In this document: positions 1 through 64,000 of the stretch, piece after piece
How the letters are laid out: each line of letters opens with the position of its first letter
How positions within the stretch are numbered: the stretch's first letter is position 1
NCBI GenBank assembly: GCA_036172245.1
Contig: JAYWIR010000099.1
Span: forward strand, 1-64,000
Direction: 5' to 3'
Source of the DNA: Raillietiella orientalis
Lineage: Eukaryota
DNA: 64,000 nucleotides
Notes under the pieces: model-generated
The model's database searches: none
Seen by the model: only the letters and a program-made list of their open reading frames with translations
What the model was told of the DNA's origin: nothing
Position numbers and translations under genes: made by a program

Positions 1-3000
1 CCGCGGAGGCCGCGCTTTCGCTGCCTTTTAAGGGTGCAGCAAAAGCTGTGTCCCAGGCGGTTGGGGAGGAACGTTCGGAGGCGTCCCTCACGAAAGTCGA
101 GGAGCGCCCCGAACGAACGGACGGTGGATGGACGGTTGCGGTGAAAGGGAGAAAAATAAAAACTCCGAAAAATTCTCTGCAACCTAGTTCCAAGAGCCTC
201 TCCAAGGCAAGGAACAGTCGCGCGATGCAGAAGACTCGAGCGATGGTTCCCTCTGCCACCGCAAAGTCTACCACCGCGGTCGCGAATGGCGCGGAAGTTG
301 CGATCGCCAGGGACGATGTTCCAACTATCGCGAAAAAGGAAGTGTCTGCGGTACCATTCGCGAGCTCCTCGAAACCGTCAGAGCAGGTGAGACTCGAAGC
401 GCCTGAGCTTTAATCAGACTCCCAAACGGAGTCTGAGATCACCGACGCACTTCGGATCACACGTGCGGAATCCGTAGCGCGACGGGCTAAGGCCCTGAGG
501 CGCGCAGCGCAGGCTGCGAAGGAGCGAGAGCTCATCTTGGAGCTTCAAAGGACGTTACGCGGTAATAAGCACTCGATTTCGTGCAGCACCAAGGAGGACG
601 GTGGCGAATGTGATCTCCAGTCTTCAGTGCTGCTCAACGTCCGCTCGCCGGTTAAAGCGGACAAAATGCCGCCAACTTGCCAGCAGTAATGCGGAAAATC
701 GCGTTTTCTCGTCGTCTGTGCGTTACGTCTTGGGACGTGAACGGACTGCAGAATGACGAGAAGAGGCGCTTAGTAGCGAACGCCCTGCGCCCCTTCGATC
801 TCGTGCTCCTGCAGGAGATTCACGTAGTCTCCGACGAGCAGGCAGCCGAAATCGAGGTGCGCGCAGGCGGAACGCTATTTTGGCGGCGCGGCGACCCACA
901 CACGTGCGGCGTCACGTTCCTCGTAAGAGGAAAAATGGCGGAAGCGGTACGTAGGGTTCGTTTTACCGACGATGGACGCATGGGCCAACTTGTTGTCAAG
1001 TGGTCCGAGTCCATCGATCTTGTCATTACGAACATCTACGCTCCGAGTGGCTCTCGCTACTTCGAAGAAAGAATTGCGCTCTTCGAGGAAGTGAAATGCC
1101 AGTGGCTCAACAACTCCGGCTCCCAAGTGGCGCAGCTCGTCGCAGGGGACTTCAACGTCCACCTGCTCTCTGACGATTGGAACTGCCCGAGGGAGCGCAC
1201 GTCGGCCATCGAAAAGTGCGCGTCAGTACGCGCTTTCAACTTGATGGTCGGCGTACCTGAGATGGAAAGGTCGCCGGATCACATCTTTCTCGATGAAAGC
1301 CTCCACCCTCGTGTGGGAAGAAGAGGAAGATTGTCGTCCGCTCTCTCTGACCATCACAGGTTGGAGTTCGAGCTCCTTCCTCCAGGCAAGGGGCCTCCGT
1401 TAAAGAACTGGAGGATGCCGGCGGATTAACTTAGCCATCCGGAGGCGGCGGATCATCTCCATCAGCACCTCCGGACCTTCGTCATCCGCGAACTCGCGGA
1501 CTGGGATCACTTAAAGAGTTCAGTCTGCGAGTTCTGTGAACGGTTTCCCTTGCACCGGCTTCCGCGAGGCTTTGGAGAAATGGTCGCCAACAGCAGGACT
1601 TTCCTGCAGGCGCGCACCTTTTCGAGACTCGCGGATGTCAGCCGGCTTGCGGAATACAGGGCGAGAGCCGAGCGCCAGGTCTGGCAGTCAGGAGCATCTT
1701 CCCTGCTCGATGAAAAAGGCCTGGAATGCTCTGCATTAGCCGGTATTCGCGGCATAATAAAAAGTTATTACTCCTCGCTATACGCGGAAGCACCAACGGA
1801 AATTACCTTTTCGGAGATACTGCTTTCCCAGGTTGCTGCCGTAGTTAGCGAATAGGAACGCTCACGTCTCGACGAGTCCTTCACGGAGGAGGAAATTTCC
1901 TCCGCAATAGCGAAGCTCAAGAGACGAAAAGCGCCAGGCGAGGATGAACTGCCTGCGGAGTTTTATCAGTGCTTCGCGGGGGAGCTCGTCCCCCTGGTGC
2001 ATCGCCTCTCGTCGCTGATGAGGGTTTCAAGGGATGTCCCCAACTTCTTCCGCTTAGCGAGGGTGCGTCTCCTTCCGAAAGGTGGAGACGCATGCCATTG
2101 AAACAACTGGCGTCCGGTCACTTTAATGAAATCGGACGTCAAGTTGTTCTCCAAGATGTGGCTTGCGCGCCTAGGGAAAATCGCGCCGTCCTTGGTGAGC
2201 CCGGAGCAGACTTACGCTGTTCCCGGGAGATCCATGGACGCGAACCTCCTGTTTGCACGCACCTGGATGCAGCTGCATGAGCGCGTAGCGCGACAAAGTC
2301 GATCCGTGACAAATGCCACTGCTAAAGGCACACGGTATCGGCAGAAGCGGCCAGAGGGTACTTTGGGTTCCTTGGCGGTCGCAGTCGACCTCCACAAGGC
2401 GTTCGATTGCGTGAACCAAGCACTAATATTGGAGCTCTTGGAACGCCTGGGTCTCCCGGCTCAACTCCTCAAGTACTTGCACGCATGCTGGCGCCAGGCG
2501 CTAACTTGCATTTGTTTTAGCGGCTACAACGTGTACGGTATTCCCATGCGCCGGGGCATCAGGCAGGGTGACAGTTTCAGCCCGTTGCTCTTTAGCATCT
2601 TCTTTGAGTTGGTGCTCAGAGCGTACAGGCTGAAGCTGGAATACCTGCCTAGCTCTTGCCCGGGAACACCCGCCGTGGCTGCCTATGCAGATGAACTACT
2701 TCTTCTGCTCCCCATGCCCACCCCGGCGTCCAGTGTCGAAGGTTTCTTCGAACTGATTCGCCGGCGAGCGGGTGTGAGCGTGAACCGGAAGAAGAGTGTG
2801 GTCGTTTCTGTAGGAGCGTCGTGGGAGGGGCAGTCCGACTGGATCCGCCTGGGGATCTTAACGGCTGGGTACTTCAAGTACCTTGGCGTTCCGTTGGGCG
2901 ACCTCGGCGCTGCCGAGGCGTGGTCGGACTGCCTTCATAAGGCAGAGTTGGCCACCAGCCCGTTCATTAACGGCAAGTTCACCTTGCCGGAACGGGCGGC

Positions 3001-4610
3001 TATTTGGAACACCTTCGTGGCCCCCCTCCTCCGACCCCTTTTTTTTGTCTTAAACTCTCCCCATGCGGCCAAAGAGCGGGCAAAACGCCTGCTAAGGAAC
3101 GCTCTCTGGGGTCCTACGCGATCCAGGATTCTTCTGAAAGACCTCACTGCTCCACGTCGGGATGCTGGGCTTGGCATCCTGACGATGGAGAGAATCGGAC
3201 TGAAAGTGCAGTTCCGGATGCTCGCACTTTGTGCCGAGCTATTTTCTTCCCACCTGTGTGCGCCCGCGCGCATCCTCCTGAGGAGGTGTGCAGGCAGTGA
3301 AGGACTACTTTCTTTGGTGCCTGGCTTGCGCCACAGGAAACAGGGATTTGGCTATCCTTTGAGGAAAATCGCCACCCTATTGAAAGCCAGTACGTAGATT
3401 ACCTGCCGCCGAATGAACTATAATCCTTGGAAGCAGGAATCCATTGATTCGTGGGCTGCATTGTTAGGAATGAGCCGTGAAGATCTTCGCCCCTTGCGTC
3501 GATTCCAACCTTGGTCACTCCAAGATGTCATGAAGGACGAGATGAAGCTTTCCTCCTTGGCCGCGACCCCCCTTGTTGAAGCACTGTATGCCCTTGAGGC
3601 TCGAGATGACAGTAGCCAGCCGGCAAGTTGGGAGTTCTCCTACACCATTGCAGGAAGAACAAAACCAGTTGGCGCATGGACCACGAGCTAGCTTGCATAT
3701 GCGGCCACTCCTCGTGCTACACCAAAGGGGTTACTTCGGTGGGGAGAAGCTGTTTGTGTTGCCCCCGATGAACTTATAGTCCCTCCATGGTGTTTGGACG
3801 GTTCGGTGTTTCCCCTTGCATGGAAGCAAGACGTTTTGCTTTTCTTGCACTGGGGATTGCGCTACAACGAGCGGCGCCAACGAGTTTCCGGTGGGGTGGC
3901 TTCTCCCTACTGTGCCCGGTGCGGAGCGACGGAGTCATTCCCGCACCTTGTTATGGACAGCGGTGCCCTCCAGGAACTGTGAAGGAGGCTAGCAGCAGCT
4001 CTCCCGTCAACAGGAGACACCGCTGGAGAAGTGCTGCGACGGTTTTTCCAGACACAAGGACTTTCGATGGCTGCCACGATTTCCACTGTTGGTTGCATCC
4101 GCGCCATCGTCACGGTCCGAGACGTGCTGGAGAATACTGGACAGCAATGTTGTGTCACCAGGAAGGCAGCTGACTTTATCAGGTCGGCAGCTGGGTGGCG
4201 ACACTTATATGAAGACACAACGGAGGAGCTAACCGGTATCCATCGACGGATCAGCAACGGCTTAGAACGACGAAATCGGTGATCCGCGCTTATTTTATTT
4301 TTAATTGGTTTTTTTGTTCTCGCGTTCATTTCCCTATACGCTCCGCAGTGGTTTTGGTGCTGAAACTTTCGAGTTTCTTGGTGACTGCGAAGCGTCATAA
4401 GTTCCCTGGACCACTCCTCCAGTTTAAAAATTTTTTTTTTTTTTTGTTTTCTTTTTGTATTTCGACTCCATTGAGTCGTCCGTGTTCTGCTGTTTTCCTG
4501 GCCTGCGTGCCAGAAGTGAATCTCCGCTGCATGTTTTCAGAGTCGAGAGCTGGAAACAATTGTTTCCAGCTCCTTTATGTCAATAAACGTCCCAACGTGA
4601 CCGGGTGAAA
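1..4610 (+). mobile_element. L1/Tx1-like LINE, element 1 (5' end outside window)
   Basis: ORF1 tail ending at TAA 687-689, ORF2 689-4282, T-rich 3' UTR, AATAAA 4582-4587 and a degenerate terminal hairpin 4591-4605. Confidence 0.93.
689..4282 (+). pseudogene. Element 1 ORF2 (APE endonuclease, RT, zinc finger), disrupted by nonsense codons only
   Basis: ORFs starting at 677, 1550, 2126, 3413, 3794 and 4031 share one frame. Motifs SWDVNG, LLQE, NIYAP, GDFN, SDH; DLHKAFD, GIRQGDSFSP, YADE, KYLG; CARC..ESFPHL. Confidence 0.92.
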
Positions 4611-7600
4611 AATTTCAACGTTCGCCTGATACCAGATGATCAGAATTCCGAGCGTGACCTGGTCAGCGAGGTGTACATGGCGATGAACACCTGAAATATG
4701 TTAACCAGTGCACCGGCAATGGAAGACAGCATTGATTACGTGTTTCTTGACGAGCACCTATGCCCTCGCGTGGGCAGGCGCGGCAAGTAACCGTGCGAGC
4801 TGTCCGACCATCGCCGGATAGTTCTCGAGATCCATCCGCGCGACAGAAGCCCCCCTTCGTCAGCGTGGCGTCTCTCAGGAGACTGGAGGAAGCTCCTGGA
4901 CGTGGCGAGACATCTTCGCACGTTCATACGGAGATTTAGGCTGCGGAAACTTTAGGATTGGGACAGCTTGAAGCTGTCGGTTCAGGAGTTCTGCGACCAG
5001 TTACCTCTTTACCGCCTATCTACGGGTTTTGAAACCGTGGTTTGTAACGAACAACCATATCTGCAGGCCCGACGTTACACCAGGACATCCGACATCCGCA
5101 GGCTGGCGGAATACAAAGCGGCAGCCGAGACGCAAGCCTAGCAGGCCGGATCTGCCAGCTTGCAGGACGATCAGGGCCAGGAGCACTCGGCACCCGCCCA
5201 AATCCGCGGCCTGCTGTGGAGTTACTACTCCTCCCTGTATCCCAAAGCACCTCCGGAGAGGAACGTCTCACGACTCCTACTTCCGAAAGGCGCTCCAGCG
5301 ATCGGGGAGGACGAGAGAAAGACCCTCGACGAGCCTTTTACGATGGACGAGATCCTCTAGGCCATCGGAAAGCTCAAGAGGCTTAAGGCTCCAGGGGAGG
5401 ACGGCCTGCATGCAAAGTTTTACCAAACTTTAGGGACTGAGCTTACCCCCATGGTACAGCAAATCACCTTGCTAATACGCGAGACAGGTGACGTTCCCGC
5501 CTCGTTTCGTTGGGCAAAGGTGCGGCTCCTTCCTAAGGGAGGAGATCTGAGAAGCATGAACAACTGGCGTCCCATTACAATAGTGAACGCGAACGCCAAG
5601 TTGCCGGCTGAGGTCTGGGCAGAGCATCTGGGACGGGTTGCCAACATCTTTATCAGCCCGGTACAGACATACGCTGTTCCTGGGCGAAGCATGGAGGCAA
5701 ACCTGTTCCACGCTACCACCTGGCTAGAGCTCCAACAAGAAAGGAGCTTGGTGCACAGCCGGAATTCTGGTGCGTGCGCCGGCAAGGGGTCGAAAGGTCG
5801 GGTGAGGAAGGGAGCCCTTGCGGTCGCAGTCGACTTGCGGAAATCATTCGATTGCGTCGACCAGAATCTCCTTCTGGAGCTTCTGGAACGCTTGGGCTTC
5901 GCGGCCTCATTAGTGGCCTATCTGCGCTCCTGCTGGCGCGACGCGCTCATCAACGTTTTTTTCAGCGGGCAGACCGTGCACGGCGTGCTGGTGCGGAGTG
6001 GGATCCGGCAGGGAGACAGCCTGAGCCCTTGCTCTTCAGTACCTACTTTGAGTTGGTATTGAGAGCGTACAGGGAAACCATGGCACACCTGCGGCGCGAA
6101 TATCCCGGTACGCCCGCGGTGTCAGCATATGCGGACGACCTACTGCTGCTGCTCCCTATGTCCACCTCGGCATCGACGGTCGAGGAGTTCTTCTACCTGC
6201 TGCATCGGGGAACCAGACTTATGGTGAACAGGGCGAAGTCGTCCGTCATGCCAGTCGCAGCGGCGTGGGCAGGGCAGCAGGACTGGGTCCGTTTGGGGAT
6301 TCCCACGGTGAGGTACTTCAAGTACCTTGGTGTGCCGTTGGGGGACTATTCCCTACAGAAGCATGGTCCGGCTGCCTTCAGAAGGCTCAGGCGGTGATCG
6401 GCCCGTTCGAGGACGGCAGGTTCTACCTGGAGGAACGGGCCGCGGCGTGGAACGCGTTTGCGTCACCCCTCCTTCGCCCCTTGCTTTTTGTTTTCCCCCC
6501 CTCAGTTGAGTCAAAGAAGAGGACGAAGGACCTCCTGAGGATCGCCCTTTGGGGCAGAGGGAGGTCCCGAGTCCGTCTTTCGGACTTGTCAGCTCCTCGT
6601 CGGGATGGTGGTCTGGGCCTCCTGACGTTGGAGCGGATGGAGCTACAGCTCCAGTTCCGAGTTGTCGCCTTCATGGCAGAAAATCGGTGCACCCCTTGGT
6701 GCCTCCCTGCACGTCACCTCGTCGAGCGAGCCACCGGCAATGCGGGACTTTCGTCCTACTTTGCACTCCGAAACCCCATTTGCCACTGCGGACTTAAACT
6801 TCGGAGGGCGGCTATGCTCGTGAAAAACAACTCGGCGCGAATCCTCGTATGCCCCGCGAACGGTCCTGCCTGGCTGCAGGAAACCGTGCGCACGTGGGCG
6901 ATGATTCAGGAGCAGAGCCCGCAACACGAGCGAATAGCTCTGTTCGTGCCGCATGCCCACCGCACGCTCCGAGAAATCATCGAGGATCCCCGAAGGAGAG
7001 CGTAAGCACAAGGTACCTCCCTTGCTGCGGTACTGCCTACCCTACGGGAACATCTGGGCAGCGACGTCGCGGCACAATGGCAGGTTACTGTCAAGATTGA
7101 CAGCAGGGCAAAGAAGATCGGGGATTGGAGAACGGGTCAGCTCACCAACGTTGCGACCCCGAGGACCACCCCAATGGACTCTTGCACTGGGGAGAGCTAC
7201 TGGATGTTCCAGAGGAACATCTCGAGTGGCCCACGGTGCTCATGGACTCGCGCACCCTCCCCATAAAGTGGCAAAGTCGGCACTGCTGGTGTTGTATTGG
7301 GGGCTTCCTTGCAACGCCCGCCGACACCACTGGACGCGGGGGGGTGTCAAACCTAATTGTGTCAGGTGCGGGGAGAAGGAATACCTCCCCCACCTGTTAG
7401 TGGATTGTGTTGCCTTCCGTCCCTTGTGGGAACGCTTTGCCGCAGCCCTGGGGATCCCCGGAGGCAACCCCAGAGACGCTATGCGCCCCCTCTTCTTCCG
7501 TGACACCCTGCCTCCAGCGGCCTTGCTTTCAGCCCTGTGCTGCCTACGCGGGATCGTCGTGGCATGGAGCAAAGCGAAGGGAGGATCCAGCGACAGGGAT

Positions 7601-7937
7601 GCCGACGTGTATGCCGCCCGTTTCCTCAGGATGGCGACGCGATGGCCCCATCTGGAACCACACACGCAGAAACAGATTGCCGGCATCCTGCAGAGGATGA
7701 CGGACCCTCCCAGCAGACTGTAATCCCTTCCCGCTCCCTCCGTGATATATGTTTATTTTTTTGTTTTCTATTTGTTTCGTTCCCCCTCCCCTCTGCCGTT
7801 GAGGTCGACCGCGCCGGTCTGCGCACCGGTAGCCCGGCAAGCTATATCTTTCCAGGGCGTGGCTGGACTACTGGTCCAGTCACAGATTATATGGGTTCAT
7901 TCGAGAGAATAAACGTCCCGGCGCACCCGGGTTTCAA
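4611..7937 (+). mobile_element. L1/Tx1-like LINE, element 2 (starts inside the endonuclease domain, frameshifted)
   Basis: Begins at FNVRL (the GDFN motif). NWRPIT, GIRQGDSLSP, YADD and CVRC..HLLVDC follow; ORF2 stop at 7723; AATAAA 7908-7913; hairpin CCCGG-CGCAC-CCGGG 7917-7931. Confidence 0.92.
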
Positions 7938-9390
7938 GCGAAAATCTAGAGGGTGACGCCTCGCAGGAATTCGCGAAGATGTTCTTTCGCTCCAGACAGG
8001 CGTGTCCAGTCCCCTGGCATACGCCAATCCCTGGATGGCGGTACCTTGTCGCGCGGGCGCATCTCGAATAATATTTGGGAATGGTCCGACAGCGTCGATC
8101 CAATTGTTCCTGGTTTTTCGACCCGTGTGCACAGATCTTCGTCGAGGAAGACGTGGTGCACGCTGCTGACCATCCCGTGTATTTCTGTCAATAAGTTGCG
8201 CGCGCGCATGGCGACGCACAACACGTTGATCGCGTTCCCCTGCGCTATGGTCTGATCTGAGAGCAGGCGGACGTTGAAATTCCCAGCTATCAGATGCGCC
8301 TTTTGTACGTCCGCGTCCACCAGCCATTCGCGCTTCAAGGTTTACAGTAACGAGTTGCGCTGCTGGTATCCCTGTTTACCGCTAGGAGCGTAATCATTGG
8401 TGACGATGAGGTCGATCGAATCGGTCCATCTGAGAAACAGTTGGCCGATCCGTCCGTCGTCCCCAAAGCGCACGCCTTTCACGACCGCGTTAATGGCTGG
8501 CTTCAGAAAGAACGCGACCCCACAAGTGTTGCGGGCGCCGCATCATCAGTACAACCCCCCCCCCCGCGATCGTTTGCATCTCCTGCGCGTCTTTTGCGGT
8601 GATCACGTGGATCTCCTGCAAAAGCACCAGGTCGAAATCTCGCAAGGTGGCTGCTGTGTCTCATCTGTTTCCGTCGTCGCGCAGCCTGTTGACATTCCAA
8701 CTGTCCGCGCGGATCCGACGGCGACAGGCGAGTCCAGGTGTTATTCCTGGTAACCTGGTGGTTGGGCTTCCGCCACCTTTTGGGGCGGGTCCCTAAACGG
8801 TGTTGGCGTCTTGCCCACCAACTCCCCATCCTCCTTACGTGCCGACGTCTCCGGCTGCCCGTGCGAAGGGGGTGCTGCTCGTACCTGTTGGCCCACATCC
8901 ATTGGTGCGGGTGGTTCAGGTTCGGCGGTTTCAGAGGGCATTGCTGACCCCTGGTTACCCTCCTCCATTGGAGTCGCCTCCTCGTCGGCTTCCGCACGTG
9001 GGTGATGCCCAACTTGGGCTCCCACGCTGCCATCCACTGGTTCCTCCACCATTGCATCCTCCTCGCGCCGAGGCGGAATGCACCTTCGGGGCTTCGGGGA
9101 TTTTCGTCCAGCTTTCCTTAATGGTGCTTCCGCAGAGGAAGATACACTTCCGTCCTACCGGTCCGACTCACCTGCGGGGGCCATTTTAGACGCTGCCGGC
9201 CTACGCAATCCCTTTCGCGAAGGGTTCTCGCGTTCGGCAAGCGTTGCCGCAAGCTCCTGCGCGGCCTTCTCGAAGGCTGCGTCCTCGGTTTCGGCGAGTT
9301 TGTCACCCGACTGACCCTCTTCGCAAGCAGGGGGTGGGTTTTCGCGCGCATCCGTCGCGGCGGGAAAATCGATTGAAGCCGTATCGCCTC
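7938..9390 (-). mobile_element. Fragment C' (ORF1 C-terminus plus endonuclease), close copy of element C
   Basis: Reverse complement aligns closely with about 14326-15761 (e.g. MVEEPVDGSVGAQVGHHPRAEADEE; KREWLVDADV). Confidence 0.92.
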
Positions 9391-10133
9391 GAAGTGTCCC
9401 GATTCGATCGACCTGGTCGTTACATACATCTACGCTCCAAGCGGCGGCCGGCATTACGCCCGGCGACTCGCGTTTCTGGGTGGCCTGCGCAGCCGCTGGC
9501 TCAACGGCTTTGGCTCCAACGTGGCGCACCACCTTGCAGGAGACTTCAATGTCCACCTGCTTACAGAGGAGAGATGCCGCCTGAGGGAGAAGCAAATGGT
9601 GAGCGAGGTATGCGCATCCGTACACGTGCAAAACTTGCTTGCTGGTAAGCCCAGGATGGAGAGATCTCCGGACTATGCGTTCATCGATGAACACCTGCTC
9701 TCACGAGTAGGTCGGAGAGGGAGCCTGCTGTCCGAGATTTCCGACTATTGAGGACTGGAATTCGAGCTGCTCCCGCCTGGCATGGGGCCTCCGATGAATA
9801 TCTGGAGGCTTGCGGCAGACTGGTTTAGCAATTTGGAGGCGGCGGAGCTTCTCCGCCTGCACCTCCAAGGCTTTGCCATCCGCGGAATGCGACGATCTGA
9901 AAAGATCGGTCTGCGAGTTCTGCTGCCGCTTGCTTTTGCACCTGCTTCAACGCGGTTTTGGTGAGGGTGTCGCGAACAGAAGATCCTTTCTGCAGGCGCG
10001 TACCTTTTCCCGATGCCCGGACATCCGGCTTCTTGCGGAGTACAAGGCCAGGGCCAAGCGCAAGGTCTGGCAGACCGGAACATCATGTCTGCTCGATGAC
10101 GCTGGCAAGGAATGCTCGGCTGCAGCCGATGTT
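9391..10133 (+). mobile_element. LINE fragment A (endonuclease C-half plus linker)
   Basis: DSIDLVVTYIYAPSG, AGDFNVHLL, ISDY and CLLDDAGKECSAAADV; cut by the 3' end of B1. Confidence 0.88.
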
Positions 10134-13127
10134 TGCCACCCGGATATGCCGGGGCATTTATTATTCTAATTTTTTACAAAAATTAGATAATTAAGTCTTT
10201 CAAAAGTTAATTGTGGGAAACACTTTGTTTTCCCACCTTGGTTGACGTGTCTGTTGCCGGTGCATAGACCGGTTAGGTCCATTCCCGAGGCGCATGGGAA
10301 GGGAAAACTGAAACAAAAACAAACAAAAAGAGAGATAACGGTGAGGGAAACAGTTGTATGGGGACAGGGGGGGGGGCAGGGAAGGGATCACTGAGCGCCT
10401 GGGTCGCTCCTCCTCATCCTGTTCAGGATGCAGTCAAGTTCTGTTTTAACTCTGAAAGGTAGACGCCACCTTGTCGCCGTCTCTAAAGAGATCGTCGTCC
10501 AGTGGATGGCGTCCCTGCATCTTGGGCCTCTTCTTCTGGCGTGCCAGCTTTGCACAATGCCGCGCACGCAGCAGAGGACTGCTAGAGACGCAGCGGGGCG
10601 CAGGCCGTCACCCAGAAAGAGGCGACGGTAAATTTCCTTAGGGTCGCCTACTGGAAGATGGAGGATTGGGGCGACTCTACTCCAGAGTCCATCCAAGGCG
10701 ACACACTCGAGGGTGAGATGTGGGAAGGTTCCTCTTTCTCCGCACTCGACACAGCGAGCATCCACATTTCTCAGTGTCCAGTAAGACAGGCGTGCTCTGC
10801 TTAACAGTACCCAGTGCAGAAATAGCAACGTCGTCTCCTGCCACTTCAACGGAAGTGTGCCGCAATCCCAAGACGCTGGGGGCCACTTCACCTCCTCCAA
10901 AGGTATTGCGAGCAGCTCTCCCCAGCGCGCAAGTCCGTGAGGCGGGACGCTCGGGGTGGCAGCGTCCGTGAGCTCTCGAGTCGTCCACGCCTTTAAAGGT
11001 TTTTTCCTGCCTCGCATGAGGCAGGACATTTCCCACGATGCCAGCTCGTTGCTGCTCCTAGTGTTTTTTAGGAAAGACAGAACGGGGGCAAGGGGGCTGA
11101 AAGAAGCCCATAGAAACTTCCGGGGCGTGTTGATAATCTCCTGCAGCGGCTGTCGAGCGTACGGTCCTCGTCGTAGGCAGTTGTATTCCGCCTCGCTCGT
11201 GTCGTTGATCTTAGCCCACGCGGAAGCTGACTGCTGAAGCCAGGCAGTGCAGCTCGCGGGGATGCAGGAGATCCAGGTATTCTCCCTCATCAGGGCGACC
11301 ATTTGGCGCAAATCAAGGCCACAGTTGGAGAGGCTGCGCTGGTAGGCCAGGAGGATCGAGGACAATCCTTCGCAGCCGATGGCTCTTCTGGCGAGGAGCC
11401 GTGCCGGATCGCACCATGGCGTCATCCATAAGCTAGCCGCAAGGGCTAACTTCCGAATTGTTGTCTGTAGTTGGATGCGCTCCAACGAAAGGAGGCCCAA
11501 GCCAACATCCCTGCGTGGAGCGCACAAGTCTTTCAATCGGACTCGCGACCTCGCTGTGCCCCAAAGGGAAGTCTTTAAGAGGGCTTTGGTCCGTCTCTGT
11601 ATGATGGGAGAAGCGGGGCAAACAATAAGTAAGATGCGAAGGAGGGGGGCCGCGAACGCGTTGCACACCGCGGCCCGCTGCTGCAAGTAAAACTTGCTGT
11701 TCCGGAACGGGCCGATCGCCAACTCCACCTTTTGGAGACGGTCGGACCAGGCTTCTGCAACGCAGAAGTCCCCCAACAGAACGCCAAGGTACTTGAAGCA
11801 CCTGCCCGTGGGGATCCCCAAGCGGATCCAGTCCGGCCGTCCGGCCCACTCCGTTTTGTTAAAAAGTAGTGGTGATGTTGGAACGATGGAAGATTTCTCT
11901 CTCTTCACCTCGAGGCCCGTCCCGCGGCGCAGCAACTCAAAGAAATCTTGGAGCGCCTACGCCAGGGTGGACCCGGGGAGCAGGAGCAGAAGGTCGTCGG
12001 CGTAGGCCGACACGGCATGCGTGCCGGGACACGAGCTTGGCAGGGTTGCCAGAGTCTCGCTGTATGCCCTCAGCACCAGTTCGAAGTAGATGCTGAAGAG
12101 CATGGGGCTCAGACTGTCACCCTGCCTTATGCTACGCCGAACCGGCACGCCGTACACGTGCCGGCCGCTTAAAGAGATGTTTATTAGAGCGAAGCGCCAG
12201 CAGGAGCGCAGGTAAGCCCGGAAGACGGCCGGGAATCCCAAGCGTTCCAGGAGCTCCAGAAGCAGTTCCTGGTCGACGCAATCGAACGCTTTACGCAGAT
12301 CGACTGCGACCGCAAGGGCACCGGGCGCAACTCTTCCATGAAGGGCGTCCCCTCCCTGGTCAGAGGAGAATCCAGAATTCTCTTGACCTCCCTGGTCTTT
12401 GCTTTGTTGCAACTGCCACCATGTACTGGCGAGGAACAGGTTGGCCTCCATGCTTCGTCCGGGAACAGCGTATGTCTGCTCCGGACTCACCACGGATTCC
12501 GCCACCCGTCCCAGTCGCTCAGCCCAAAGCTTGGCAAGCAACTTCGCATCCGCATTCACTACTGTGATGGGACGCCAGTTGCCTACGTTGCGATTGTCTC
12601 CTCCTTTCGGCAGGAGACGTACTCTAGCTGACCGGAACGATTTGGGGACGTCCCGTTGTTCTCGGATCAGCATGCATAGCCGATGCACCAGGGGGACCAG
12701 CTCCGCCACGAAGCCTTGGTAGAACTCCGCGGGCAGACCGTCTTCCCCTGGTGCTTTCCTCTTTCGGAGCTTTGCGATGGCGGAGACGATCTCCGCCATT
12801 GAGAAAGGCTCCGCGAGTTCATGTGCCTGCTCCTCCTGCAGCGCGGGGGCACCTTGCGGCAGCAAGCGCTGCGCCACGGCGTTCTCTGTTGTTCTACGCG
12901 CGTACAAGGAAGAGTAAGAGTCCCGCAGGATGCGGTTTATTCTCGCCGGAGCTGAGCATTCTTGGCCTTGGGCGTCCAGCAGGCTGGGCGACCCGGATTG
13001 CCAGGTCTGTCGCTCAGCCCCAGCTTTATACTCCGCCAGCCGTCGAACGTCGGGAGTGCTAGAGTAGAGACTGGCGTGGTGGTATGCCCAGTCGTTCCTC
13101 AGCCCTTCGCCGAAAGCCGGTGTAGGT

Positions 13128-13149
13128 GGACGTGTTTTTTGGTCGCTCC
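13128..13149 (+). promoter_or_regulatory. Candidate internal promoter motif of LINE C
   Basis: GGACGTGTTTTTTGGTCGCTCC at +13 from the TSD; 19/22 identical to the motif at the 5' end of E. Confidence 0.55.
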
Positions 13150-13223
13150 CCCAACGCCTGTCTGGGAAGCAACCGGAGTTTTTTTAGTGTAGTCAGGTGT
13201 TAAGTGTGGGTCATCGGTGTCCG

Positions 13224-14975
13224 ATGGCAGCCGTGCCAGAGGACACTGCGATGGATGTGGTTGTTGGGGAGGCAAGTCCTACCACAGGACCTACATCTAT
13301 GGGGGCAATAGTCCCTGGAACGTCTTCGCAGCCGGCGAAGACTTGGAGTGAAATGGTCGCCGCCCCCAGTGCGGAGGCCATGGCCAAGCAAGCCGCCTAT
13401 CGGGCCTCTGAATACAAGCCATCGCTTGTATACAAGGTAGGCCCTTTGTTTGAAGGAAACACGGCGCGCTCTTTCAGCAGAGCGCTACAAAATGCTAATG
13501 TCCGTGAGGAAGATCTGGACGGTCTGTGCGTGCTCAGCGGGGCACAGCGGGTTGAGCTGGTGTGCAAGAGCATCAGCCTAGCCGATCGCCTTATAAATAC
13601 CCCGCTGATCATGGACGGCCGTAAGATCTTCCCGGTGTCAATGGACCACTCGGTAGTGGTCCACTTGACAGGAATATCCAAGCGCATGACGCGCACTGCC
13701 GTAAAAGCAGAATTAAGTAAGTACGGGGACGTACACGCGCTGTGGCCGAAGCCCACAATCTTTGAGGGCTACGGACGCCACTTCGGGGGCCTCGCTGCGG
13801 CACGCGTAACCCCAAAATACGAAGCGAAGCTACCCCACAAACTTGAGGTCGCGGGAGAACCAGTAGACCTCTGGTATGCTGGCAAGCCACGGTATTGCGG
13901 CTACTGCGATGCGGTCGGACACATCCGTAAGAGGTGCCCGAACATCGTATGCTACTTGTGCGGGGAGAAGGGACACGTCCGTCGCGTGTGCCCTAAACGC
14001 CCCACCCCAATTTCCACGGCCGCCAAAAAGGCGCAAGCGAAACGCGCGGGGAAAGAAAAATTAGAAAACCGTGAAACTGGCCAAGAAAAGCTGCCAATAA
14101 CCCAAGCTTCAAGCGCGGCATCGGAGAAAAATCTTCCCGAAACCGCAGAGGGTGAACAGGGCTGGCAGCTAGTCAAAGTCAAAAAAGAAAAAAAGGACAA
14201 GCATGTCCCGAAGAAAGGAGAGAAGGCGGCGGCCGGAACAAAAGCTCAATCCGTGTCGCGCGTAAAAACTCTCCGAGAATGCACGGTTACGCTGGAGCGC
14301 ATTGACGTTCCCGCCGACACCACCGGAGGCGATACGGCTTCGATCGATTTTCCCGCCGCGACGAATGCGCGCGAAAACCCACCCCCCGTTTGCGAAGAGG
14401 GTCAGCCGGACGACAAAATCGCCGAAACCAAGGACGTAGCCTTCGAGAAGGCCGCCGAGGAGCTTGCGGCAACGCTTGCCGAACGCGAGAACCCTTCGCG
14501 AAAGGGGTTGCGTAGGCCGGCAGCGGCTAAATTGGCCCCCGCAGGTGAGTCGGACCGGGAGGCCGGAAGTGCATCCGCCTCTGCGGAAGCACCACCAAGG
14601 AAAGCGGGGCGAAAATCCCAGAAACCCCGAAGGTGCATTGCGCCTCCGCGCGAAGGAAATCCAATGGTGGAGGAACCAGTGGATGGCAGCGTGGGAGCCC
14701 AAGTCGGGCATCACCCACGTGCGGAAGCCGACGAGGAGGCGACTCCAATGGAGGAGGGTAACCAGGGGTCAGCAATGCCCTCTGAAACCGCCGAACCTGA
14801 ACCACCCGCAGCAATGGATGTGGGCCAACAGGTACGAGCAACACCCCCTTCGCACGAGCAGCCGGAGACGTCGGCACGAAAGAAGGATGAGGAGTTGGTG
14901 GGCAAGACGCCAACCCTGTCCAGCGACCCGCCCCAAAAGGTGGCGGGAGCTCCACCGCCAGGTTCCCAGGAATAA
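13224..14975 (+). CDS. Element C ORF1, nucleic-acid-binding protein (583 aa) with two CCHC zinc knuckles
   Basis: Uninterrupted from ATG 13224 to TAA 14975. CGYCDAVGHIRKRC and CYLCGEKGHVRRVC follow an RRM-like region; basic and low-complexity tail. Confidence 0.88.
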   Translation: MAAVPEDTAMDVVVGEASPTTGPTSMGAIVPGTSSQPAKTWSEMVAAPSAEAMAKQAAYRASEYKPSLVYKVGPLFEGNTARSFSRALQNANVREEDLDGLCVLSGAQRVELVCKSISLADRLINTPLIMDGRKIFPVSMDHSVVVHLTGISKRMTRTAVKAELSKYGDVHALWPKPTIFEGYGRHFGGLAAARVTPKYEAKLPHKLEVAGEPVDLWYAGKPRYCGYCDAVGHIRKRCPNIVCYLCGEKGHVRRVCPKRPTPISTAAKKAQAKRAGKEKLENRETGQEKLPITQASSAASEKNLPETAEGEQGWQLVKVKKEKKDKHVPKKGEKAAAGTKAQSVSRVKTLRECTVTLERIDVPADTTGGDTASIDFPAATNARENPPPVCEEGQPDDKIAETKDVAFEKAAEELAATLAERENPSRKGLRRPAAAKLAPAGESDREAGSASASAEAPPRKAGRKSQKPRRCIAPPREGNPMVEEPVDGSVGAQVGHHPRAEADEEATPMEEGNQGSAMPSETAEPEPPAAMDVGQQVRATPPSHEQPETSARKKDEELVGKTPTLSSDPPQKVAGAPPPGSQE

Positions 14976-17565
14976 AACCTGGACTCGCATGTCGCCGTCG
15001 GATCCGCGCGGCCAGTTGGAATGTTAACGGGCTGCGCGACGACGGAAACAGACGAGATACAGCCGCCACCTTGCGAGATTTCGACCTGGTACTTTTGCAG
15101 GAGATCCACGTTATCACCGCAAAAGACGCCCAGGAGATCGAAACGATTGCGGGAGGGCGGTTGTACTGGCGATGCGGCGCCCGCAACACTTGTGGGGTCG
15201 CGTTCTTCCTAAAGCCAGCCATTAACGCGGCCGTGAAGGGCGTGCGCTTTGGGGACGACGGACGGATCGGCCAACTGATTCTCAGATGGTCCGATTCGAT
15301 CGACCACATCGTCACCAATGTGTACGCTCCTAGCGGTAAACAGGGATACCAGCAGCGCAACGCGTTACTGGAAACCTTGAAGCGCGAATGGCTGGTGGAC
15401 GCGGACGTGCGAAAGGCGCATCTCATAGCAGGGGATTCCAACGTCCGTCTGCTCTCAGATCAGCCCGGAGCACAGGGTAACGCGATCAACGAGTTGTGCG
15501 CCGCCATGCGCGCGCGCAACTTGTTGACAGAAATATGCGGGATGGTCAGCAGCGTGGACCACGTCTTCCTCGACGAAGACCTGTGCACACGGGTCGGAAA
15601 ACGAGGGACACTTGGATCGACGCTGTCGGACCATTCCCGGTTAGTATTCGAGATGCGCTCGCGCGACAAGGGACCGCCATCCAGGGATTGGCGTATGCCA
15701 GGGGACTGGACGCGCCTGTCAGGAGCGAAAGAACATCTTCGCGAATTCCTGCGAGGCGTCAGCTCTTGCTGGCGGAACGCGATAATCTCAATTACTTTCA
15801 GTGGACAAAAGGTGTATGGCGTGCCGGTACGGCGGGGCATAAGGCAGGGCGACAGCCTCAGCCCCCTGCTTTTTAGCACCTACGCTGAGTTGGTGCTGAA
15901 AGCGTACAGGGTGACTTTGGCCCCCTTGCCGAGCTCGTGCCCCGGCACGCCAGCCGTAGCGGCGTATGCCGACGATCTTCTGCTCCTCTTACCTATGTCC
16001 ACCCCGGCTAAGGCGGTCGGAGGTTTCTTCGACCTGTTTAGCCGTGGGGCCGGATTACAGGTTAACAGGGCGAAGTCGTCAGTGTTGCCAGTTGCAGCGA
16101 CGTGGGCAGGGCAGCAGGACTGGGTCCGTCTGGGTATCCCTACGGTGAGGTGCATCAAGTACCTCGGTGTGCCGTTGGGGGACTTCTCCCCTGAGGAAGC
16201 GTGGTCCAGCTGCCTCCAAAAAGTCGAGACGGCGATCGGCCCGTTCCTGGAAGGCAAGTTTCACTTGCCGCAACGGGCCGCGGTTTGGAAGGCCTTCGCG
16301 GCCCCCATCCTCCGCTCCTTGCTTTTTGTTTGCCCGCCCCCGTGGAATCGAAAAAGCGGACTAAGGACCTCCTCCGCATAGCTCTTTGGGGCAAGGGGAG
16401 GCGCCGATTCCCTTTGAAGGACTTGTGCGCTCCGCGTCGGGACGGCGGTCTCAGCATCCTGACGCTGGAGCGCGTGGAAATCCAGCTGCGATGGCGGACC
16501 CTCGCCATCGCAGCGAAGATGTGGAGCACCGCTTGGTGCATTCCGGCCCGCCTCCTGGCCAGGCGTGTGTCTCGCTGCGAAGGACTCGCATCGTTTCTTC
16601 TGTGCCCTGGCCGGAAGATTCGAAGATGCGGTCTAATGCTCGGCCGCATGGCAACCCTGGCAAAGGAGAACTACTGGATGGTTTGTGGCCCTGCCAACTC
16701 CTCCGTTTGGCTGGAAGAGACTGCTGGCACCTGGGCTAAGCAGAACCAAAGGTGCGAAGACCGGATGAACTGTCTGCGAGTCGGCTTATACGCCCGTCGC
16801 ACTCTCCGTGAAATTCTTGAATTTCCACCGAGTTGCACGTGGGCGGAAGGCACACCCCTTGTTACGGCGATGCCCTTCCTCCAAAGGGCGCTTCACGGAA
16901 GCCAGAAGCCAAGGTGGCAAGTCTGCTGCAGTATCGCAGGCAGAGAGAAGATGATGAGCGGCTGGACCATGGGAGAGTTGACAGATGCAACGACCCCTAG
17001 TCTCCAGCCGCGTGGATTAAGAAGATGGGGCGAGATGCTCGGCATTCGATTGGATAACCTGAGGTGGCCCCCGGTTGTACTTGAATCCAGGATTCTCCCC
17101 CTGAAGTGGCAAGAATCGGCGCTTCTGTGGCTGCATTGGGGTCTACTCTGCAACGCGCGCCGCTTCCACTGGACGCGGGGAAGAGTAAATCCTGCGTGTG
17201 CCAGGTGTGGGGAGCGGGAGTCGCTCCCCCACCTCTTAGTTGAATGCCCTGCCGTCCAGATTCTTTGGGATCGTCTGAAAACGGCCCTCCGGATACCGGA
17301 TGGCGGCAATGTTGAATGTATCTTCAGTCTTGTCTTCGTGCGGGACGCTCTCAGTCCAGCCGCAGCCCTGGCAGCACTTTGCTGCATTCGTGGTATCGTG
17401 GCGGCGTGGAGTGATGCCGAAGATGAAGACTGCATCGTGAGGGACGTCATCGAGTATGCTTTGCGCTTCCTGCAGAGAGCTACCCGATGGCCCCATCTAG
17501 GAAAGCTGAAAATGGAACTAGAAGGCATCCTGCAAAGGATGGGCGCTCCCAGCAGTTTTCTGTGA
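14972..17565 (+). pseudogene. Element C ORF2: endonuclease fused in frame to the RT C-half, frameshift near 16340
   Basis: SWNVNG..LLQE..SDH..HLREFLRGV runs directly into SSCWRNA..GIRQGDSLSP..YADD; CARC..HLLVEC near the end. Confidence 0.88.
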
Positions 17566-19174
17566 TCCCTTCCCGGCCCTCCAAACTTTTTTTTTGTGGT
17601 TTGTTCTTCTATTTTATTTTATTTTTGTTTTTTCCCCGATCCCCCTCCACTGCCGAGGAGAGCCACACCGGTCTGCGTCCCGGTGTCCCTTCAGTTCCGG
17701 CATTCCGTGGCCGTCAGTGGGGCCTTGTACCACGTTCTGTATTGACCGTTGAAATGTTTTTGATAAACGTCCCGGCGTATCCGGGTGGCATCGCCGAAAC
17801 CTGGAGGGAGACGGTTCACGGGAAACTCGTCGCAGAACTCGCGGACTGAGCTCTCCAAATCGTCCCAGTCCGCGAGCGACTGCAGATGGAAGCCTTGCAG
17901 GAACGAGCGAAGATGTTGCGCTGCTCCTGCAAGGCGCAACCAGTCCCCTGGCAAACGCCACGCTTTGGAGGGTGGACCTCTACCGCGCTGGTGTATTTCT
18001 AGCGCGAGCTGGGGATGGTCGGAAAGTTCGGATGGCACTGCCCCTCGATTTCCCACCCGCGAACACAGGTGGTTGTCGAGGAACATGTGGTCGATCCTCG
18101 TGTCCGTCCCGGCGTCACCGGCCAACAAGTTGCGCGAGTGCATGGCAGCGCACATCTCGTAGACCAGCTGTGCAAGAATGTCGGGCGCACCTGCCAGCAG
18201 GCGGACGTTAAAGTCCCCGGAAATGAAGTGCGCCTTTCGCATGTCTGCTTGGGCGAGCCAATCTCGTCGCAGGCCTTCAAAAAACGCAGTGCGTTCCCCG
18301 CGCCTGTGGGTCGTGCCGGGCGCGTACACGTTGGTCACGACGAGGTCGATCGCGTCGGACCACTTGGCAACAAGCTGCCCGATTTGAGCTTCCCCGTCGA
18401 AGTGCACGTCGCGCAGCGCGTTAACGACGGCTGGCTTCAGCATGAAAGCCACACCGCGGGTGCGGTCTCTCCCGTTCTTGTATATGAGCCGCCCGCTTGC
18501 GATCCGTTCGATTTCCTGAGCCTCCCCTGCGTGGAGAACGTGCGTCTCCTGCAGAAGCGCCAGGTCGAAGTCCCGCAGGCTGGCGGCCACTTCTCTCCTC
18601 TTGCCGTCGTCGCGCATCCCGTTGACGTTCCAACAGATTACGCGCAGTCGCCGGCAGGAGGAGAGTCCACGCGTTGGTGTGTTTATTGTGCTTGCTTACC
18701 GCCCTCCGCCTGCTATTCAGCAGGCGGGAGTTGTGTATCCATTGCGACGGGCTGTTGCTCGCAAGGAGGCGGTCCGTTGGTGGTTGTTGTGGTGGTTGGA
18801 GGATCCTGCTTGGCCAGGGACGTCTCCGGCGAGGAGTCGCGAGACCTCGCGGACATCGCCTCCCCGTCGTCGTGGTCCGACCGCATTTCCAAATCCGCCG
18901 GTGAAGGTGCGGAGCGCCGCGAGTTGCCTACCTTGCGGCCCGCTTTGCGCTTCGGGAGAGCGACAGCCGGAGCGTTGCCGGCTTCGGCTTCGGACTCGGA
19001 AGTCTCCGGTCCATTCGCCTCAGCCGGACGCCTCAAGGCCTTCTTCTGGGCCTTGGGAGGCTGCTGGAGCATGGCTGCCAACTATTCCGCCGCCTTGTTG
19101 AAGTCCCGGTCGTCGCTGCTCACGCTTGTCTCGCGACTTTGTCGCGGCGTCGGCGTTCGCGCGGCGGCGGGTTG

Positions 19175-22100
19175 TTCACACCCGGATGTGCCGGGGCATT
19201 TATTTCATAGTAATAAAATTACAGAAAAATGTCGCGTGGCGAAGCCGAAGGTTCACCACTCCAAAACAGCTTGCTGGTTACCGGCTCCGTGCCGGAGAGG
19301 TCCTTCCGATGCGCGGGGATGGGAAATAAAGAAAAACAAAAAGAAACAAAAAGTTCAAATGTGGGGAGGAACAAATGTTGTATGGGTGGGAGGGCGGGGA
19401 AGCGATCACGGTGCGCGTGGAGAGGTCCTCTAGATCCTAATCAGGATCCGCACAAGCTGAGTCCTTTCAGCACCCAAGTGGCGCCACTTGCAGACACTGC
19501 GCGGGAAAAGGCGAGTGCAGTGTAAGGCGTTGCCGGTTGGCTGACGCCTTCTTCTGGTGGCGTTCCAGGCCGTCACTATTCCTCTGATGCAGCAGAGGAC
19601 TGCTACACTAGCGGGCGGGGACAAGGCGTCACTACAGAAGAGGCGCCTGAAAACGTCCTTTGGGCCGCATCCGCGCAAGTCCAGGATCGCCGCGAGACGA
19701 TCCCACAAAGGGCGGAGGGCGCTACACTCAAGGAAAAGGTGGGAAAATGTTTGTTTTTCCCCACACCGGTCACAATTGGAATCCACATCCCCCCATGTGG
19801 TGTGGTGCAGGCGTGCTTTAAATGGTAATCCCCAGAGTACCACAAGAAACGCCACATCCTGCCATTTCAGGGGGAGGCGTGCACTGTTCCAGGACGCTGG
19901 GGGCCACTTCATCTCCTCCGGAGATAGTCCGAGTAGCTCGCCCCAGCGTCGAATTCCGTTAGGCGGGACACTCGGCGTCGCAGCGTCAGCTAGCTGCCGA
20001 GATGTCCACGCCTTTATCGATTGTGTCCTGCCGCCTATAGTGCAGGACACGGTCCATTTCCCCTGCTCGCTACTGTCCCTGGCATTCACAAGGAAGGGCA
20101 GCACTGGGGCGAGGGGGGTTATCAAGGCCCACAGAAGCTTGTCGTGGGACTGCACGATCTCCTGCAGCGTCCAGCGGGCGTGCCTTTTCATACAAGTGTT
20201 CCTTGTGCCCGCCGGAACGTGGAACTTTACCCAGGTGGAGACTGACTCGTGCAACCAGGCGGAGTAGTTCCCTGGGAGGCAGGAGATACAGGCGTTCTCC
20301 CGAACCGCAACAAAGATGCGTCGCAGCATAGAGCCACAGTATGGTCTTCTGCAGACGCGCGCAGACAGAAATGACAAAAGTCCGCCGATTCCGCAGGCTC
20401 GTTGGGCCAGGAGGCGTGCTGGAACGCACCAAGGCGTGTCCCACAATTCTGCCGCAAGGGCGAGAGTCCTGAATCGAAGTTGTAGTTCCATGCGCTCCAG
20501 CGTAAGTACGCCAAGTCCACCGTAATTACGTGGAGCGCACAAGTCTTTGAGCCTCACATGGGACCTCCCTTTGCCCCAAAGGACTGTCCTCAGGAGGCCC
20601 GCTGCTCGTTTCCGAATAAAATAAGGAGCGGGGCAAACAAAAAGTAGGGGGCGAAGGAGGGGAGCCGCAAACGCGTTCCACACCGCGGCCCGTTCCTGCA
20701 AGTAGAACTTGCCTTCTTGGAACGGACCGATCGCCAACGCTGCCTTTTGGAGACGGTCGGACCAGGCTTCTGCTGCGCAGAAGTCCCCCAACGGTACGCC
20801 GAGGTACTTGAAGCACCTGCCCGTGGGGATCCCCAAGCGGATCTAGTCCGACCGTCCAGCCCACGCCGAAACGACGAAAACCATGGACGACTTCGCCCTG
20901 TTCACCTCCAGGCCCGTCCCGCGGCGCAGCAACTCGAAGAAATCCTCGAGCGCACTCGCCGGGGTGGACCCGGGAAGCAGCAGCAGAAGATCGTCTGCAT
21001 AGGCCGACACGGCAGGCGTGCCGGCACACGAGCTCGGCAGGGCTGCCAGAGTTACCCTGTATGCCCTAAGCACCAACTCGAAGCAGATGCTGAAGAGCAA
21101 GGGGCTCAGGCTGTCACCCTGCCGTATGCCGCGGCGTACGGGCACGCCGTACACGTGCCGGCCGCTGAAACCGATATTGATTGACGCGTTGCGCCAGCAG
21201 GAGCGGAGGTAAGATTGGAGCACGGCAGGGAAACCCATGTATTCCAGGAGCTCCAGAAGGAGATCCTGGTCGACGCAGTCGAATGCTTTGTGCAAATCGA
21301 CCGCGACGGCAAAGGCTCCCCTTGAGTCCATCCCACCCTCTGCCCGATCTTCTTGGTCAGAGGGGGGCGCGAGGCTCCCTTGACCGTCCTGTGCAACGCG
21401 TTGTCGCAACTGCCACCATGAGCTGGCGAGGAGCAGGTTGGCCTCCATGGTTCGTCCGGGAACAGCATAGGTCTGCTCGGGACTGACCACGGAAGCGGCC
21501 ACCCGCCCCAAACGCTCAGCCCACAACTTGGCATACAACTTTGCGTCCGCATTCACTACTGTGATGGGACGCCAGTTGGTAATGTTGCGTAAGTCTCCTG
21601 ACTTCGGCAGGAGACGTACTTTATCTGACCGGAACGAGGCGGGAACTTCGCCGTGTTCACGGATCAGCGCACTTAACCTGAGCACCAGGGGGGCCAGCTC
21701 TGACGCGAAGCGATGGTAAAACTCCGCGGGCCGGCCGTCCTCCCCTGGTGCCTTCCCTCTCTTGAGCCTGTTGATGGCGGAGATGATCTCCGCCATCGTG
21801 AACGGTTCCGCCAATCTGGAACGGTCCTCCTCCTTGAGCGCGGAAGCGCCATCCGGCAGCAGGCGCTGCGCAAAATGGCGCTCAGGTGTTAGTGGCGCGT
21901 ACAAGGAGGAATAAAACTCCCGCACGATGCGGCTTACCTGGGCTGGACCAGCTCTCTTGGCCCTGATGATCCAGCAGGCAGGCCGAGCCTGACTGCCAGG
22001 TCTGCCTCCGCCTCAGCCTTGAATTCAGCCAGGCGACGGACGTCGGGACGCCGGGAATAACGGCGCGCCTGGAGGTACGCCCGCTCGTTCCTGACACCCT

Positions 22101-22925
22101 CACCGAAGCCCGGCGGAAGACGTTCCAGGGGAAACTGGTCGCAAAACTCACGGAGTGAGCACTTCATTTCGTCCCAGTCCGCGAGCGTCTGAAGCTGGAA
22201 TCCTCGCAGGAAACAGCGTGAATGTTCCGCCGCTCCTGCGAGGCGCAACCAATCCCCTGGCAGGTGCCATGTTTTCAGGGGAGGGCCCTTATTGCGCGGA
22301 TGTAACTCGAGCACGAGCCGTGGATGGTCGGACAGCTCTGCCGGGAGCGTTCCTCGAGTTCCCACCCGCGTGCACAGGTGGTTGTCGAGGAACATGTGGT
22401 CGATGTTCCGATCTCTCCCGGCATCGCCGGCCAACAAGTTGCGCGCATGCGTGGCTGCGCACAACTCGTTGACCAGCTGTGCTCGTCCGCTGGGCGCACC
22501 TGCCAGCAGGCGGAGATTGAAATCGCCCGCAATGAGGTGCGCCCTTCGCACGCCTGCTTCGGCCAACCAGTCTCGCCGCAAGGTTTCGAAGAACGCAGTG
22601 CGTTCCTCGGCCCTGTGCCTGCTCACCGGAGCGTACAGGTTCGTGACTACGACGTCGATCGAGTCGCACCACTTGAACACAAGCTGCGCAACTCGACCAT
22701 CCCCGTCGAACCGTGCACAGCGCAGTGAGTTGTCGACGGTTGGCTTTAGCAGAAAGGCCACTCCGCAGGATTTGTCCGTTCCGTTCCTCCACAGAAGCCG
22801 CCCTCCCGCGATTCTTTCGATTTCCTGGACATCTCCCGGTCGGAGAACGTGCGTCTCTTGCAGGAGCACCAGGTCGAAATCTCGCAGTATGGCGGCTACA
22901 TCTCGCCTCTTTCCGTCGTCGCGGA
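19175..22925 (-). mobile_element. LINE D (near-complete ORF2, no ORF1)
   Basis: Endonuclease (DLVLLQETH, GDFN, SDH), RT 20843-21925 with YADD, C-terminus 19430-20836; hairpin 19181-19195 with AATAAA at 19199-19204 on the minus strand. Confidence 0.92.
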
Positions 22926-22940
22926 ACCAAGAACGATGAA

Positions 22941-25470
22941 CCGAGAACAATGGGACGTCCGCAAATCGTTCCGGTCCGCTATAGTACGTCTCCTGCCGAA
23001 AGGAGGAGACAATCGCAACGTAGGCAACTGGCGTCCCATCACAGTAGTGAATGCGGATGCAAACTTGCTTGCCAAGCTTTCGGCTGAGCGACTGGGACGG
23101 GTGGCGGAATCCGTGGTGAGTCCGGAGCAGACATACGCTGTTCCCGGACGAAGCATGGAGGCCAACCTGTTCCTCGCCAGTACATGGTGGCAGTTGCAAC
23201 AAAGCGAAGACCAGGTAGGTCAAGAGAATCCTGGAATCTCCTCTGACCAGGGAGGGGACGCCCTTCATGAAAGAGCCGCGCCCGGTGCCCTTGCGGTCGC
23301 AGTCGATCTGCGTAAAGCGTTCGATTGCGTCGACCAGAAACTCCTTCTGGAGCTCCTGGAACGCTTGGGATTCCCGGCCGTCTCCCGGGCTTACCTGCGC
23401 TCCTGCTGGCGCTTCGCTCTAATAAACATCGCTTTTAGAGGCCGGCACGTGTACGGCGTGCCGGTTCGGCGTAGCATAAGGCAGGGTGACAGTCTGAGCC
23501 CCATGCTTTTCAGCATCTACTTCGAACTGGTGCTGAGGGCATACAGCGAGACTCTGGCAACCCTGCCAAGCTCGTGTCCCGGCACGCATGCCGTGTCGGC
23601 CTACGCCGACGACCTTCTGCTCCTGCTCCCCGGGTCCACCCCGGCGTCGGCGCTCGAAGATTTCTTTGAGTTGCTGCGCCGCGGCACGGGCCTCGAGGTG
23701 AACAGAGAGAAATCTTCCATCGTTCCAACATCACCACTACTTTTTAACAATACGGAGTGGGCCGGACGGCCGGACTGGATCCGCTTGGGGATCTCCACGG
23801 GCATATGCTTCAAGTACCTTGGCGTTCCGTTGGGGGACTTCTGCGTTGCAGAAGCCTGGTCCGACCGTCTCCAAAAGGTGGAGTTGGTGATCGGCCCGTT
23901 CCGGAACGGCAAGTTTTATTTGCAGGAGCGAGCCGCGGTGTGGAACGCGTTTGCAACCCCCCTCCTTCTCCCCTTACTTTTTGTTTGCCCCCCCCTCTTA
24001 TCATACAGATACGGACCAAAGCCCTCTTGAGGACTTCCCTTTGGGGCACAGCGAGGTCGGGAGTCCGATTGAAAGACTTGTGCGCTCCACGCAGGGATGG
24101 TGGCTTGGGCCTCCTTACGTTGGAGCGCATCCAAATACAGACAACACTTCGGAAGTTAGCCCTTGCGGCTAGCTTATGGATGACGCCATGGTGCGATCCT
24201 GCACGGCTCCTCGCCAGAAGAGCGACCGGCTGCGAAGGATTGTCCTCGATCCTCGTGGCCTACCAGCGCAGCCTCTCCAACTGTGGCCTTAATTTGCGCC
24301 AGATGATCACCCTGATGAGGGAGAATACCTGGATCTCCTGCCTCTCCGCGAACTGGACTGCCTGGCTTCAGGAGTCAGCTTCCGCGTGGGCTAAGATCGA
24401 CGGCACGAGCGACGCGGAATACAACTGCCTACGACGAGGACCGTACGCTCGACAGCCGCTGCAGGAGATTATCAACACGCCCCGGAAGTTTCTGTGGGCT
24501 TCTTTCAGTCCCCTTGCCTTCGTTCTGTCCTTTCTGAAAAACAGTAGGAGCAGCAACGAGCTGGCATCGTGGGAAGTGTCCTGCCTCATCCGAAGCAGGA
24601 AAAAACCTTTACAGGCGTGGACGACTCGGAAGCTCACGGACGCTGCCACCCCGAGCGTCCCGCCTCACGGACTTGCGCGCTGGGGGGAGCTGCAAGCAAT
24701 ACCTCCGGAGGAGAAGTGGTCCTCAACGTGTTCGGATTGCGGCACCCTTCCGTTGAAGTGGCAGGAGACGGCGTTGCTATTTCTGCACTGGGGACTGTTA
24801 AGCAGAGCACGCCTGTCTCCTGGACACTGGGGAATGTGGATGCCCGCTGTGTCGAGTGGGGAGAAAGAGAAACCTTCCCGCATCTCACCCTCGAGTGTGT
24901 CGCCCTGGATGGACTCTAGTGTAGAGTCGCCCCAATCCTCCATCTTCCAGTAGGCGACCCTAAGGAAATTTACCGTCGCCTCTTTCTGCGTGACGGCTTG
25001 CGCCCTTCTGCGTCTCTAGCAGTCCTCTGCTGCGTGCGCGGCATTGTGCAAAGGTGGCACGCCAGAAGAAGAGGACCAAGATGCAGGGACGACATCCACT
25101 GGACGACGATCTCTTTAGAGACGGCGACAAGGTGGCGTCTACCTTTCACAATGAAAACCGAACTTGACTGCATCCGTAACAGAATGCGGAGGACCGACCC
25201 AGGCGCCCAGTGATCCCTTCCCTTACCCCTTCTCTTCCCATACAACTGTTTCCCTCCCCGTTATCTCTCTTTTTGTTTGTTTTTGTTGTAGTTTTCCCTT
25301 GCTATGCGCCTCGGGAATGGACCTAACCGGTCTATGCACCGGCAACCGACACGTCGAGCAAGGTGAGAGAACCCAGTGTTTTTCCCACAGAAAACATCTT
25401 TTTAAAGAATTTATTATCTAATTTTTGTAAAAAATTTGAATAATAAATTCCACGGGATATCCGGTTGGCA
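22941..25470 (+). mobile_element. LINE B2, 5'-truncated copy of family B
   Basis: Closely matches the reverse complement of B1 10134-12665. RT with YADD; ORF2 stop 25213; AATAAA 25442-25447 plus degenerate hairpin. Confidence 0.92.
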
Positions 25471-26849
25471 AACGTGTGCCTGTACGCTTTTTGCACCAAC
25501 TCAGAGTATATGCTGAAGAGCAACGGGCTTAAGCTGTCGCCCTGTCTGATGCCTCTGCGAACGTCCACTCCGTACACGCGATAGCCACTGAAATTCAAGT
25601 TCATAATCGCGTAAAGCCAACGGGAGCGCAATTACAGTAGAAGATGATTCAAAAGGCCATGACGCTCCAGTAGCTCCCAGAGAAGTTCTTGGTTTACGCA
25701 GTCGAATGCTTTGTGCAAATCTACTGCTACTGCCAAGGCTCCCGGGCTTTCTCCCTTCCGTCCGCACTGTTGTACGCAGTCGGCAGAAGGTCTTGTCGCT
25801 GTTCGGCTAGCCGCCGCAACGCTCTTTTGAAGCTGCCACCAGGTGCGCGCGAAATGGGTCGCATGCATGGATCTACCCGATACAGCGTAAGACTGCTCCG
25901 GGCTTACCACGGACACCGCGACTTTCCCTAAGCGCGTGACCTACAGCTTCCAAAAAAACTTGACGTCCGTATTCACTAATGTGTTCGGACGCATGTTGCT
26001 GAGTTGGCACAGATCTTCTCCTTTCGGAAGGGGACGCACCCTCGCTGAGCGGAAGGAAGAAGGGACATCGCCCGTCACCTTCATCAGCGTGGAGATTCTA
26101 AGCACCAGTGGGGCGAGTTCCGCCGCGAAGCCTTGATGGGACTCCGCGGGCAGTCCGTCCTCACCTGGCGTCTTCCGTCTTCTGCGTCCTGCGATGGCGG
26201 CAGAAACTTCCTCAAACGTGAAGGGCTCGTCGAGACTTGCGCGTTCCTTTTCGTAGATGCCATGTGCAGCCCGCGTCAAAAGTAGATCGGAGAGGACTCT
26301 TTCCCTCGGGGAATTGTCGTGGAGCAAGGAGAAGTGACGCTTTAGTGCTCGCCGCACTTCGGCAGGAGCCGTGCATTCCCGGCCTTGGACGTCGAGCACA
26401 ATAGCCGCTCCAGACTGCCAGACCTGTCGCTCGGCCCTCGCCTTGTACTCTGCGAGTTGCCGGACTTCCGCACGTCTCGAGAAAATGCGCGCCTGCAGAA
26501 ATGTTCTGCTATTCGCCACGCCTTCCTTGAAGCCGCGTGTGAGCAGGTGCAGGGGGAACCGGTCGCAAAACTCGCGAACCGATTTTTTAAGATGGTCCCA
26601 GTCTGCGAATTCCCGGATGGCAAAGCCGCGAAGGTACTGGCGAAGATGCTCCGCCGCTTCCGGATGACTCAGCCGATCCTTTGGAATCCTCCAAACATTG
26701 TTTGGAGGTCCCTTGCCAGGCGGGAGTAGTTCGAACTTTAGCGTATCATGGTCCGAAAACGTAAACGGCACCCTGCCTCTCCTTCTGACTCGCGAGAGTG
26801 GGTGTTCATCGAGGTAGAGGTGATCCACTCACCTTTCCAGTCCAGGCTC
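25471..26849 (-). mobile_element. LINE fragment H (family E: endonuclease end to mid-RT)
   Basis: Closely matches E at about 31715-33080 (DHLYLDEH, ECTAPAEVRRALKRHFS, DLHKAFD, GIRQGDSLSP). Confidence 0.9.
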
Positions 26850-27726
26850 ATCGAACGGTGCGCGGGCGGAACGCTACTTTATAGGTGCGGCGTCGCTTTC
26901 CTCGTGCGAGGAACTTTGGCGGGAGCGGTGCGCAGCGTTCGTTTCGACACGGAAGGCCGAGTGGGACAGCTTGTACTCAAGTGGTCCGTCTCGATCGACC
27001 TTGTCGTTAACAACGTGTACGCGCCGAGCTGTGCTGGACAATGGGCTGGAAGGATTGAGTTTTTCGGTACACTTCAAAGCCAGTGGCTCCCTCGATCTCA
27101 CCCTACTCGGCCCATCTCATTGCGAGGGACTTTAACGTCCACCTGCTTTCCGAGAATAGATCCCACAAAAGGGAAAAGTTGCTAGCGGAAGAGATGTGCG
27201 CGTCCGTGCACGCGTGCAACTTGTTCGCTAGCGACCCTGTTATGGCAGCAGCGCCGAAACACGTATACCTTGATGAACACTTGCTCCGTCGAGTGGGTCG
27301 GAGAGGTCCCGTGCCGTCCGTGCTTTCAGATTACAACAGGCTCGAGTTCGAGTTGCTCCCGCCAGGCAAGAGGCCTCCAAACTGTTTTTGGAGGATGCCA
27401 GCAGACTGCCTAAGCCACCCGGAGGCGGCTGAGCATCTTCGCCAGTACCTCCTCGGCTTAGCCATAAGTTAGCTCGAGCACTGGGACGAACGTAAATGAT
27501 CGGTCCGCGAGTTATGCTGCCGGTTTCCCTTGAACCAGCTTCCGCGCGGCTTCGAAGAGAACGTAGCCAACAGCAGAAATTTTCTGCAGGCATGCTCTCT
27601 TTCCAGGCGCGCTGACGTTGGTCGATTATCCGAGTACAAGCCAAAGGCCGAGCGCCAGGTCTGGCAGTCAGGGGCGACAGTTCTGCTCGACGACCAGGAC
27701 CGAGAATGCTCAATCCAGCCGACGTT

Positions 27727-29612
27727 TCTCACCCGGATATGCCGGGGCATTCATTATACTAATTTTCTACAAAAATTAAATAATGAAGTCTTTAAAAAAA
27801 GATGTTTTCTGTGGGGAAACACTGGGTTATCCCACCTTGCTGGACGTGTCGGTTGCCGGTGCATAGACCGGCTAGGTCCATTCTTGAGGCGCATGGGAAG
27901 AAAAAACTAGAACAAAAACAAACAACAAGAGAGATAACGGGGAAAGAAACAGTTGTATGCGGAGAGGGAGGGGGCAGGGAAGGGATTACTGGGCGCCTGG
28001 GTCGGTCCTCCGCATCCTGTTAAGGATGCAGTCAAGTTCTGCTTTAACTGAGAGAGCTGGACGCCACCTTGTCGCCGTCTCTAAAGAGAACGTCGTCCAG
28101 TGGATAACGTCCCTGCATCTTGGTCCTCTTCTTCTGGCGTGCCACCTTTGCACAATGCCGCGCACGCAGCAGAGGACTGCTAGAGACGCAGCGGGGCGCA
28201 GGCCGTCAGCAGAAAGAGGCGACGGTAAATTTCCTTAGTGTCGCCTACTGGGAGATAAAGGATTGGGGCGATTCTACTCCAGAGTCCATCCAGGGCGACA
28301 CACTCGAGGGTGAGATGCGGGAAGGTTTCTCTTTTTCCGCAGTCGACACAGCGGGCATCCACTTTCCCCAGTGTCCAGTGAGACAGGCGTGCTCTGCTTA
28401 ACAGTCCCCAGTGCAGAAATAGCAACACCGTCTCCTGCCACTTCAACGGAAGTGTGCCGCAATCCCAACACGCTAGGGGCCACTTCACCTCCTTCGGAGG
28501 TATTGCGAGCAGCTCTCCCCAGCGCGCAAGTCCGTGAGGCAGGACGCTCGGGGTGGCAGCGTCCGTGAGCTCCCGAGTCGTCCACGCCTTTAAAGGTTTT
28601 TTCCTGCCTCGGATGAGGCAGGAGACTTCCCACGATGCCAGCTCGTTGCTGCTCCTACTGTTTTTCAGGGAGGACAGAACGGGGGCAAGGGGACTGAAAG
28701 AAGCCCACAGAAACTTCCGGGGCGTGTTGATAATCTCCTTCAGCGGCTGTCGAGCGTACGGTCCTCGTCGTAGGCAGTTGTATTCCGCGTCGCTCGTGCC
28801 GTCGATCTTAGCCCACGCGGAAGCTGACTCATGAAGCCAGGCAGTCCAGTTTGCGGAGAGGCAGGAGATCCAGGTATTCTCCCTCATCAGGGTGACCATC
28901 TGGCGCAAATTAAGGCCACAGTTGGAGAGGCTGCGCTGGTAGGCCACGAGGATCGAGGACAATCCTTCGCAGCCGGTCGCTCTTCTGGCGAGGAGCCGTG
29001 CAGGATCGCACCATGGCGTCATCCATAAGCTAGCCGCAAGGGCTAACTTCCGAAGTGTTGTCTGTATTTGGATGCGCTCCAACGTAAGGAGGCCCAAGCC
29101 ACCATCCCTGCGTGGAGCGCACAAGTCTTTCAATCGGACTCGCGACCTCGCTCTGCCCCAAAGGGCAGTCCTCAAGATGGCTTTGGTCCGTCTCTGTATG
29201 ATATGAGGGGCGGTGCAAACAAAAAGTAATGGGCGTAGGAGGGGGGCCGCGAACGCGTTTACACCACGGCCCGCTCCTGCAAGTAAAACTTGCCGTTCCG
29301 GAACGGGCCGATCGCCAACTCCACCTTTTGGAGATGGTCGGACCAGGCTTCTGCAACGCAGAAGTCCCCCAACGGAACGCCAAGGTACTTGAAGCACCTG
29401 CCCGTGGGGATCCCCAAGCGGATCCAGTCCGGCCGTCCGGCCCACGCCGTATTGTTGAAAGCAGTGAAGATGTAGGAACGATGGAAGATTTCTCTTTGTT
29501 CACCTCGAGGCTTGTCCCGCGGCGCAGCAACTCAAAGAAATCTTCGAGCGCCGACGCCAAGGTGGACCCGGGGAGCAGGAGCACAAGGTCGTTGGAGTAG
29601 GCCGACACGGCA
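27727..29612 (-). mobile_element. LINE B3, 5'-truncated copy of family B
   Basis: Closely matches B1 10134-12017; starts just before the YADD-equivalent (YSND); hairpin 27732-27746. Confidence 0.92.
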
Positions 29613-30094
29613 GCTTACGGAACGAAGTCTCTCCAAGCTGCTTCTTCCGACGGGTAGCACTGCTTTCGACGAGGAGGAACGCGCCGATAACGGCGAGTTC
29701 TTTCTGGCAGCGGTCGGGAATACGCTAGACGACAACGGACGAGATTCCTAAGGCGCCTGGGGAGGATGCCCTCACCGAAGGGTTCTTTCAGTGCTTCGCG
29801 GCGGAGCTCGTCCCCCTGGTGCTAAGCCTTTCCTCGCTGATGCGTTTTGAACCCGGTTGCGCCGAGACGTTTATTTGTAAAAACGAACCACAATCTTCAA
29901 GGCAAATTCATCCTTTCGAGACACAAGAAACGCCCATACAGTAAGTTCAGTTCAGAAAGATCACCGGCACGCAGGGTGCTTTTCAAAAGAAAGGAACGGA
30001 GGGAGAGGTCTGCAGAATAAACAAAACATAAGGGAACAAACAAAAAAAAAATAACAGTGGAGGGTGGGGTCAGGTAGTAAACGTTCCTAATCTT

Positions 30095-33000
30095 TCTAGA
30101 AGCGCTGTTTCACAATGGCGACTTCCCTGGAGACTTTTCTGGGCAGATGAGGCCACCTGAAAGCTGCTTTCATAAGGTTCGCAGCGATTCTGGCGGCGTC
30201 CGTTCGCTGCGAGCTTCCTTCTAGTTTACGGCGTGCGATCACGATGGCGCGGATTCAAGAGACTTTTACGATAACAGCGCCTTTATCCAGTCCGTCTTTG
30301 CTGAAGAAGCGTAGAAGCAGGTCTGTGGCAGTGTCCTGAGGACGACGAAGTGCCGAAGGAAGTCTCCGCCATAACTCCCGCAAGTCACTACACTCAAGGA
30401 GCAGGTGCGTAAGCGATTCTATCGCCCCGCACCTGAGGCAGTTCGGGGAGACGACTCCCCCTGTAACCAAGTTTCTGCGCTTATTGAACTCGAATCCCCA
30501 GTGCAGAAGAAGAAGAACATCCTGTTTCCATGAAAGCGGGAACACGGAGCTGTCCACACACAAGGAAGGGACCACGAGATCTTCGGGGAGTATTCCAAGA
30601 ACCTCACTCCAACGAAGTCCCTTTGCCAGGTAACGAGGAGTGGCAGCGTCTACCAACACGCTCGTTCTGCATCCGCTCAGCAGTCTTCTCACTCCTGCGA
30701 TGCTGCAGAAGAGCTCTCACCTTGCCGGTTTGCTACTGTGGTTGTTTGCCCTGAGAGCAGACAGCGCTGCGGCGATGGGTGAGACGACTATCCAGGACCA
30801 AAGCGACCAGTTCTGTAGATTCACTCCTAGCAGTTTGCGTAAGAGGCCCTGTAAGGGTCGCAGTTGCTCTGGGCGCACATCCAAAGTGGACGTCCAGTGC
30901 TCCAGAGCTTCCTAATGCCAAGCATTCCAATTGGAGGGGCGGCACGAAATCCAGGAATGGGATAACAGCAACGAGGACAAGTGCCTCAGTGGGTAGCCAA
31001 ATCCAGTTCTCCGGCTAAGGTTGCGCGGCAGCAACGGAAGCAATCCTGCACTGCCGACACATCGCTGGAGAATATGGCGAGCCGGAGCACACCAGTGACT
31101 AGACCACAATTTCCCACATAGGGATAGAAGCCGGAACTGCAAGTGCAGTCCAATCTTCTGGATGGTCAGGATGCCCAGGCCTGCGTCCTGGCATGGCGCC
31201 ACCAAATCTTTCAGGAGAACCCTGGATCGCGCAGCGCCCCACAAGACCTTACGTAGGAGACGCTGCGCCCGGAGTTTAACCACATACGAAGGCGGAAAAA
31301 TAAAAAATAAAAAGCGGAGGAGGGGGGCAAGGAAAGTGTTCCATATGCACGCCCTTTCCGGCAAGACGAACTTGCCTTCCAGGAACGTGCCTAGAGCCAT
31401 CTCTGCCTTTTGAAGACGGGCCGACCACGATTCAGACGAGCAGAAGTCGGCCAACGGTACGCCAAGGTACTTGAAGTACCTCACCGTGGGGATCCCCAGG
31501 CGGATCCAGTCGGCCTGTCCCTCCCACGACGCACCCACTGGCATGACGGAGCACTTCGCCCTGCTAACGCTCATGCCCGCTCCACGACGGATCAGCTCGA
31601 AGAAGTCTTGGACCGAGTCCGGCCGAGTAGACATGCGCAACAGAAGCAGAAGGTCGTCGGGGTATGCTGCCGCGGACGGAGTGCACGGAGAGGCGATAAG
31701 CAGGACGGCCAGCGTCAGCCTGTACGCTTTTCGCAACAACTCAAAGTAGATGCTGAAGAGCAACGAGCTTAAGCTGTCGCCCTGTCTGATGCCTCTGCGC
31801 GCGGCCACTCCGTACACACGAGAGCCACTGAAATACAAGTTGATAATCGCGTGGCGCCAGCAGGAGCGAAAGTACAGGAGAAGATGATTCGGAAGCCCAA
31901 GACGCTCCAGGAGCTCCCAGAGGAGTTCGTGGTTTACGCAGTCGAATGCTTTGTGCAAATCTACTGCTAGTGCCGAGGCTCTGGCCTTCCGCACTGGCGC
32001 ACGCAGTCGACAGAAGGTCTTGCCGCTGTTCGGCTATCCGCCGCAACGCGCTCTTGAAGCTGCCACCAGGTGCGCGCGAAAAGAAGGTTCGCATCCATGG
32101 ATCTACCCGGTACAGCGTAGGACTGCTCCGGGCTTACCACGAACTCCGCGACTTTCCCTAAACGCGTGACCCACAGCTTCGAAAACAACTTGACGTCCGT
32201 ATTCACTAATGTGATCGGACGCCAGTTGTTGAGTTGGCGCAGGTCCCTTCCTTTTGGAATGAGAAGCACCCTTGCTGAGCGGAAGGAAGAAGGGACATCG
32301 CCCGTCACCCTCATCAGCGTCGAGATTCTAAGAACCAGTGGGGCGAGTTCCGCCGCGAAGCTCTGATAGAACTCCGCGGGCAGTCCGCCCTCACCTGGCG
32401 TCTTCCGTCTGTTGAGTCCTGCGATGGCGGAAAAAACTTCCTCCAACGTGAAGGGCTCGTCGAGACGAGCGCGTTCCTCCTCGCCGATGCTATGTGCAGC
32501 CCGCGGCAAAAGTAGTTCGGAGAGGACTCTTTCCGTCGAGGAATTAGCGTAGAGCAAGGAGAAGTGACGCTTTAGTGCTCGCCGCACTTCGGCCGGAGCC
32601 GTGCATTCCCGGCCTTCGTCGTCGAGCAGAATAGCCGCTCCAGACTGCCAGACCGGGCGCTCCGCCTTCGCCTTGTACTCTGCAAGTTGCCGTACTTCCG
32701 CACGTCTCGAGAACGAGCGCGCCTGCAGAAATGCTCTGCTATTGGCCACGCCTTCCCCGAAGCCGCATGGTAGCAGGTGCAGGGGGAACTGTTCGCAAAA
32801 CTTGCGAACCGATCTTTTAAGATGGTCCCAGTCTGCGAGTTCCCGGATGGCAGAGCCGCAAAGGAACTGGCGAAGATGCTTCGCCGCTTCCGGGTGACTC
32901 AGCCAATCCGCCGGCATAATTTAAACGTTGTTTGGAGGTCCCTTTCCCGGCGGGAGTAGCTCGAACTCCATCCTATCATGGTCCGATAACGTGGACGGCA

Positions 33001-33643
33001 CCCTGCCTCTCCCTCCCTCTCGCGAGAGTAGGTGTTCATCGAGGTAGAGGTGATCCACGTTCCTTTCCAGTCCAGGCTCGCCGGCTTCCAAGTTACGCGC
33101 GTGCACCAACGCGCATGCTTCTTCCACCCGCGACCGTTCCGCCAGGGATCGGGTCTCGTTGGAAAGCAGGTGGACGTTGAAGTCCCCTGCGACGAGATGC
33201 GCCACTCTGGCTCCAGAGTTTCTGAGCCATTGGCTCTCCAGCACGTCGAGGAACTCGATTCTTTCGACACGCCGATGAAAGCCGCTCGGCGCGTAGACGT
33301 TCGTTACGACGAGGTCGATTGAATCTGACCACTTGAGTACAAGTTGGCCTCTTCTGCCTTCCTGGTCGAATCGAACGCTGCGCACTGCTTTCGCCATCTT
33401 ACTATTAACGAGAAATACGACTCCGCACGATTGTGCAAAACCTTCTCGCCAGTACAGGGTGCCACCCGCGCGCTGTTCGATTTCGGCAACCTCCTCATCG
33501 GAAATGTAATGCATCTCCTGAAGGATCGCCAAATCGAAATGTCGCAGGGTGTCTGACACGTCGCGCCTCTTTCCGTCCCTGCGCAGCCCATTCACGTTCC
33601 AACAGGCTACGCTGTATCGACGGAAAGAGACGATTTCCTGCAT
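30095..33643 (-). pseudogene. Element E ORF2 (endonuclease, RT, zinc finger), disrupted
   Basis: CWNVNG, ILQE, GDFN, SDH; RT with YPDD in place of YADD; stop at 32921, frameshift near 31980; CLRC..HLLLEC. The 3' limit is approximate. Confidence 0.9.
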
Positions 33644-34481
33644 TAAGGCTGGGAAGGTGAGAACAGATTTCTCGCCTTGTCCGGCGAGTCGTCACGAGAA
33701 AGAGCGGTCGATCTCGGAGACTGGACATCTTCATTCGAAGCCGCACTGCTTGTTGCCGGTAGCTCAGAGGTGAGGTCCTTTTCCACCTCTTTGCCCCCCA
33801 ACAACAGTTCCTCCTCGGCAACCACGCGCTTGCGGGTCTTTGGTAGGCGATTGCGAGGTTTCGGGCGGGTTTCGCGCTGTGTACTCATTCTGTCGGACTC
33901 TGGATCGGAATCTGACAGTCGAGCGCTTTCCAGGCACTGCTGCTGTTTCCCGGAATTAGGGAAATCGTTCGCTGCCTGTTTCCTAGCGCTTTCTGCAACT
34001 GGGGCTGGGACTTTCGTCCTTTTAGCAGCAGCAGCTGCTTCCCGCTCCAGCCGCGAGAGGACGATTGCGCAGGAGGAAAGAATCGCAATCTTTTTCTGGG
34101 AAGGTTTCGCGGGTTTATTTCGCCCACTCACCTTCACACAGAGCTGCGAAGACCTTGATGGTTTCTTTCGAATGATCTTTCTCGCCTGCATCCAGCCGTC
34201 TTCCTTCGCGTCGCAGTTATCTTTACCATCCTGAGATGGCGCTGCTCCCACGGATGTAAGAGGCGTTGCCTTGGCTGCCTCTTGAAGTGCTGCCTCCACG
34301 CAGGCGTAAGCAACTCCTCTAGCGATCGCGAGAGCCTTGCGCACGGGCGGTATCGCCGCCGCTGAACGAAAGGGAGGCGTGATTACTGCTAGTTTAAAAC
34401 TATACCCAATACCCCGCCAAGGCAGTGTTTAAAACCACTGCCAAGGCAATTTTTGAGTGCCCTGAGAGGGCAAGTGTTTGA

Positions 34482-36389
34482 GTGAACGCCAGTGTGGAAA
34501 GAGTGCAACCCGGGACCATCATCATCAGCAGCAGCAGCGCCGAGAATTCCACGGTGGAAGTCCTGCAGTCGTCCCGAGCAGCCGGAACAGCTGCCAGGAT
34601 GCAGGCATCCGGAGTTGGAGGAGTGGTGAGGCCATCGTCCCCCATGGAAGCCATGGAGGTAACGTGCGGCAACGGCGAGGTGGCGGCAGGCATGCCGAGG
34701 ATCGCGCCCGCGGCGGGCTTTGCTGCGCCGGCGGCGCCGATGCCAAGGGTCGTGCCCGCGGCGACGACGGCGGAGGTCGTGCCCGCGGCGGCGACGCCGA
34801 GGATAGTGCCCGCGGCGGGGAAGGTCGCGCCTGCGGCGGCGATGCCGAGGGTGCCGCCCGCGGCGGTTACGGCGGCAACGTCGAGGTTTGCGCCCGCGGC
34901 GGCGGCGCCCCAGGCGGGACCCGCGGACGTCCACGCGGTGCAGGGAACGACGCCATCTTGTTCGGCTGCGGCGTCGCAGCCCTTTTCTTATGCGTCGGTG
35001 GCGGCTGGACAGGCGAGTGTCCACCCACCTAGGAAATTCGGTAAGCCGCTTAGCGGAAAAGTTCTAAAAGTGGACCGACCAATAGTCGAAATAGGCCCCA
35101 ACGTGAAGCCCATTATCTTCAAGACCGGGCTAATAAAATTTAATAACATCAGGGAGGTCTATTTGTCCCTCGACAAGACGGACATAGACTTTGATCGCAT
35201 TCAGGCGATCATTCCATCGAACAACGGGTTCACAGTCTTTACAGACTGTGAAAACATTAGAGAGCGATTGATCCAGAAGGGGATCAATATACAAGGACGG
35301 ATGGTTTGTGGTATTGGCGAGATGCCATACACAACCGTCTTTTTAAACGGCATCTCCATCCTCACACCGCAACTAGCGGTGTGGAATTACTTGGAGCAGT
35401 TTGGGGAAATTCTGGACCTTGATTTCCAGAACTTCTCTGGAAACATATTTTCTGGCGACATGATGGCCAAGATGAAGTTGAGGGAGGGAGCGGTGATCCC
35501 TGGATTGGCCGTTATTGACGAACAATCCCAGGGAGCGAATGTGCGTTACCGGCAACAACCGGTATTCTGCACCGAGTGCAAGCAGTTAGGACACAGGGCC
35601 GGCGCTTGCCCAACTTGCCGCTGCTTTCGCTGCGACAAAGTAGGACATCAAGTCCGAAACTGCCCGCAGCCGGAGGTGTGCTCCTTCTGCAAGAAACACG
35701 GACATGCGAAATGGAGCTGTCCGGAGTTTGAAAACTGCAGAAGGATTCGAGGTCTCTCTCTCGTGAGAGAGAGAAACATCAAGGAGGCCGAACAGCCTTA
35801 GAAGGCAGGAAGGCCGAAAAAGGTGAAAGAAGCCGTCCCAGTATCGAAAAACGGCTTCATACAGGTAGAGAAGAAAGGAAAGAGGAGGATGCTCTTCAAG
35901 GAGCAAGAAGCTCCTCAAATCCTAAAAGCAGCAAAGCAGGAAAGCGAGAAGATGGAGGTAGCGCAGGAAGGCGCGAAGGAAGAGAGACAGGAAGCCACTA
36001 AAGTGTCGCAGGAGGCTCTGCAGACCACGGAGGAGTTGGCAACACTGGCGGAGGAGATCATGTAGGTGCAGAGCGGTCCTCAGCAAGACAAAATCTTGCA
36101 GAAGATCTGCACTGCACAAGAAAACATCAACCAGGTTGTGGAGGTCGCTGAACGCGAGAAGTTAAAGGAACAGCTTTTCGACGTGAACGCGAACTTCTGC
36201 GCCAAGGTCGAGATAGAGGCGCTATCTCGAAAATTGATCGCGCGGGCGGAACACTCTACGGAGGAGGCGGAAATTACCGAACTCACAGGTACGGAGAGTG
36301 ACGCCGGCAGCGAGAAGCCCGCTGCTTCTTCGACGTCTGGAAGAGCACGCTCTCCCAGAGAGAAGAAGCTCAGGAAGGCCAAGAAATAG
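34482..36389 (+). pseudogene. Element F ORF1 (three CCHC knuckles, coiled-coil-like tail), two in-frame TAG stops
   Basis: CTECKQLGHRAGAC, CFRCDKVGHQVRNC, CSFCKKHGHAKWSC. TAG at 35799 and 36063 with the frame preserved. Start codon uncertain. Confidence 0.87.
34692..34910 (+). repeat. Imperfect GC-rich coding tandem repeat (MPRVVPAA-like units) in F ORF1
   Basis: Recurring GCCCGCGGCG core; peptide MPRIAPAA, MPRVVPAA, EVVPAAA, PRIVPAA, MPRVPPAA. Confidence 0.8.
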
Positions 36390-36402
36390 GTCTTTTCCTT
36401 TT

Positions 36403-39400
36403 ATGACCTCTTCCCAATCGACCGCCAGGAGGCTGAACATCGCCTCCTGGAACGTAAACGGTGTGGTCGACCAGGGAAAAAGAAGAAGGATTGTGCGGAC
36501 CATCGCACAACAAGACATCGTGTGCCTGCAGGAGACCCACAGGATGGGTCTCGAGATAAGCCAGCGAATGGAACGGCGATTCAACGGGCAGATGTTCGTC
36601 AGCGAAGGAGAACGGAACACGAAGGGTGTGGCGGTGCTAATAAAGAACAACTTAGCCCCCACTATTCTGGAAGTGTTCTGCCCCCAACCCGGACGAACCA
36701 TCGGCGTGCGTCTGGCCTGGTCCGCAACTGTTCACCTTATCCTGGTGAACGTGTACGGGCCGCACAGGCTAAAACATCGTTGTGCGGAGGCGCTGCATGC
36801 AACACTCCGGCAAAAGGTCGCCCCTAAGCACGTCGTGATTGTTGCTGGCGATCTCAACATCTTGGATGAGGTCATTCATTCAGAAGACGCCAGAGGAAGG
36901 ACGGCGTATCGACGGCTATCCGAGGAGTTCGGACTGGTCTGGCGAACAGCAAGCCACAAGCCAATCGATCACGTCCTGCACAGCACCGAACTTGGGAACC
37001 GCATCCAGGGGTTTCGCGACACTATGACTACGGTGTCCGATCACCCCCTGGTGCGGTTTTCCTTAAGAACGGAGAATCCTCGGCGAAGGCAAGGCACCAG
37101 GGCGGCGCTCATCAGCATGCCCGCCTGGTTCGAATCCCATCCCGGACATCAGGCTGTCCTGGAAATGATTCTGAAGACAACAACAATCCGAAGATTCGCC
37201 GATTGGGACAGCTTGAAACACAGGATACACCTGTTTGCAAACATGCAGTTCGGGGATAGGCGCTTGAGGCAGGAGGCGTACCGGGAGCTGATCATCCAAG
37301 ATCGCTCCCTCTCAAAGTACTTCGATCAGTACGAGAGTCGGTACGTCCTCAATAACATAAAAGGGGAAGTCGGCGTGCTGGAGAAGAGAAATCTGGCAAC
37401 AGATATCTTCTGCATCCAGTACGACGGCCAAAAGCGACAGTCGTCTGAGGACATCGTGGATGCCTTTCACAGGCATTACACGAAACACTTCAGGCGACAA
37501 CAGCTGTGTCGCTCTAGTCAACAGGCCTTCTTGAGCTATCTCGAGAAGAGGACCGACGACCTCCAGCGGAACAGACTGGAGGAGGAGTTCTCCGAAGAAA
37601 AGGTGAAGACTGCGTTTGGGCAACTTCGCAAGGACGTGGCAGCGGGCCCTGACAGTGTACCCATCACTCACTATCAGCGGTACCTGCACGCCTACCTGCG
37701 CTTGTTCCACCAGTTGACCCTGTGCATCCGGAAAGAAGGCAGACTACCTCAGTCCTTCTACGAGAGTCGGATGAGATTGCTGCCGAAAGGAGGCGACTCT
37801 ACTCAGATCGCCGAATGGAGGCCAATCTCGATCCTAAACTCCGATGCCAAGTGGTTGGCCAAGATCTGGTCCAATCGCTTAGGCAAGGTCATGTCGAGGC
37901 TGATCTCTCCGGTCCAGACATTTGCAGTCCCAGGACGACACATGTCGGACAATGTCAAGTGTGCCCAGGCCACTGTTGGACTCAGTCGATACGTCGGCGA
38001 GAACCTGGTGCTGGTGTTCACTGACATGGAGAAGGCCTTCGACTCCATCGACCACGGGATGCTGCTGAAGGTTCTGGCTTCCGGAACACTTCAGCAACTT
38101 CGTGAGGACGGTACTCCAGAACCAGTACTGCCGGATCAAGATCAACGGCCAGGAGACGGCAGCAATCAGAATGGAACGAGGAGTCCGACAGGGCGACTCG
38201 CTAAGTCCGATGCTGTTCGTCATCTATATGGAGGCGTTGTCGTCCTTTATCGAGAAGAGCGGACGACTGAGCGGGATTACCATCGATGGCCAGCGTCTTA
38301 CTCATCTGGCATACGCCGATGATCTACTCTTCTTCATCAAGGGAGAGAAAAATCAGCGTGCGTTTCTGGATGTGGTGGACCTGATGGAACAGGGCTTGGG
38401 CTTAAAAATCAATTCCCAGAAGAGCCAGCTTTTGCCCGTCGGAATCCTGAACCTCTCCACTCTAACGGGTAGTGGATTCCGTACGGTGGACACGGCCAAG
38501 TACCTGGGAGTGTACATCGGCGACGACTCTACGTCGTAGCTGCTGTGGAAGGAAATCCTGGGGAAAACGACCAAGGAAGCAGGCAAGTACACCCGAACGG
38601 ACCTTGGGATGAAGCGAAAGGCCAACATATAGAACGGAGTACTCCTTCCGAAAGTGCTCTTCGGGACGGCCATTGCGAGGATGAACAAGGACACTACTAG
38701 GTAGTTCGACAAGCTGCAAAGAAAAACACTCTGGGGCCACTATCGCCGAAGAGTAAGACTGAAACCCCTGTGTCGTCCCAGGGAAGAAGGCGGTTCCGGG
38801 ATGAAGTCGCTTGCACATTCCATGGAAATCATGGATACGCGACACATCCTGGACATTGCCACTCACTGGGATGACTGGCCGTATGCGGCGCACAGGGCCT
38901 ACGCGTTGTCTCTTAACAACTCGAAAGGCCTGATGACTGCGCTGCTAGGCAAAGTAGGGGAATGGATAACAATCGACCCGACCTGGAGGAGGAAGCAACG
39001 ACTGGTGCGAAAGCACAAAATCAAGATCGTGCCGCGAAGCAGGGAACTCTGGCAGGACGAGTTCATCCTGGTGATCCCTTGGATGCTTCCTGTCCCGCCG
39101 GACACGAGAAGCTGGATCTACCAGCGGACCAGAGTTACCCTACTGCATATCCAGGAGTGGAGGCGAGGAGGCTACCTACATCAAACTCGTATACTTCGGT
39201 ATACAGAGATGATGTTAGGAAGGTTTACCCACCGGACCCGCTAAGTGTGGTTCAACCACAACGACTTCGCATGGTCGAGGGTAACAGAACAAACCTCCGA
39301 AGGCTTATCCAAGAAAACGACCGTGACACCAGTGCCCTATAGGAAGCCACCGAACGCTACGGGAGTGAACGGTTCAACCTGTTAGCGATCAGCAGGACGC

Positions 39401-39909
39401 TCTGGAGGAGTGACCTTCCGCCGGGCACCCAGGATGACCTCCTCATGTTTTATCACGGAGGAATCCAGAGTGGGTCCCGATTGCAGCACTTCACAGGAAG
39501 ACGGGAAGACCGAGACTGCGCAGCATGTGGAGACGACGACACGAGACTTCACGTCTTGACGTGTCCCACACTGCTGCATGACTGGCTGATCCTGAAAAGG
39601 ATCATAGGACTCACCAACAAGTCCGTTATGGAGATCCTCGCCGGGATGTTTCTTGGGGATGGTAATGTTCCCTGTTACAATCCTATGGTGAGGACGACCA
39701 TAGCCCTCTTCATCACGGCCATACTTGTGCGGTGGTGGAAAATGAGGAAAGCCAGGAGAGCCGCACCACCGATGGAGATCCTACAAGGGCTCTTGAAGAG
39801 GGAAATCGGCATCAGGAACTGCGGGAAGATCCACGCCTGGACGTACCGATTCATCCTGAAGAGGATCCAGGACGACGCCCGGGACCATCCAGCTGGAATT
39901 CCCCCCTGA
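36403..39909 (+). pseudogene. Element F ORF2 (endonuclease, RT, zinc finger), disrupted
   Basis: IASWNVNG, CLQETH, NVYGP, GDLN, SDH; WRPISILNSD, DMEKAFDSI, GVRQGDSLSP, YADD, KYLG; CAAC..HVLTC. Frameshift near 38080 and several stops. Confidence 0.92.
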
Positions 39910-41510
39910 AAAGCAGAACTCTAGTGCAACCCAAGGACCCCCAAGTGCAAAATGTTTGTATTGAGTGAATGAGAGTGCGAATGTAAATATTGTATTTTTA
40001 TAGAAAAATAAACTTACCCCACCCCTTGTGGGACTTGTGGAAAATTAGCGATCGCGAGAGGCTCTGCCTCTTCCAGATCGGAGGGTTCGCGCGTTGCCTT
40101 TGCAAGCGTCGGGGGCACTGCTGTAGCGGTTGTGCTCGCCCTAGCAGTTTCTTCCTTGGCCGCAGTAGGCGCTGCGTCCGCGCGCGAGGACTGCGGGTTT
40201 GCCGGCTGTTTCTTCGCGGCACTCGGTGCCTGGGGCACCTTGGCCACGGTAGCTTCAGACGCGCGGTGTTCTTTGCCCGCGGGTGCGTTTTTCCCGTATC
40301 GGGCGAACGACCGCATTCCGCGCCGCTCGTCGAGGCCTTGGTAAGAGGCTTCGCGGTAGTGATGCCGACAGTAGGAGGCTTTTTGACCTTGGGCACAATG
40401 TCTCCTGCATTCAACAATTGTCTGCGAGGTCTCGTAGAAAGGTCGCATTCTTCGCGAGCTTCCTTCGGGTAGATAGCCGGAGGCTTAGCCGACCTAAGCC
40501 GCGACGAGTTTTTTTGTGTTTTTCACCCGTTCTTTGTGGGGGCGAGAAACAGTTTTCTGCACGTGCGTGGGCGCGGTTTTCGCAACGCTTTTCGGAGCTT
40601 TGATGTTTCTTTCTCTCGATTCGCTGCGATTATTCCGCGATGCGGAACGCGATTCGTTCCTGCGCTTTTCGTTTTTTAAAAGGAGCTCCGGGCACGTCCC
40701 CTTAGTGTGCCCGTGCTCGTGGCAGTGACGGCAAGCGGCCGAGGGACACTCCGTAATGCGGTGACCCTCCTGCCCGCATTCCGCGCATACACGGGTTTGC
40801 CCGGCAAACCACAGGCGGACGGTCATCCCATCCACCTGCAGTCGCGTGGGCATTGCCCGGCGATCCGCCATCGTCACTCGCGCCTGCGCGAGCCCGCTGT
40901 GGTGGTCTTCGAACCCTTCAGCAGGGTTTGGCAGCCTCCAAAGCGCGTGGACGGTAGCGAATTTTTCAAGGGCCTCCACGACCTGGCGGTCCGAAAGCCC
41001 CTTACACACTCCACTCAGCCGGACAACGAACGACTGATCCGCAGTGGTGAGGAGTATTTCCTGCCCACGAATGAGCAGTCGCGTGTGCAGCAAACGCTGC
41101 GTAAGGAGAGCGTCCTTACTGGACACCTTCCAGTAGCCGCACCCACTCATGGGCATGATGGACTCCAGTTGGCCTTTTTGAACTCCAATCCGTTGGAGTT
41201 CCTGGCCAAACTCGCGTCCAACCTGCTCAGGCATAAGGACACTTATCTTATACCTGAGTGCAGGCGTGTAGCCATTTGCTACATACGCCTGAAGCTCAGG
41301 GCTGTCGGGCGAAGGTCCCATCGTAGCCGCGAGGGCAGCGACCCGGGCGAATGTCCTCGCCGTCGGCGAGGACAGAGGCTTTTTGCTAGCAGCCGAAGCA
41401 GCCATCTCAGGAGCAGGTGGCGTTCCCTTCTTGCGGCTGATGTTCTTCTTTGCTCCCATTGCAGCACAGAAGCACAGCAGAACAAAAACACACAAGAGCC
41501 AATCTACCGC

Positions 41511-41532
41511 GGAGCGACGCAAAAGCACGTCC
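41511..41532 (-). promoter_or_regulatory. Candidate internal promoter motif of LINE E
   Basis: GGACGTGCTTTTGCGTCGCTCC at +12 from the TSD. Confidence 0.55.
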
Positions 41533-43993
41533 GTACGCGACCGTCGCTGATGCGTGAGACGGGAGATGTTCCCCCTTCTTTCCGCTCTGCAAAGGTGCCA
41601 CTCCTGCCGAAAGGCGGTGATTTGCGCCACCTCAGCAACTGGCGCCCGATTACATTGGTGAATTCGGACGTCAAGTTGTTCTCCAGGCTATGGGTCGCGC
41701 GCCTGGGGAGAATCGTGGAGTCCTTGGTAAGTCCGGAGCAGACGTATGCTGTTCCGGGGCGGTCCATGGACGCGAATCTCTTCTTCGCGCGAACATGGTT
41801 CGAGTTGCAGCAGCGCGTGGCGCAGCAGAGCCAGGCAGCCGAAATCGCGGCAGCCAAAGGTAAGCGGAGGTGTTCAAGGCACGATGGAACGCCGGGAGCC
41901 TTAGCGGTCGCCGTCGATCTCTGCAAAGCATTCGACAGCGTAAACCAGCACCTCCTTCTGGAGCTTCTAAGACGCCTAGGCCTCCCGATGCACCTCATCG
42001 CCTACTTGCGCTCCTGCTGGCGCCATGCGTTATGCTGTATCTCTTTCAGCGGGCGCCACGTGTACGGCATTCCCATACGGCGGGGTATCAGGCAGGGAGA
42101 CAGCTTAAGCCCCCTGCTCTTCAGCATCTTCTTTGAGTTGGTGCTGAGGGCGTACAGGGTGACGCTGGCCAACCTGCCGAGCTCCTGCCCGGGAACACCG
42201 GCCGTAGCCGCCTATGCTGACGACCTTCTCCTGCTGCTGCTCATGTCCACCCCGGCGTCCAGGCTCGAGGACTTCTTCGAGCTCATTCGTCGGGGAGCGG
42301 GCCTGAGCGTCAACAGGACGAAATCAACCGTTGTACCGGTTGGCTCTACGTGGGAGGGGCAGTCCGACTGGATCCGCCTGGGGATCCCCACGGGTAGGTG
42401 CTTGAAGTACCTCGGCGTTCCCTTGGGCGCCTTCTGTCCAGCAGAAGCGTGGTCGGACTGCCTTCACAAGGCCGAGACTGCTCTGGGCCCGTTCCAAAGC
42501 GGCAGGTTTCTCCTGTCGGAACGGGCCTTCGTGTGGAACATTTCCGTTGCCCCCCTCCTCCGTGCCCTCTTTTTTGTTTGTCCGCCTCCCTACTCGGCTA
42601 AGCGCCGGGCGCAACGCCTGTTGCGTGACGCCCTGTGGGGACCGGTGAGGTCCAGGATACGCCTGAAGGACTTGGCGGCTCCTCGGCGGGATGCAGGATT
42701 GGGCATCCTGACGCTGGAGCGGATCGGACTGCTAGTGCAGTTCCGCATGCTGGCACTTTGTGCGCAGCTCTGGACTACTCCCTGGTGTGCTCCAGCGCGG
42801 CTGCTGCTGCGGCGCTGCACGGGTGGCGACGGACTACGTTCGTTGCATCTGCGCACGGAGCGCGCCCTGAGAGGATTCGGCTTCCCTTTGAAGCAGCTCG
42901 CCACGCTTCTGGGAAAGCATGAGTGGATCTCCTGCCGGCCGATGAACTTCAACGCCTGGAGGCAGGAAGCCTTATCGTCCTGGGCAGCGCAACAGGATGT
43001 GTCCCGTTTGGAACTACGTTGCGTGAAACTTTCCCCATACTGTCCAGTGGGGGAGGTGCTGGAAGACCAGGACCAGTGGACACTCCTAGCCGCTACGCCA
43101 CTCGCCGAAGCACTGTGTGCACTGATGGTGCGAGATGACAGTGACCTGCCGGCGAGGTGGGAGATCACTTGCGAAATCGCAGGCGAAACCCTACTGCTGG
43201 GCGGCTGGAGGAATTGCGAAGTGGCAGACGCTGCCACACCTCGCCTTCGTGCAAAGGGACTTCTCCGGTGGAGTGAGCTCCTCGAGGTGCTCACCGATGA
43301 ACTTGTGGTACCTTCTGCGTGTTTGGACGCGGCTCTCTTCCCCCTTCGGTGGAAGCAGGACGCTTTTCTGCTGGTGCATTGGGGTTTGTACTGCAACCAG
43401 CGGGCGCACCTGATTTCCGGAGGAGTTGCGTCCCCGAACTGTGCCAAATTGGGAGCGGTGGAATCGCTTCCGCATTTGCTGTTGGAGTGCGGTGCCCTCC
43501 AGGATCTGTGGCAGCGGCTGTCTTCAGCGCTCTCGCATCCCGGACACACCGCACTGGATTGGATGCGCCGCTTCTTCACGCGTGGCTGCCTATCTCTTGG
43601 GGCGGTCGTCGCAATCATCTGCTGCGTCCCCGCCACTGTCAGGGCCCGCCACGTATTGCAGATGTGAGCAGTCCCAACATCGGTCCCCGACACCGCAGCC
43701 TGCAACCTGCAAATGGCTGCCGGGTGGTCACATCTTGGATCAGAAGTAAGGACGGAGATCGGTGGCATTCACCGCCGGTTCTTGGAATAGGAACGGCTAA
43801 ACTGCAGACCCCTATCCCCACCCTCCTACCATATTTATTTATTTATTGTCCCCCCCTGCCGTTCCGAACTCTCAGTATTTGTCCGACCTGCGCGTCGGGA
43901 AACCCTTCCTCTCAACTTCTGCTCCGTTGGCCTGGGAACTGTGTTCCCAGTTGATTTCTCATCAATAAACGTCCCGGCGCAACCGGGCTACAA

Positions 43994-44540
43994 ACAACAA
44001 CGCTGCAGCTTTTCATTATCTCTCCACTCGGTGGATTTTTGCCGCGGTACACGAGGTTTTTGGATTCCCTTTTTTCTTTTGCAGTTTCTTTGGCAGTGAC
44101 CATCTGCCACCTAGGCCCCTGGTCGTTTCCCTCGACGTTTTCGGCGTTGTTCGCCGTGGTCTCGGATGCGGCCTGTGCCCTGGATGTGGTGGCACAGCTT
44201 TCGCGGCAGCTTTCGCCGCAAGGCTTTTTTGTAGCAGCCAGGCACGTTTTTTTAGGTTTCTCGCGTAAACCACGCGCACAGCTGCTTGTGAGCATACCTC
44301 CCGCGTGTGACCCATCGTCTCGCACATCTGGCACTGCACGTTGGGACACCTCTTTTTGAGGTGGCCCGACGTATTGCAGAATCCGCAGTACTTGGGTTTC
44401 CCCACATACCAGAGATCGACGGTTTCGCCGCCGAACACCAGTTTGTGGGGAAGGAAACAGCCCTTCCGGACGGTGACGCGTGCAGCCGCGAGGCCACATT
44501 GCAGTCGAGTATAATTCACAAAGGTAGAAGGCTTGCACCA
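43994..44540 (-). mobile_element. LINE ORF1 fragment K
   Basis: GLAAARVT..VDLWYVGKPKYCGFCNTSGHLKKRC..CQMCETMGHTREVC, homologous to C ORF1. Confidence 0.85.
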
Positions 44541-44544
44541 CTGT

Positions 44545-45095
44545 GCGTGTACCGTACGGTTCTGTTGGTGCTCAGCACGGAGGCGAACCGGCACGCACCA
44601 AGGAGTGCTCCAAAACTTTCGCTTGTGGGCGAGGATCAACCAGCAACGCTCGGAACGGCTGCGAAGATTTTTGTTCGCTCGGCACAACAACTGCACGCTC
44701 CGAGAGATCCTGGAGGATCCCCGAAAAAGCGCGTGGGTAGGGAAATTCACCCTTGCTGCGGGGCTGCCACACCACAGGGAACATCTGGATAGCGACATCG
44801 CGGCAGAATGGGAGGTTACCGTCAAGATGTCCGGAAGCAAGAATAGAGGAATAGAGAACGTGTCAGCTGACCGACACTTCGACTCCGAGTACCACCCCAC
44901 ACGGACTCTTGCTCCTGGGCGAACTGCTGGATGTTCCGGTGGAATTCCTGAAGTGGACCCCTGTGCTCATGGACACACGCACCCTCTCCATGAAGTGGTA
45001 GCAGTCGGTGCTTTTGGTGCTGCATTGGGGTCTTCCATGCAACGCCCGCCGCCATTATTGGATGTGGGGGGATGTCAACCATAATTGTGTCAGCG
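44545..45095 (+). mobile_element. LINE ORF2 C-terminal fragment L
   Basis: TLREILEDPRKSAW and VLLVLHWGLPCNARRH, similar to element 2. Confidence 0.8.
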
Positions 45096-45144
45096 AGGAA
45101 ACTTATCTTTGCTCGCTTCACCTTTCACCACCGCCTAAACGTAA

Positions 45145-45468
45145 GCAGAGTTCAAAAAGTTCCCAAATATCATCTTCTGGTGCTTAGGAGCAGAGGGGAT
45201 GTGGGGTCCTGGAGCAATCAAACGGGAGTTCCTGACTGGACCCGATCGTTTCATGGGCGAGAAAACCGCTAGTCCTGTAGCAAGAAAGGTCTTCTACCCC
45301 CTGGGAAGCATAGAAAAGTAGAAGCAAAGAAACTTGCTTCTTGGATGAGGACTGCGTTTTGCGTCGGAGGTTGTCACGTATGATCCACCGTCGCGGCACT
45401 CAAAGGTGCAAAGCTTCATAATATCGCAGTTGTCACGAGCACAGGCAGCAAGGAGCGATGTTTCTGTC
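45145..45468 (+). repeat. About 320-bp repeat with an inverted copy at 54837-55161; possibly a BEL/Pao pol fragment
   Basis: Direct reverse-complement match with scattered mismatches. TTCTTGGATGAGGACTGCGTTTTGCGTCGGAGG resembles the Pao FLDEDGxLRVGGR motif with a frameshift. Confidence 0.8.
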
Positions 45469-45599
45469 ACTTGCCAAGATCAAGGGGGAAGCGTTCTGTG
45501 AGTAGGGAACTTTATCCAGTTTATAGCCTTGAAAATGGGGCACTGTTGGATCATTCCTTGTCACCACAAGAAATACTAACGAACCTCCTCTCTCGAACC

Positions 45600-47440
45600 T
45601 GATGGCAAGGACGCAAGTGGTTCTGATGTGGTAAGTGGACTAGAGTTAGCGTTTCCACAGGGGAAAAGGGAGTGGAATGAATCAAGGACAAAGGAAAACG
45701 AGTTTTATCTTGGGTCCCACTGTCAATTCTCTTTCAGTGACCATGTCTTTGGAAACCTTTTGATTCTAATATGGAAAAGCTCTTTCTTCTCTTGCCGTCA
45801 GCTGAATACACCTGGAATTCTGTATAGCATATTTCTGTTGCCTTTTAAATCTGAGTGTATGGTTTCACTATTTTATTTCTGAGATATCGGCTGATTTTAT
45901 ATCCGACAGAGATGATTGTGAAATGGTTCATTCCATTGACCAGTGGACGGGACTCCTGTTTGAACTTTAGCGTGTTCTGCTCACTCGTGATACGTTTCTT
46001 TCTTTCGTGGTATCACCTGAGATAGAAACATCACTTAATTCACTTGCAGTTTACCTACGCCTGTCTGGATTGAATCGCACTCACCATCTAGTAAAAGGAA
46101 ATCGGAAATGGATTTTCGTGTACTTTCCTACTCTGCCACCTTTCATGGCAACATTGTGCGTCCTTACCGAATTTTCCATGGTAATAACTAAGAATATCTT
46201 CAGCTACTCTCCCCGCAGCAGCTCCCACGTTAATGTCGGATGCTCGAAATTCTTTGATTTTATCGAATTCTCCGTTCGGTTGAAGGAAGTTTTTCAACGG
46301 CGGAGGAGCACCACTATTCAATCTTGGGAACAACACTACTGCCATCTTTGCCCATTAGTACAAAACACGGTTAGTTACTGCTTCGCCCGGAAGATGTTCG
46401 TATCAAGAGCAAGTTGATTGCTCCGACCGAAATCTATTCTCAAAGGTGGATGCATTTTCAAACTGCTTGTGAAGTGAGTGACTTGATTGCAATGAATCGG
46501 TGAATTCCGGGAAAACTACCCCCGTTTTCTGAATTTTCATTTCCGAATGCAAGCCGTCTGGCATTCTCACATAAAACAGCGCAGCCACCTTCCCCAGCTG
46601 TGGTACATGGTGAAATAATTACCCTTCTGCAATTTTCGACAATAATTTCCTCACCATTACCAGAATGACCACCGCCTATAATAGAAACTCGCCGTCATCA
46701 GCTCCCTTGAATTGTTTGCAATAACACTTGCACAGAACCTAATCCACCTTACTTTTTCCTTCCATCATAATAATAAGTAAAAGAAAGTATTCCCGCTGAT
46801 ATCGTCATCAGCCAGCACACGACCATTTGTTCTGCCCTTCAATTCTCTGAAAGAACAGCCCACAGCACTGTCCTCAAAAGCTGCACTTCCACCTTTCTTC
46901 GATTGCGCGAATCAAGCATGCTGGTGGAGTCCCTTCTGTCAACATCTTGACCTGGAAAGCCACGGGTATCCAGAAAAGCCGATTTATACTCACCACATTC
47001 CACCATCACTCACCATATGATTAATACCTGTCCTTTCTACGCCACGTGAGTCGGTTGCACCATTCGTGGATTCCGAGAATCGTGTCATCAACTACACTCT
47101 GTGCATCATAAACATTCGGTTGCACTTTCATAACAGCGTACAGCCGATAGAGAGAAATTTTCGATACCCTTTTCATAATCTTGACTAGAAATATGTGGTA
47201 AACAAAGCATGCCAGCACCTTCGGTTCCAGCTGCTGTACCACGGAAAGATACGCCGCTCTTATTCCACGAGAATGTTTTGCGTAAGAGCATTCCCGTTTT
47301 CTGTTCCAAGACCGGCACCATGAGGAGCAACTTTACCAGGGTTCCCTATTCCAGGCTTGCCACCCCCCGTGGCTGGGCCATGAGCCGCGCCCGGTCTAGC
47401 TGCGGGATGCTGCGATCGGGTGCAGTGAACCACAAGAAAA
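45600..47440 (-). mobile_element. Possible highly degenerate BEL/Pao LTR retrotransposon gag-protease-pol relic
   Basis: Weak motif echoes only (VQLLRTV and VLLQTI before a GRVLADDD protease-like site; DKIKEF). No long ORF and no LTR seen. Confidence 0.3.
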
Positions 47441-48404
47441 AGAGTGTGCCCTAAACCACTCCGCTTCTCTGCAGTGTCATCACACTTCTTCTCGCAACGG
47501 CATTGATAGTATCAGTGTGAACTCCAAGAGTCGAATCCCGACTGCAGTACCAACTACCAGCATACCGTGTGCTGTAGGAGCAGCACCAGAAAGGAATGGC
47601 ACACCAGAAAAGAAAACAAACGCTTATTTGCATCGATTACATTTCCATTTTCTCTCTCCCTCTTTTTTTTTTTTTTTCGACCTACAAGATCACACTAGCT
47701 GACATAACTATGTAATGGAAGACAATATCAGAGACACCAGCTAAAGCTCCCGCTGAACTTTTTGCTCTTGTACTTCCAAATTTGAATCCTTCAACACGGA
47801 CAGCAGGTTTTTTTTCTCTACCCAGAGTACCTGGTATAAACTTTCCTGAAATGTTTCCTGATGAGCTTACCGTCTTTGGAGTAATTACATTCTCAACCGG
47901 CTCAAACGAAACAGACCGTCATCGACTATTCTTCCGCTGTTGATTATAGCTTTGTCCACCTTGTGCTGCACAACTGTGCAGGGCAAATTTCTTCTTAGGT
48001 TTCTAGGCGAATGTCGGCAAACGACCTTCTCTGTGGACTTATATTTGCTCTGCTAAAGCTGAAATCCGAAGACTGAAGACATCTACTACTCTCTGTCTAT
48101 GCTGACCCCAGCTCGACTAGAGGTCAAATCGAATTCTTCCGATATGGCCATGCATTCTCCCAGATTTCCAGGAATGTTTCCAATAGCGAGGAAGTCCAGA
48201 GAGCCGCATGTGTCCGTTACAGTGGTTGAGGATTCTCACGTGGACATCGAGGAAGCAGAAAGTGCAATGTTACCACACTTTATGCGGACAACGACCAGCT
48301 CGAAACGTGCCACGGATGCAGGAAAATCCACTACGCGGCGCCAAACTTGCACATTTGCTCAAAACCTGGAAAGATTGAACTGTTTTGATTATGTACCGAA
48401 CTGC

Positions 48405-48720
48405 CGTTTTTACTCGGCGGAGACCCGAGCGCAGCGTCTCTTGAGAGAAGCCCTGTGGGTCGCTGCTAGGTCCCGGACCCGCCTGAAAGACTTGGTGGAC
48501 AGCGGACTGGAGAATATCCGACAGCAAGTGCAGTTCCGAACGCTGGTACCGCGTGCCAAAATGTGGGCTTCCCCGTGGCGGTGTGCCTGCGCGCCTCGTC
48601 TTTCGCCGTTGCGTCGGAAGCAAAGAATCTCTGCTGCCGCTCTGCCGATGCGGGATGTGGAAACTGCCTGCATCCTGGAAGTCCACTCTTCCCGCCTCCC
48701 AGAGAAATCTACCGCGCACG
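48405..48720 (+). mobile_element. Degenerate LINE ORF2 fragment (E/G-like)
   Basis: RAQRLLREALWVAARSRTRLKDL..VQFRTL..MWASPW matches the post-RT region of G. Confidence 0.75.
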
Positions 48721-51149
48721 TCCGAACTTGAGTGCACTCGATGTTCTCCGGAAATGAAGTAAGATCAAACTCTTCGGATGGTGCACCCTCGGTTATCACG
48801 GGCCCTTCTTGTCTGCTGTAAACGGAGCAAAAGAGACTGGAAGCGAGGGAAGAGCCGCGCTCGCGTTTCACTGCAGGGGACACCGTTCACGCAGGACCAT
48901 TTCGGCTCCATCGGACTGGAGCCTTCGCTGACTTTCTCAGCGCATTCGCCTTCGAGCGGTCAAGGCGAGGACTTTTGCCTTCCGAAGCGCACGCGCAACA
49001 GTCTTCGCCGCTTTTTCCCCCGCCTCTGCGTGCTGTAGCTCTACTCAGAAACCAAACTCCAATTTGGAGTCTTCTATTTGCAAGTGCCAGGGAAGACACC
49101 TATCTCAAAAGGATGCGGCACAGCTGGCGATGTGGCTGAAACAACCACATTGCAAGGTCCAAGTTGGCGGTGCGTTCATAGCAAAGGTTGACAGTTGCCG
49201 ACGTTGTTCACAGACGACGCTGCTTTCCAGACAGCAGCGCTGACATCTTTGGAAGAAGCGTTTCGGTGTCAACGCATCGGTCCTCAGACGACGTTCTGGT
49301 TGTGGGGATACGAGATAAAGGAAGGCAGTTCCATTGCTCTCGGGTCATCCTTCCTGTGGCTCATCAGTGGCTGCCGGAGCAACTTTCCCGCTTGGATGAC
49401 GGAAAAATTGGGTCTCCAGTTTGAAACCGCCAGCCGTGTGCGCAGACTGAGAGTCAAAGGCAGACGGAAGGTCTGCTCGCGCTGAGGATGGACTCGGTTT
49501 CCTGAGGGTGGCGAACCTAAGGTTGCAAAGGCGTAGGCGCCGGCACTGTCCATGCTAGATGTAAACGAGGCAACTGCGACCCTGCGAAGCGCGTCGCCGT
49601 CTCTGCCGGGATGGGGGGTCGGTTGCTGGGGTGGGGCGTTCTGCCGACGCCACTCGATACCAGACCACTACCGATCACCGCGGATGCGCTGGAGTGTCTA
49701 CTGGACAAAAGGTGCCACCCATGTCGGTCGTCCCCGCCGGGGAGCGACGTCGACTTCACAAGGGAGAGTCGCGAAGGGATTTGTCTGCCACTTGGTCGTC
49801 GGACACTGACCGCACTCTAAAGGGGAGAGGTCGCGAAATGCGCAGCTGAGCCGGGAAGAAGGAAAGGTGGCGCTTCGTCTTGGCACGTCCTCAACGCGAA
49901 GTTGCTGCGGCTACGTGAATGAGAAAGAGGAGTCCTGGTTTTGAGCTTCAGGCTGAATGAAGGCCTGTCTGGATTTCGACTAAGCACGGGAGTCAGGTAC
50001 CTGGAGTCCCCTACACCCACAAAAGGACTCTGGGTATTAGTAAGAGTTCATCAGCAGAGAAAGAAAGGTCTGCGGTTGTTCGACACACTTAGATGTAAGT
50101 ACAGGAGTGAGAGGTAGACCATGCTTGCCCTCTCCTCGTAGTCTATGCGCCTACTTTTGACGATTAGGGAAAAGACCTTCAGGAATTGTTCCATGTCGAG
50201 TTTGCAATGAAGGAGCACAACGTACAAGTCCGAGATTAATTTGAAGTTCTTGTTCTCCAATTTCCTCCGGAATTCGCTGCACATTCCGGGAATGATCAAT
50301 TCGGAATGATTCAAGTTGGTGTACTTCAAGAAATTGACAAACCTCATGGAGTAAAATCGGTGCCTGTTGTTGGGGTACCTCATCACTTTCCTTATGATAT
50401 TTCTGAGTTTATATTTTTCCATAGTCAGTATCTTTTCTTGCACGCTGTTCGGGAAATCTTCGGGGAAGAGAGAGGGAGGGGGCGGGGAAGAGAATGAGCA
50501 GTGAATAGGGATTTGCTGACTGTCGGAAGGAAAAGACTTCAAGGAAGAGAAAGATTTCAAGAAGCTCTGATCCGTTCCCAAGGCGACCGCTTTTTTGGTT
50601 TTTTATTTCTCGTTGGATTGCTGCGTAGTGTTGCATGTTCCCCGTGAACTCGGAACCTGTCCGCGGTGATCGCGGGCGGCCCCAACAACCTCCTCGGTCC
50701 ACTTCAGGGATTGCTCGCGGTTCGCAAGTGCGGCAGCGACCGATACTTTCGGCCACCGTGTCGGAGGTGGTCGGTCGAAAGCGCTGGTCGAAACGCATCC
50801 ACAGTGTGTGATGCACGCGTCCTTCATTGGCGACCTCTCTGCAAGAGGCAGCACCTTCGGTCCGGCATTGAAAAATTAATCAAGGAGGGCGCAAAGCCAA
50901 GCAATTGCCGAATTCGGCCGGCTGGTTTCCTGCCGAGGGATACAAGAGAAAGCGAGTCTCCGAGATGGAAGTTCCAGCATGAGATTCCAGAGAACGCGAC
51001 GTCGGGGCTGCTACCAAAAAGTAGTCTCCTGAATCTCGAAAATGCACGGCACTTTCAGGAAGGCCGAGTCTTCGAAAGAACAGACATAAATCATTAATTG
51101 CTAAATTGTATTCGTGCTCGTTTTCACGTATGATGGTGGAACCAGGAGC

Positions 51150-51850
51150 ACGGCAGCGGCTACCGTGACTTCCGGAACCGTCTCCTTGGTCTCCGCGCAC
51201 GTGCCAACGACTTCCTACAGCCAGCCACTGTTGTCCGCGGAGAGACAGAAGATCCATGAGTTTCCCTATTCAGTGTGGACGCACTTTTGTGCTGGATTTC
51301 TCAGTGGACCACGGCGGCGCGCAAAGAAAGAAGAGAGGACTTTGCAGCCGGTAGCTCGCCTGGCAAGGAGGGGTGCCGGGTCTGCGTTGGTTGGTGCTGC
51401 ACTGTTTCGCCGCTGGGGTCGGAATTCCACAATGGAGCTGTCACGCCAGGTGCCCTCACCACGGGCTGCTGAGACCACCTTCGCCTTGGGCTATAGAAGT
51501 TCAAGACGAACTCGGGACCTCCCATGGATGGATCCACAGAGCGATTCTGAGGAAGTCGTTTTTCCGCGTCTTGAAACGGTTAGCTGATGAGCAAACAAGA
51601 AGCCGGGAGGCAGAAGACGGGCACCACGAACATTCACCACATCGTGGTCCGTTCCAGCCAGTGGGATTTGGCTTTTTAGAAAGGGCTGAGAGCCCGTTCT
51701 GGCTTCCGAAGAGTGGGGAGTGTCTTCTGCTTGGTCCGAGTAAAAAGGGGAGCGACTTTACTTTAGACTCAGTGACCACGACGAGCTGCGCTCGGAAGGT
51801 CCGCTGACTCGCAAGTGCGTTGCACCTTTCAGGTGCATTCTCGAGGGCTT
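51150..51850 (-). mobile_element. Possible degenerate APE endonuclease relic of another LINE
   Basis: Ordered weak motifs across frames: AQLVVVTESK, ALWIH, VLNFYSP, LPGEL. Confidence 0.3.
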
Positions 51851-51999
51851 TTCTTTTCCCAGGGTGTGGACGTTTGATTTGCCGACATGCGCGAGAAGGC
51901 AATGTCGGCAAAGGACCTGCCCGCAACTGCACTGGAAGCGAAGCAGGCCGCTCCGCAATAGGGAACCCATGCTGGCTTCAGAGAGAAGAGCAAGAAGTC

Positions 52000-54574
52000 T
52001 CTCATTCTAGTCCACGCTTCTGTAAAGATGCCTCCGCTGCAGCAGCGGCCAACGAATCCCCAGCGGATGCAAAAATGCGGGTTTATATAGCCCGACGCTA
52101 TAAACCCGCAATCCGCTACAAGGTAAGGCTCCTACCTATGACGTGACAGAGTTTCTCAAGCTCACGAGGGTCAGCGTTTGCGAGAAAGACCCGGGGAATC
52201 CCGCATCATGCTGGCGGGGAACGAAGGCTGAGAGGTCATCCGCAAAAGTGCAGAACTCATCCAACACCTTCTTCGCACGCTGTTGAGCATCGCACGGTGT
52301 TCCCTTCCGCGGAGGATCCGTCCTTTGTCCATTACTTGAAGGGCATCCCGTTCCGTGTGTCAGACCGCGTCGTTGCGGTCGGACGCACGGAACGGATCGC
52401 GCCACCGTCGATACCTTCTGAAGAAAAGGCCAAAAATAGATCTGCAGGCGCAGTCCAGCATGCTGGCACCGTTTGCTGAGCCGTGCATCTCTCCGTGATG
52501 CACGCCTGCGCGCCTCATCCTAAGGCGTTTGCGTTGGCAGCCTTTGTCGCTGCTTCTGCGCTGGCGATACGGCATGCAGGGATTTGGATTCCCGCTGAGA
52601 CCAATTGCCTCGCACCTGGACGCCTATCCTTCGACCTCCTGCCGCCCAATGAACTCAGATGGGTGGCGGCAGGAGGTGTTTGTCTCCTGGGCTACTACAG
52701 TGGGAGAGAGCTCAGACGTACTTCGTCGCTGCGGTCCTTCCACAACCGCATCGAAGGCTCTGTGACTGCTGCGGTCTCCGCGTGTGGCACCATCACGCGC
52801 TGCGGCTTCGAATACCCCAAACTGAATCTCAGCAGTGCGTCGGGGTTGGAGTTCCTCCCGCAAGGTGACGCTGGTTGGCCGGCATTCATTCGGGTGCGGC
52901 GCCAGCCGTAGAGGTTGACTCCAGATGCTCCTGATGAGGGCCGGGACAATGGGAGTCGATCTGCGGGTCCTTCCAGTAAGTGGGAGTGGAGAGGAGTGGG
53001 AGTTGCCCTCAGATTGTGAACGAACTGACCTCCCATTCAGGGGGGGGACTCCGCGTCGAACTGATTAAGTCGATGTGTCGCTACCTCTCCAGAGAGTGCA
53101 GAGAAGCGAGTCGCTCATTTCGAGGAAGCAGAGCCCTTCAGAAAAGTTTGGAAGCGTCCCTTCGGGGTTCTCTTCAGATGAGTAAGCAGGAGTGACTCCC
53201 TTAAGGTTTCCCACAGGAGAAGAAATTCCTGATAGAGAATCCTTTCCGAGTTCCCTCTGAAGAAGAAAAAATGTAGCAGATCCACTCGGGGTACCTCCGG
53301 AGATAATAAGGAAGGAGGATTCCCTTCGAAGTTTTCTGCAGAGACAACCAGGGTGGAAGTGATCTCCATTCCGGGAATCCTTCCCCGAACGTGAGAGGAA
53401 CGGTCTCCGAGCCTTCCTGGATTCACACGGCGGTCTCCTCTCGGGGTACTCACTATCTTGAAGAATTACACGTACCTTCGGGTGGCATGAAACAGTGTTA
53501 AGGAGCAGCGAAGACAGAAAAGAAAGATTTCCATCATCCTGAATATGTTTTGCAGGACATGAAAAGGACTGCTGTATAACCCCTCGCCTCTTGCCTCAGC
53601 GCTGTCTGTTCCAAGGGCAAGTGATGACAGCTGTCTACCGGCGAGGTGAGAGTTGTCCTGCACCATTGCAGCAAGAACAAAACTGCTGGGAGGTAGAGAG
53701 ATAAAGGAGCTAGTGGACTCCGTCAATCCACTTCAAAGGGAGGAGGACTGCTTCGATGGAGCGAGCTGTTCAGAGTGGCCTCCGAAGGACTCGTTGTCCC
53801 TCGTCTGCGCATAAGCTCGTGTTCCCGCCGAAACGAAAACCCAACATCCTGCTGTTCCTGGATTGGGGTTTCCAGTGCAGCCAGCGAAGGGACAGGATTT
53901 CCGAAAACGTTGCGTCTCCTGACTGCTTGAAGTGCGGGACTACTAAACCGTTCTCTCACCTCTCGTCAGACTGCGGTGCCCTCCAGGAACTTTGCCCCAG
54001 GCTGAACTCAGCACTTCTGAGGTCCGGAGACACTGCGACGGACTTGCTGCGGCGATTCTTCGTGACAGGTGGAGCCGCGACAGGCGCCGTGGTTGCGAAG
54101 ACGCGTTGCATCCGTGCCATAGTTACGGCCGCCATTTGCTGGAGACAGAGACGCAGCGAACAGAGGCCGCCAGCGTCGCATTGTCCACATGAGGACGGAA
54201 GAAGTCAACAAGAAGATTCAAGATATTCTGCGCTGCCTCCAAAAGAAACACACGGACATTTCCAGTGACCCTTGACCCATTCGAAATTTTATACAATTGT
54301 TTACTGCCCACTCCAGACCGTTTTGGACTTTCCCCGGTGTTTCGTGAAGGAACGAAAAAAGCCAGAGATTCTTCCCCTTTCAATTTATTTTTGTTTTTGT
54401 TTTTTGTCCCTTATTTGACGATCGGGAAACTGGTCGGGCGTGTCGGTAAACCAACCCCTTGAACTTCCGTTGTAAATTTTCCATAAGGACATTGCTGTTT
54501 CGACAATGCATTTTCTGAATTTTAGAATTATTTTGTTCATGTAGAATAAACGCCCTAACGCCACCGGGTGCAAA
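52000..54574 (+). mobile_element. Old internally deleted LINE J (ORF1 N-terminus joined to ORF2 C-terminus) carrying a foreign insert
   Basis: YIARRYKPAIRYKV and DPSFVHYLKG match E ORF1; QGFGFPLR..SCRPMN and LLFLDWGFQC..ASPDCLKC match ORF2; AATAAA 54545-54550 plus degenerate hairpin. Confidence 0.75.
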
Positions 54575-54836
54575 TCTGTACGAATCAGAGCAGTTTATAA
54601 CCACGATAAGGAAGGTTCAACCACCACGTGTACTCCTCACATCGGAATTCAGCTGACCAAAATGATCGTTTGAGGCAAATGGCAGTAAACGATCGCAATG
54701 GAGGCGCTTGCTCCGCTCATGTCGAAATCCAAGGGCACCAGACGTTGACAGTAGCTGTCTACAAGACCATCCTGCACTCGACTATGGGTCTCCTAATATG
54801 GCCGTCTGTTTCCCAAGCTGTTTCCAATAACAAGAC

Positions 54837-55161
54837 GACAGAAACATCGCTCCTTGCTGCCTGTGCTCGTGCCAACTGCGATATTATGAAGATTTGCACC
54901 TTCGAGTGCCGCGACGGTGGATCATACGTGACAACCTCCGACGCAAACCGCAGTCCTCATCCAAGAAGCAAGTTTCTTTGCTTCTACTTTTCTATGCTTC
55001 CCAGAAGGGTAGAAGACGTTCCTTGCTACAGGACTAGCGATTTCCTCGCCCATGAAACGATCGGGTCCAGTCAGGAACTCCCGTTTGATTGCTCCAGGAC
55101 CTCACATCCCCTCTGCTCCTGAGCATCAGAAGATGATATTTGGGAACTTTTTGAACTCTGT
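54837..55161 (-). repeat. Inverted copy of the 45145-45468 repeat
   Basis: Same peptide on the opposite strand (RVQKVPKYHLL..NQTGVPDWTRSFHGR). Confidence 0.8.
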
Positions 55162-55274
55162 TGACGGCAAGGCGGTCCCTTCCCATCGTTCCTCTTAGGA
55201 AAGCAAAGTACCTTTGTCCTCTCCAGCAGTGAAAACAGCTTGCATGATTGAGTTTCGCTGGTTCCATGGAGACG

Positions 55275-55465
55275 AGTCCTTGATCGCAGAAGTGCTGAGT
55301 TCAACCTCCGCCAAAGTTCCAGGAGGACACCGCAGTCCGACGAGAGGTACGGGAGCGGTTCGATCGTTCCTCACTTCAAACAGTCTGGGGACGCAACGTC
55401 CCCGAAAATCCTGTTCCTTCGCTGGCTGCCCTGGAAACCCCAATCCAGGGACAGCAGGATGCGTC
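55275..55465 (-). mobile_element. LINE zinc-finger-region fragment (J family)
   Basis: ILLSLDWGFQGSQRRNRI..VASPDCLK; inverted homolog of about 53843-54030. Confidence 0.8.
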
Positions 55466-57825
55466 GTACAGCTGGTTTTCTGGATCGCATGATGCCTTCA
55501 TAGCTGTCATAAGCCATCTCGTTGACTGCTGTGTAGCTCGGTGTTGCTGAGTGCAGGATTGCTTTGCTGGACAAGTATCGTGATATCTTCGTGTCGAAGC
55601 TTCAAGAACGAATCTTTGAATATCGTCGTCAATTTCATTCCCGGATGGCGGAAACTTTGTCCTAAAACTGAATCACGTCAATGGAAAGCGTTCGAGACGA
55701 TGGTCGTCTGACCATTCCAGCACGGTTCGCATACCTCGAGTCACACACGGTTGGCATTTTCGAGGGCGACGGGATGGAAATCCTTTCGTCTGGTTTGTGA
55801 CATGAGATTGTTCATCCGCCTAACCCTTGGAAACGCAATTTAGAAGAGCTTTTGTTTAAAACATCTGTTGTACTGAAACAGAGCTTGCCCGGACGTTGAC
55901 ATTTCAAACCTATGGACCGTCATAGCGCGTACTGAAACTAAAAGGAAATGCAATTTGCTCGCATTTCGACATCTTCATCTTTTAAGACACTGCTGCGGAT
56001 CGCTTGCTTGTTCTAGTGCTATCGTTCTTCAGGACACCAGGATGCGACAGTATATGAGAACAAGCTTTGAGACGACTTCCGACTCTGACGATGTTACTCT
56101 CAAACTCTCTTTTGACGACCATTTCTTTTATTTCAGCGTGCTGCAGAATACCAATTGCTCCGTACAGTAGAACATTTATGTCGACGTTCACTGATATCAT
56201 ATATTGTTCTCCAGTCGACGAATGTGATGCAAGACGCTATAGCACTCTTTCGATGAAGCTTCAATTGCATACTCATCAACTACTCATGGGGATTGTATTC
56301 ATTGAAATGACCGTCGGCTGTTCAGTCGTTCTCAGTGTTCCTATGAAACCTGTGAGAGTTGCGTTTCGAAGCAAGTTTTTATGTGACTCAGACGTTTGGC
56401 AAGAGTTGTCCAGCTGTAGCTGACGCAAATCGCCGCTTCAGAATATTACGTATTGAACGCACTGAACTCCCTACGGAAATCAGCTCTGATCTCACGCAAT
56501 CGTAAATTCATAACATGAAGGAGATCAGAGTTAACTATGCTCACTCTGCACACAATGATGGCTCGAACGCTTAAGAAGCCGTTTCTATGCAGGCGCAGCC
56601 GTTTCTCGCATTCCCATTTTGAATGCATGATGAACCATCGTAGCGTTCACCGGGACAACGGCCCCTCCTGTCGACGCGCAAGCAACGAATGCCTTAGCAA
56701 TCCGGTTGATACCCTGACTAAGGTGATGGCACCTTTTCATGATTATCTTCAAAGGAAATATTTTAATGCAACAAAACCTCAAGACCCGAAAACAATACGT
56801 CTTTCAGGCTGCAGATCATGTACTGCAACTGCACATGCCATCCGTGAGAGTGTACGTCAGGAGGCGAAGAGAGATTTATCACCCAGTCACAGCGTGGCGT
56901 TCATTCGAAAAATGAGCAAACATGCTGAGGACTCCAACAAAATAACAAGTGATTCAAAGGGAGGGTCAGCCGATACGCGGCTTGGTTTCTCCAGAAGTCC
57001 AAAACGGGTGGGAGAGGATGACAACCAAAGGGCAAGCGAAAGAACGAATGGCAAAGGAAGTGGTCTTTTGCTTTGTCCGTTTCTTCTCATGCACCAGGAA
57101 TTGTCCGGAATGGGAAGGAGGGGACAGTGACTAAATAAACAACAGAAAAAGGGTGAGGATTAGGGTCACTGGTTTCGGTGTTCCAAATTTGAATATTTTC
57201 TGAAACCCTATCTTATGATATACGTTCCAGAAAATGCATGAAGATACTCTCCGAATCAATGGACTACAGTGTGTCCTTACTAGACATACAAAAGGAATAC
57301 ATTATCTAATAAATCACAATGGCATCAATTGATACAAGGAAATTTTAATATGAAAATGAATATGGATTCCGAATACGTATACAAATATGGGCAGCTTGTA
57401 TTCGTTATAATTTATGAATATAAACTGATAGTGGTGTAGTGTATTCGAAGCATCCACCCAAGCAATTTGCATATTATTTCCTGTTCTGAACACTTTCTAC
57501 AAGGGTGAAAACGGATGTGGTAATTCTTGTGTTTCTCACGAACGATGGTTTCCCCGTTTTGAGAAGGGCATTCGAATTCGTCGGCTTTGGGGTTTGGGGT
57601 GTTTCCGTTCCAAAAATGCAGTTGTCAAGGAAAAGAACTTTATTCACTTTATTCGAGCGTGAGTGCATTGCTTTCGTTCCCAAGCTGTCGAACGGATGGT
57701 TCGCATCGTTTTCTAGAAATTCGTTTTCCAGGTATCAAGGTGAGCAGGGAATCTCATGGAAATATTTGTATCACGCTCAAAAGAGTTCCTAGCCGTGCCC
57801 AACACGGTATGATCGAAATTGAAAA

Positions 57826-60814
57826 ATGCCTTTTATGAAAGGCGCGTCTCCTTTTCGGAGAAGCCTGAAATATTTGGAGGCGGGAAGCCTTTGTTTGAAA
57901 GACAGAGTCAAAATTGTTGCTTTTCATTTCGCAGAGGGTAAAAATCATGAAGGATTGAGGTAAATGGAAGTAGCTTTCTTTCATCCTGGGGACTACATTT
58001 TAAAGTTGTGGTTCTCAGCACTCGGGAATCCAAACCTTGTATGGATGAAAAGCATGGCTTTTTCTTTTCAGAGAATTTTTATTTTGGCATGGATGTCAGC
58101 TTCAATACAAGAACCCTGATGTCCAGATGGTCGGCTTCTACAAAGTGACTCCAACTCCTTTCATTCATTTTTATTTCGGTAAATATCATTTATTTCTATA
58201 TTGTGTATTTCTTGAGACTGTGAAGAACTCCAGGCAACGTTTCCAGCTTAGATGAAGCTGAAATAAATTTCCTGTGAATGGAATCAAGGGAGTCTCAAGC
58301 ATACGTTCATACTCAGTTGATAATTACCCGTAACTGATTGGTTGTAATGTACACTTTTTATAATTGATTAGAAAATATGAAAACAGTGCTACACTGTGAA
58401 TACCTTCAAATATGGTGGTTTGTGAATTTTGGAATCTGGATGTCAGTGTGCTGTCATGATTTAATGAACTTGTTTCCAAATTTGCTGTTAAATTAGTTGG
58501 AAGGTTTTTTGGAATAATCAGGAAATGGAAAACCAAACTACTTTAAGTGCATTGTTCTGAAAAATTTTGTGGTGATCATTTGAATATTTCTTTTTTAGTA
58601 GTAACCTTATGTGTCCTAGGTTTTGTTATGTGACAACAGTAAGATTATGTCGTTAGTATGTCGCAGTGTAATATAAAGACTGATTGTTTGGTGTTTAATC
58701 TGGAAAATACTGGGATATGGTTTGCTTGATGCAAATCACTTCATGATATATTGTTATGATGCTGACAATGTGATCCACACTGAATATTGTTTACTGTGTT
58801 GAACCTCAAACAAAGATAACGGAAGTTTCTACCTGATTTTCACTGATTGCTTGCAGCAAGGGTTCATTATGAATGCTGGAATTGAAGTGAAGTGAAGGGA
58901 AAGGATAGATTTTTAGAAACACACATGTTGCATCAACCTCCTCGAAATAGATTTCATATAAACTCTGTGAGGCAATTTCCATGTGATCCTGAAAAATGCA
59001 GCTTCTACTTAAAAGTGCTGACTATATCCAGTGTTTTGTACACTGTGAAACAGTGCCCTCTGCAAGCTCAATATGCCATTCAGAACATCTTCAGGAAGTG
59101 TAACAGCATAGTGGTTACCAAGAACTTTAGAATGGAATTCTTGGCTTATTGTTGAAATGTATTCAGAAGTGTACTAAGCACATTATGTCAAAAGTGGGGT
59201 CCAGAGCTAGTAGGCATTTTCATATGATGTGAAGATTCATATGATGGAATGGTGAATTTCCTTGTTAAGAGAATAGCATGCTTTGTAAACTCGCACAATT
59301 CAATTTGAATTCTAGTAATTTTCTAGTAGGAAAGTTTACAGAACTTTGAATCAGAAAAGGAATAAATACTTTAAGGAGAACAAAGTGGAAGTTCTGATTG
59401 CAAATCCAGAAGGAATGCATTGAATATGCTTGCCTACCGTTTTGGTTGAAAGGTATTGTTTGTAGGGTGTTTGTGATGAAAAGAAAAATCAACTCAGCAT
59501 CATCAGGTTTGCCCTGATGATGCTGAGTTGATTTTTGCCCTGAGGTTTGCCCTGAGGTATTGGTGTGTGCAATCTGCATACTGGTGAGGAAAGTAAGGAA
59601 AGCACTGATGGGCTTCTCTTTATGGAAATCGTGGAAATGATTAATTTGTTTTGTTGACTTTGTATTGAAGTGGAGCCCCTGCAAATTTTGTGAAGGCTTT
59701 CAGCAAGTGTACTTTGTATTTATGTTTGTGGCAAGGAAATCTGTTTGAAAACTAGCCACTTTAAGCTGCCTTTACCACATGGTAATCTAATGTAAATCTT
59801 TGATTTGCATGATGAATATTAAATTGCCATTGGTGGTTATGTAATTAGTAGCATTTGCATCACTATTTAATGCATCCAAATTCAAGCAGTAGGATGACTT
59901 AATTTCCATGATATGCATAGATGCAGGTGTATACACATGTTATGGACAATTGAAACTGTGCTTAGTGCTAGATGTCATTGAATCTGCTTTTCTCATTCAT
60001 GGCCTGGTTTGCTTTTTGGTTTCGACAAATGTTCAAGCACTTGTAGCACTTGCAGTCTTGAAAATAAGATGGGAATGTACAGAAATCAGTAGTAAATGCT
60101 TTGAAGCATCAGCTAAGATGAGAGGAACAGCCAATTTGCAGGATTGCTGCTCAGGCTGTTTGGAAAATTGAATGATGAATATGTGAAGGGCAGTGGCACA
60201 TAATAAACCACTCTGCATATTTTGGGAGAGTTATAAAAATATGCACAGTTCACACTCTGTGTTTATTGGTAAAACTTTGTCAAACAGATGGCCTTATATT
60301 CTTGAGCTTTGTTAAAATGTTGAATGCTAGTATTTCTACATATTTGTTCATGAATGGAAATGTTGCAGATAATGGTGAGAGAGCATTAGTTGACTGCGAC
60401 AATAAAGATAAGGATGAGATCCACGACTGGATTAAGAAGATCATCTGTTTGCCTCAGTATGTTTTTTTTTTTTCTTCCTGTTCTTTTTTATGTCTTTCAT
60501 TCACATTTGTTGATAATATAGTGTAGTGCTGTACAGGAAATTTTCTTTGTGATAGCTTGCCTTAGGAATTATTAAAATAATGCAATTTGAAGTAAAGTGG
60601 CTAAGAAAATCAAACTCTCTTGTTGTTTGTTCTCCAGCTTCTTTTTTGTTCTAGAAAGCAAGCTGAAAAAGTGAAAGATGTTGATCTAGCACATCAAGCA
60701 TATTTTGGTTTTGACTGCCCCCGACATTGCATCTGTGAAGTTCCAGGTCAGCTGCCATGCCCCAGTTTGGTCCACTTGCCCAACATGCTTCGTGGTAAAC
60801 ATAGATTTGCATAG
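57826..60814 (+). CDS. MRPS25: Mitochondrial ribosomal protein S25 (mS25), 162 aa; exons 57826-57959, 58072-58178, 60369-60456, 60655-60814
   Basis: GT-AG introns with consistent phases (134+107+88+160 = 489 nt). Protein MPFMKGASPFRRSLKYLEAG..QLQYKNPDVQ..TPTPFIHFYFDNGERALVD..HCICEVPGQLPCPSLVHLPNMLRGK, recognised as the metazoan MRPS25 pattern. Confidence 0.93.
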
Positions 60815-60925
60815 GCGTATTGGGATTGGGGAAAAAAGAGTGAAATCACAGAAGAGATTTTCACAAAGAAAACATGGTTTTGGAATGTGAATCACTTGTA
60901 GAAAACATCTCTTGGTGTTGTGAAT

Positions 60926-60931
60926 AATAAA
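60926..60931 (+). terminator. Probable MRPS25 polyadenylation signal
   Basis: AATAAA about 110 nt after the stop codon, followed by GT/T-rich sequence. Confidence 0.55.
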
Positions 60932-62762
60932 TGTTGCTATAGTTATATATGACTGATGTTGCTGTTGCCTGTTTAGTTACATATCTTGATGATGATAATA
61001 GCAATATATGATTGTTCTGATTTTTGGGTGTAGTTATCAGTAGAAGAATAATGCTCTTTCGTGGTTATTTTCAACAATCATCTGTTTTGTTGGTATGTTT
61101 TTTTCCGTGTAATGGCCAGCATAAGGGATAAAATCTAAAGCAATGGTATCTACTAGTACCAAGTTCTTCTTTTCTATATCTAGTTCTTAGAGTTAATGGT
61201 TGGTGCCCTTAGCTGCATACAACATCATGTGTATTTAATAAAGATACTTGAAAAATTTAAAAATGCTATTTTAATGTTTCTATCGTTTTTCTGTATTGGA
61301 TTGCAATGTTGTGTCATTTGCACAGTTGAGTTTTCCTTTTAAGTAATCGGTTGCTTTTGCCTGCACCCACAAACGTTATAACCAGTACACCAAATGTGAT
61401 CATATAACAGGGTAGACATCCGAACACTATTGCAAGTATCACTGCAGTTATACACAGCTCCATAGTTATGGAAGGACCCACATTTTCCACAGTATTTCTG
61501 AATGAAACTGCAGGAATGAAATTTTTTTTTACCTTTTCTGCACGGCGGTGCATCCAAGGTTTGGCGGCGGAAAGCCGCGACTTTTAAAAGTCGCAGCGAC
61601 CTGAAACAAGGTGCCAGAGGAGTGTTTGGTGTTTCGGCCTTCTGCTTGCAGTTTTTATCAAGGCTGAAAGCCCAGAAGACTGTTGCGAAGGCCCAACTTT
61701 CCTCCAAGTTTGTATGGAGTGGGCAGAGCATGCAAAGCTTTTAGAGTTCAGCGCGTTTCTGGTTCCAGTTGAAATCTGTCATCCACCGGTGTGGAAAGGA
61801 GCAGAGAACCAACAGCACAGGGCGTGGCAGCAGCGCGGGAACTCTCACCTTGGTAAGTCTTGTCCCGTGCTTGCCCGAAGCCGTCAGGTTGCCTCGGATC
61901 TCCTTTCCCACTACCAACGAGCCGAGCGTTTGCAGGAGCGTTTTCTTTTTTTGTGCGCGTGTGTGTTTGTGTGGATTCTATCGAAGAGATGCTTTGCTTA
62001 TCGGATTACGATATTTGAGCAGCTGAGAAAACCTTTCACTCTCGCAAAGATGGCACCCGGCAGTCAGTGGGTAGGGGGTTGAGAGTCGCGCAGGAGTGCC
62101 AATGTTCTCCCAATGGAACGCGACCCACGCCGCTTGGACTCTCTCGAAGACACGTGAAGAAATCTGACACCGAAGATGAGCTGTCGCTCGCAACGACCGC
62201 GGTCGTCGCTTCGTCCCCGTGAAATCCATGTGTCCTTCTCCATGGAAGAGAAGACGGCAATTTACCTGCCGACCAGGTAAGCGAGTTTGACGTGTACACA
62301 CGTCATGTGAAGGCGCCATTGTAGTGCGCTTGACGAATATATACGCCGTGCTGGAGAAAGCGGGGGTGGGATTACCATTTGGTACGAAAACACGAAATTG
62401 TAGTAAAAAGTTCAAGCAATCTCATATAAATGTGTGCTTTACTTATATTTGGATCAAACCTGGAACGTACAATGACCTCATTAATTTTTTGTCAAAACAT
62501 TTTCGAAGTGATGTAAGGTGTGCCAACCAAACAAAAGATTGTTTTTTCTTGCATGCTGGGTTTATATCATTCTCCTCGCTTAAGGCCTCAGATGTTAGTT
62601 TTGCCTAATAAATTGGCAAAAAGTGATCCATCTTAAGATGTAAACGTAATTTTATTTTATATTTTTGCTTTTGCGGACTTCCTCAATCGTTATACCAACC
62701 GGGTAAGGTGGTGTAAAAAGTCCTCGAATAATTGCTTTTCAATGTTATATTTCACCCTTTAG

Positions 62763-64000
62763 ATGGCTGATTTTGATAGCGACGATGGTGCAGCTTTACG
62801 TACTGGAAAGCGAAAACCTGTGCTCCGGATTTCGACATCTTCTGATGGAAGCAGCAGTGGTGAACCAGAGGAGGATCTCGATGGTGACGAGTCCGAAGAG
62901 GGCTTTTACGGTGGCAGTGATAGGGAAGAGTGTTTTGGCAGTGACAGCGAATCGGAAGAGGAAGAGCAAGATGAAAGGTTCGAGTGGTGCACGGAGGAAA
63001 ATGGGCGAGCACCATTTGATTTCTCTGGAAAGCCTGGGCAGCGATTCAATGTGCCTACAAAATCAAGGAAGAACTGCTTGTTTTATTTGGATAAATTTTT
63101 GGATAATGAACTCATATCCATAATTGTGGAACAGACTAATTTGTATGCAACGCAATCCGTCTAAATCCATTCTTTGAAGAAACGATCGAGGATGAGAAGT
63201 TGGCATCCGACAGACAACGCAGAAATGAAATGTTTCATCTCAGTATTGATACTGCAAGGAATTGTCGGGAAGCCAAAACTTGGACTGTATTTCTCTAAAA
63301 GAGAAAGTGTATCCACTCCTTTCTTTAGCAAAGTGATGTCTCATCAAAGATTTTTGCTGATGTGCAAATTTATTCATTTTGAAGATAACCAAAGTATGAC
63401 TTCAAGGAGCAGAATTTCCAAAATCGAAAGCGTTTGGAAAAATATTCAGCACAAATGCAAATCCTTCTATATTCCAGAACAAGACATTTCTGTCGATGAA
63501 TCGTTTTCGTTGTGGAGAGGAGGATCGCCTTGTAAGGCTTCTAAAAGGAGTGGTTTCGGGATGAAATGCGAAAGTCAATCTGGATACATCTGGAATTTCT
63601 GTGCATACACTAGCAAAAACACAGAATGGGGTCAAAATTATCCTCAATATAGAACCGCGACTCGCATCGTTCTCGAACTTTCTCGTGACCTGTTAGGCCA
63701 GGGATATAAATTCTATCTGGATAACTGGTACACAAGTATAGAACTCGCTCAGAAACTATGTACTTGGAAGACGGACATCATTGGTACAATGCGACACCTG
63801 AGACTTGGCATTCCTGAAGATATGAAAAGAACTTCTCTAAAGAAAGGTCAGCATTGCAAGATATGACAACAAAATCATGTTGTTGAAGTGGCGGGGCAAA
63901 AGGGACGTACTGTTCCTCAGTACAGTACATGGCGCCGAAATGACGGAAGCAGAGAACCGACATGTCGTGAAAAGAAAGCTCGAAGTGGTTTCCGACTATG
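62763..64000 (+). pseudogene. piggyBac-family (PGBD4-like) transposase, disrupted, runs off the window
   Basis: Acidic N-terminus, IVEQTNLYA, W..T..EMKCFI, TPFFSKVMS..RF, ISVDES, SGYIWNF, DNWYTS, GTMR. Stops at 63162 and 63864 and short deletions. Confidence 0.9.

Follow-up and report, generated by a model that had tools for sequence, protein, structure and literature searches.

A 45-kb Pile of Nested LINEs with Reused Insertion Sites in Raillietiella orientalis

Introduction

When LINE copies lie stacked inside one another over tens of kilobases, have they aimed at their own relatives, or have they merely accumulated in the same place? This question is raised by a 64-kb stretch of Raillietiella orientalis DNA (contig JAYWIR010000099.1, positions 1–64,000; hereafter, the window). 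The original prediction described about 45 kb of nested LINEs at its left end and proposed that the lineage may target related LINEs. Herein, we mapped the elements of this region, verified their nesting, and compared the positions at which they interrupt one another.

Results and Discussion

Composition of the LINE Region

Positions 1–45118 of the window are LINE from wall to wall. With three in-window reference copies and the TSD-bounded element F as nhmmer queries, 42360 of the 45118 bases (93.9%) were covered by direct homology. The uncovered remainder comprised eight gaps longer than one base (63–612 bases), each an ORF1 or UTR stretch that directly continues a mapped element. The predicted lack of recognisable host DNA over ~45 kb was thus borne out. 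Of the 39 ORFs within 1–45 kb that reach 200 aa, 26 matched the Pfam domains Exo_endo_phos, RVT_1, zf-RVT, or zf-CCHC. The pile holds at least three diverged lineages and the distant lineage F, and the several participating lineages are only 55–70% identical. All copies are dead: no ORF2 is intact, and homology runs for 707 aa at most. The GC content of the cluster is 54–61%, compared with 36–45% in the right flank. Beyond the pile, nhmmer and tblastn revealed older, degraded LINE pieces at 48383–48654 (+ strand), 51190–51732 (−), 52429–54590 (+, with a 3′ end at ~54550–54590), and 55195–55459 (−). The LINE-rich zone therefore extends past 45 kb, to ~55.5 kb. No satellite array or other centromere hallmark was found within the 64-kb window.

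Judged by domains and protein matches, the pile is assigned to APE-type LINEs of the L1/Tx1 supergroup, with features that reach the supergroup level only. Exo_endo_phos and RVT_1 exceeded the Pfam cut-offs in many copies, and ORF 36238–38319 contains both. The Cys-rich ORF2 C-terminus scored 29.6 bits for zf-RVT in element R (cut-off 27.5) and fell below the cut-off in S3 (23 bits) and S1 (20.6 bits). For both lineages tested, the closest solved relative was human L1 ORF2p (E = 8e-19 and 2.5e-30), with weaker matches to R2 (2e-14 and 3.6e-09, respectively). The nearest database protein was an unnamed JGI protein at 61%, followed by proteins of turtle, Closterium, and pseudoscorpion at 39% or less. 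All three ORF1s tested carry zf-CCHC, and Pfam found neither RRM nor Transposase_22 in the ORF1s. Type-I-like ORF1s (RRM and/or CCHC knuckles) are looked for in the Tx1 clade, and the same type is reported for plant L1s (PMC5203782).

At their 3′ ends, the LINEs combine AATAAA with a small GC hairpin and a short A/C tail, and lack poly(A). The AATAAA-hairpin motif had seven matches, compared with none expected in 100 shuffles, and degenerate copies were recognised by eye in S2, a, F, and the copy at 54.5 kb. Public metagenome and viral collections returned zero matches to this motif.

Element Map

The left half of the pile (1–25470) opens with element a of clade I (1–4611, +), which contains an ORF1 tail, ORF2 with EN and RT (Pfam; nhmmer 643–4317), and a 3′ end. 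This 3′ end adjoins b in sense, with a degenerate AATAAA motif and tail at ~4585–4611, and the 5′ end of a lies outside the window. Element b (4612–7937, +) starts at reference position R406 (nhmmer R406–3756), carries its 3′ motif at 7908, and is a sister lineage of the 3′ half of C in the tree. Junction alignments place its 3′ end antisense in fragment c (7938–9393, −; nhmmer), a Y-family piece running from the ORF1 C-terminus to EN, which b interrupts at a position termed site A and which is 92.3% identical to the 5′ half of C (self-blast). Fragment d (9394–10131, +; nhmmer R233–1026) is the EN-linker region of a host LINE. It stops at site B, where alignment of the flank against fragment l showed that B1 (S1, S family) is inserted antisense.

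B1 itself is split. Its 3′ part (10132–13115, −; nhmmer R813–3767) has a 3′ motif at 10139–10162 and includes a TSD copy at 13107–13115. Element C (13116–17790, +; TSD, Pfam) lies antisense within B1, which it entered at site A. Its 5′ end is full length and is followed by ORF1 (with a CCHC knuckle), EN, the RT 3′ half, and a 3′ end; internally, about R735 to R1724 is deleted (15761/15762). The B1 5′ part (h; 17791–19160, −; nhmmer R4–840) contains the second TSD copy (17791–17799), the ORF2 start, EN, and the C-terminal part of ORF1 (tblastn match 18899–19117), and breaks off at 19160, where element R cuts it with its 3′ end. Element R (19161–22930, −), a sister of the S family, has a nearly complete ORF2 (Pfam EN, RT, zf-RVT) and a 3′ motif at 19181–19204. 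Its flanks misfit a simple insertion, as its 3′ end lies in B1 ORF1 in sense and its 5′ end adjoins S2 at site C; no TSD was found for it. S2 (22931–25470, +; nhmmer), an S-family copy 93% identical to S1, begins at site C (R1257) and ends antisense in fragment k at R1886.

In the right half, fragment k (25471–26845, −; nhmmer R518–1886) belongs to the E family and is 89% identical to E. Element G follows in three parts. The first (l; 26846–27722, +; nhmmer, junction alignment) runs from R103 to site B, where the S-family copy S3 (27723–29613, −) is inserted antisense. S3 has a 3′ motif at 27732–27755 and is 5′-truncated at ~R1915, a boundary placed by aligning it with S1 and S2; at this insertion, no TSD was detectable and the host lacks ~50 nt. 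The second part of G (n; 29614–29845, +; nhmmer) ends with a TSD copy at 29834–29845 (site C). The E 3′ part (29846–34334, −; Pfam EN, RT) contains the 3′ end (motif at 29852–29875), ORF2, distal ORF1, and a TSD copy at 34320–34334, and is followed by F (34335–40045, +; TSD, Rfam, Pfam), antisense in E ORF1. The E 5′ part (40046–41543, −) contains the matching TSD copy (40046–40060), ORF1 with a CCHC knuckle (Pfam zf-CCHC), and a full-length 5′ end with the 12-bp TSD at its junction. The third part of G (q; 41544–43998, +; restored frame, nhmmer) starts with the TSD copy 41544–41555, spans RT to the 3′ end (motif at 43964–43987), and ends antisense in fragment u (43999–44605, −; nhmmer 44065–44555). 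Fragment u is an ORF1 piece of another LINE, with 52% aa identity to the ORF1 of C over 44286–44582 (tblastn). Fragment r (44606–45118, +; nhmmer), a LINE 3′-half piece (R2746–3194) 74.7% identical to b, closes the map.

Nesting and Its Order

Three nestings are demonstrated by perfect TSDs together with restored host frames. C in B1 is flanked by the 9-bp TSD TCGCCGAAA (13107–13115 and 17791–17799), E in G by the 12-bp TSD TCGCTGATGCGT (29834–29845 and 41544–41555), and F in E by the 15-bp TSD TAGCGATCGCGAGAG (34320–34334 and 40046–40060). After removal of C, E, and F, each with one TSD copy, the frames of B1, G, and E were stop-free over the joint for 684, 539, and 371 aa, respectively. All three nestings had been predicted, and the predicted insertion order, G, then E, then F, follows from the TSDs and restored frames of the latter two. 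C and E have similar full-length 5′ ends. The pile was built by repeated target-primed reverse transcription (TPRT) of younger copies into older ones, and the hallmarks of this process are present: TSDs of 9, 12, and 15 bp, several 5′-truncated copies, and a common 3′ motif.

F is a full-length member of a distant lineage, with 25–35% aa identity to the other elements. It has an ORF1 with a CCHC knuckle, an ORF2 (EN, RT) that is frameshifted after 38319, and a 3′ end of AATAAA plus a small hairpin. At its 5′ end lies a complete U4 snRNA (34333–34470; Rfam, 90.5 bits, positions 1–138 of 138); F starts exactly at U4 nucleotide 1 and is bounded by TSDs. This structure is the one expected from a reverse transcriptase jump from the LINE RNA to the snRNA. 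Template switching of this kind, yielding snRNA-LINE chimeras, is summarised in PMC4494074, citing Buzdin 2002 and Garcia-Perez 2007. F resembles such chimeric retrocopies (U6/L1 type) in its complete, TSD-bounded U4 head but differs in carrying a full-length LINE where those copies have a 3′ fragment. As F is a single copy, it may be a one-off chimera, a family with a U4 head, or a co-transcript started at a U4 gene, all of which fit.

All 10 readable 3′ junctions in 1–45 kb adjoin ORF1 or ORF2 of another LINE. The prediction that these junctions abut LINEs of the same group therefore stands for LINE coding sequence in general, but not for the group in a narrow sense, since F is only 25–35% identical to the rest. 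Eight of the 10 inserts are antisense to their host, an orientation bias that is not significant alone (p = 0.11). Five junctions lie at reused sites; the other five (a, R, S2, G, and F) are at non-recurrent positions, and two of these are in sense.

Reused Insertion Sites

Independent insertions reused the same host nucleotides at two sites, A and B, and probably also at a third, C. At site A, the host breakpoint of b (in c) lies within ~2 nt of that of C (in B1). At site B, S1 and S3 meet their hosts, d and l, at an identical nucleotide, after GCCGAT and GCCGAC, respectively. At site C, the TSD-flanked insertion of E in G and the 5′ junction between R and S2 lie at most 9 nt apart. The host pair at each site is only 65–70% identical, and this divergence is biased by codon position: pairs of hosts or of inserts at ~70% identity diverged by 0.42–0.47 at third positions and 0.15–0.24 at second positions. 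True sibling copies (S1/S2/S3, c/Y1, and k/E) showed divergence that is flat over codon positions. The biased pairs therefore diverged under selection as active lineages, and the sites were reused rather than carried along in duplicated nests. In the site B alignment (1023 columns, mean column identity 85%), the S parts are close and the host flanks far more diverged, with codon-block divergence of 7.3% for S1/S3 and 31.2% for d/l.

Copying of single events by segmental duplication of a nest, gene conversion, or assembly error is a very improbable source of the repeated junctions: the order (−) element, (+) host, S (−) does recur in parallel at 7.9–13.1 kb and 25.5–29.6 kb, but the inserts and flanks at site B differ unequally (~7% and ~31%), the strong codon-position bias of the flank and insert pairs at sites A and C is unexpected for duplicated dead DNA, the left neighbours c and k are different parts of different families, and perfect TSDs with restored frames speak against chimeric assembly.

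Site use followed lineage at two of the three sites. In the tree, b and X, inserted at site A, form a sister pair (support 0.99), and both inserts at site B belong to the S family; the inserts at site C come from different clades. The word TTCG(G)C at site A was present in both hit copies and in none of seven aligned unhit copies, and CAGCCGAY at site B in both hit copies and in none of four. No clear motif common to sites A, B, and C was found; judged by eye, 6 of 11 junctions have a loose CG located 1–4 nt 5′ of the nick. Conserved codons were considered as a target, but the 12 columns 5′ of each nick ranked at the 42nd to 53rd percentile of conservation, which is not unusual and leaves that idea without support.

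For 10 junctions in a 6-kb host, two orientations, and coincidence within 5 nt either way, the probability of at least two coincident pairs was 6e-4 and that of at least three 6.5e-5. A generous model (11 events, a 1.5-kb effective target, and 10 nt either way) gave 0.05 and 0.009, respectively. These values apply to coincidences noticed post hoc in one 45-kb locus. The reuse suggests that these LINEs aim at sequences inside their own relatives, and the proposed targeting of relatives is partly supported, by two sites and probably a third at this one locus.

Origin of the Pile

We regard a self-reinforcing pile, formed by TPRT nesting together with a lineage-specific endonuclease preference for sites in resident LINEs, as somewhat probable. 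Recurrent junctions point to non-random insertion within the hosts and to an endonuclease in each lineage that would prefer particular short sense-strand sequences of resident LINEs, mostly within a ~430-nt stretch between EN and RT. Such a sense-strand preference would make new copies land antisense and hit one nucleotide repeatedly in hosts that are distinct and were acquired independently. Because the preferred sequences would lie in a multicopy element, LINE copies would become de facto landing pads and the cluster would grow by nesting. Tx1-clade endonucleases are reported to be sequence-specific, and Tx1 families to target fixed positions in other transposons (PMC4494074). It is our conjecture that these LINEs find their principal target in the genome among their relatives.

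Alternatively, the LINEs could be drawn to a chromatin domain (centromere or heterochromatin), as is described for ZeppL, Celine, and Jockey-3-type elements; we consider this alternative rather unlikely. Nesting would then be a by-product, and the recurrent nucleotides would reflect only a modest nicking preference where LINE happens to be the sole substrate. LINE-only centromeric islands of tens of kilobases are documented (PMC8226300, PMC3446292, PMC11288735), and the GC excess of our cluster over its right flank matches that reported for Zepp clusters (PMC3446292). The landing of the distant lineage F in the pile and the five non-recurrent junctions also fit. However, Celine TSDs are described as all unique (PMC11288735), whereas two to three sites were reused to the nucleotide here; use of sites A and B is lineage-specific, and the window lacks the satellite or centromere hallmarks sought.

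A passive graveyard, in which near-random genome-wide insertions were kept where tolerated (low recombination, no genes) and coincident junctions arose by luck or mutational hot spots, appears less probable still. It would account for the death of all copies and for the older debris reaching ~55.5 kb. Against it stand the low probability of at least two coincident pairs under uniform insertion (~6e-4), the dependence of site use on lineage, and the short words that hit copies carry and unhit copies lack.

The preference of endonucleases for resident LINEs could also take a stricter form, in which every LINE lineage seeks out a precise nucleotide position of its own, between EN and RT in the coding sequence of rivals or relatives, and always inserts antisense. 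We put this forward tentatively, as possible but doubtful. If true, LINE-on-LINE parasitism would provide a safe harbour, disable competitors, and suffice to produce expanding LINE-only islands, and the U4 head on F would hint that some members are, or descend from, snRNA-gene-targeting elements.

Comparison with Known Systems

Precedents exist both for LINE clusters that target and nest in themselves (Zepp/ZeppL) and for Tx1 LINEs that target transposons. A LINE-in-LINE target as seen here was not found in the literature searched. Zepp and ZeppL form L1-type LINE clusters in the green algae Coccomyxa, Chlorella, and Chlamydomonas; these reach ~42 kb, consist of LINE copies nested in one another, and are GC-richer than the surrounding genome (PMC8226300, PMC3446292). 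Our cluster resembles them in that members of one LINE group lie nested within their fellows, and this precedent makes the idea of self-nesting LINEs less new than first supposed. The two differ in that Zepp copies are described as tandem arrays in one orientation that consist for the most part of 3′ ends, whereas in our cluster the insertion points are internal to ORF1 or ORF2 and 8 of the 10 inserts lie antisense. Several lineages of 55–70% identity, the reuse of specific nucleotides, and a 3′ end without poly(A) further set our cluster apart. Celine of poplar likewise forms LINE-rich islands, with ~7% of copies nested within themselves (PMC11288735). There, the nick motif is a common AT-rich word and the TSDs are unique, and chromatin-based targeting is therefore supposed; here, identical host nucleotides were reused.

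The target-specific Tx1 LINEs offer the other likeness. According to PMC4494074, they are APE-type and endonuclease-directed to a defined position in multicopy sequence, including transposons: Tx1L in Tx1D, Keno in U2 genes, Tx1-Mar in Mariner-N4_AMi, Tx1-8_Crp and Tx1-4_AMi in LTR retrotransposons, and Tx1-9_AMi in Harbinger. The same source describes Tx1 partner SINEs inserting in opposite direction near one target position and snRNA-derived 5′ sequences in the Tx1 group, and it calls a family site-specific when more than 20% of its flanks lie in the target. Like site-specific LINEs, the elements of our pile have independent 3′ junctions 0–2 nt apart at sites A and B. They differ from the Tx1 systems in their targets, which are related LINEs, hit at three positions by different lineages.

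Nested Insertions Account for the LINE Block

The first 45 kb of the window consist of abutting LINE segments on both strands, as mapped by nhmmer with three copies from inside the window as references. Together with element F, which is bounded by its target-site duplication (TSD), these segments account for 42360 of 45118 bases (93.9%). The uncovered gaps in 1–45118 belong to ORF1 or UTRs and run on directly from mapped elements. LINE-type domains (Exo_endo_phos, RVT_1, zf-RVT, or zf-CCHC) were found in 26 of the 39 stop-to-stop ORFs of at least 200 aa within 1–45 kb. The GC content is 54–61% in the block versus 36–45% past 56 kb, and no satellite arrays were found in the window.

The whole block was built by target-primed reverse transcription (TPRT) insertion of younger LINEs into older ones. 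Three nestings had been claimed in the original prediction, and all three were confirmed by a TSD and a restored host frame. Element C (13116–17790, +) lies inside B1 (10132–13115 plus 17791–19160, −) with TSD TCGCCGAAA. Element E (29846–41543, −) lies inside G (26846–27722, 29614–29845, and 41544–43998, +) with TSD TCGCTGATGCGT, and F (34335–40045, +) lies inside ORF1 of E with TSD TAGCGATCGCGAGAG. With the insert and one TSD copy removed, the host frame reads through the joint without a stop for 684, 539, and 371 aa in the C, E, and F nestings, respectively. Since E sits in G and F in E, the proposed insertion order of G, then E, then F also holds. Furthermore, the 3′ end of a sits in b, and that of b sits in c. 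Element S3 lies inside G with no TSD and with ~50 nt of host gone; a candidate 6-bp TSD (GCCGAC) was ruled out because the hexamer belongs to S3 itself.

Degraded older LINE debris extends to ~55.5 kb. At 54550–54590 (+), an old LINE copy ends in a degenerate AATAAA-hairpin, followed by sequence without detectable LINE homology. Of all 3′ junctions in the window, only this one may fall outside a LINE. A ~340-bp repeat is present as two inverted copies (45130–45468, +, and 54837–55176, −; 94.7% identical) that bracket the degraded-LINE zone, and each copy adjoins a LINE 3′-region fragment. No TSD, LINE-like 3′ motif, or Pfam match was found for either repeat copy. In the right flank, at 36–43% GC, an ORF at 63165–63863 (+) with a piggyBac-type transposase domain (DDE_Tnp_1_7, E = 2.2e-45) appears to be a DNA transposon remnant.

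Independent Insertions Share Host Nucleotides

Separate insertions end at shared host positions, designated sites A, B, and C, which all fall inside ~430 nt between the endonuclease (EN) and the reverse transcriptase (RT). At site B, the 3′ ends of S1 (the 3′ part of B1; host d) and S3 (host l, part 1 of G) lie at the identical host nucleotide, and the S parts are 7.3% divergent versus 31.2% for the host flanks. At site A, the 3′ ends of b (in c) and C (in B1) break their hosts no more than ~2 nt apart, in codons of the conserved ...GFGE motif. An nhmmer placement of site A as two positions 90 nt apart (R750 vs R840) was rejected, as direct alignment gave one site; R-coordinates follow the reverse complement of 19160–22930, with R1 near the ORF2 start and R3770 at the 3′ end. 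At site C, the TSD of E in G and the meeting point of the R 5′ end with S2 are at most 9 nt apart. The inserts at site A come from the sister lineages b and X/C (X denotes the 3′ half of C), those at site B are both S copies, and site C was used by E of clade I and, less cleanly, R of clade II. The inserts at all three sites are antisense to the host, which therefore places the first-strand nick on the host sense strand.

The word TTCG(G)C at site A is present in 2/2 hit copies and 0/7 aligned unhit copies, and CAGCCGAY at site B in 2/2 hit and 0/4 aligned unhit copies. For site C, a hit-specific word fails, with S1 and R, both unhit, carrying near-identical sequence. No motif common to sites A, B, and C was found, and visual inspection showed no microhomology through which insert 3′ tails could have primed on the nicked target. 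Conservation in the target windows is not out of the ordinary, the value for site B being weak, with its column placed by a guessed motif.

Several junctions, namely both R flanks, the S2 left flank, k|l, and c|d, could not be reduced to simple insertion and imply deletions or more complex events. The R 3′ end at 19160 lies in B1 ORF1 in sense orientation with no TSD found, and its 5′ end at 22930 adjoins S2 at site C. The B1 5′ part, the S2 left part, the k 3′ part, and the d right part are missing as partners. Together, these junctions and missing partners suggest an insertion-associated deletion or other rearrangement. Twin priming for the head-to-head R|S2 arrangement was rejected on account of mismatched coordinates and because R and S2 come from different lineages. 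A reading of u and k as one element split by G was also discarded, as u does not match E-family ORF1 at the nucleotide level. Element C carries an internal deletion at 15761/15762 (~R735 to R1724), whose left edge is 16 nt upstream of site A, the same spot at which b breaks c (92% identical to C). This is either a coincidence or a third event at a hot spot, for instance an old insertion in sense orientation that later became co-mobilised.

Element Structure and Lineages

ORF1 of the elements carries CCHC knuckles, and ORF2 comprises EN and RT domains and ends in a Cys-rich tail. At their 3′ ends, the elements have AATAAA, a hairpin (5-bp GC stem, 5-nt loop), and a short A/C tail (e.g., ...CAAAC or (AAC)n), and poly(A) is absent. 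This 3′ motif gave 7 matches versus 0 expected, with degenerate versions in S2, a, F, and the copy at 54.5 kb. The stem-loop was the minimum-energy fold in 5/8 3′ ends, with no z-score past −1.4. The hairpin is backed by sequence conservation rather than by energy. The stem of the distant lineage F has a different sequence but, as judged by eye, still pairs.

A tree built on the RT 3′ half common to the copies resolved clade I (a, E, and G) and clade II, the latter combining b and X (support 0.99) with R plus the S1/S2/S3 group (support 1.0). F shares 25–35% protein identity with the remaining elements, and human L1 ORF2p was the best solved relative of both lineages. The closest protein matches were the unnamed P0022 (61%) and a 132-aa fragment (62%); all others were at most 46% identical, and the high-scoring ones at most 39%. 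Cluster look-up of 10 protein matches returned no clade names, and ESM Atlas gave generic RVT_1/zf-RVT clusters only. Because the database neighbours are unnamed or distant, the elements can be assigned to the L1/Tx1 supergroup but not specifically to Tx1. The 3′-end motif had 0 matches in metagenome_contigs and 0 in viral_contigs. With the RT alignment as query, 80 related metagenome loci were retrieved, all merely 24–33% identical.

A U4 snRNA at the 5′ End of F

Rfam identified a complete U4 snRNA at 34333–34470 (+), covering positions 1–138/138 of RF00015 (90.5 bits) with the Sm site and 3′ stem. Its nucleotides 1–2 are shared with the end of the left TSD copy of F. Because the U4 copy forms the exact 5′ end of this TSD-bounded insert, F is a U4-LINE fusion that was retrotransposed as a single unit. 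The U4 head is known from this single F copy, and its origin could be a family head of that LINE family, a co-transcript begun at a U4 gene, or, by analogy with U6/L1 chimeras, a one-off template switch. The U6/L1 chimeras are summarised as template-switch products in PMC4494074. F ORF1 also contains imperfect 27–48-bp GC-rich tandem repeats at 34683–34902 (TRF scores 96–137).

Origin of the Reused Sites and Comparison with Known Systems

As the most likely mechanism, we infer that the EN of each lineage prefers short words on the sense strand within ORF2 of resident LINEs. Such a lineage-specific preference would account for the reused, antisense junctions. Multicopy LINEs may then be the main landing pads, and the island would thereby feed itself, although this step is a conjecture.

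The strongest rival is accumulation steered by chromatin, with a merely weak nick preference. Speaking against a strict targeting rule, five of the 10 3′ junctions (a, R, S2, G, and F) lie at non-recurrent positions, two of them (a and R) in sense orientation, and antisense insertion overall (8/10) gave p = 0.11. The block could also be a passive graveyard. A chance model of uniform insertion (10 junctions, a 6-kb host, two orientations, coincidence within 5 nt either way) gave, in a post hoc test, a probability of 6e-4 for at least two coincident pairs and 6.5e-5 for at least three. Deliberately generous settings, likewise post hoc, gave 0.05 and 0.009.

The last rival, duplication or an assembly artefact, is contradicted, as far as duplication of a pre-formed nest is concerned, by codon-position bias in the pairs of ~70% identity. 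In these pairs (E/R, G/S2, b/X, c/h, and d/l, where h is the 5′ part of B1), third codon positions differ by 42–47% and second positions by only 15–24%. Because the third-position differences far exceed the second-position ones, the pairs are products of active lineages diverging under selection rather than of dead DNA that was duplicated. In contrast, true siblings are flat across codon positions (S1/S2/S3, 6–7%; c/Y1, the 5′ half of C, 7.7%; k/E, 11%). This contrast excludes both 3′ transduction and the duplication of a nest that had already formed. For the flanks common to S1 and S3, 3′ transduction was also rejected on divergence, at ~31% for the flanks versus ~7% for the elements.

Site-specific LINEs (e.g., R1, R2, and the Tx1 group) serve as model systems for safe-harbour targeting by retrotransposons and as starting points for targeted gene insertion. 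A full-text search, with subscription journals and Repbase Reports outside its scope, found no description of LINE lineages that insert repeatedly at specific nucleotides in the ORF2 of related LINEs. If nick preference of each lineage is the correct reading, lineages landing on particular nucleotides in other LINEs would add a new class of target, and LINE-only islands, centromere-like ones included, could self-assemble without a chromatin cue. Its main appeal lies in a sharp prediction open to an inexpensive test, namely that each lineage should have its junctions concentrated at A, B, or C of resident LINE copies.

Among known systems, the self-nesting L1-type Zepp/ZeppL clusters of green algae are described, in PMC8226300 and PMC3446292, as reaching up to 42 kb with GC above the surrounding genome. 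Celine, a LINE that colonises poplar centromeres, has unique TSDs throughout, according to PMC11288735. Tx1-clade LINEs target defined positions in piggyBac-type Tx1D, Mariner, Harbinger, and LTR elements, as outlined in PMC4494074.

Follow-up and report, generated by a model that had tools for sequence, protein, structure and literature searches.

A conserved AATAAA-hairpin block at the poly(A)-less 3' ends of L1-like LINEs, a candidate stringent-type 3' module

Introduction

The 64-kb stretch of DNA analyzed here, hereafter the window, raises the question of what sets the 3' end of an L1-like LINE that carries no poly(A) tail. Mammalian L1 elements have poly(A) tails, to which T-rich nicks anneal. 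For stringent LINEs of the L2 clade (eel UnaL2 and zebrafish ZfL2-1 and ZfL2-2), PMC4176376 describes a 3' stem-loop that is required for retrotransposition and bound by the part of ORF2 lying between its endonuclease domain and its reverse transcriptase (RT) domain, and UnaL2-type ends are described as short tandem repeats, e.g., TGTAA, that serve slippage (PMC3747384). How L1-type RTs choose their template is treated as an open question, including whether the relaxed mode arose from stringent hairpin recognition (PMC3472496, PMC4176376).

A sequence-only reading of the window had described ten LINE copies ending in AATAAA and a short hairpin, and had proposed that the hairpin is recognized by ORF2 for target-primed reverse transcription or acts as a signal for 3'-end formation. 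Its premise that L1-type elements depend on poly(A) is too broad, since L1-clade 3' hairpins and families without 3' repeats have been published (PMC3472496). For L1-clade LINEs, 3' hairpins under conservation have been described before (Ohshima 2012, PMC3472496). In that source, 224 of 233 flowering-plant L1-clade families end in poly(A) repeats, while 9 of the 233 and 5 of 15 green-algal L1 families have no 3' repeat; in the monocot '1a' L1 lineage (LINE1-1_ZM), the last ~45 nt form a hairpin and diverge by 0.144, compared with 0.570 elsewhere, the stem varying with compensatory changes and the loop and flanking CGAG being conserved.

Results

Ten sites in the window share a block made of AATAAA, 3 nt, and a hairpin with a 5-bp stem and a 5-nt loop. 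The spacing is constant in all ten copies, and the C terminus of ORF2 lies ~230 to 320 nt upstream of the block in each. The stem is perfect in six copies. Three of these are on the plus strand, at 7908 to 7937 (E7908; AATAAA, hairpin 7917 to 7931, tail TTTCAA), 17762 to 17790 (E17762; GATAAA, hairpin 17771 to 17785, tail TGGCA), and 43964 to 43994 (E43964; AATAAA, hairpin 43973 to 43987, tail CTACAAA), and three are on the minus strand, at 10132 to 10162 (E10162; AATAAA 10157 to 10162, hairpin 10139 to 10153, tail TGGCAAA), 19175 to 19204 (E19204; AATAAA, hairpin 19181 to 19195, tail TGTGAA), and 27725 to 27755 (E27755; AATGAA, hairpin 27732 to 27746, tail TGAGAAA). Substitutions are present in the stems that begin at 4591, 25451, 29852, and 54554. 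In E4582 (4582 to 4612, plus; AATAAA 4582 to 4587, hairpin 4591 to 4605, tail TGAAAAA to 4612) and E54545 (54545 to 54574, plus; AATAAA, hairpin 54554 to 54568, tail TGCAAA), the 5' arms read CCCAA and CCTAA, respectively, and the stem is broken; E25442 (25442 to 25472, plus; AATAAA, tail TGGCAAA) has a decayed hairpin at 25451 to 25465; and E29875 (29846 to 29875, minus; AATAAA 29870 to 29875, hairpin 29852 to 29866, tail TTCAAA ending at 29846) has one U-G pair. All ten hairpin sites of the sequence-only reading were thus found in place, and its count of six perfect and four substituted stems was borne out, as were its two one-base variants of AATAAA (GATAAA at 17762 and AATGAA at 27750 to 27755), the hexamer being perfect in the other eight copies.

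In a pattern search of the 64-kb window, CCCGG-N5-CCGGG matched exactly six times versus 0.12 expected, and six or more exact matches occurred in 0 of 100 shuffles. When up to three mismatches were allowed, AATAAA-N3-CCCGG-N5-CCGGG matched 11 times in the window versus 0.51 expected. The eleventh match (21910, plus strand, three mismatches) falls within an ORF2 coding region of the other strand and was taken as chance. Within the window, the block is found at LINE 3' ends only, at well above chance frequency.

The number of sites overstates the number of events. Copies E10162 and E27755 have flanking DNA that is 85% identical across the junction, and are thus one insertion, duplicated later, which leaves at most nine independent events among the ten copies that had been counted before. 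Flanks are unlike one another for at least seven junctions.

The exact end of the element was examined where it could be fixed independently. The full-length main-family element E29875 (29846 to 41543, minus strand; ~6.0 kb without its nested insertion) lies between the two copies of a 12-bp target-site duplication (29834 to 29845 and 41544 to 41555), which was found both as a direct repeat and by a 12-mer search. A search for sequencing runs gave one DNA run, X1, with a small share of words (0.12), and no RNA run. In X1, one contig joins 29833 to 41544 across the element with 12 shared letters, and we read this contig as the site without the E29875 insertion. Because the duplication and the joining contig fix the end, the terminus of E29875 is the hairpin followed by TTCAAA, with no poly(A). 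The nested insertion is a LINE of a distant family (34335 to 40045, plus strand) with a 15-bp duplication (34320 to 34334 and 40046 to 40060), and a second X1 contig breaks at 40045, the last base of this element. The two copies with target-site duplications therefore end 6 to 13 nt past the hairpin, with 3 to 4 A. In addition, an uninterrupted paralogue sets the junction of E17762 to about 1 nt, leaving TGGCA, and E10162 and E25442, which are independent insertions of one subfamily with different flanks, have the same tail, TGGCAAA, which argues against eroded long A-tails. Across the ten copies, elements end 5 to 7 nt past the hairpin, as the sequence-only reading had it, in 3 to 4 nt followed by a run of A; its count of 1 to 5 A needs the amendment that the copy ending at 17790 possibly has none.

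The target sites at which these ends were joined are not T-rich. At the duplication-fixed junctions, the primer strands end in ...GCGT and ...GCTA, and those at E10162 and E25442, whose junctions were placed visually by comparison with paralogues, end in ...GATG and ...CACG. Since none of the four readable primer ends is oligo-T, annealing to poly(A) in the manner of L1 seems unlikely here. A search within 30 kb gave no convincing target-site duplication for the other eight main-family copies; a 12-mer present at 14418 and 17790 was rejected as such because it is native to ORF1 in a second copy. The flanks differ in the small sample of ten 3' junctions, two of which, those of E7908 and E17762, occupy homologous sites within antisense LINE sequence. 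Strict site-specific insertion seems unlikely on this sample, since the junctions are located at differing points within other LINE copies, with two homologous; a preference may exist.

The 3' untranslated region (UTR) is otherwise divergent. Among eight subfamily representatives (28 pairs), the terminal 25 nt have a mean pairwise identity of 80%, compared with 48 to 50% for three 60-nt UTR segments upstream (47 to 52% when shuffled) and 55% for the last 500 nt of ORF2. The sequence-only reading had described the UTRs as differing between subfamilies, and outside the terminal 25 nt, their identity is in fact at the shuffle level. This conservation, together with the shuffle-level UTR and the duplication-fixed ends, supports the view that the block is a cis-element under selection, placed at the exact 3' terminus of L1-like LINEs without poly(A) tails. 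A block without function, kept alike by shared ancestry, gene conversion among 3' ends, or segmental duplication within the nest, might be suggested by the one copy pair that is a duplicated insertion and by E7908 and E17762, whose homologous targets could reflect an old duplication. However, the block is at 80% in a UTR at the shuffle level, flanks are distinct at at least seven junctions, and the copies split into two deep clades, and we consider this explanation very improbable.

Whether selection acts on structure or on sequence is a separate matter. The covariation by which the sequence-only reading had proposed to check the hairpin is thin: the main family has no compensatory change in the stem, and two of five pairs (pairs 4 and 5) are changed on both sides, both owing to one distant-family element, with a covariation value matched by 9 of 500 shuffles. 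Intact hairpins have a predicted dG of about -7 kcal/mol, and the terminal hairpin appears in only 5 of 11 copies when the entire 3' UTR is folded at minimum energy. Furthermore, E4582 and E54545, which belong to the same clade, share the stem-breaking GG-to-AA change in the 5' arm; if this change came from an active ancestor, the 5-bp stem would not be strictly required. Sequence conservation alone would be expected equally of a structure and of a sequence-specific site. A host or element protein might, for example, bind the CCCGG and CCGGG half-sites in the form of double-stranded DNA or of RNA, or the half-sites might act in the cDNA as a signal when the second strand is made or the ends are joined. 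The stem is constant over two deep clades while the loop varies, as a base-specific site would be expected to behave, and the palindrome is identical on both strands. We nevertheless regard this as quite unlikely, since the distant family preserves pairing and geometry but not the bases and the fixed distances to the RNA end and to AAUAAA fit a role at the RNA level. A weaker point against it comes from the sense strand of two decayed copies, where U-G pairs occur that would be C-A mismatches on the other strand.

The nested family, whose RT is 29 to 36% identical to that of the main family at the amino acid level, keeps the AATAAA-hairpin layout (module at 40007 to 40045, plus strand). In this module, AATAAA (40007 to 40012) is followed by a 5-nt spacer, a 5-bp/5-nt hairpin at 40018 to 40032 (CCCAC, CCCTT, GTGGG) with two compensatory stem changes, and a 13-nt tail ending in AAAAT. 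It scores 11.2 bits (E = 5) against the covariance model, and the likeness to the main module could be due to chance with a probability of roughly a few per cent.

A second hairpin, overlooked in the sequence-only reading, lies ~100 nt upstream of the terminal hairpin. This hairpin, HP1, has a 5-bp stem and the loop CTGCGY in the E7908 copy (7814 to 7829, plus strand). It is also present on the plus strand at 4498 to 4513, 17668 to 17683, 25327 to 25342, and 43883 to 43898 and on the minus strand at 10257 to 10272, 19281 to 19295, and 27856 to 27871, and it is degenerate in E29875 and E54545. In HP1, 91% of cells are paired, three of five pairs are changed on both sides, and the covariation score is matched by 1 of 500 shuffles, so that covariation is clearer here than in the terminal hairpin. 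RNAalifold, applied to an unsupervised MAFFT alignment, returned exactly two helices, namely, HP1 and the terminal hairpin. The 3' UTR folds more stably than shuffles (z <= -2.2) in 7 of 11 copies; three of the others do not surpass shuffles, and a fourth is at z = -1.2. Between HP1 and AATAAA, a middle hairpin with a perfect 8- to 11-bp stem occurs in 5 of 10 copies; it was rejected as a shared element, the interval beating shuffles (z <= -2.4) in only 3 of 10. A covariance-model search of the 64-kb window recovered the ten training copies and one weak match of uncertain status (56875 to 56908, minus strand; 18 bits, E = 0.17), upstream of which the sequence has no LINE homology, and no SINE with the same 3' tail was seen in that search.

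The elements that carry the block resemble L1 in encoding an APE endonuclease, an RT, and a zinc motif at the C terminus. PF03372 and PF00078 score above their curated cut-offs in several copies, tblastn places APE before RT in ORF2, and PF13966 (zf-RVT) exceeds its cut-off of 27.5 bits in one copy, at 29.6 bits, and lies below it in two others. A PF00098 zinc knuckle was found in ORF1 at 13188 to 14975 and at 34482 to 35801. The APE-RT order, the C-terminal cysteine-rich motif, and the zinc-knuckle ORF1 are those expected of the L1 superfamily (L1/Tx1-type). Among solved structures, human L1 ORF2p matches best (E = 8e-19). In the protein search, one metagenome fragment is 60% identical and stops short of the 3' end, the others are at most 31% identical, and protein-atlas matches are to generic RT/zf-RVT clusters only. 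An alignment of five ORF2 C termini found no relatives in metagenome, genome, or viral contig collections. An exact-pattern scan of metagenome contigs yielded 44 loci, none with ORF2 homology; most of these resemble bacterial terminator hairpins, many being extended to GCCCCGG...CCGGGGC.

Discussion

We propose that the block is a stringent-type 3' module that sets the start point of reverse transcription, a reading to which we assign a probability of about 0.5. The 25-nt block (AAUAAA, 3 nt, the 5-bp/5-nt-loop hairpin, and U) would be the terminal cis-element of the LINE RNA. The ORF2 protein would bind this structured end, probably together with HP1, and target-primed reverse transcription would begin at a fixed point ~5 to 7 nt past the hairpin, leaving any poly(A) or read-through RNA beyond that point uncopied. 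In addition, AAUAAA probably ends the RNA near the same place as a processing signal. From the end of AATAAA to the A-run of the tail there are 22 nt in main-family copies and 28 nt in the distant family, inside the canonical 10 to 30 nt between AAUAAA and the cleavage site, so the hexamer is probably a cleavage and polyadenylation signal too.

The same distances are compatible with an alternative in which the block only forms or protects the RNA 3' end, and ORF2, recognizing nothing in particular, copies a real, nonadenylated end. Either AAUAAA would direct cleavage immediately past the hairpin, or the hairpin would itself direct histone-like, poly(A)-independent cleavage a few nucleotides further on and protect the tail-less RNA against exonucleases. 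A C precedes the A-run (...CA) in six of the ten copies, an arrangement common to many cleavage sites, and elements end 5 to 7 nt past the hairpin, close to the about 5 nt at which histone mRNAs end past theirs. A retroelement cannot bring along a downstream element located beyond its terminus, and processing would presumably benefit from a structure placed upstream. However, cleavage is usually ragged and often falls in the flank, whereas variable ends and short transductions are absent at the junctions that can be fixed. If the RNA is polyadenylated, the exclusion of the tail from the copy still needs a cause, and the conserved HP1 is left unexplained. The histone stem-loop has a 6-bp stem, a 4-nt loop that is U-rich, and its own SLBP consensus, and it requires a downstream element. 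The likeness to histone mRNA lies in an RNA that has no poly(A) and ends a few nucleotides past a short hairpin; as judged by size and against the histone consensus, the 5-bp stem, the 5-nt loop, the G+C-rich hairpin, the upstream AAUAAA, and the unrelated sequence set the block apart. Taken as the whole explanation, 3'-end formation seems to us rather unlikely. Of the function proposed by the sequence-only reading, the conserved terminal cis-element stands; ORF2 recognition and 3'-end formation, between which DNA alone does not distinguish, may both hold.

A broader version of the stringent-type reading is more tentative, and we offer it as possible rather than probable. An L1-superfamily lineage would combine a working poly(A) signal and a terminal hairpin in one module, from whose hairpin, instead of from the poly(A) tail, ORF2 would take its starting point; nicks would not necessarily be T-rich, and the tail would never be copied. 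The module would predate the split of two families with ~30% RT identity, which would share it with compensatory changes in the stem, making the lineage a living intermediate between the stringent and relaxed modes. If this were true, an AAUAAA-bearing lineage with poly(A)-less, hairpin-set ends would offer a compact 25-nt test element. A smaller and practical use is that the block marks exact 3' ends, which helps annotate the source genome.

The elements partly resemble several known systems. Like UnaL2 and ZfL2, they have a short conserved stem-loop near the 3' end and no poly(A); unlike them, they end in 5 to 7 nt only, with no repeat, carry AAUAAA 3 nt before the hairpin, and encode L1-like proteins. 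As in the monocot '1a' L1 lineage, the 3' terminus of an L1-type LINE is far more conserved than the rest and forms a hairpin, but in the present elements it is the stem that does not vary, the hairpin has AAUAAA next to it, and poly(A) is lacking behind it. The APE, RT, and C-terminal cysteine-rich layout and the two ORFs recall mammalian L1, from which the tails of 0 to 5 A and the four readable primer ends that are not T-rich differ. In the literature searched, no L1/Tx1 element was found to end in AATAAA plus a hairpin without poly(A).

The distant family resembles one further group at its other end. Some Tx1 families are described as bearing 5' ends derived from U1 or U2 (Kojima 2015, PMC4494074). 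The nested element, for whose family no fixed target was seen, has an snRNA head too, but it is U4 and not U1 or U2: a complete U4 snRNA (34333 to 34470) forms the start of the element, inside the target-site duplication.

Conserved 3' ends in the LINE nest

Bases 1-44,000 of the window (G+C approximately 57%) consist of nested non-LTR retrotransposon copies on both strands, and the LINE copies of this nest are 65 to 93% identical in DNA. Their frames encode an APE endonuclease (PF03372), a reverse transcriptase (PF00078), and a C-terminal zf-RVT motif, with a zinc knuckle in ORF1. Human LINE-1 ORF2p was the top match among solved structures (E = 8e-19), and the elements are called L1-like on their domains and this match, a label that implies no placement in L1 or Tx1. 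Relatives in protein databases are remote (one metagenome fragment at 60% identity, the remainder at 31% or less), and none was found in the three contig collections searched (metagenome, genome, and viral). The evidence comes from this single 64-kb window and one DNA sequencing run, X1, that matches it in part; the search for matching runs turned up no RNA run.

Ten sites had been proposed from the sequence alone at which AATAAA is followed by a short hairpin, in copies from divergent subfamilies. CCCGG-N5-CCGGG matched the window 6 times against 0.12 expected, and the full motif, with up to three mismatches allowed, matched 11 times against 0.51 expected; ten of the latter matches are the proposed sites, each downstream of an ORF2 C terminus. 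The eleventh, at 21910, lies within coding sequence and is taken to be chance. The described anatomy was borne out: AATAAA is perfect in eight of ten copies, every copy has the 3-nt spacer before the hairpin, six of the stems are perfect, and the loops vary. The dG of intact terminal hairpins is approximately -7 kcal/mol. Scored by local alignment over their last 700 nt, the copies fall into two deep clades, one comprising E7908, E17762, E10162, and E19204 together with E25442 and E27755 (placed here because each shares about 93% DNA identity with an E10162-group member), and the other E4582, E29875, E43964, and E54545. The copies are not all independent: E10162 and E27755 share DNA across the junction (85% identical) and must represent one insertion duplicated afterwards, leaving at most nine main-family insertion events.

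In 28 pairwise comparisons among eight representatives, the block (AATAAA through the first base beyond the hairpin) had a mean identity of 80%, compared with 55% for the last 500 nt of ORF2. As the sequence-only reading had noted, the upstream 3' UTRs differ between subfamilies: three 60-nt segments were 48 to 50% identical, the same as shuffled sequence (47 to 52%). Block identity of 80% beside a UTR at shuffle level is our strongest evidence for function, and makes it highly improbable that the block has none; judged by this conservation, it is a terminal cis-element under selection.

Approximately 120 to 180 nt upstream of AATAAA, all ten 3' UTRs carry a T-rich and then a C-rich tract directly before an upstream hairpin, HP1, in an order that is constant although the sequences are not alignable. 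A possible, heavily decayed 3' module at 56875-56908 on the minus strand (18.1 bits, E = 0.17), with no ORF2 homology upstream, also follows a T-rich and then a C-rich tract; it may be a chance match, a copy of great age, or a non-autonomous element.

Element ends and the role of the block

Two elements have target-site duplications. One, E29875 (41543 to 29846, minus strand), lies between the two copies of a 12-bp repeat (29834-29845 and 41544-41555). A single X1 contig connects 29833 to 41544, the 12 letters at the join matching either side, and is read as an insertion-free, possibly paralogous, site. The duplication and this contig place the end at the hairpin plus TTCAAA, without poly(A); a fourth A could belong either to the element or to the target-site duplication. 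Tails were short throughout, as reported, with 3 to 4 nt and then 1 to 5 A (possibly zero in E17762, whose tail reads TGGCA against an uninterrupted paralogue). TGGCAAA terminates both E10162 and E25442, independent insertions of one subfamily, so erosion of long tails is unlikely, as it would have to leave the same three A twice. Primer strands at the four readable junctions end in GCGT and GCTA (set by target-site duplications) and in GATG and CACG (set by eye against paralogues), none of them T-rich.

We favor, with a probability of about one-half, a stringent-type module that sets the start of reverse transcription: ORF2 would bind the structured RNA end, and reverse transcription would begin a fixed 5 to 7 nt beyond the hairpin. 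Such a module would account for ends that uniformly lack a tail, for primers that are not T-rich, and for the constant spacing. Alternatively, the block may purely form or protect the RNA 3' end, an exclusive role that we regard as rather unlikely. AAUAAA ends 22 nt before the A-run of the tail in the main family and 28 nt before it in a distant family. This spacing is compatible with a cleavage signal, so the two roles proposed from sequence, ORF2 recognition and 3'-end formation, may coexist.

The 3' junctions of E7908 (7932-7960) and E17762 (17786-17815) occupy homologous positions in two further LINE copies, on their antisense strand and directly after the APE domain, with an uninterrupted version of the site at about 22100; this could reflect a preference for a target that the elements themselves carry, or an ancient duplication. 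We found no explanation for two further observations: the exact 12-mer after the E17762 tail (17790-17801) recurs 3.3 kb upstream (14418-14429), where it is native within ORF1, and ORF1-APE fragments at 13188-15761 (plus) and 9424-7954 (minus), 92% identical, stop at the identical base (15761; 7954).

RNA structure of the 3' UTR

Covariation, suggested earlier as a check on the terminal hairpin, could not come from the main family because its stem is invariant, and appeared only when the distant family was included, with two pairs changed on both sides (89% of cells paired; observed values reached by 9 of 500 shuffles). Two findings disfavor a strict structural need: E4582 and E54545, members of the same clade, carry the identical GG-to-AA change in the 5' arm (4594-4595; 54557-54558) with nothing to compensate it, and minimum-energy folds of the whole UTR include the terminal hairpin in only 5 of 11 copies. 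That the block is a base-specific site rather than a structure seems improbable to us. In E4582 and E54545, an outward-shifted, weaker stem (CGYCC with GGGTG) is still possible.

HP1, 81 to 116 nt upstream of AATAAA, has a 5-bp stem and a CTGCGY loop and is intact in eight of ten copies; 91% of cells are paired, three of five pairs are changed on both sides, and its covariation score was reached by 1 of 500 shuffles. RNAalifold, applied to the ten 3' UTRs after unsupervised alignment, returned exactly two helices, HP1 and the terminal hairpin. Between these two, five of ten copies clearly show a third and longer hairpin, whose interval folds better than shuffles in only three of ten. For folds of the whole 3' UTR, z was at most -2.2 in 7 of 11 copies.

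A distant family with a U4 head, and known systems

Nested in E29875 is a LINE at 34335-40045 (34320-40060 with its 15-bp duplication) whose reverse transcriptase is 29 to 36% identical to that of the main family. It ends in AATAAA, 5 nt, CCCAC-CCCTT-GTGGG, and 13 nt closing in AAAAT, and an X1 contig breaks at its last base, 40045. With a covariance model trained on the ten copies it scores only 11.2 bits (E = 5); its resemblance to the main-family module is suggestive but unproven. The element starts with a complete U4 snRNA (RF00015, 90.5 bits, model 1-138) with its Sm site, which is its 5' head because it lies inside the target-site duplication. Some X1 contigs connect U4 sequence (34371-34374) with the 3' end (39897 or 40045), a sign that the elements may form head-to-tail arrays; this element is covered by X1 at a depth of 28 to 76, versus 0.5 to 24 over others. 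For Tx1 families, heads of U1 or U2 type have been published, and a U4 head was not seen in the accessible portion of that article (PMC4494074).

A conserved 3' hairpin in LINEs is of a known kind. According to the accessible parts of the sources, stringent L2-clade LINEs with ORF2-bound 3' stem-loops are established (PMC4176376), and Ohshima described a monocot lineage of the L1 clade with the last 45 nt conserved (divergence, 0.144 versus 0.570) and folding as a hairpin with compensatory changes; the same article lists L1-clade families without a 3' repeat, 9 of 233 among flowering plants and 5 of 15 among green algae (PMC3472496; PMC3747384). Unlike these precedents, the Raillietiella elements have AAUAAA adjoining the hairpin, an invariant stem rather than loop, neither poly(A) nor a repeat after the hairpin, and a layout common to two remote families. 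We found no description of this tail-less AAUAAA-plus-hairpin layout in the literature searched, Repbase and Dfam lying outside that search.

Beyond the LINEs, inverted 340-nt repeats at 45130-45468 and 54837-55176, 94.7% identical and without the LINE 3' module, are the most similar repeat pair of the window's right half, and an open frame at 63165-63866 (plus), in the lower-G+C part (39 to 41%), carries a transposase domain of the piggyBac type (PF13843, E = 2e-45).

Follow-up and report, generated by a model that had tools for sequence, protein, structure and literature searches.

Insertion of two related L1-like LINE copies at the same homologous nucleotide of two different host LINEs in a nested cluster of Raillietiella orientalis

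A nest of L1-like elements

The window analysed here (64,000 nucleotides of Raillietiella orientalis; assembly GCA_036172245.1, contig JAYWIR010000099.1, positions 1 to 64,000 of the forward strand) consists almost wholly of LINE sequence over its first 45 kb, with a GC content of about 57% in this cluster and 36–45% in the neighbouring flanks. At least ten LINE-in-LINE 3′ junctions lie inside these 45 kb, and both flanks are resolved for four insertions; eight of ten cluster junctions are antisense, and five of ten fall within about 530 nt of the linker between endonuclease and reverse transcriptase (EN–RT linker) and the RT start. Three junctions (J/H, I/B2 and D/G) do not match simple nesting. 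The remaining ORFs of the right flank gave no Pfam match.

The first host considered here is a clade-I LINE fragment, A (9392..10133, + strand), which covers the last part of the endonuclease domain and part of the EN–RT linker and ends at its junction with B1. Its left edge adjoins a 5′-truncated element (C′), its translation has one stop and one frameshift, and it is 67–70% identical to E1, E2, D and G and only 58% identical to the B family (B2 as the downstream part of A was rejected on this last value). B1 (10134..13120, − strand) comprises a 3′ UTR with AATAAA and a CCCGG-N5-CCGGG hairpin, a zf-RVT-like region, the RT and part of the linker. The preliminary description had treated it as a fragment of about 3 kb; instead, it belongs to a long B copy, of which it forms the 3′ part and which continues past a nested LINE to 19176. 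This nested element (C–F; 13121..17790, + strand) sits antisense in the long B copy, has ORF1 zf-CCHC, APE and RT matches and is flanked by a 9–14-bp duplication (TCGCCGAAA(G/C)C(C/T)GG at 13107–13120 and 17791–17804); with it removed, B1 is contiguous with 17805–19176 and aligns without gaps to I+J across the join. The 5′ part of the copy thus recovered (H; 17805..19176, − strand) holds the endonuclease domain and a truncated ORF1 (tblastn to APE and ORF1), and its ORF1 homology to C reaches the junction.

A third B copy, B2 (22931..25470, + strand; 93.4% identical to B1), is antisense to its own host, an E2-like LINE fragment (D; 25471..26884, − strand), which its 3′ end (25470) adjoins in the RT region at ...CAGGCACACGT-T (25482–25471 in D orientation); D and its 87.7% relative E2 were compared at this site. 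The LINE that hosts B3 (G, + strand) is in three parts: left (26885..27726), middle (29613..29845) and right (M; 41545..43992, RT to 3′ end). B3 itself (27727..29612, − strand; 92.2% identical to B1 and 92.9% to B2) is 5′-truncated in the RT region and separates the first two parts. The second and third are separated by E2 (29846..41544, − strand), a full-length clade-I LINE antisense in G whose 11-bp duplication (CGCTGATGCGT at 29835–29845 and 41545–41555) joins them, and which itself contains a LINE of a different family (34335–40045) with a 13–15-bp duplication (TAGCGATCGCGAGAG). A full-length U4 snRNA stands at the head of another LINE in the window. Two further arrangements were considered and rejected: N (43993–44600) and C′ are not halves of one element (C′ has 92% nucleotide identity to C, N 53% amino-acid identity), and twin-priming inversion fits neither the coordinates nor the families at D/G and I/B2.

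Domain content and termini mark these elements as APE-type L1-like LINEs. Pfam searches with 13 ORFs returned Exo_endo_phos in two (E 1e-10 to 2e-17), RVT_1 in five (E 1e-11 to 1e-22) and, in ORF1s and above the cutoff, zf-CCHC in two, with zf-RVT in three ORFs at 19.7–23.1 bits, under the cutoff of 27.5. A tblastn map gives the ORF2 order APE, linker, RT, and the closest solved relative of both domains in the PDB is human LINE-1 ORF2p (RT E 1e-18, EN E 1e-4). Marks of target-primed insertion are present (a defined 3′ end, variable 5′ truncation and target-site duplication): the 3′ terminus is common to 11 copies, and duplications are present at three insertions (9–14 bp for C–F, 11 bp for E2, 13–15 bp for the U4-headed LINE) and measure 0 bp for B3. 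A poly(A) or simple-repeat tail is absent from the 11 junctions, which carry 0–5 A’s. The terminal hairpin CCCGG-N5-CCGGG was predicted in seven of seven folded ends, with z-scores of −0.5 to −1.7 that are individually not significant. In database searches, the nearest protein was a metagenome protein (60% identity); a metagenome scan with the common 3′-end pattern found 16 loci, all GC-rich hairpins in unrelated context and no LINE, the B 3′ end was searched for in genome contigs with 0 matches, and a search of sequencing runs gave one DNA run with 12% of the words and no RNA run among the matches listed.

The B1 and B3 junctions and their independence

The two insertions meet their hosts at equivalent positions. 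In A, CAGCCGATGT-T (10123–10133; motif 10123–10132) and in G, CAGCCGACGT-T (27716–27726; motif 27716–27725) occupy the same alignment columns in the EN–RT linker, between the Exo_endo_phos and RVT_1 domains of the host LINE, and at each of these L1-like fragments the antisense B 3′ end then begins (+ strand: ...GGCTGCAGCCGATGTT|TGCCACCCGGATATGCCGGGGC at 10133/10134 for B1, ...AATCCAGCCGACGTT|TCTCACCCGGATATGCCGGGGC at 27726/27727 for B3). A global alignment of 9300–12100 against 26887–29700 placed both junctions in one column, which bears out the preliminary description in its central claim of a shared homologous nucleotide. Its placement of the site in an ECS..ADV linker agrees with the translation of A (...KECSAAADV), and both B1 in A and B3 in G are antisense, as it had stated. 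The terminal bases that it reported as unlike (TGGCA and TGAGA) are so on reading the ends, which in element orientation are ...GGGTGGCA for B1, ...GGGTGAGA for B3 and ...GGTTGGCA for B2, and the AACRT that it noted after all three copies reads AACAT, AACGT and AACGT, respectively. The flank belongs to the host, as shown by E1, E2, D, I+J, H+B1 and K, which are uninterrupted here and can be aligned across the junction position. Of AACRT, about one A derives from the B tail and the rest is native to the host; the T at 27726 probably comes from the tail of the insert.

That B1 and B3 inserted independently, rather than through duplication of one composite, is well supported by sequence comparison. 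Identity is 67.2% on the A/G side (497/740 aligned bases, 10 gap columns) and 92.2% on the B1/B3 side (1734/1880), so that the hosts are indeed more diverged from each other than their inserts, as had been proposed, and in 100-column windows it climbs from 62–73% to 78–97% exactly at the junction. The 5′ boundaries are not common to the two copies: B3 ends at 29612 and G restarts at 29613, which in a three-way alignment is flush, with neither duplication nor loss, and B1 passes the nested insertion (with its own duplication) and reaches ORF1 at 19176. This restart, at the base after the nick, was compared with E2, E1 and a contig of a public sequencing run (X1); this one contig crosses an empty G-like site with CAGCCGACGT, reading ...CCAGCCGACGTG CGACGG.... 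The possibility that the 5′ junction of B3 conceals a duplication was rejected, because GGCCGACACGGCA there belongs to B itself. The identity step from 67% to 92%, the unlike 5′ ends and the empty G-like site together uphold the original reading of independent insertion.

A composite of host LINE and B could have been duplicated and its B parts later homogenised by gene conversion, and the colinearity of 9392–12017 with 26979–29612 across both junctions is what such an event would leave. We consider this highly improbable, as the jump from 67% to 92% is complete within a single 100-column window where host meets insert, the two B copies have 5′ ends that differ by kilobases, and G continues flush after B3. 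Furthermore, A and G retain mostly open frames at 33% divergence, which points to different lineages and not to decayed twins, and the divergence of B1, B2 and B3 is star-like (73, 56 and 63 private changes, and six sites at which all differ, in 1,891 alignment columns), with no conversion tracts seen. An equally slim chance attaches to an assembly artefact (that is, the wrong joining of repeats 92% alike): a nest of similar repeats invites such errors and three junctions depart from simple nesting, but at four insertions the two ends agree, through a matching duplication or a flush empty-site geometry, and mis-joins would not create such agreement.

Target motif and a probable sequence preference

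The proposal that the B endonuclease has a sequence preference stands at moderate strength, on two homologous sites and one similar site, YG(T) at six of ten junctions and related motifs in sister families. For B itself the evidence comprises three sites in one window, two of them homologous: two of three copies sit at CAGCCGAYGT and the third at the non-homologous but similar CAGGCACACGT. The conserved target reaches beyond AACRT, to GCCGAYGT and possibly to CAGCCGAYGT, although the longer motif was written post hoc, after the B sites were known. CAGCCGAYGT occurs two times in all over the two strands of 1–45,000 and both occurrences are B-occupied; the reasoning here is circular, these being the sites from which the motif was derived. 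None of the six other copies aligned at the A/G site has the 10-mer, and none is occupied (the E1 and E2 variants of the site read TAGCCGGTAT and CGGCCGAAGT, respectively). The motif is not sufficient, as the empty G-like copy in X1 has a perfect 10-mer.

Across the cluster, six of ten LINE 3′ junctions end in YG when counted after stripping ambiguous T’s (null 0.184 per site, P 0.004), or 6 of 11 with the junction at 54572 added (P 0.008); the exceptions are F, K, E1, the U4-headed LINE and the copy with its end at 54572. The nick site of E2 in G is GCTGATGCGT, and the E1 site CAGGCGAACGTTGAAA has a B2-like motif in common. GCYGAYG lies within 6 nt of a junction in 3 of its 44 occurrences (the E2 site included), the other 41 being unoccupied. 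In pairwise comparisons of target sites, 4 of 45 reach P 0.005, one of them the homologous pair. The K and F sites show resemblance only; their homology was considered and rejected, since C′ and the remaining copies are colinear and about 95 nt separate the K site from the more downstream F site.

The shared nucleotide may also be luck, if B needs only YGT or AYGT and a regional cue such as chromatin brings it to the LINE cluster. Regional targeting could explain the landing of LINEs in LINEs, every target lying in an almost wholly LINE stretch in which any local insertion would hit a LINE; moreover, the statistically demonstrable junction bias is for YG(T) only, and many motif sites are empty. 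G carries 105 and 91 YGT and 20 and 20 AYGT on its two strands (3,522 nt), and under so short a motif the same homologous nucleotide would be struck twice with a probability of about 1/40 to 1/200; put otherwise, the 40 AYGT or 196 YGT in these 3.5 kb leave a chance of about 0.5–2.5% per pair. In addition, the B2, E2 and E1 sites have more than YGT in common with the A/G site, and none of the six homologous copies that do not have the 10-mer is occupied. We therefore regard coincidence as unlikely, albeit the strongest of the competing explanations.

Somewhat less likely still is that RNA guides B to its target. In R1/SART-type elements, read-through RNA can home to its target, and the tail of a resident B transcript (AACRUCGGCUG...) could analogously anneal to the nicked homologous site and set the start of reverse transcription. 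The junctions are exact to the nucleotide, none of the 11 3′ ends seen has a long A tail and the same flank occurs in two hosts, all of which would suit such homing. However, a conserved AATAAA stands 20–25 nt before every element end and 1–5 A’s are present at several junctions, which agrees with transcripts being cleaved and polyadenylated at the element terminus; B2 lies at a non-homologous site with a flank match of only about 5–8 nt, and an endonuclease nick at that place would be required all the same.

A target-primed model and its relatives

Our preferred reading, to which we assign a probability of about 0.65, is that B inserts by target-primed reverse transcription using an endonuclease that recognizes a moderately long motif, in a self-nesting LINE cluster of the Zepp or Tx1 kind. 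On this view, B1 and B3 belong to one L1-like LINE family and would go back to separate reverse-transcription events, and the two LINEs that received them are distinct, older and members of a sister lineage. The APE-type B endonuclease, presumably the determinant that reads the motif, may have cut the host sense strand right after 5′-...(CA)GCCGAYGT-3′, a motif of provisional length, in the linker that separates endonuclease from RT. The T thus left with a free 3′ end could base-pair with the first A of the B RNA tail, such that reverse transcription would begin at the terminus of the 3′ UTR (AATAAA-N-CCCGG-N5-CCGGG-T-NNN-A, of which the copies retain 0–2 A’s). At B3, the cut in the second strand probably lay directly opposite the first, hence the flush insertion; the extent of 5′ truncation differs from copy to copy. 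A and G may have been struck at the same nucleotide because they are the sole carriers of the 10-mer among the LINE copies of the cluster, and B2 would have used a look-alike site in another LINE.

More tentatively, we suggest that sister LINEs 58–72% alike form a guild that homes into short GC-rich motifs in each other’s EN–RT linker, mostly antisense, and thereby builds and renews a LINE-only, centromere-like nest, each lineage having its own nick motif and second-strand offset (flush to 15 bp). The motifs so read might be GCYGAYGT-like and, for the F/K pair, TTTYCGSC-like, a part of the scenario that is equally speculative.

Human L1 inserts by target-primed reverse transcription with 5′ truncation, T’s at the nick priming on the A tail; it nicks TTTT/AA and leaves long A tails and duplications of 7–20 bp. 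The elements described here resemble it in target-primed reverse transcription, 5′ truncation and T priming on an A tail, as the model has them, and in both domains it is their nearest solved relative, but their nick would follow YGT in a GC-rich motif, their tails are 0–5 A and their duplications 0 to 15 bp. A literature search on LINE self-insertion found nothing on point among the matches listed.

Two systems offer parallels in behaviour. Zepp and ZeppL of green algae are GC-rich L1-type LINEs that form nested clusters through insertion into existing copies (PMC8226300, citing Higashiyama 1997; PMC3446292), frequently with 5′ truncation (PMC8226300; PMC3446292). The present cluster is likewise GC-rich (~57%), L1-type and nested into existing copies, although here several lineages, 58–72% alike, insert into each other, rather than a single family into its own copies. 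A further difference is the conserved AATAAA before every 3′ end in this cluster, green algae using a different polyadenylation signal. The LINEs of the Tx1 clade, APE-type members of the wider L1 group, are described as having an endonuclease that selects a defined sequence inside another repeat, with Tx1 in the piggyBac-type transposon Tx1D, Keno in U2 genes and SINEU-3 in Mariner-N4_AMi (PMC4494074). B is similar in being APE-type and in apparently preferring a sequence inside another repeat, and an snRNA-headed retroelement is found here too (with a U4 head). The specificity of B nonetheless looks looser, with two of three copies at a homologous site and the third at a look-alike, and it is coding sequence that B enters, the linker of sister LINEs, rather than a DNA transposon or RNA gene.

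Target preference of this sort is already known in a few other LINE families, and the B insertions are a tidy local example of known behaviour, with no new principle. If the preference is real, however, the cluster would hold a natural series of related L1-type endonucleases with different, fairly long motifs, adjoined in the same cluster by variants of their targets. Such a series would provide material for understanding how APE-type endonucleases gain sequence specificity and how LINE-only domains grow by self-nesting, as in the Zepp centromeres of algae.

Family-B insertions at one homologous nucleotide

Positions 1–45 kb consist of nested LINE copies of approximately 57% GC, adjoining a flank of 36–45% GC. 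Among 13 long ORFs compared with Pfam, Exo_endo_phos was detected in 2, RVT_1 in 5 and zf-CCHC in 2, with 2 giving no match and zf-RVT below threshold in 3 of the 13. Using the window's own ORFs (tblastn), ORF1, endonuclease, linker, RT and C-terminal parts were placed on both strands across this region, and the closest solved structures are those of human LINE-1 ORF2p (RT, E about 1e-18; endonuclease, E about 1e-4). By nucleotide identity, the copies E1 (673–4612), E2, D, G and A form clade I (67–71% among members; D and E2 are 87.7% alike), and the B copies, I+J, C/C′, K and F form clade II, of which I+J, the long B copy, K, C′ and C are 53–59% alike to A and G.

Two clade-I hosts, fragment A (9392–10133, +) and the element G (first part 26885–27726, +), abut the B copies B1 (10134–13120, −) and B3 (27727–29612, −), respectively. 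The preliminary description had reported both junction strings and considered the junctions homologous; re-reading the sequence agrees with both strings (10123–10133 and 27716–27726), and the two junctions share one column in a global alignment. The endonuclease and RT domains flank this site, which in A comes directly after ...ECSAAADV. The comparison proposed there as a check gave 67.2% identity (497/740) for A versus G and 92.2% (1734/1880) for B1 versus B3, the step falling at the junction inside one 100-column window of the alignment. B1, B2 (22931–25470, +) and B3 are pairwise 92–93% alike and carry 73, 56 and 63 private changes, that is, a star-like divergence. The frames of A and G are mostly open, with 1–2 stops and one frameshift in each, although the two have diverged by 33%; they are therefore different lineages and not decayed twins. 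The shared column would also fit a composite that was duplicated and then underwent gene conversion; set beside these identities, we regard that scenario as very improbable.

Independence of the insertions and the host junction

That the insertions were independent, as previously suggested, is upheld by 5′ ends that differ widely and by the clean empty-site geometry of B3. A three-way alignment of the B copies sets the 5′ boundary of B3 at 29612, and host G resumes on the + strand at 29613, the first base past the nick in uninterrupted E2 and E1, with 0 bases duplicated and 0 lost. G then runs to 29845, is interrupted by the full-length clade-I element E2 (29846–41544, −; 11-bp duplication CGCTGATGCGT) and continues at 41545–43992 (+) to its 3′ end at 43992. 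The long B copy is itself interrupted by a nested LINE, C–F (13121–17790, +; 9–14 bp duplication); with this taken out, 13120 meets 17805–19176 gap-free (judged against I+J), and B1 therefore extends into ORF1 instead of ending near 13 kb. As B3 stops at 29612, the two copies thus have very different 5′ ends.

In X1, the only public run with part of this sequence (12% of words; possibly the source sample or a relative), a contig matches G to 27711 and then reads ...GGCTCCAGCCGACGTG CGACGG..., an unoccupied G-like site that rests on one contig from one run. Mis-assembly would turn the occupied junctions into artefacts; with B3 bounded to the base in G, we give it hardly any weight.

E1, E2, D, I+J, the long B copy and K, all uninterrupted, can be aligned across the site, and the bases adjoining B are therefore host sequence. 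Here the X1 read-through copy and E2 have GT followed by G, whereas the window's G has GTT followed by B3; the final T thus most probably complements a single A of the element tail. Target-primed reverse transcription is the established mechanism and, as the host sense strand runs on into B antisense, this means that the nick was on the host sense strand, after ...GCCGAYGT. All 3′ ends in the cluster read AATAAA, about 10 nt, CCCGG-N5-CCGGG, T-NNN-A, 0–5 A's and flank, and the CCCGG-N5-CCGGG hairpin was predicted in 7/7 of those folded (11 ends seen), with individual z-scores that are not significant.

Sequence preference at the target

We favour, with a probability of roughly 0.65, target-primed insertion directed by the endonuclease to a GC-rich motif of moderate length, in which one or two T's would pair with the first A's of the tail and the second strand would be cut flush for B. 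The same-site observation of the preliminary description is confirmed and its interpretation, a B endonuclease with a sequence preference, finds moderate support in a look-alike B2 site, a YG bias and empty non-motif copies. The B2 3′ end (25470) adjoins the clade-I fragment D (25471–26884, −) in antisense, in an RT region non-homologous to the A/G site, and its target, CAGGCACACGT-T, is similar to that site. Read-through RNA annealing to the target could also bring B home to a homologous nucleotide, as in A and G; considered together with the placement of B2, such homing seems improbable.

On the two strands of 1–45,000 together, CAGCCGAYGT has two occurrences, each B-occupied, a circular count; independently of it, 6/6 other copies aligned at the A/G site lack the 10-mer and 6/6 are empty. 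Of 10 junctions at LINE 3′ ends within the cluster (B1, B2, B3, J, M, E2, F, K, E1 and a U4-headed LINE), scored after stripping possibly tail-derived T's and against a null of 0.184 per position, 6 end in YG (P 0.004), or 6/11 (P 0.008) including a copy ending at 54572. The E2 nick in G follows GCTGATGCGT, so that 3/44 GCYGAYG sites are no more than 6 nt from a junction. The looser pattern CAG[CG]C-N1-3-AYGT, composed after the B sites were known, has 9 occurrences, namely the 3 B sites, 1 E1-into-K junction and others, and 4/45 site pairs (B1/B3, F/K, B3/E1 and B2/E1) reached P 0.005 in an anchored similarity test. Of the ten insertions, 8 are antisense to their host (P 0.055) and 5 fall inside a stretch of ~530 nt at the linker and the beginning of RT (a region set post hoc). 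However, GCYGAYG sites are empty in 41/44 cases, the X1 copy is empty despite a perfect 10-mer, 4 or 5 junctions have no YG end, and the B target sites number three. A short motif combined with regional targeting, the same nucleotide being hit by luck, would be an alternative that we consider unlikely.

In the aligned columns, the B2 5′ end comes within 1–2 nt of the start of the 11-bp E2 duplication in G (22925–22943 and 41545–41555). This homologous GCTGAT(G/C)CG site, where RT begins, might be another site favoured for cleavage, or the match might be a coincidence. Separately, the sister lineages K and F (74.6% alike) sit antisense in linkers at non-homologous sites ~95 nt apart (window 7937 and 17791), with similar targets, ...CCCTCTAGATTTTCGCT and ...CCCTCCAGGTTTCGGCGA (anchored similarity P about 0.005), that are unlike the B motif.

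Other joins and elements, and known systems

Four joins depart from simple nesting. At 19176/19177, the J 3′ end and the long B copy's 5′ end meet head-to-tail, which fits two successive insertions at the site in A, although the downstream part of A is absent from the expected place. The I and B2 5′ ends meet head-to-head at 22925/22931, as do an internal break of D, which is cut at both ends, and the G 5′ end at 26884/26885. At 15761/15762, C passes from its linker directly to RT residue ~425 of F, which would be a deletion or else an RNA chimera; a single contig of X1 links 17797 back to 13101, which might reflect tandem C–F copies.

Inside E2, a full-length LINE from another family (34335–40045; ORF1 34482–35801, ORF2 from 36298) has as its 5′ end a full-length U4 snRNA (34333–34470, +; Rfam RF00015, 90.5 bits, model positions 1–138 of 138; Sm site AAUUUUUG retained), the whole unit being enclosed by a single 13–15 bp duplication TAGCGATCGCGAGAG. 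This head could stem from a template switch onto U4 as reverse transcription ended, or the LINE may formerly have lain within a U4 gene and been co-transcribed. An inverted repeat of ~340 bp (45130–45468 and 54837–55176; 94.7% identity, ~9.4 kb apart) encloses degraded LINE fragments; a further E1-like 3′ end, at 54572, borders sequence other than LINE, and the AT-richer right flank holds a piggyBac-type transposase fragment (63165–63866, +; Pfam DDE_Tnp_1_7, E 2e-45; nearest database proteins 53–68% identical).

Published reports describe nested, self-targeting clusters of Zepp and Zepp-like L1 elements in green algae (PMC8226300, PMC3446292, bioRxiv 10.1101/2025.03.28.645958), and Tx1-clade LINEs that insert into other repeats at a defined site (Tx1 in Tx1D, Keno in U2 genes), with a Mariner family as the target of SINEU-3 (PMC4494074). 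The insertions described here work in a comparable way. For LINE-into-LINE same-site cases, nothing closer was found among the open-access texts searched, and the same-site B insertions are a further example of already known LINE behaviour.
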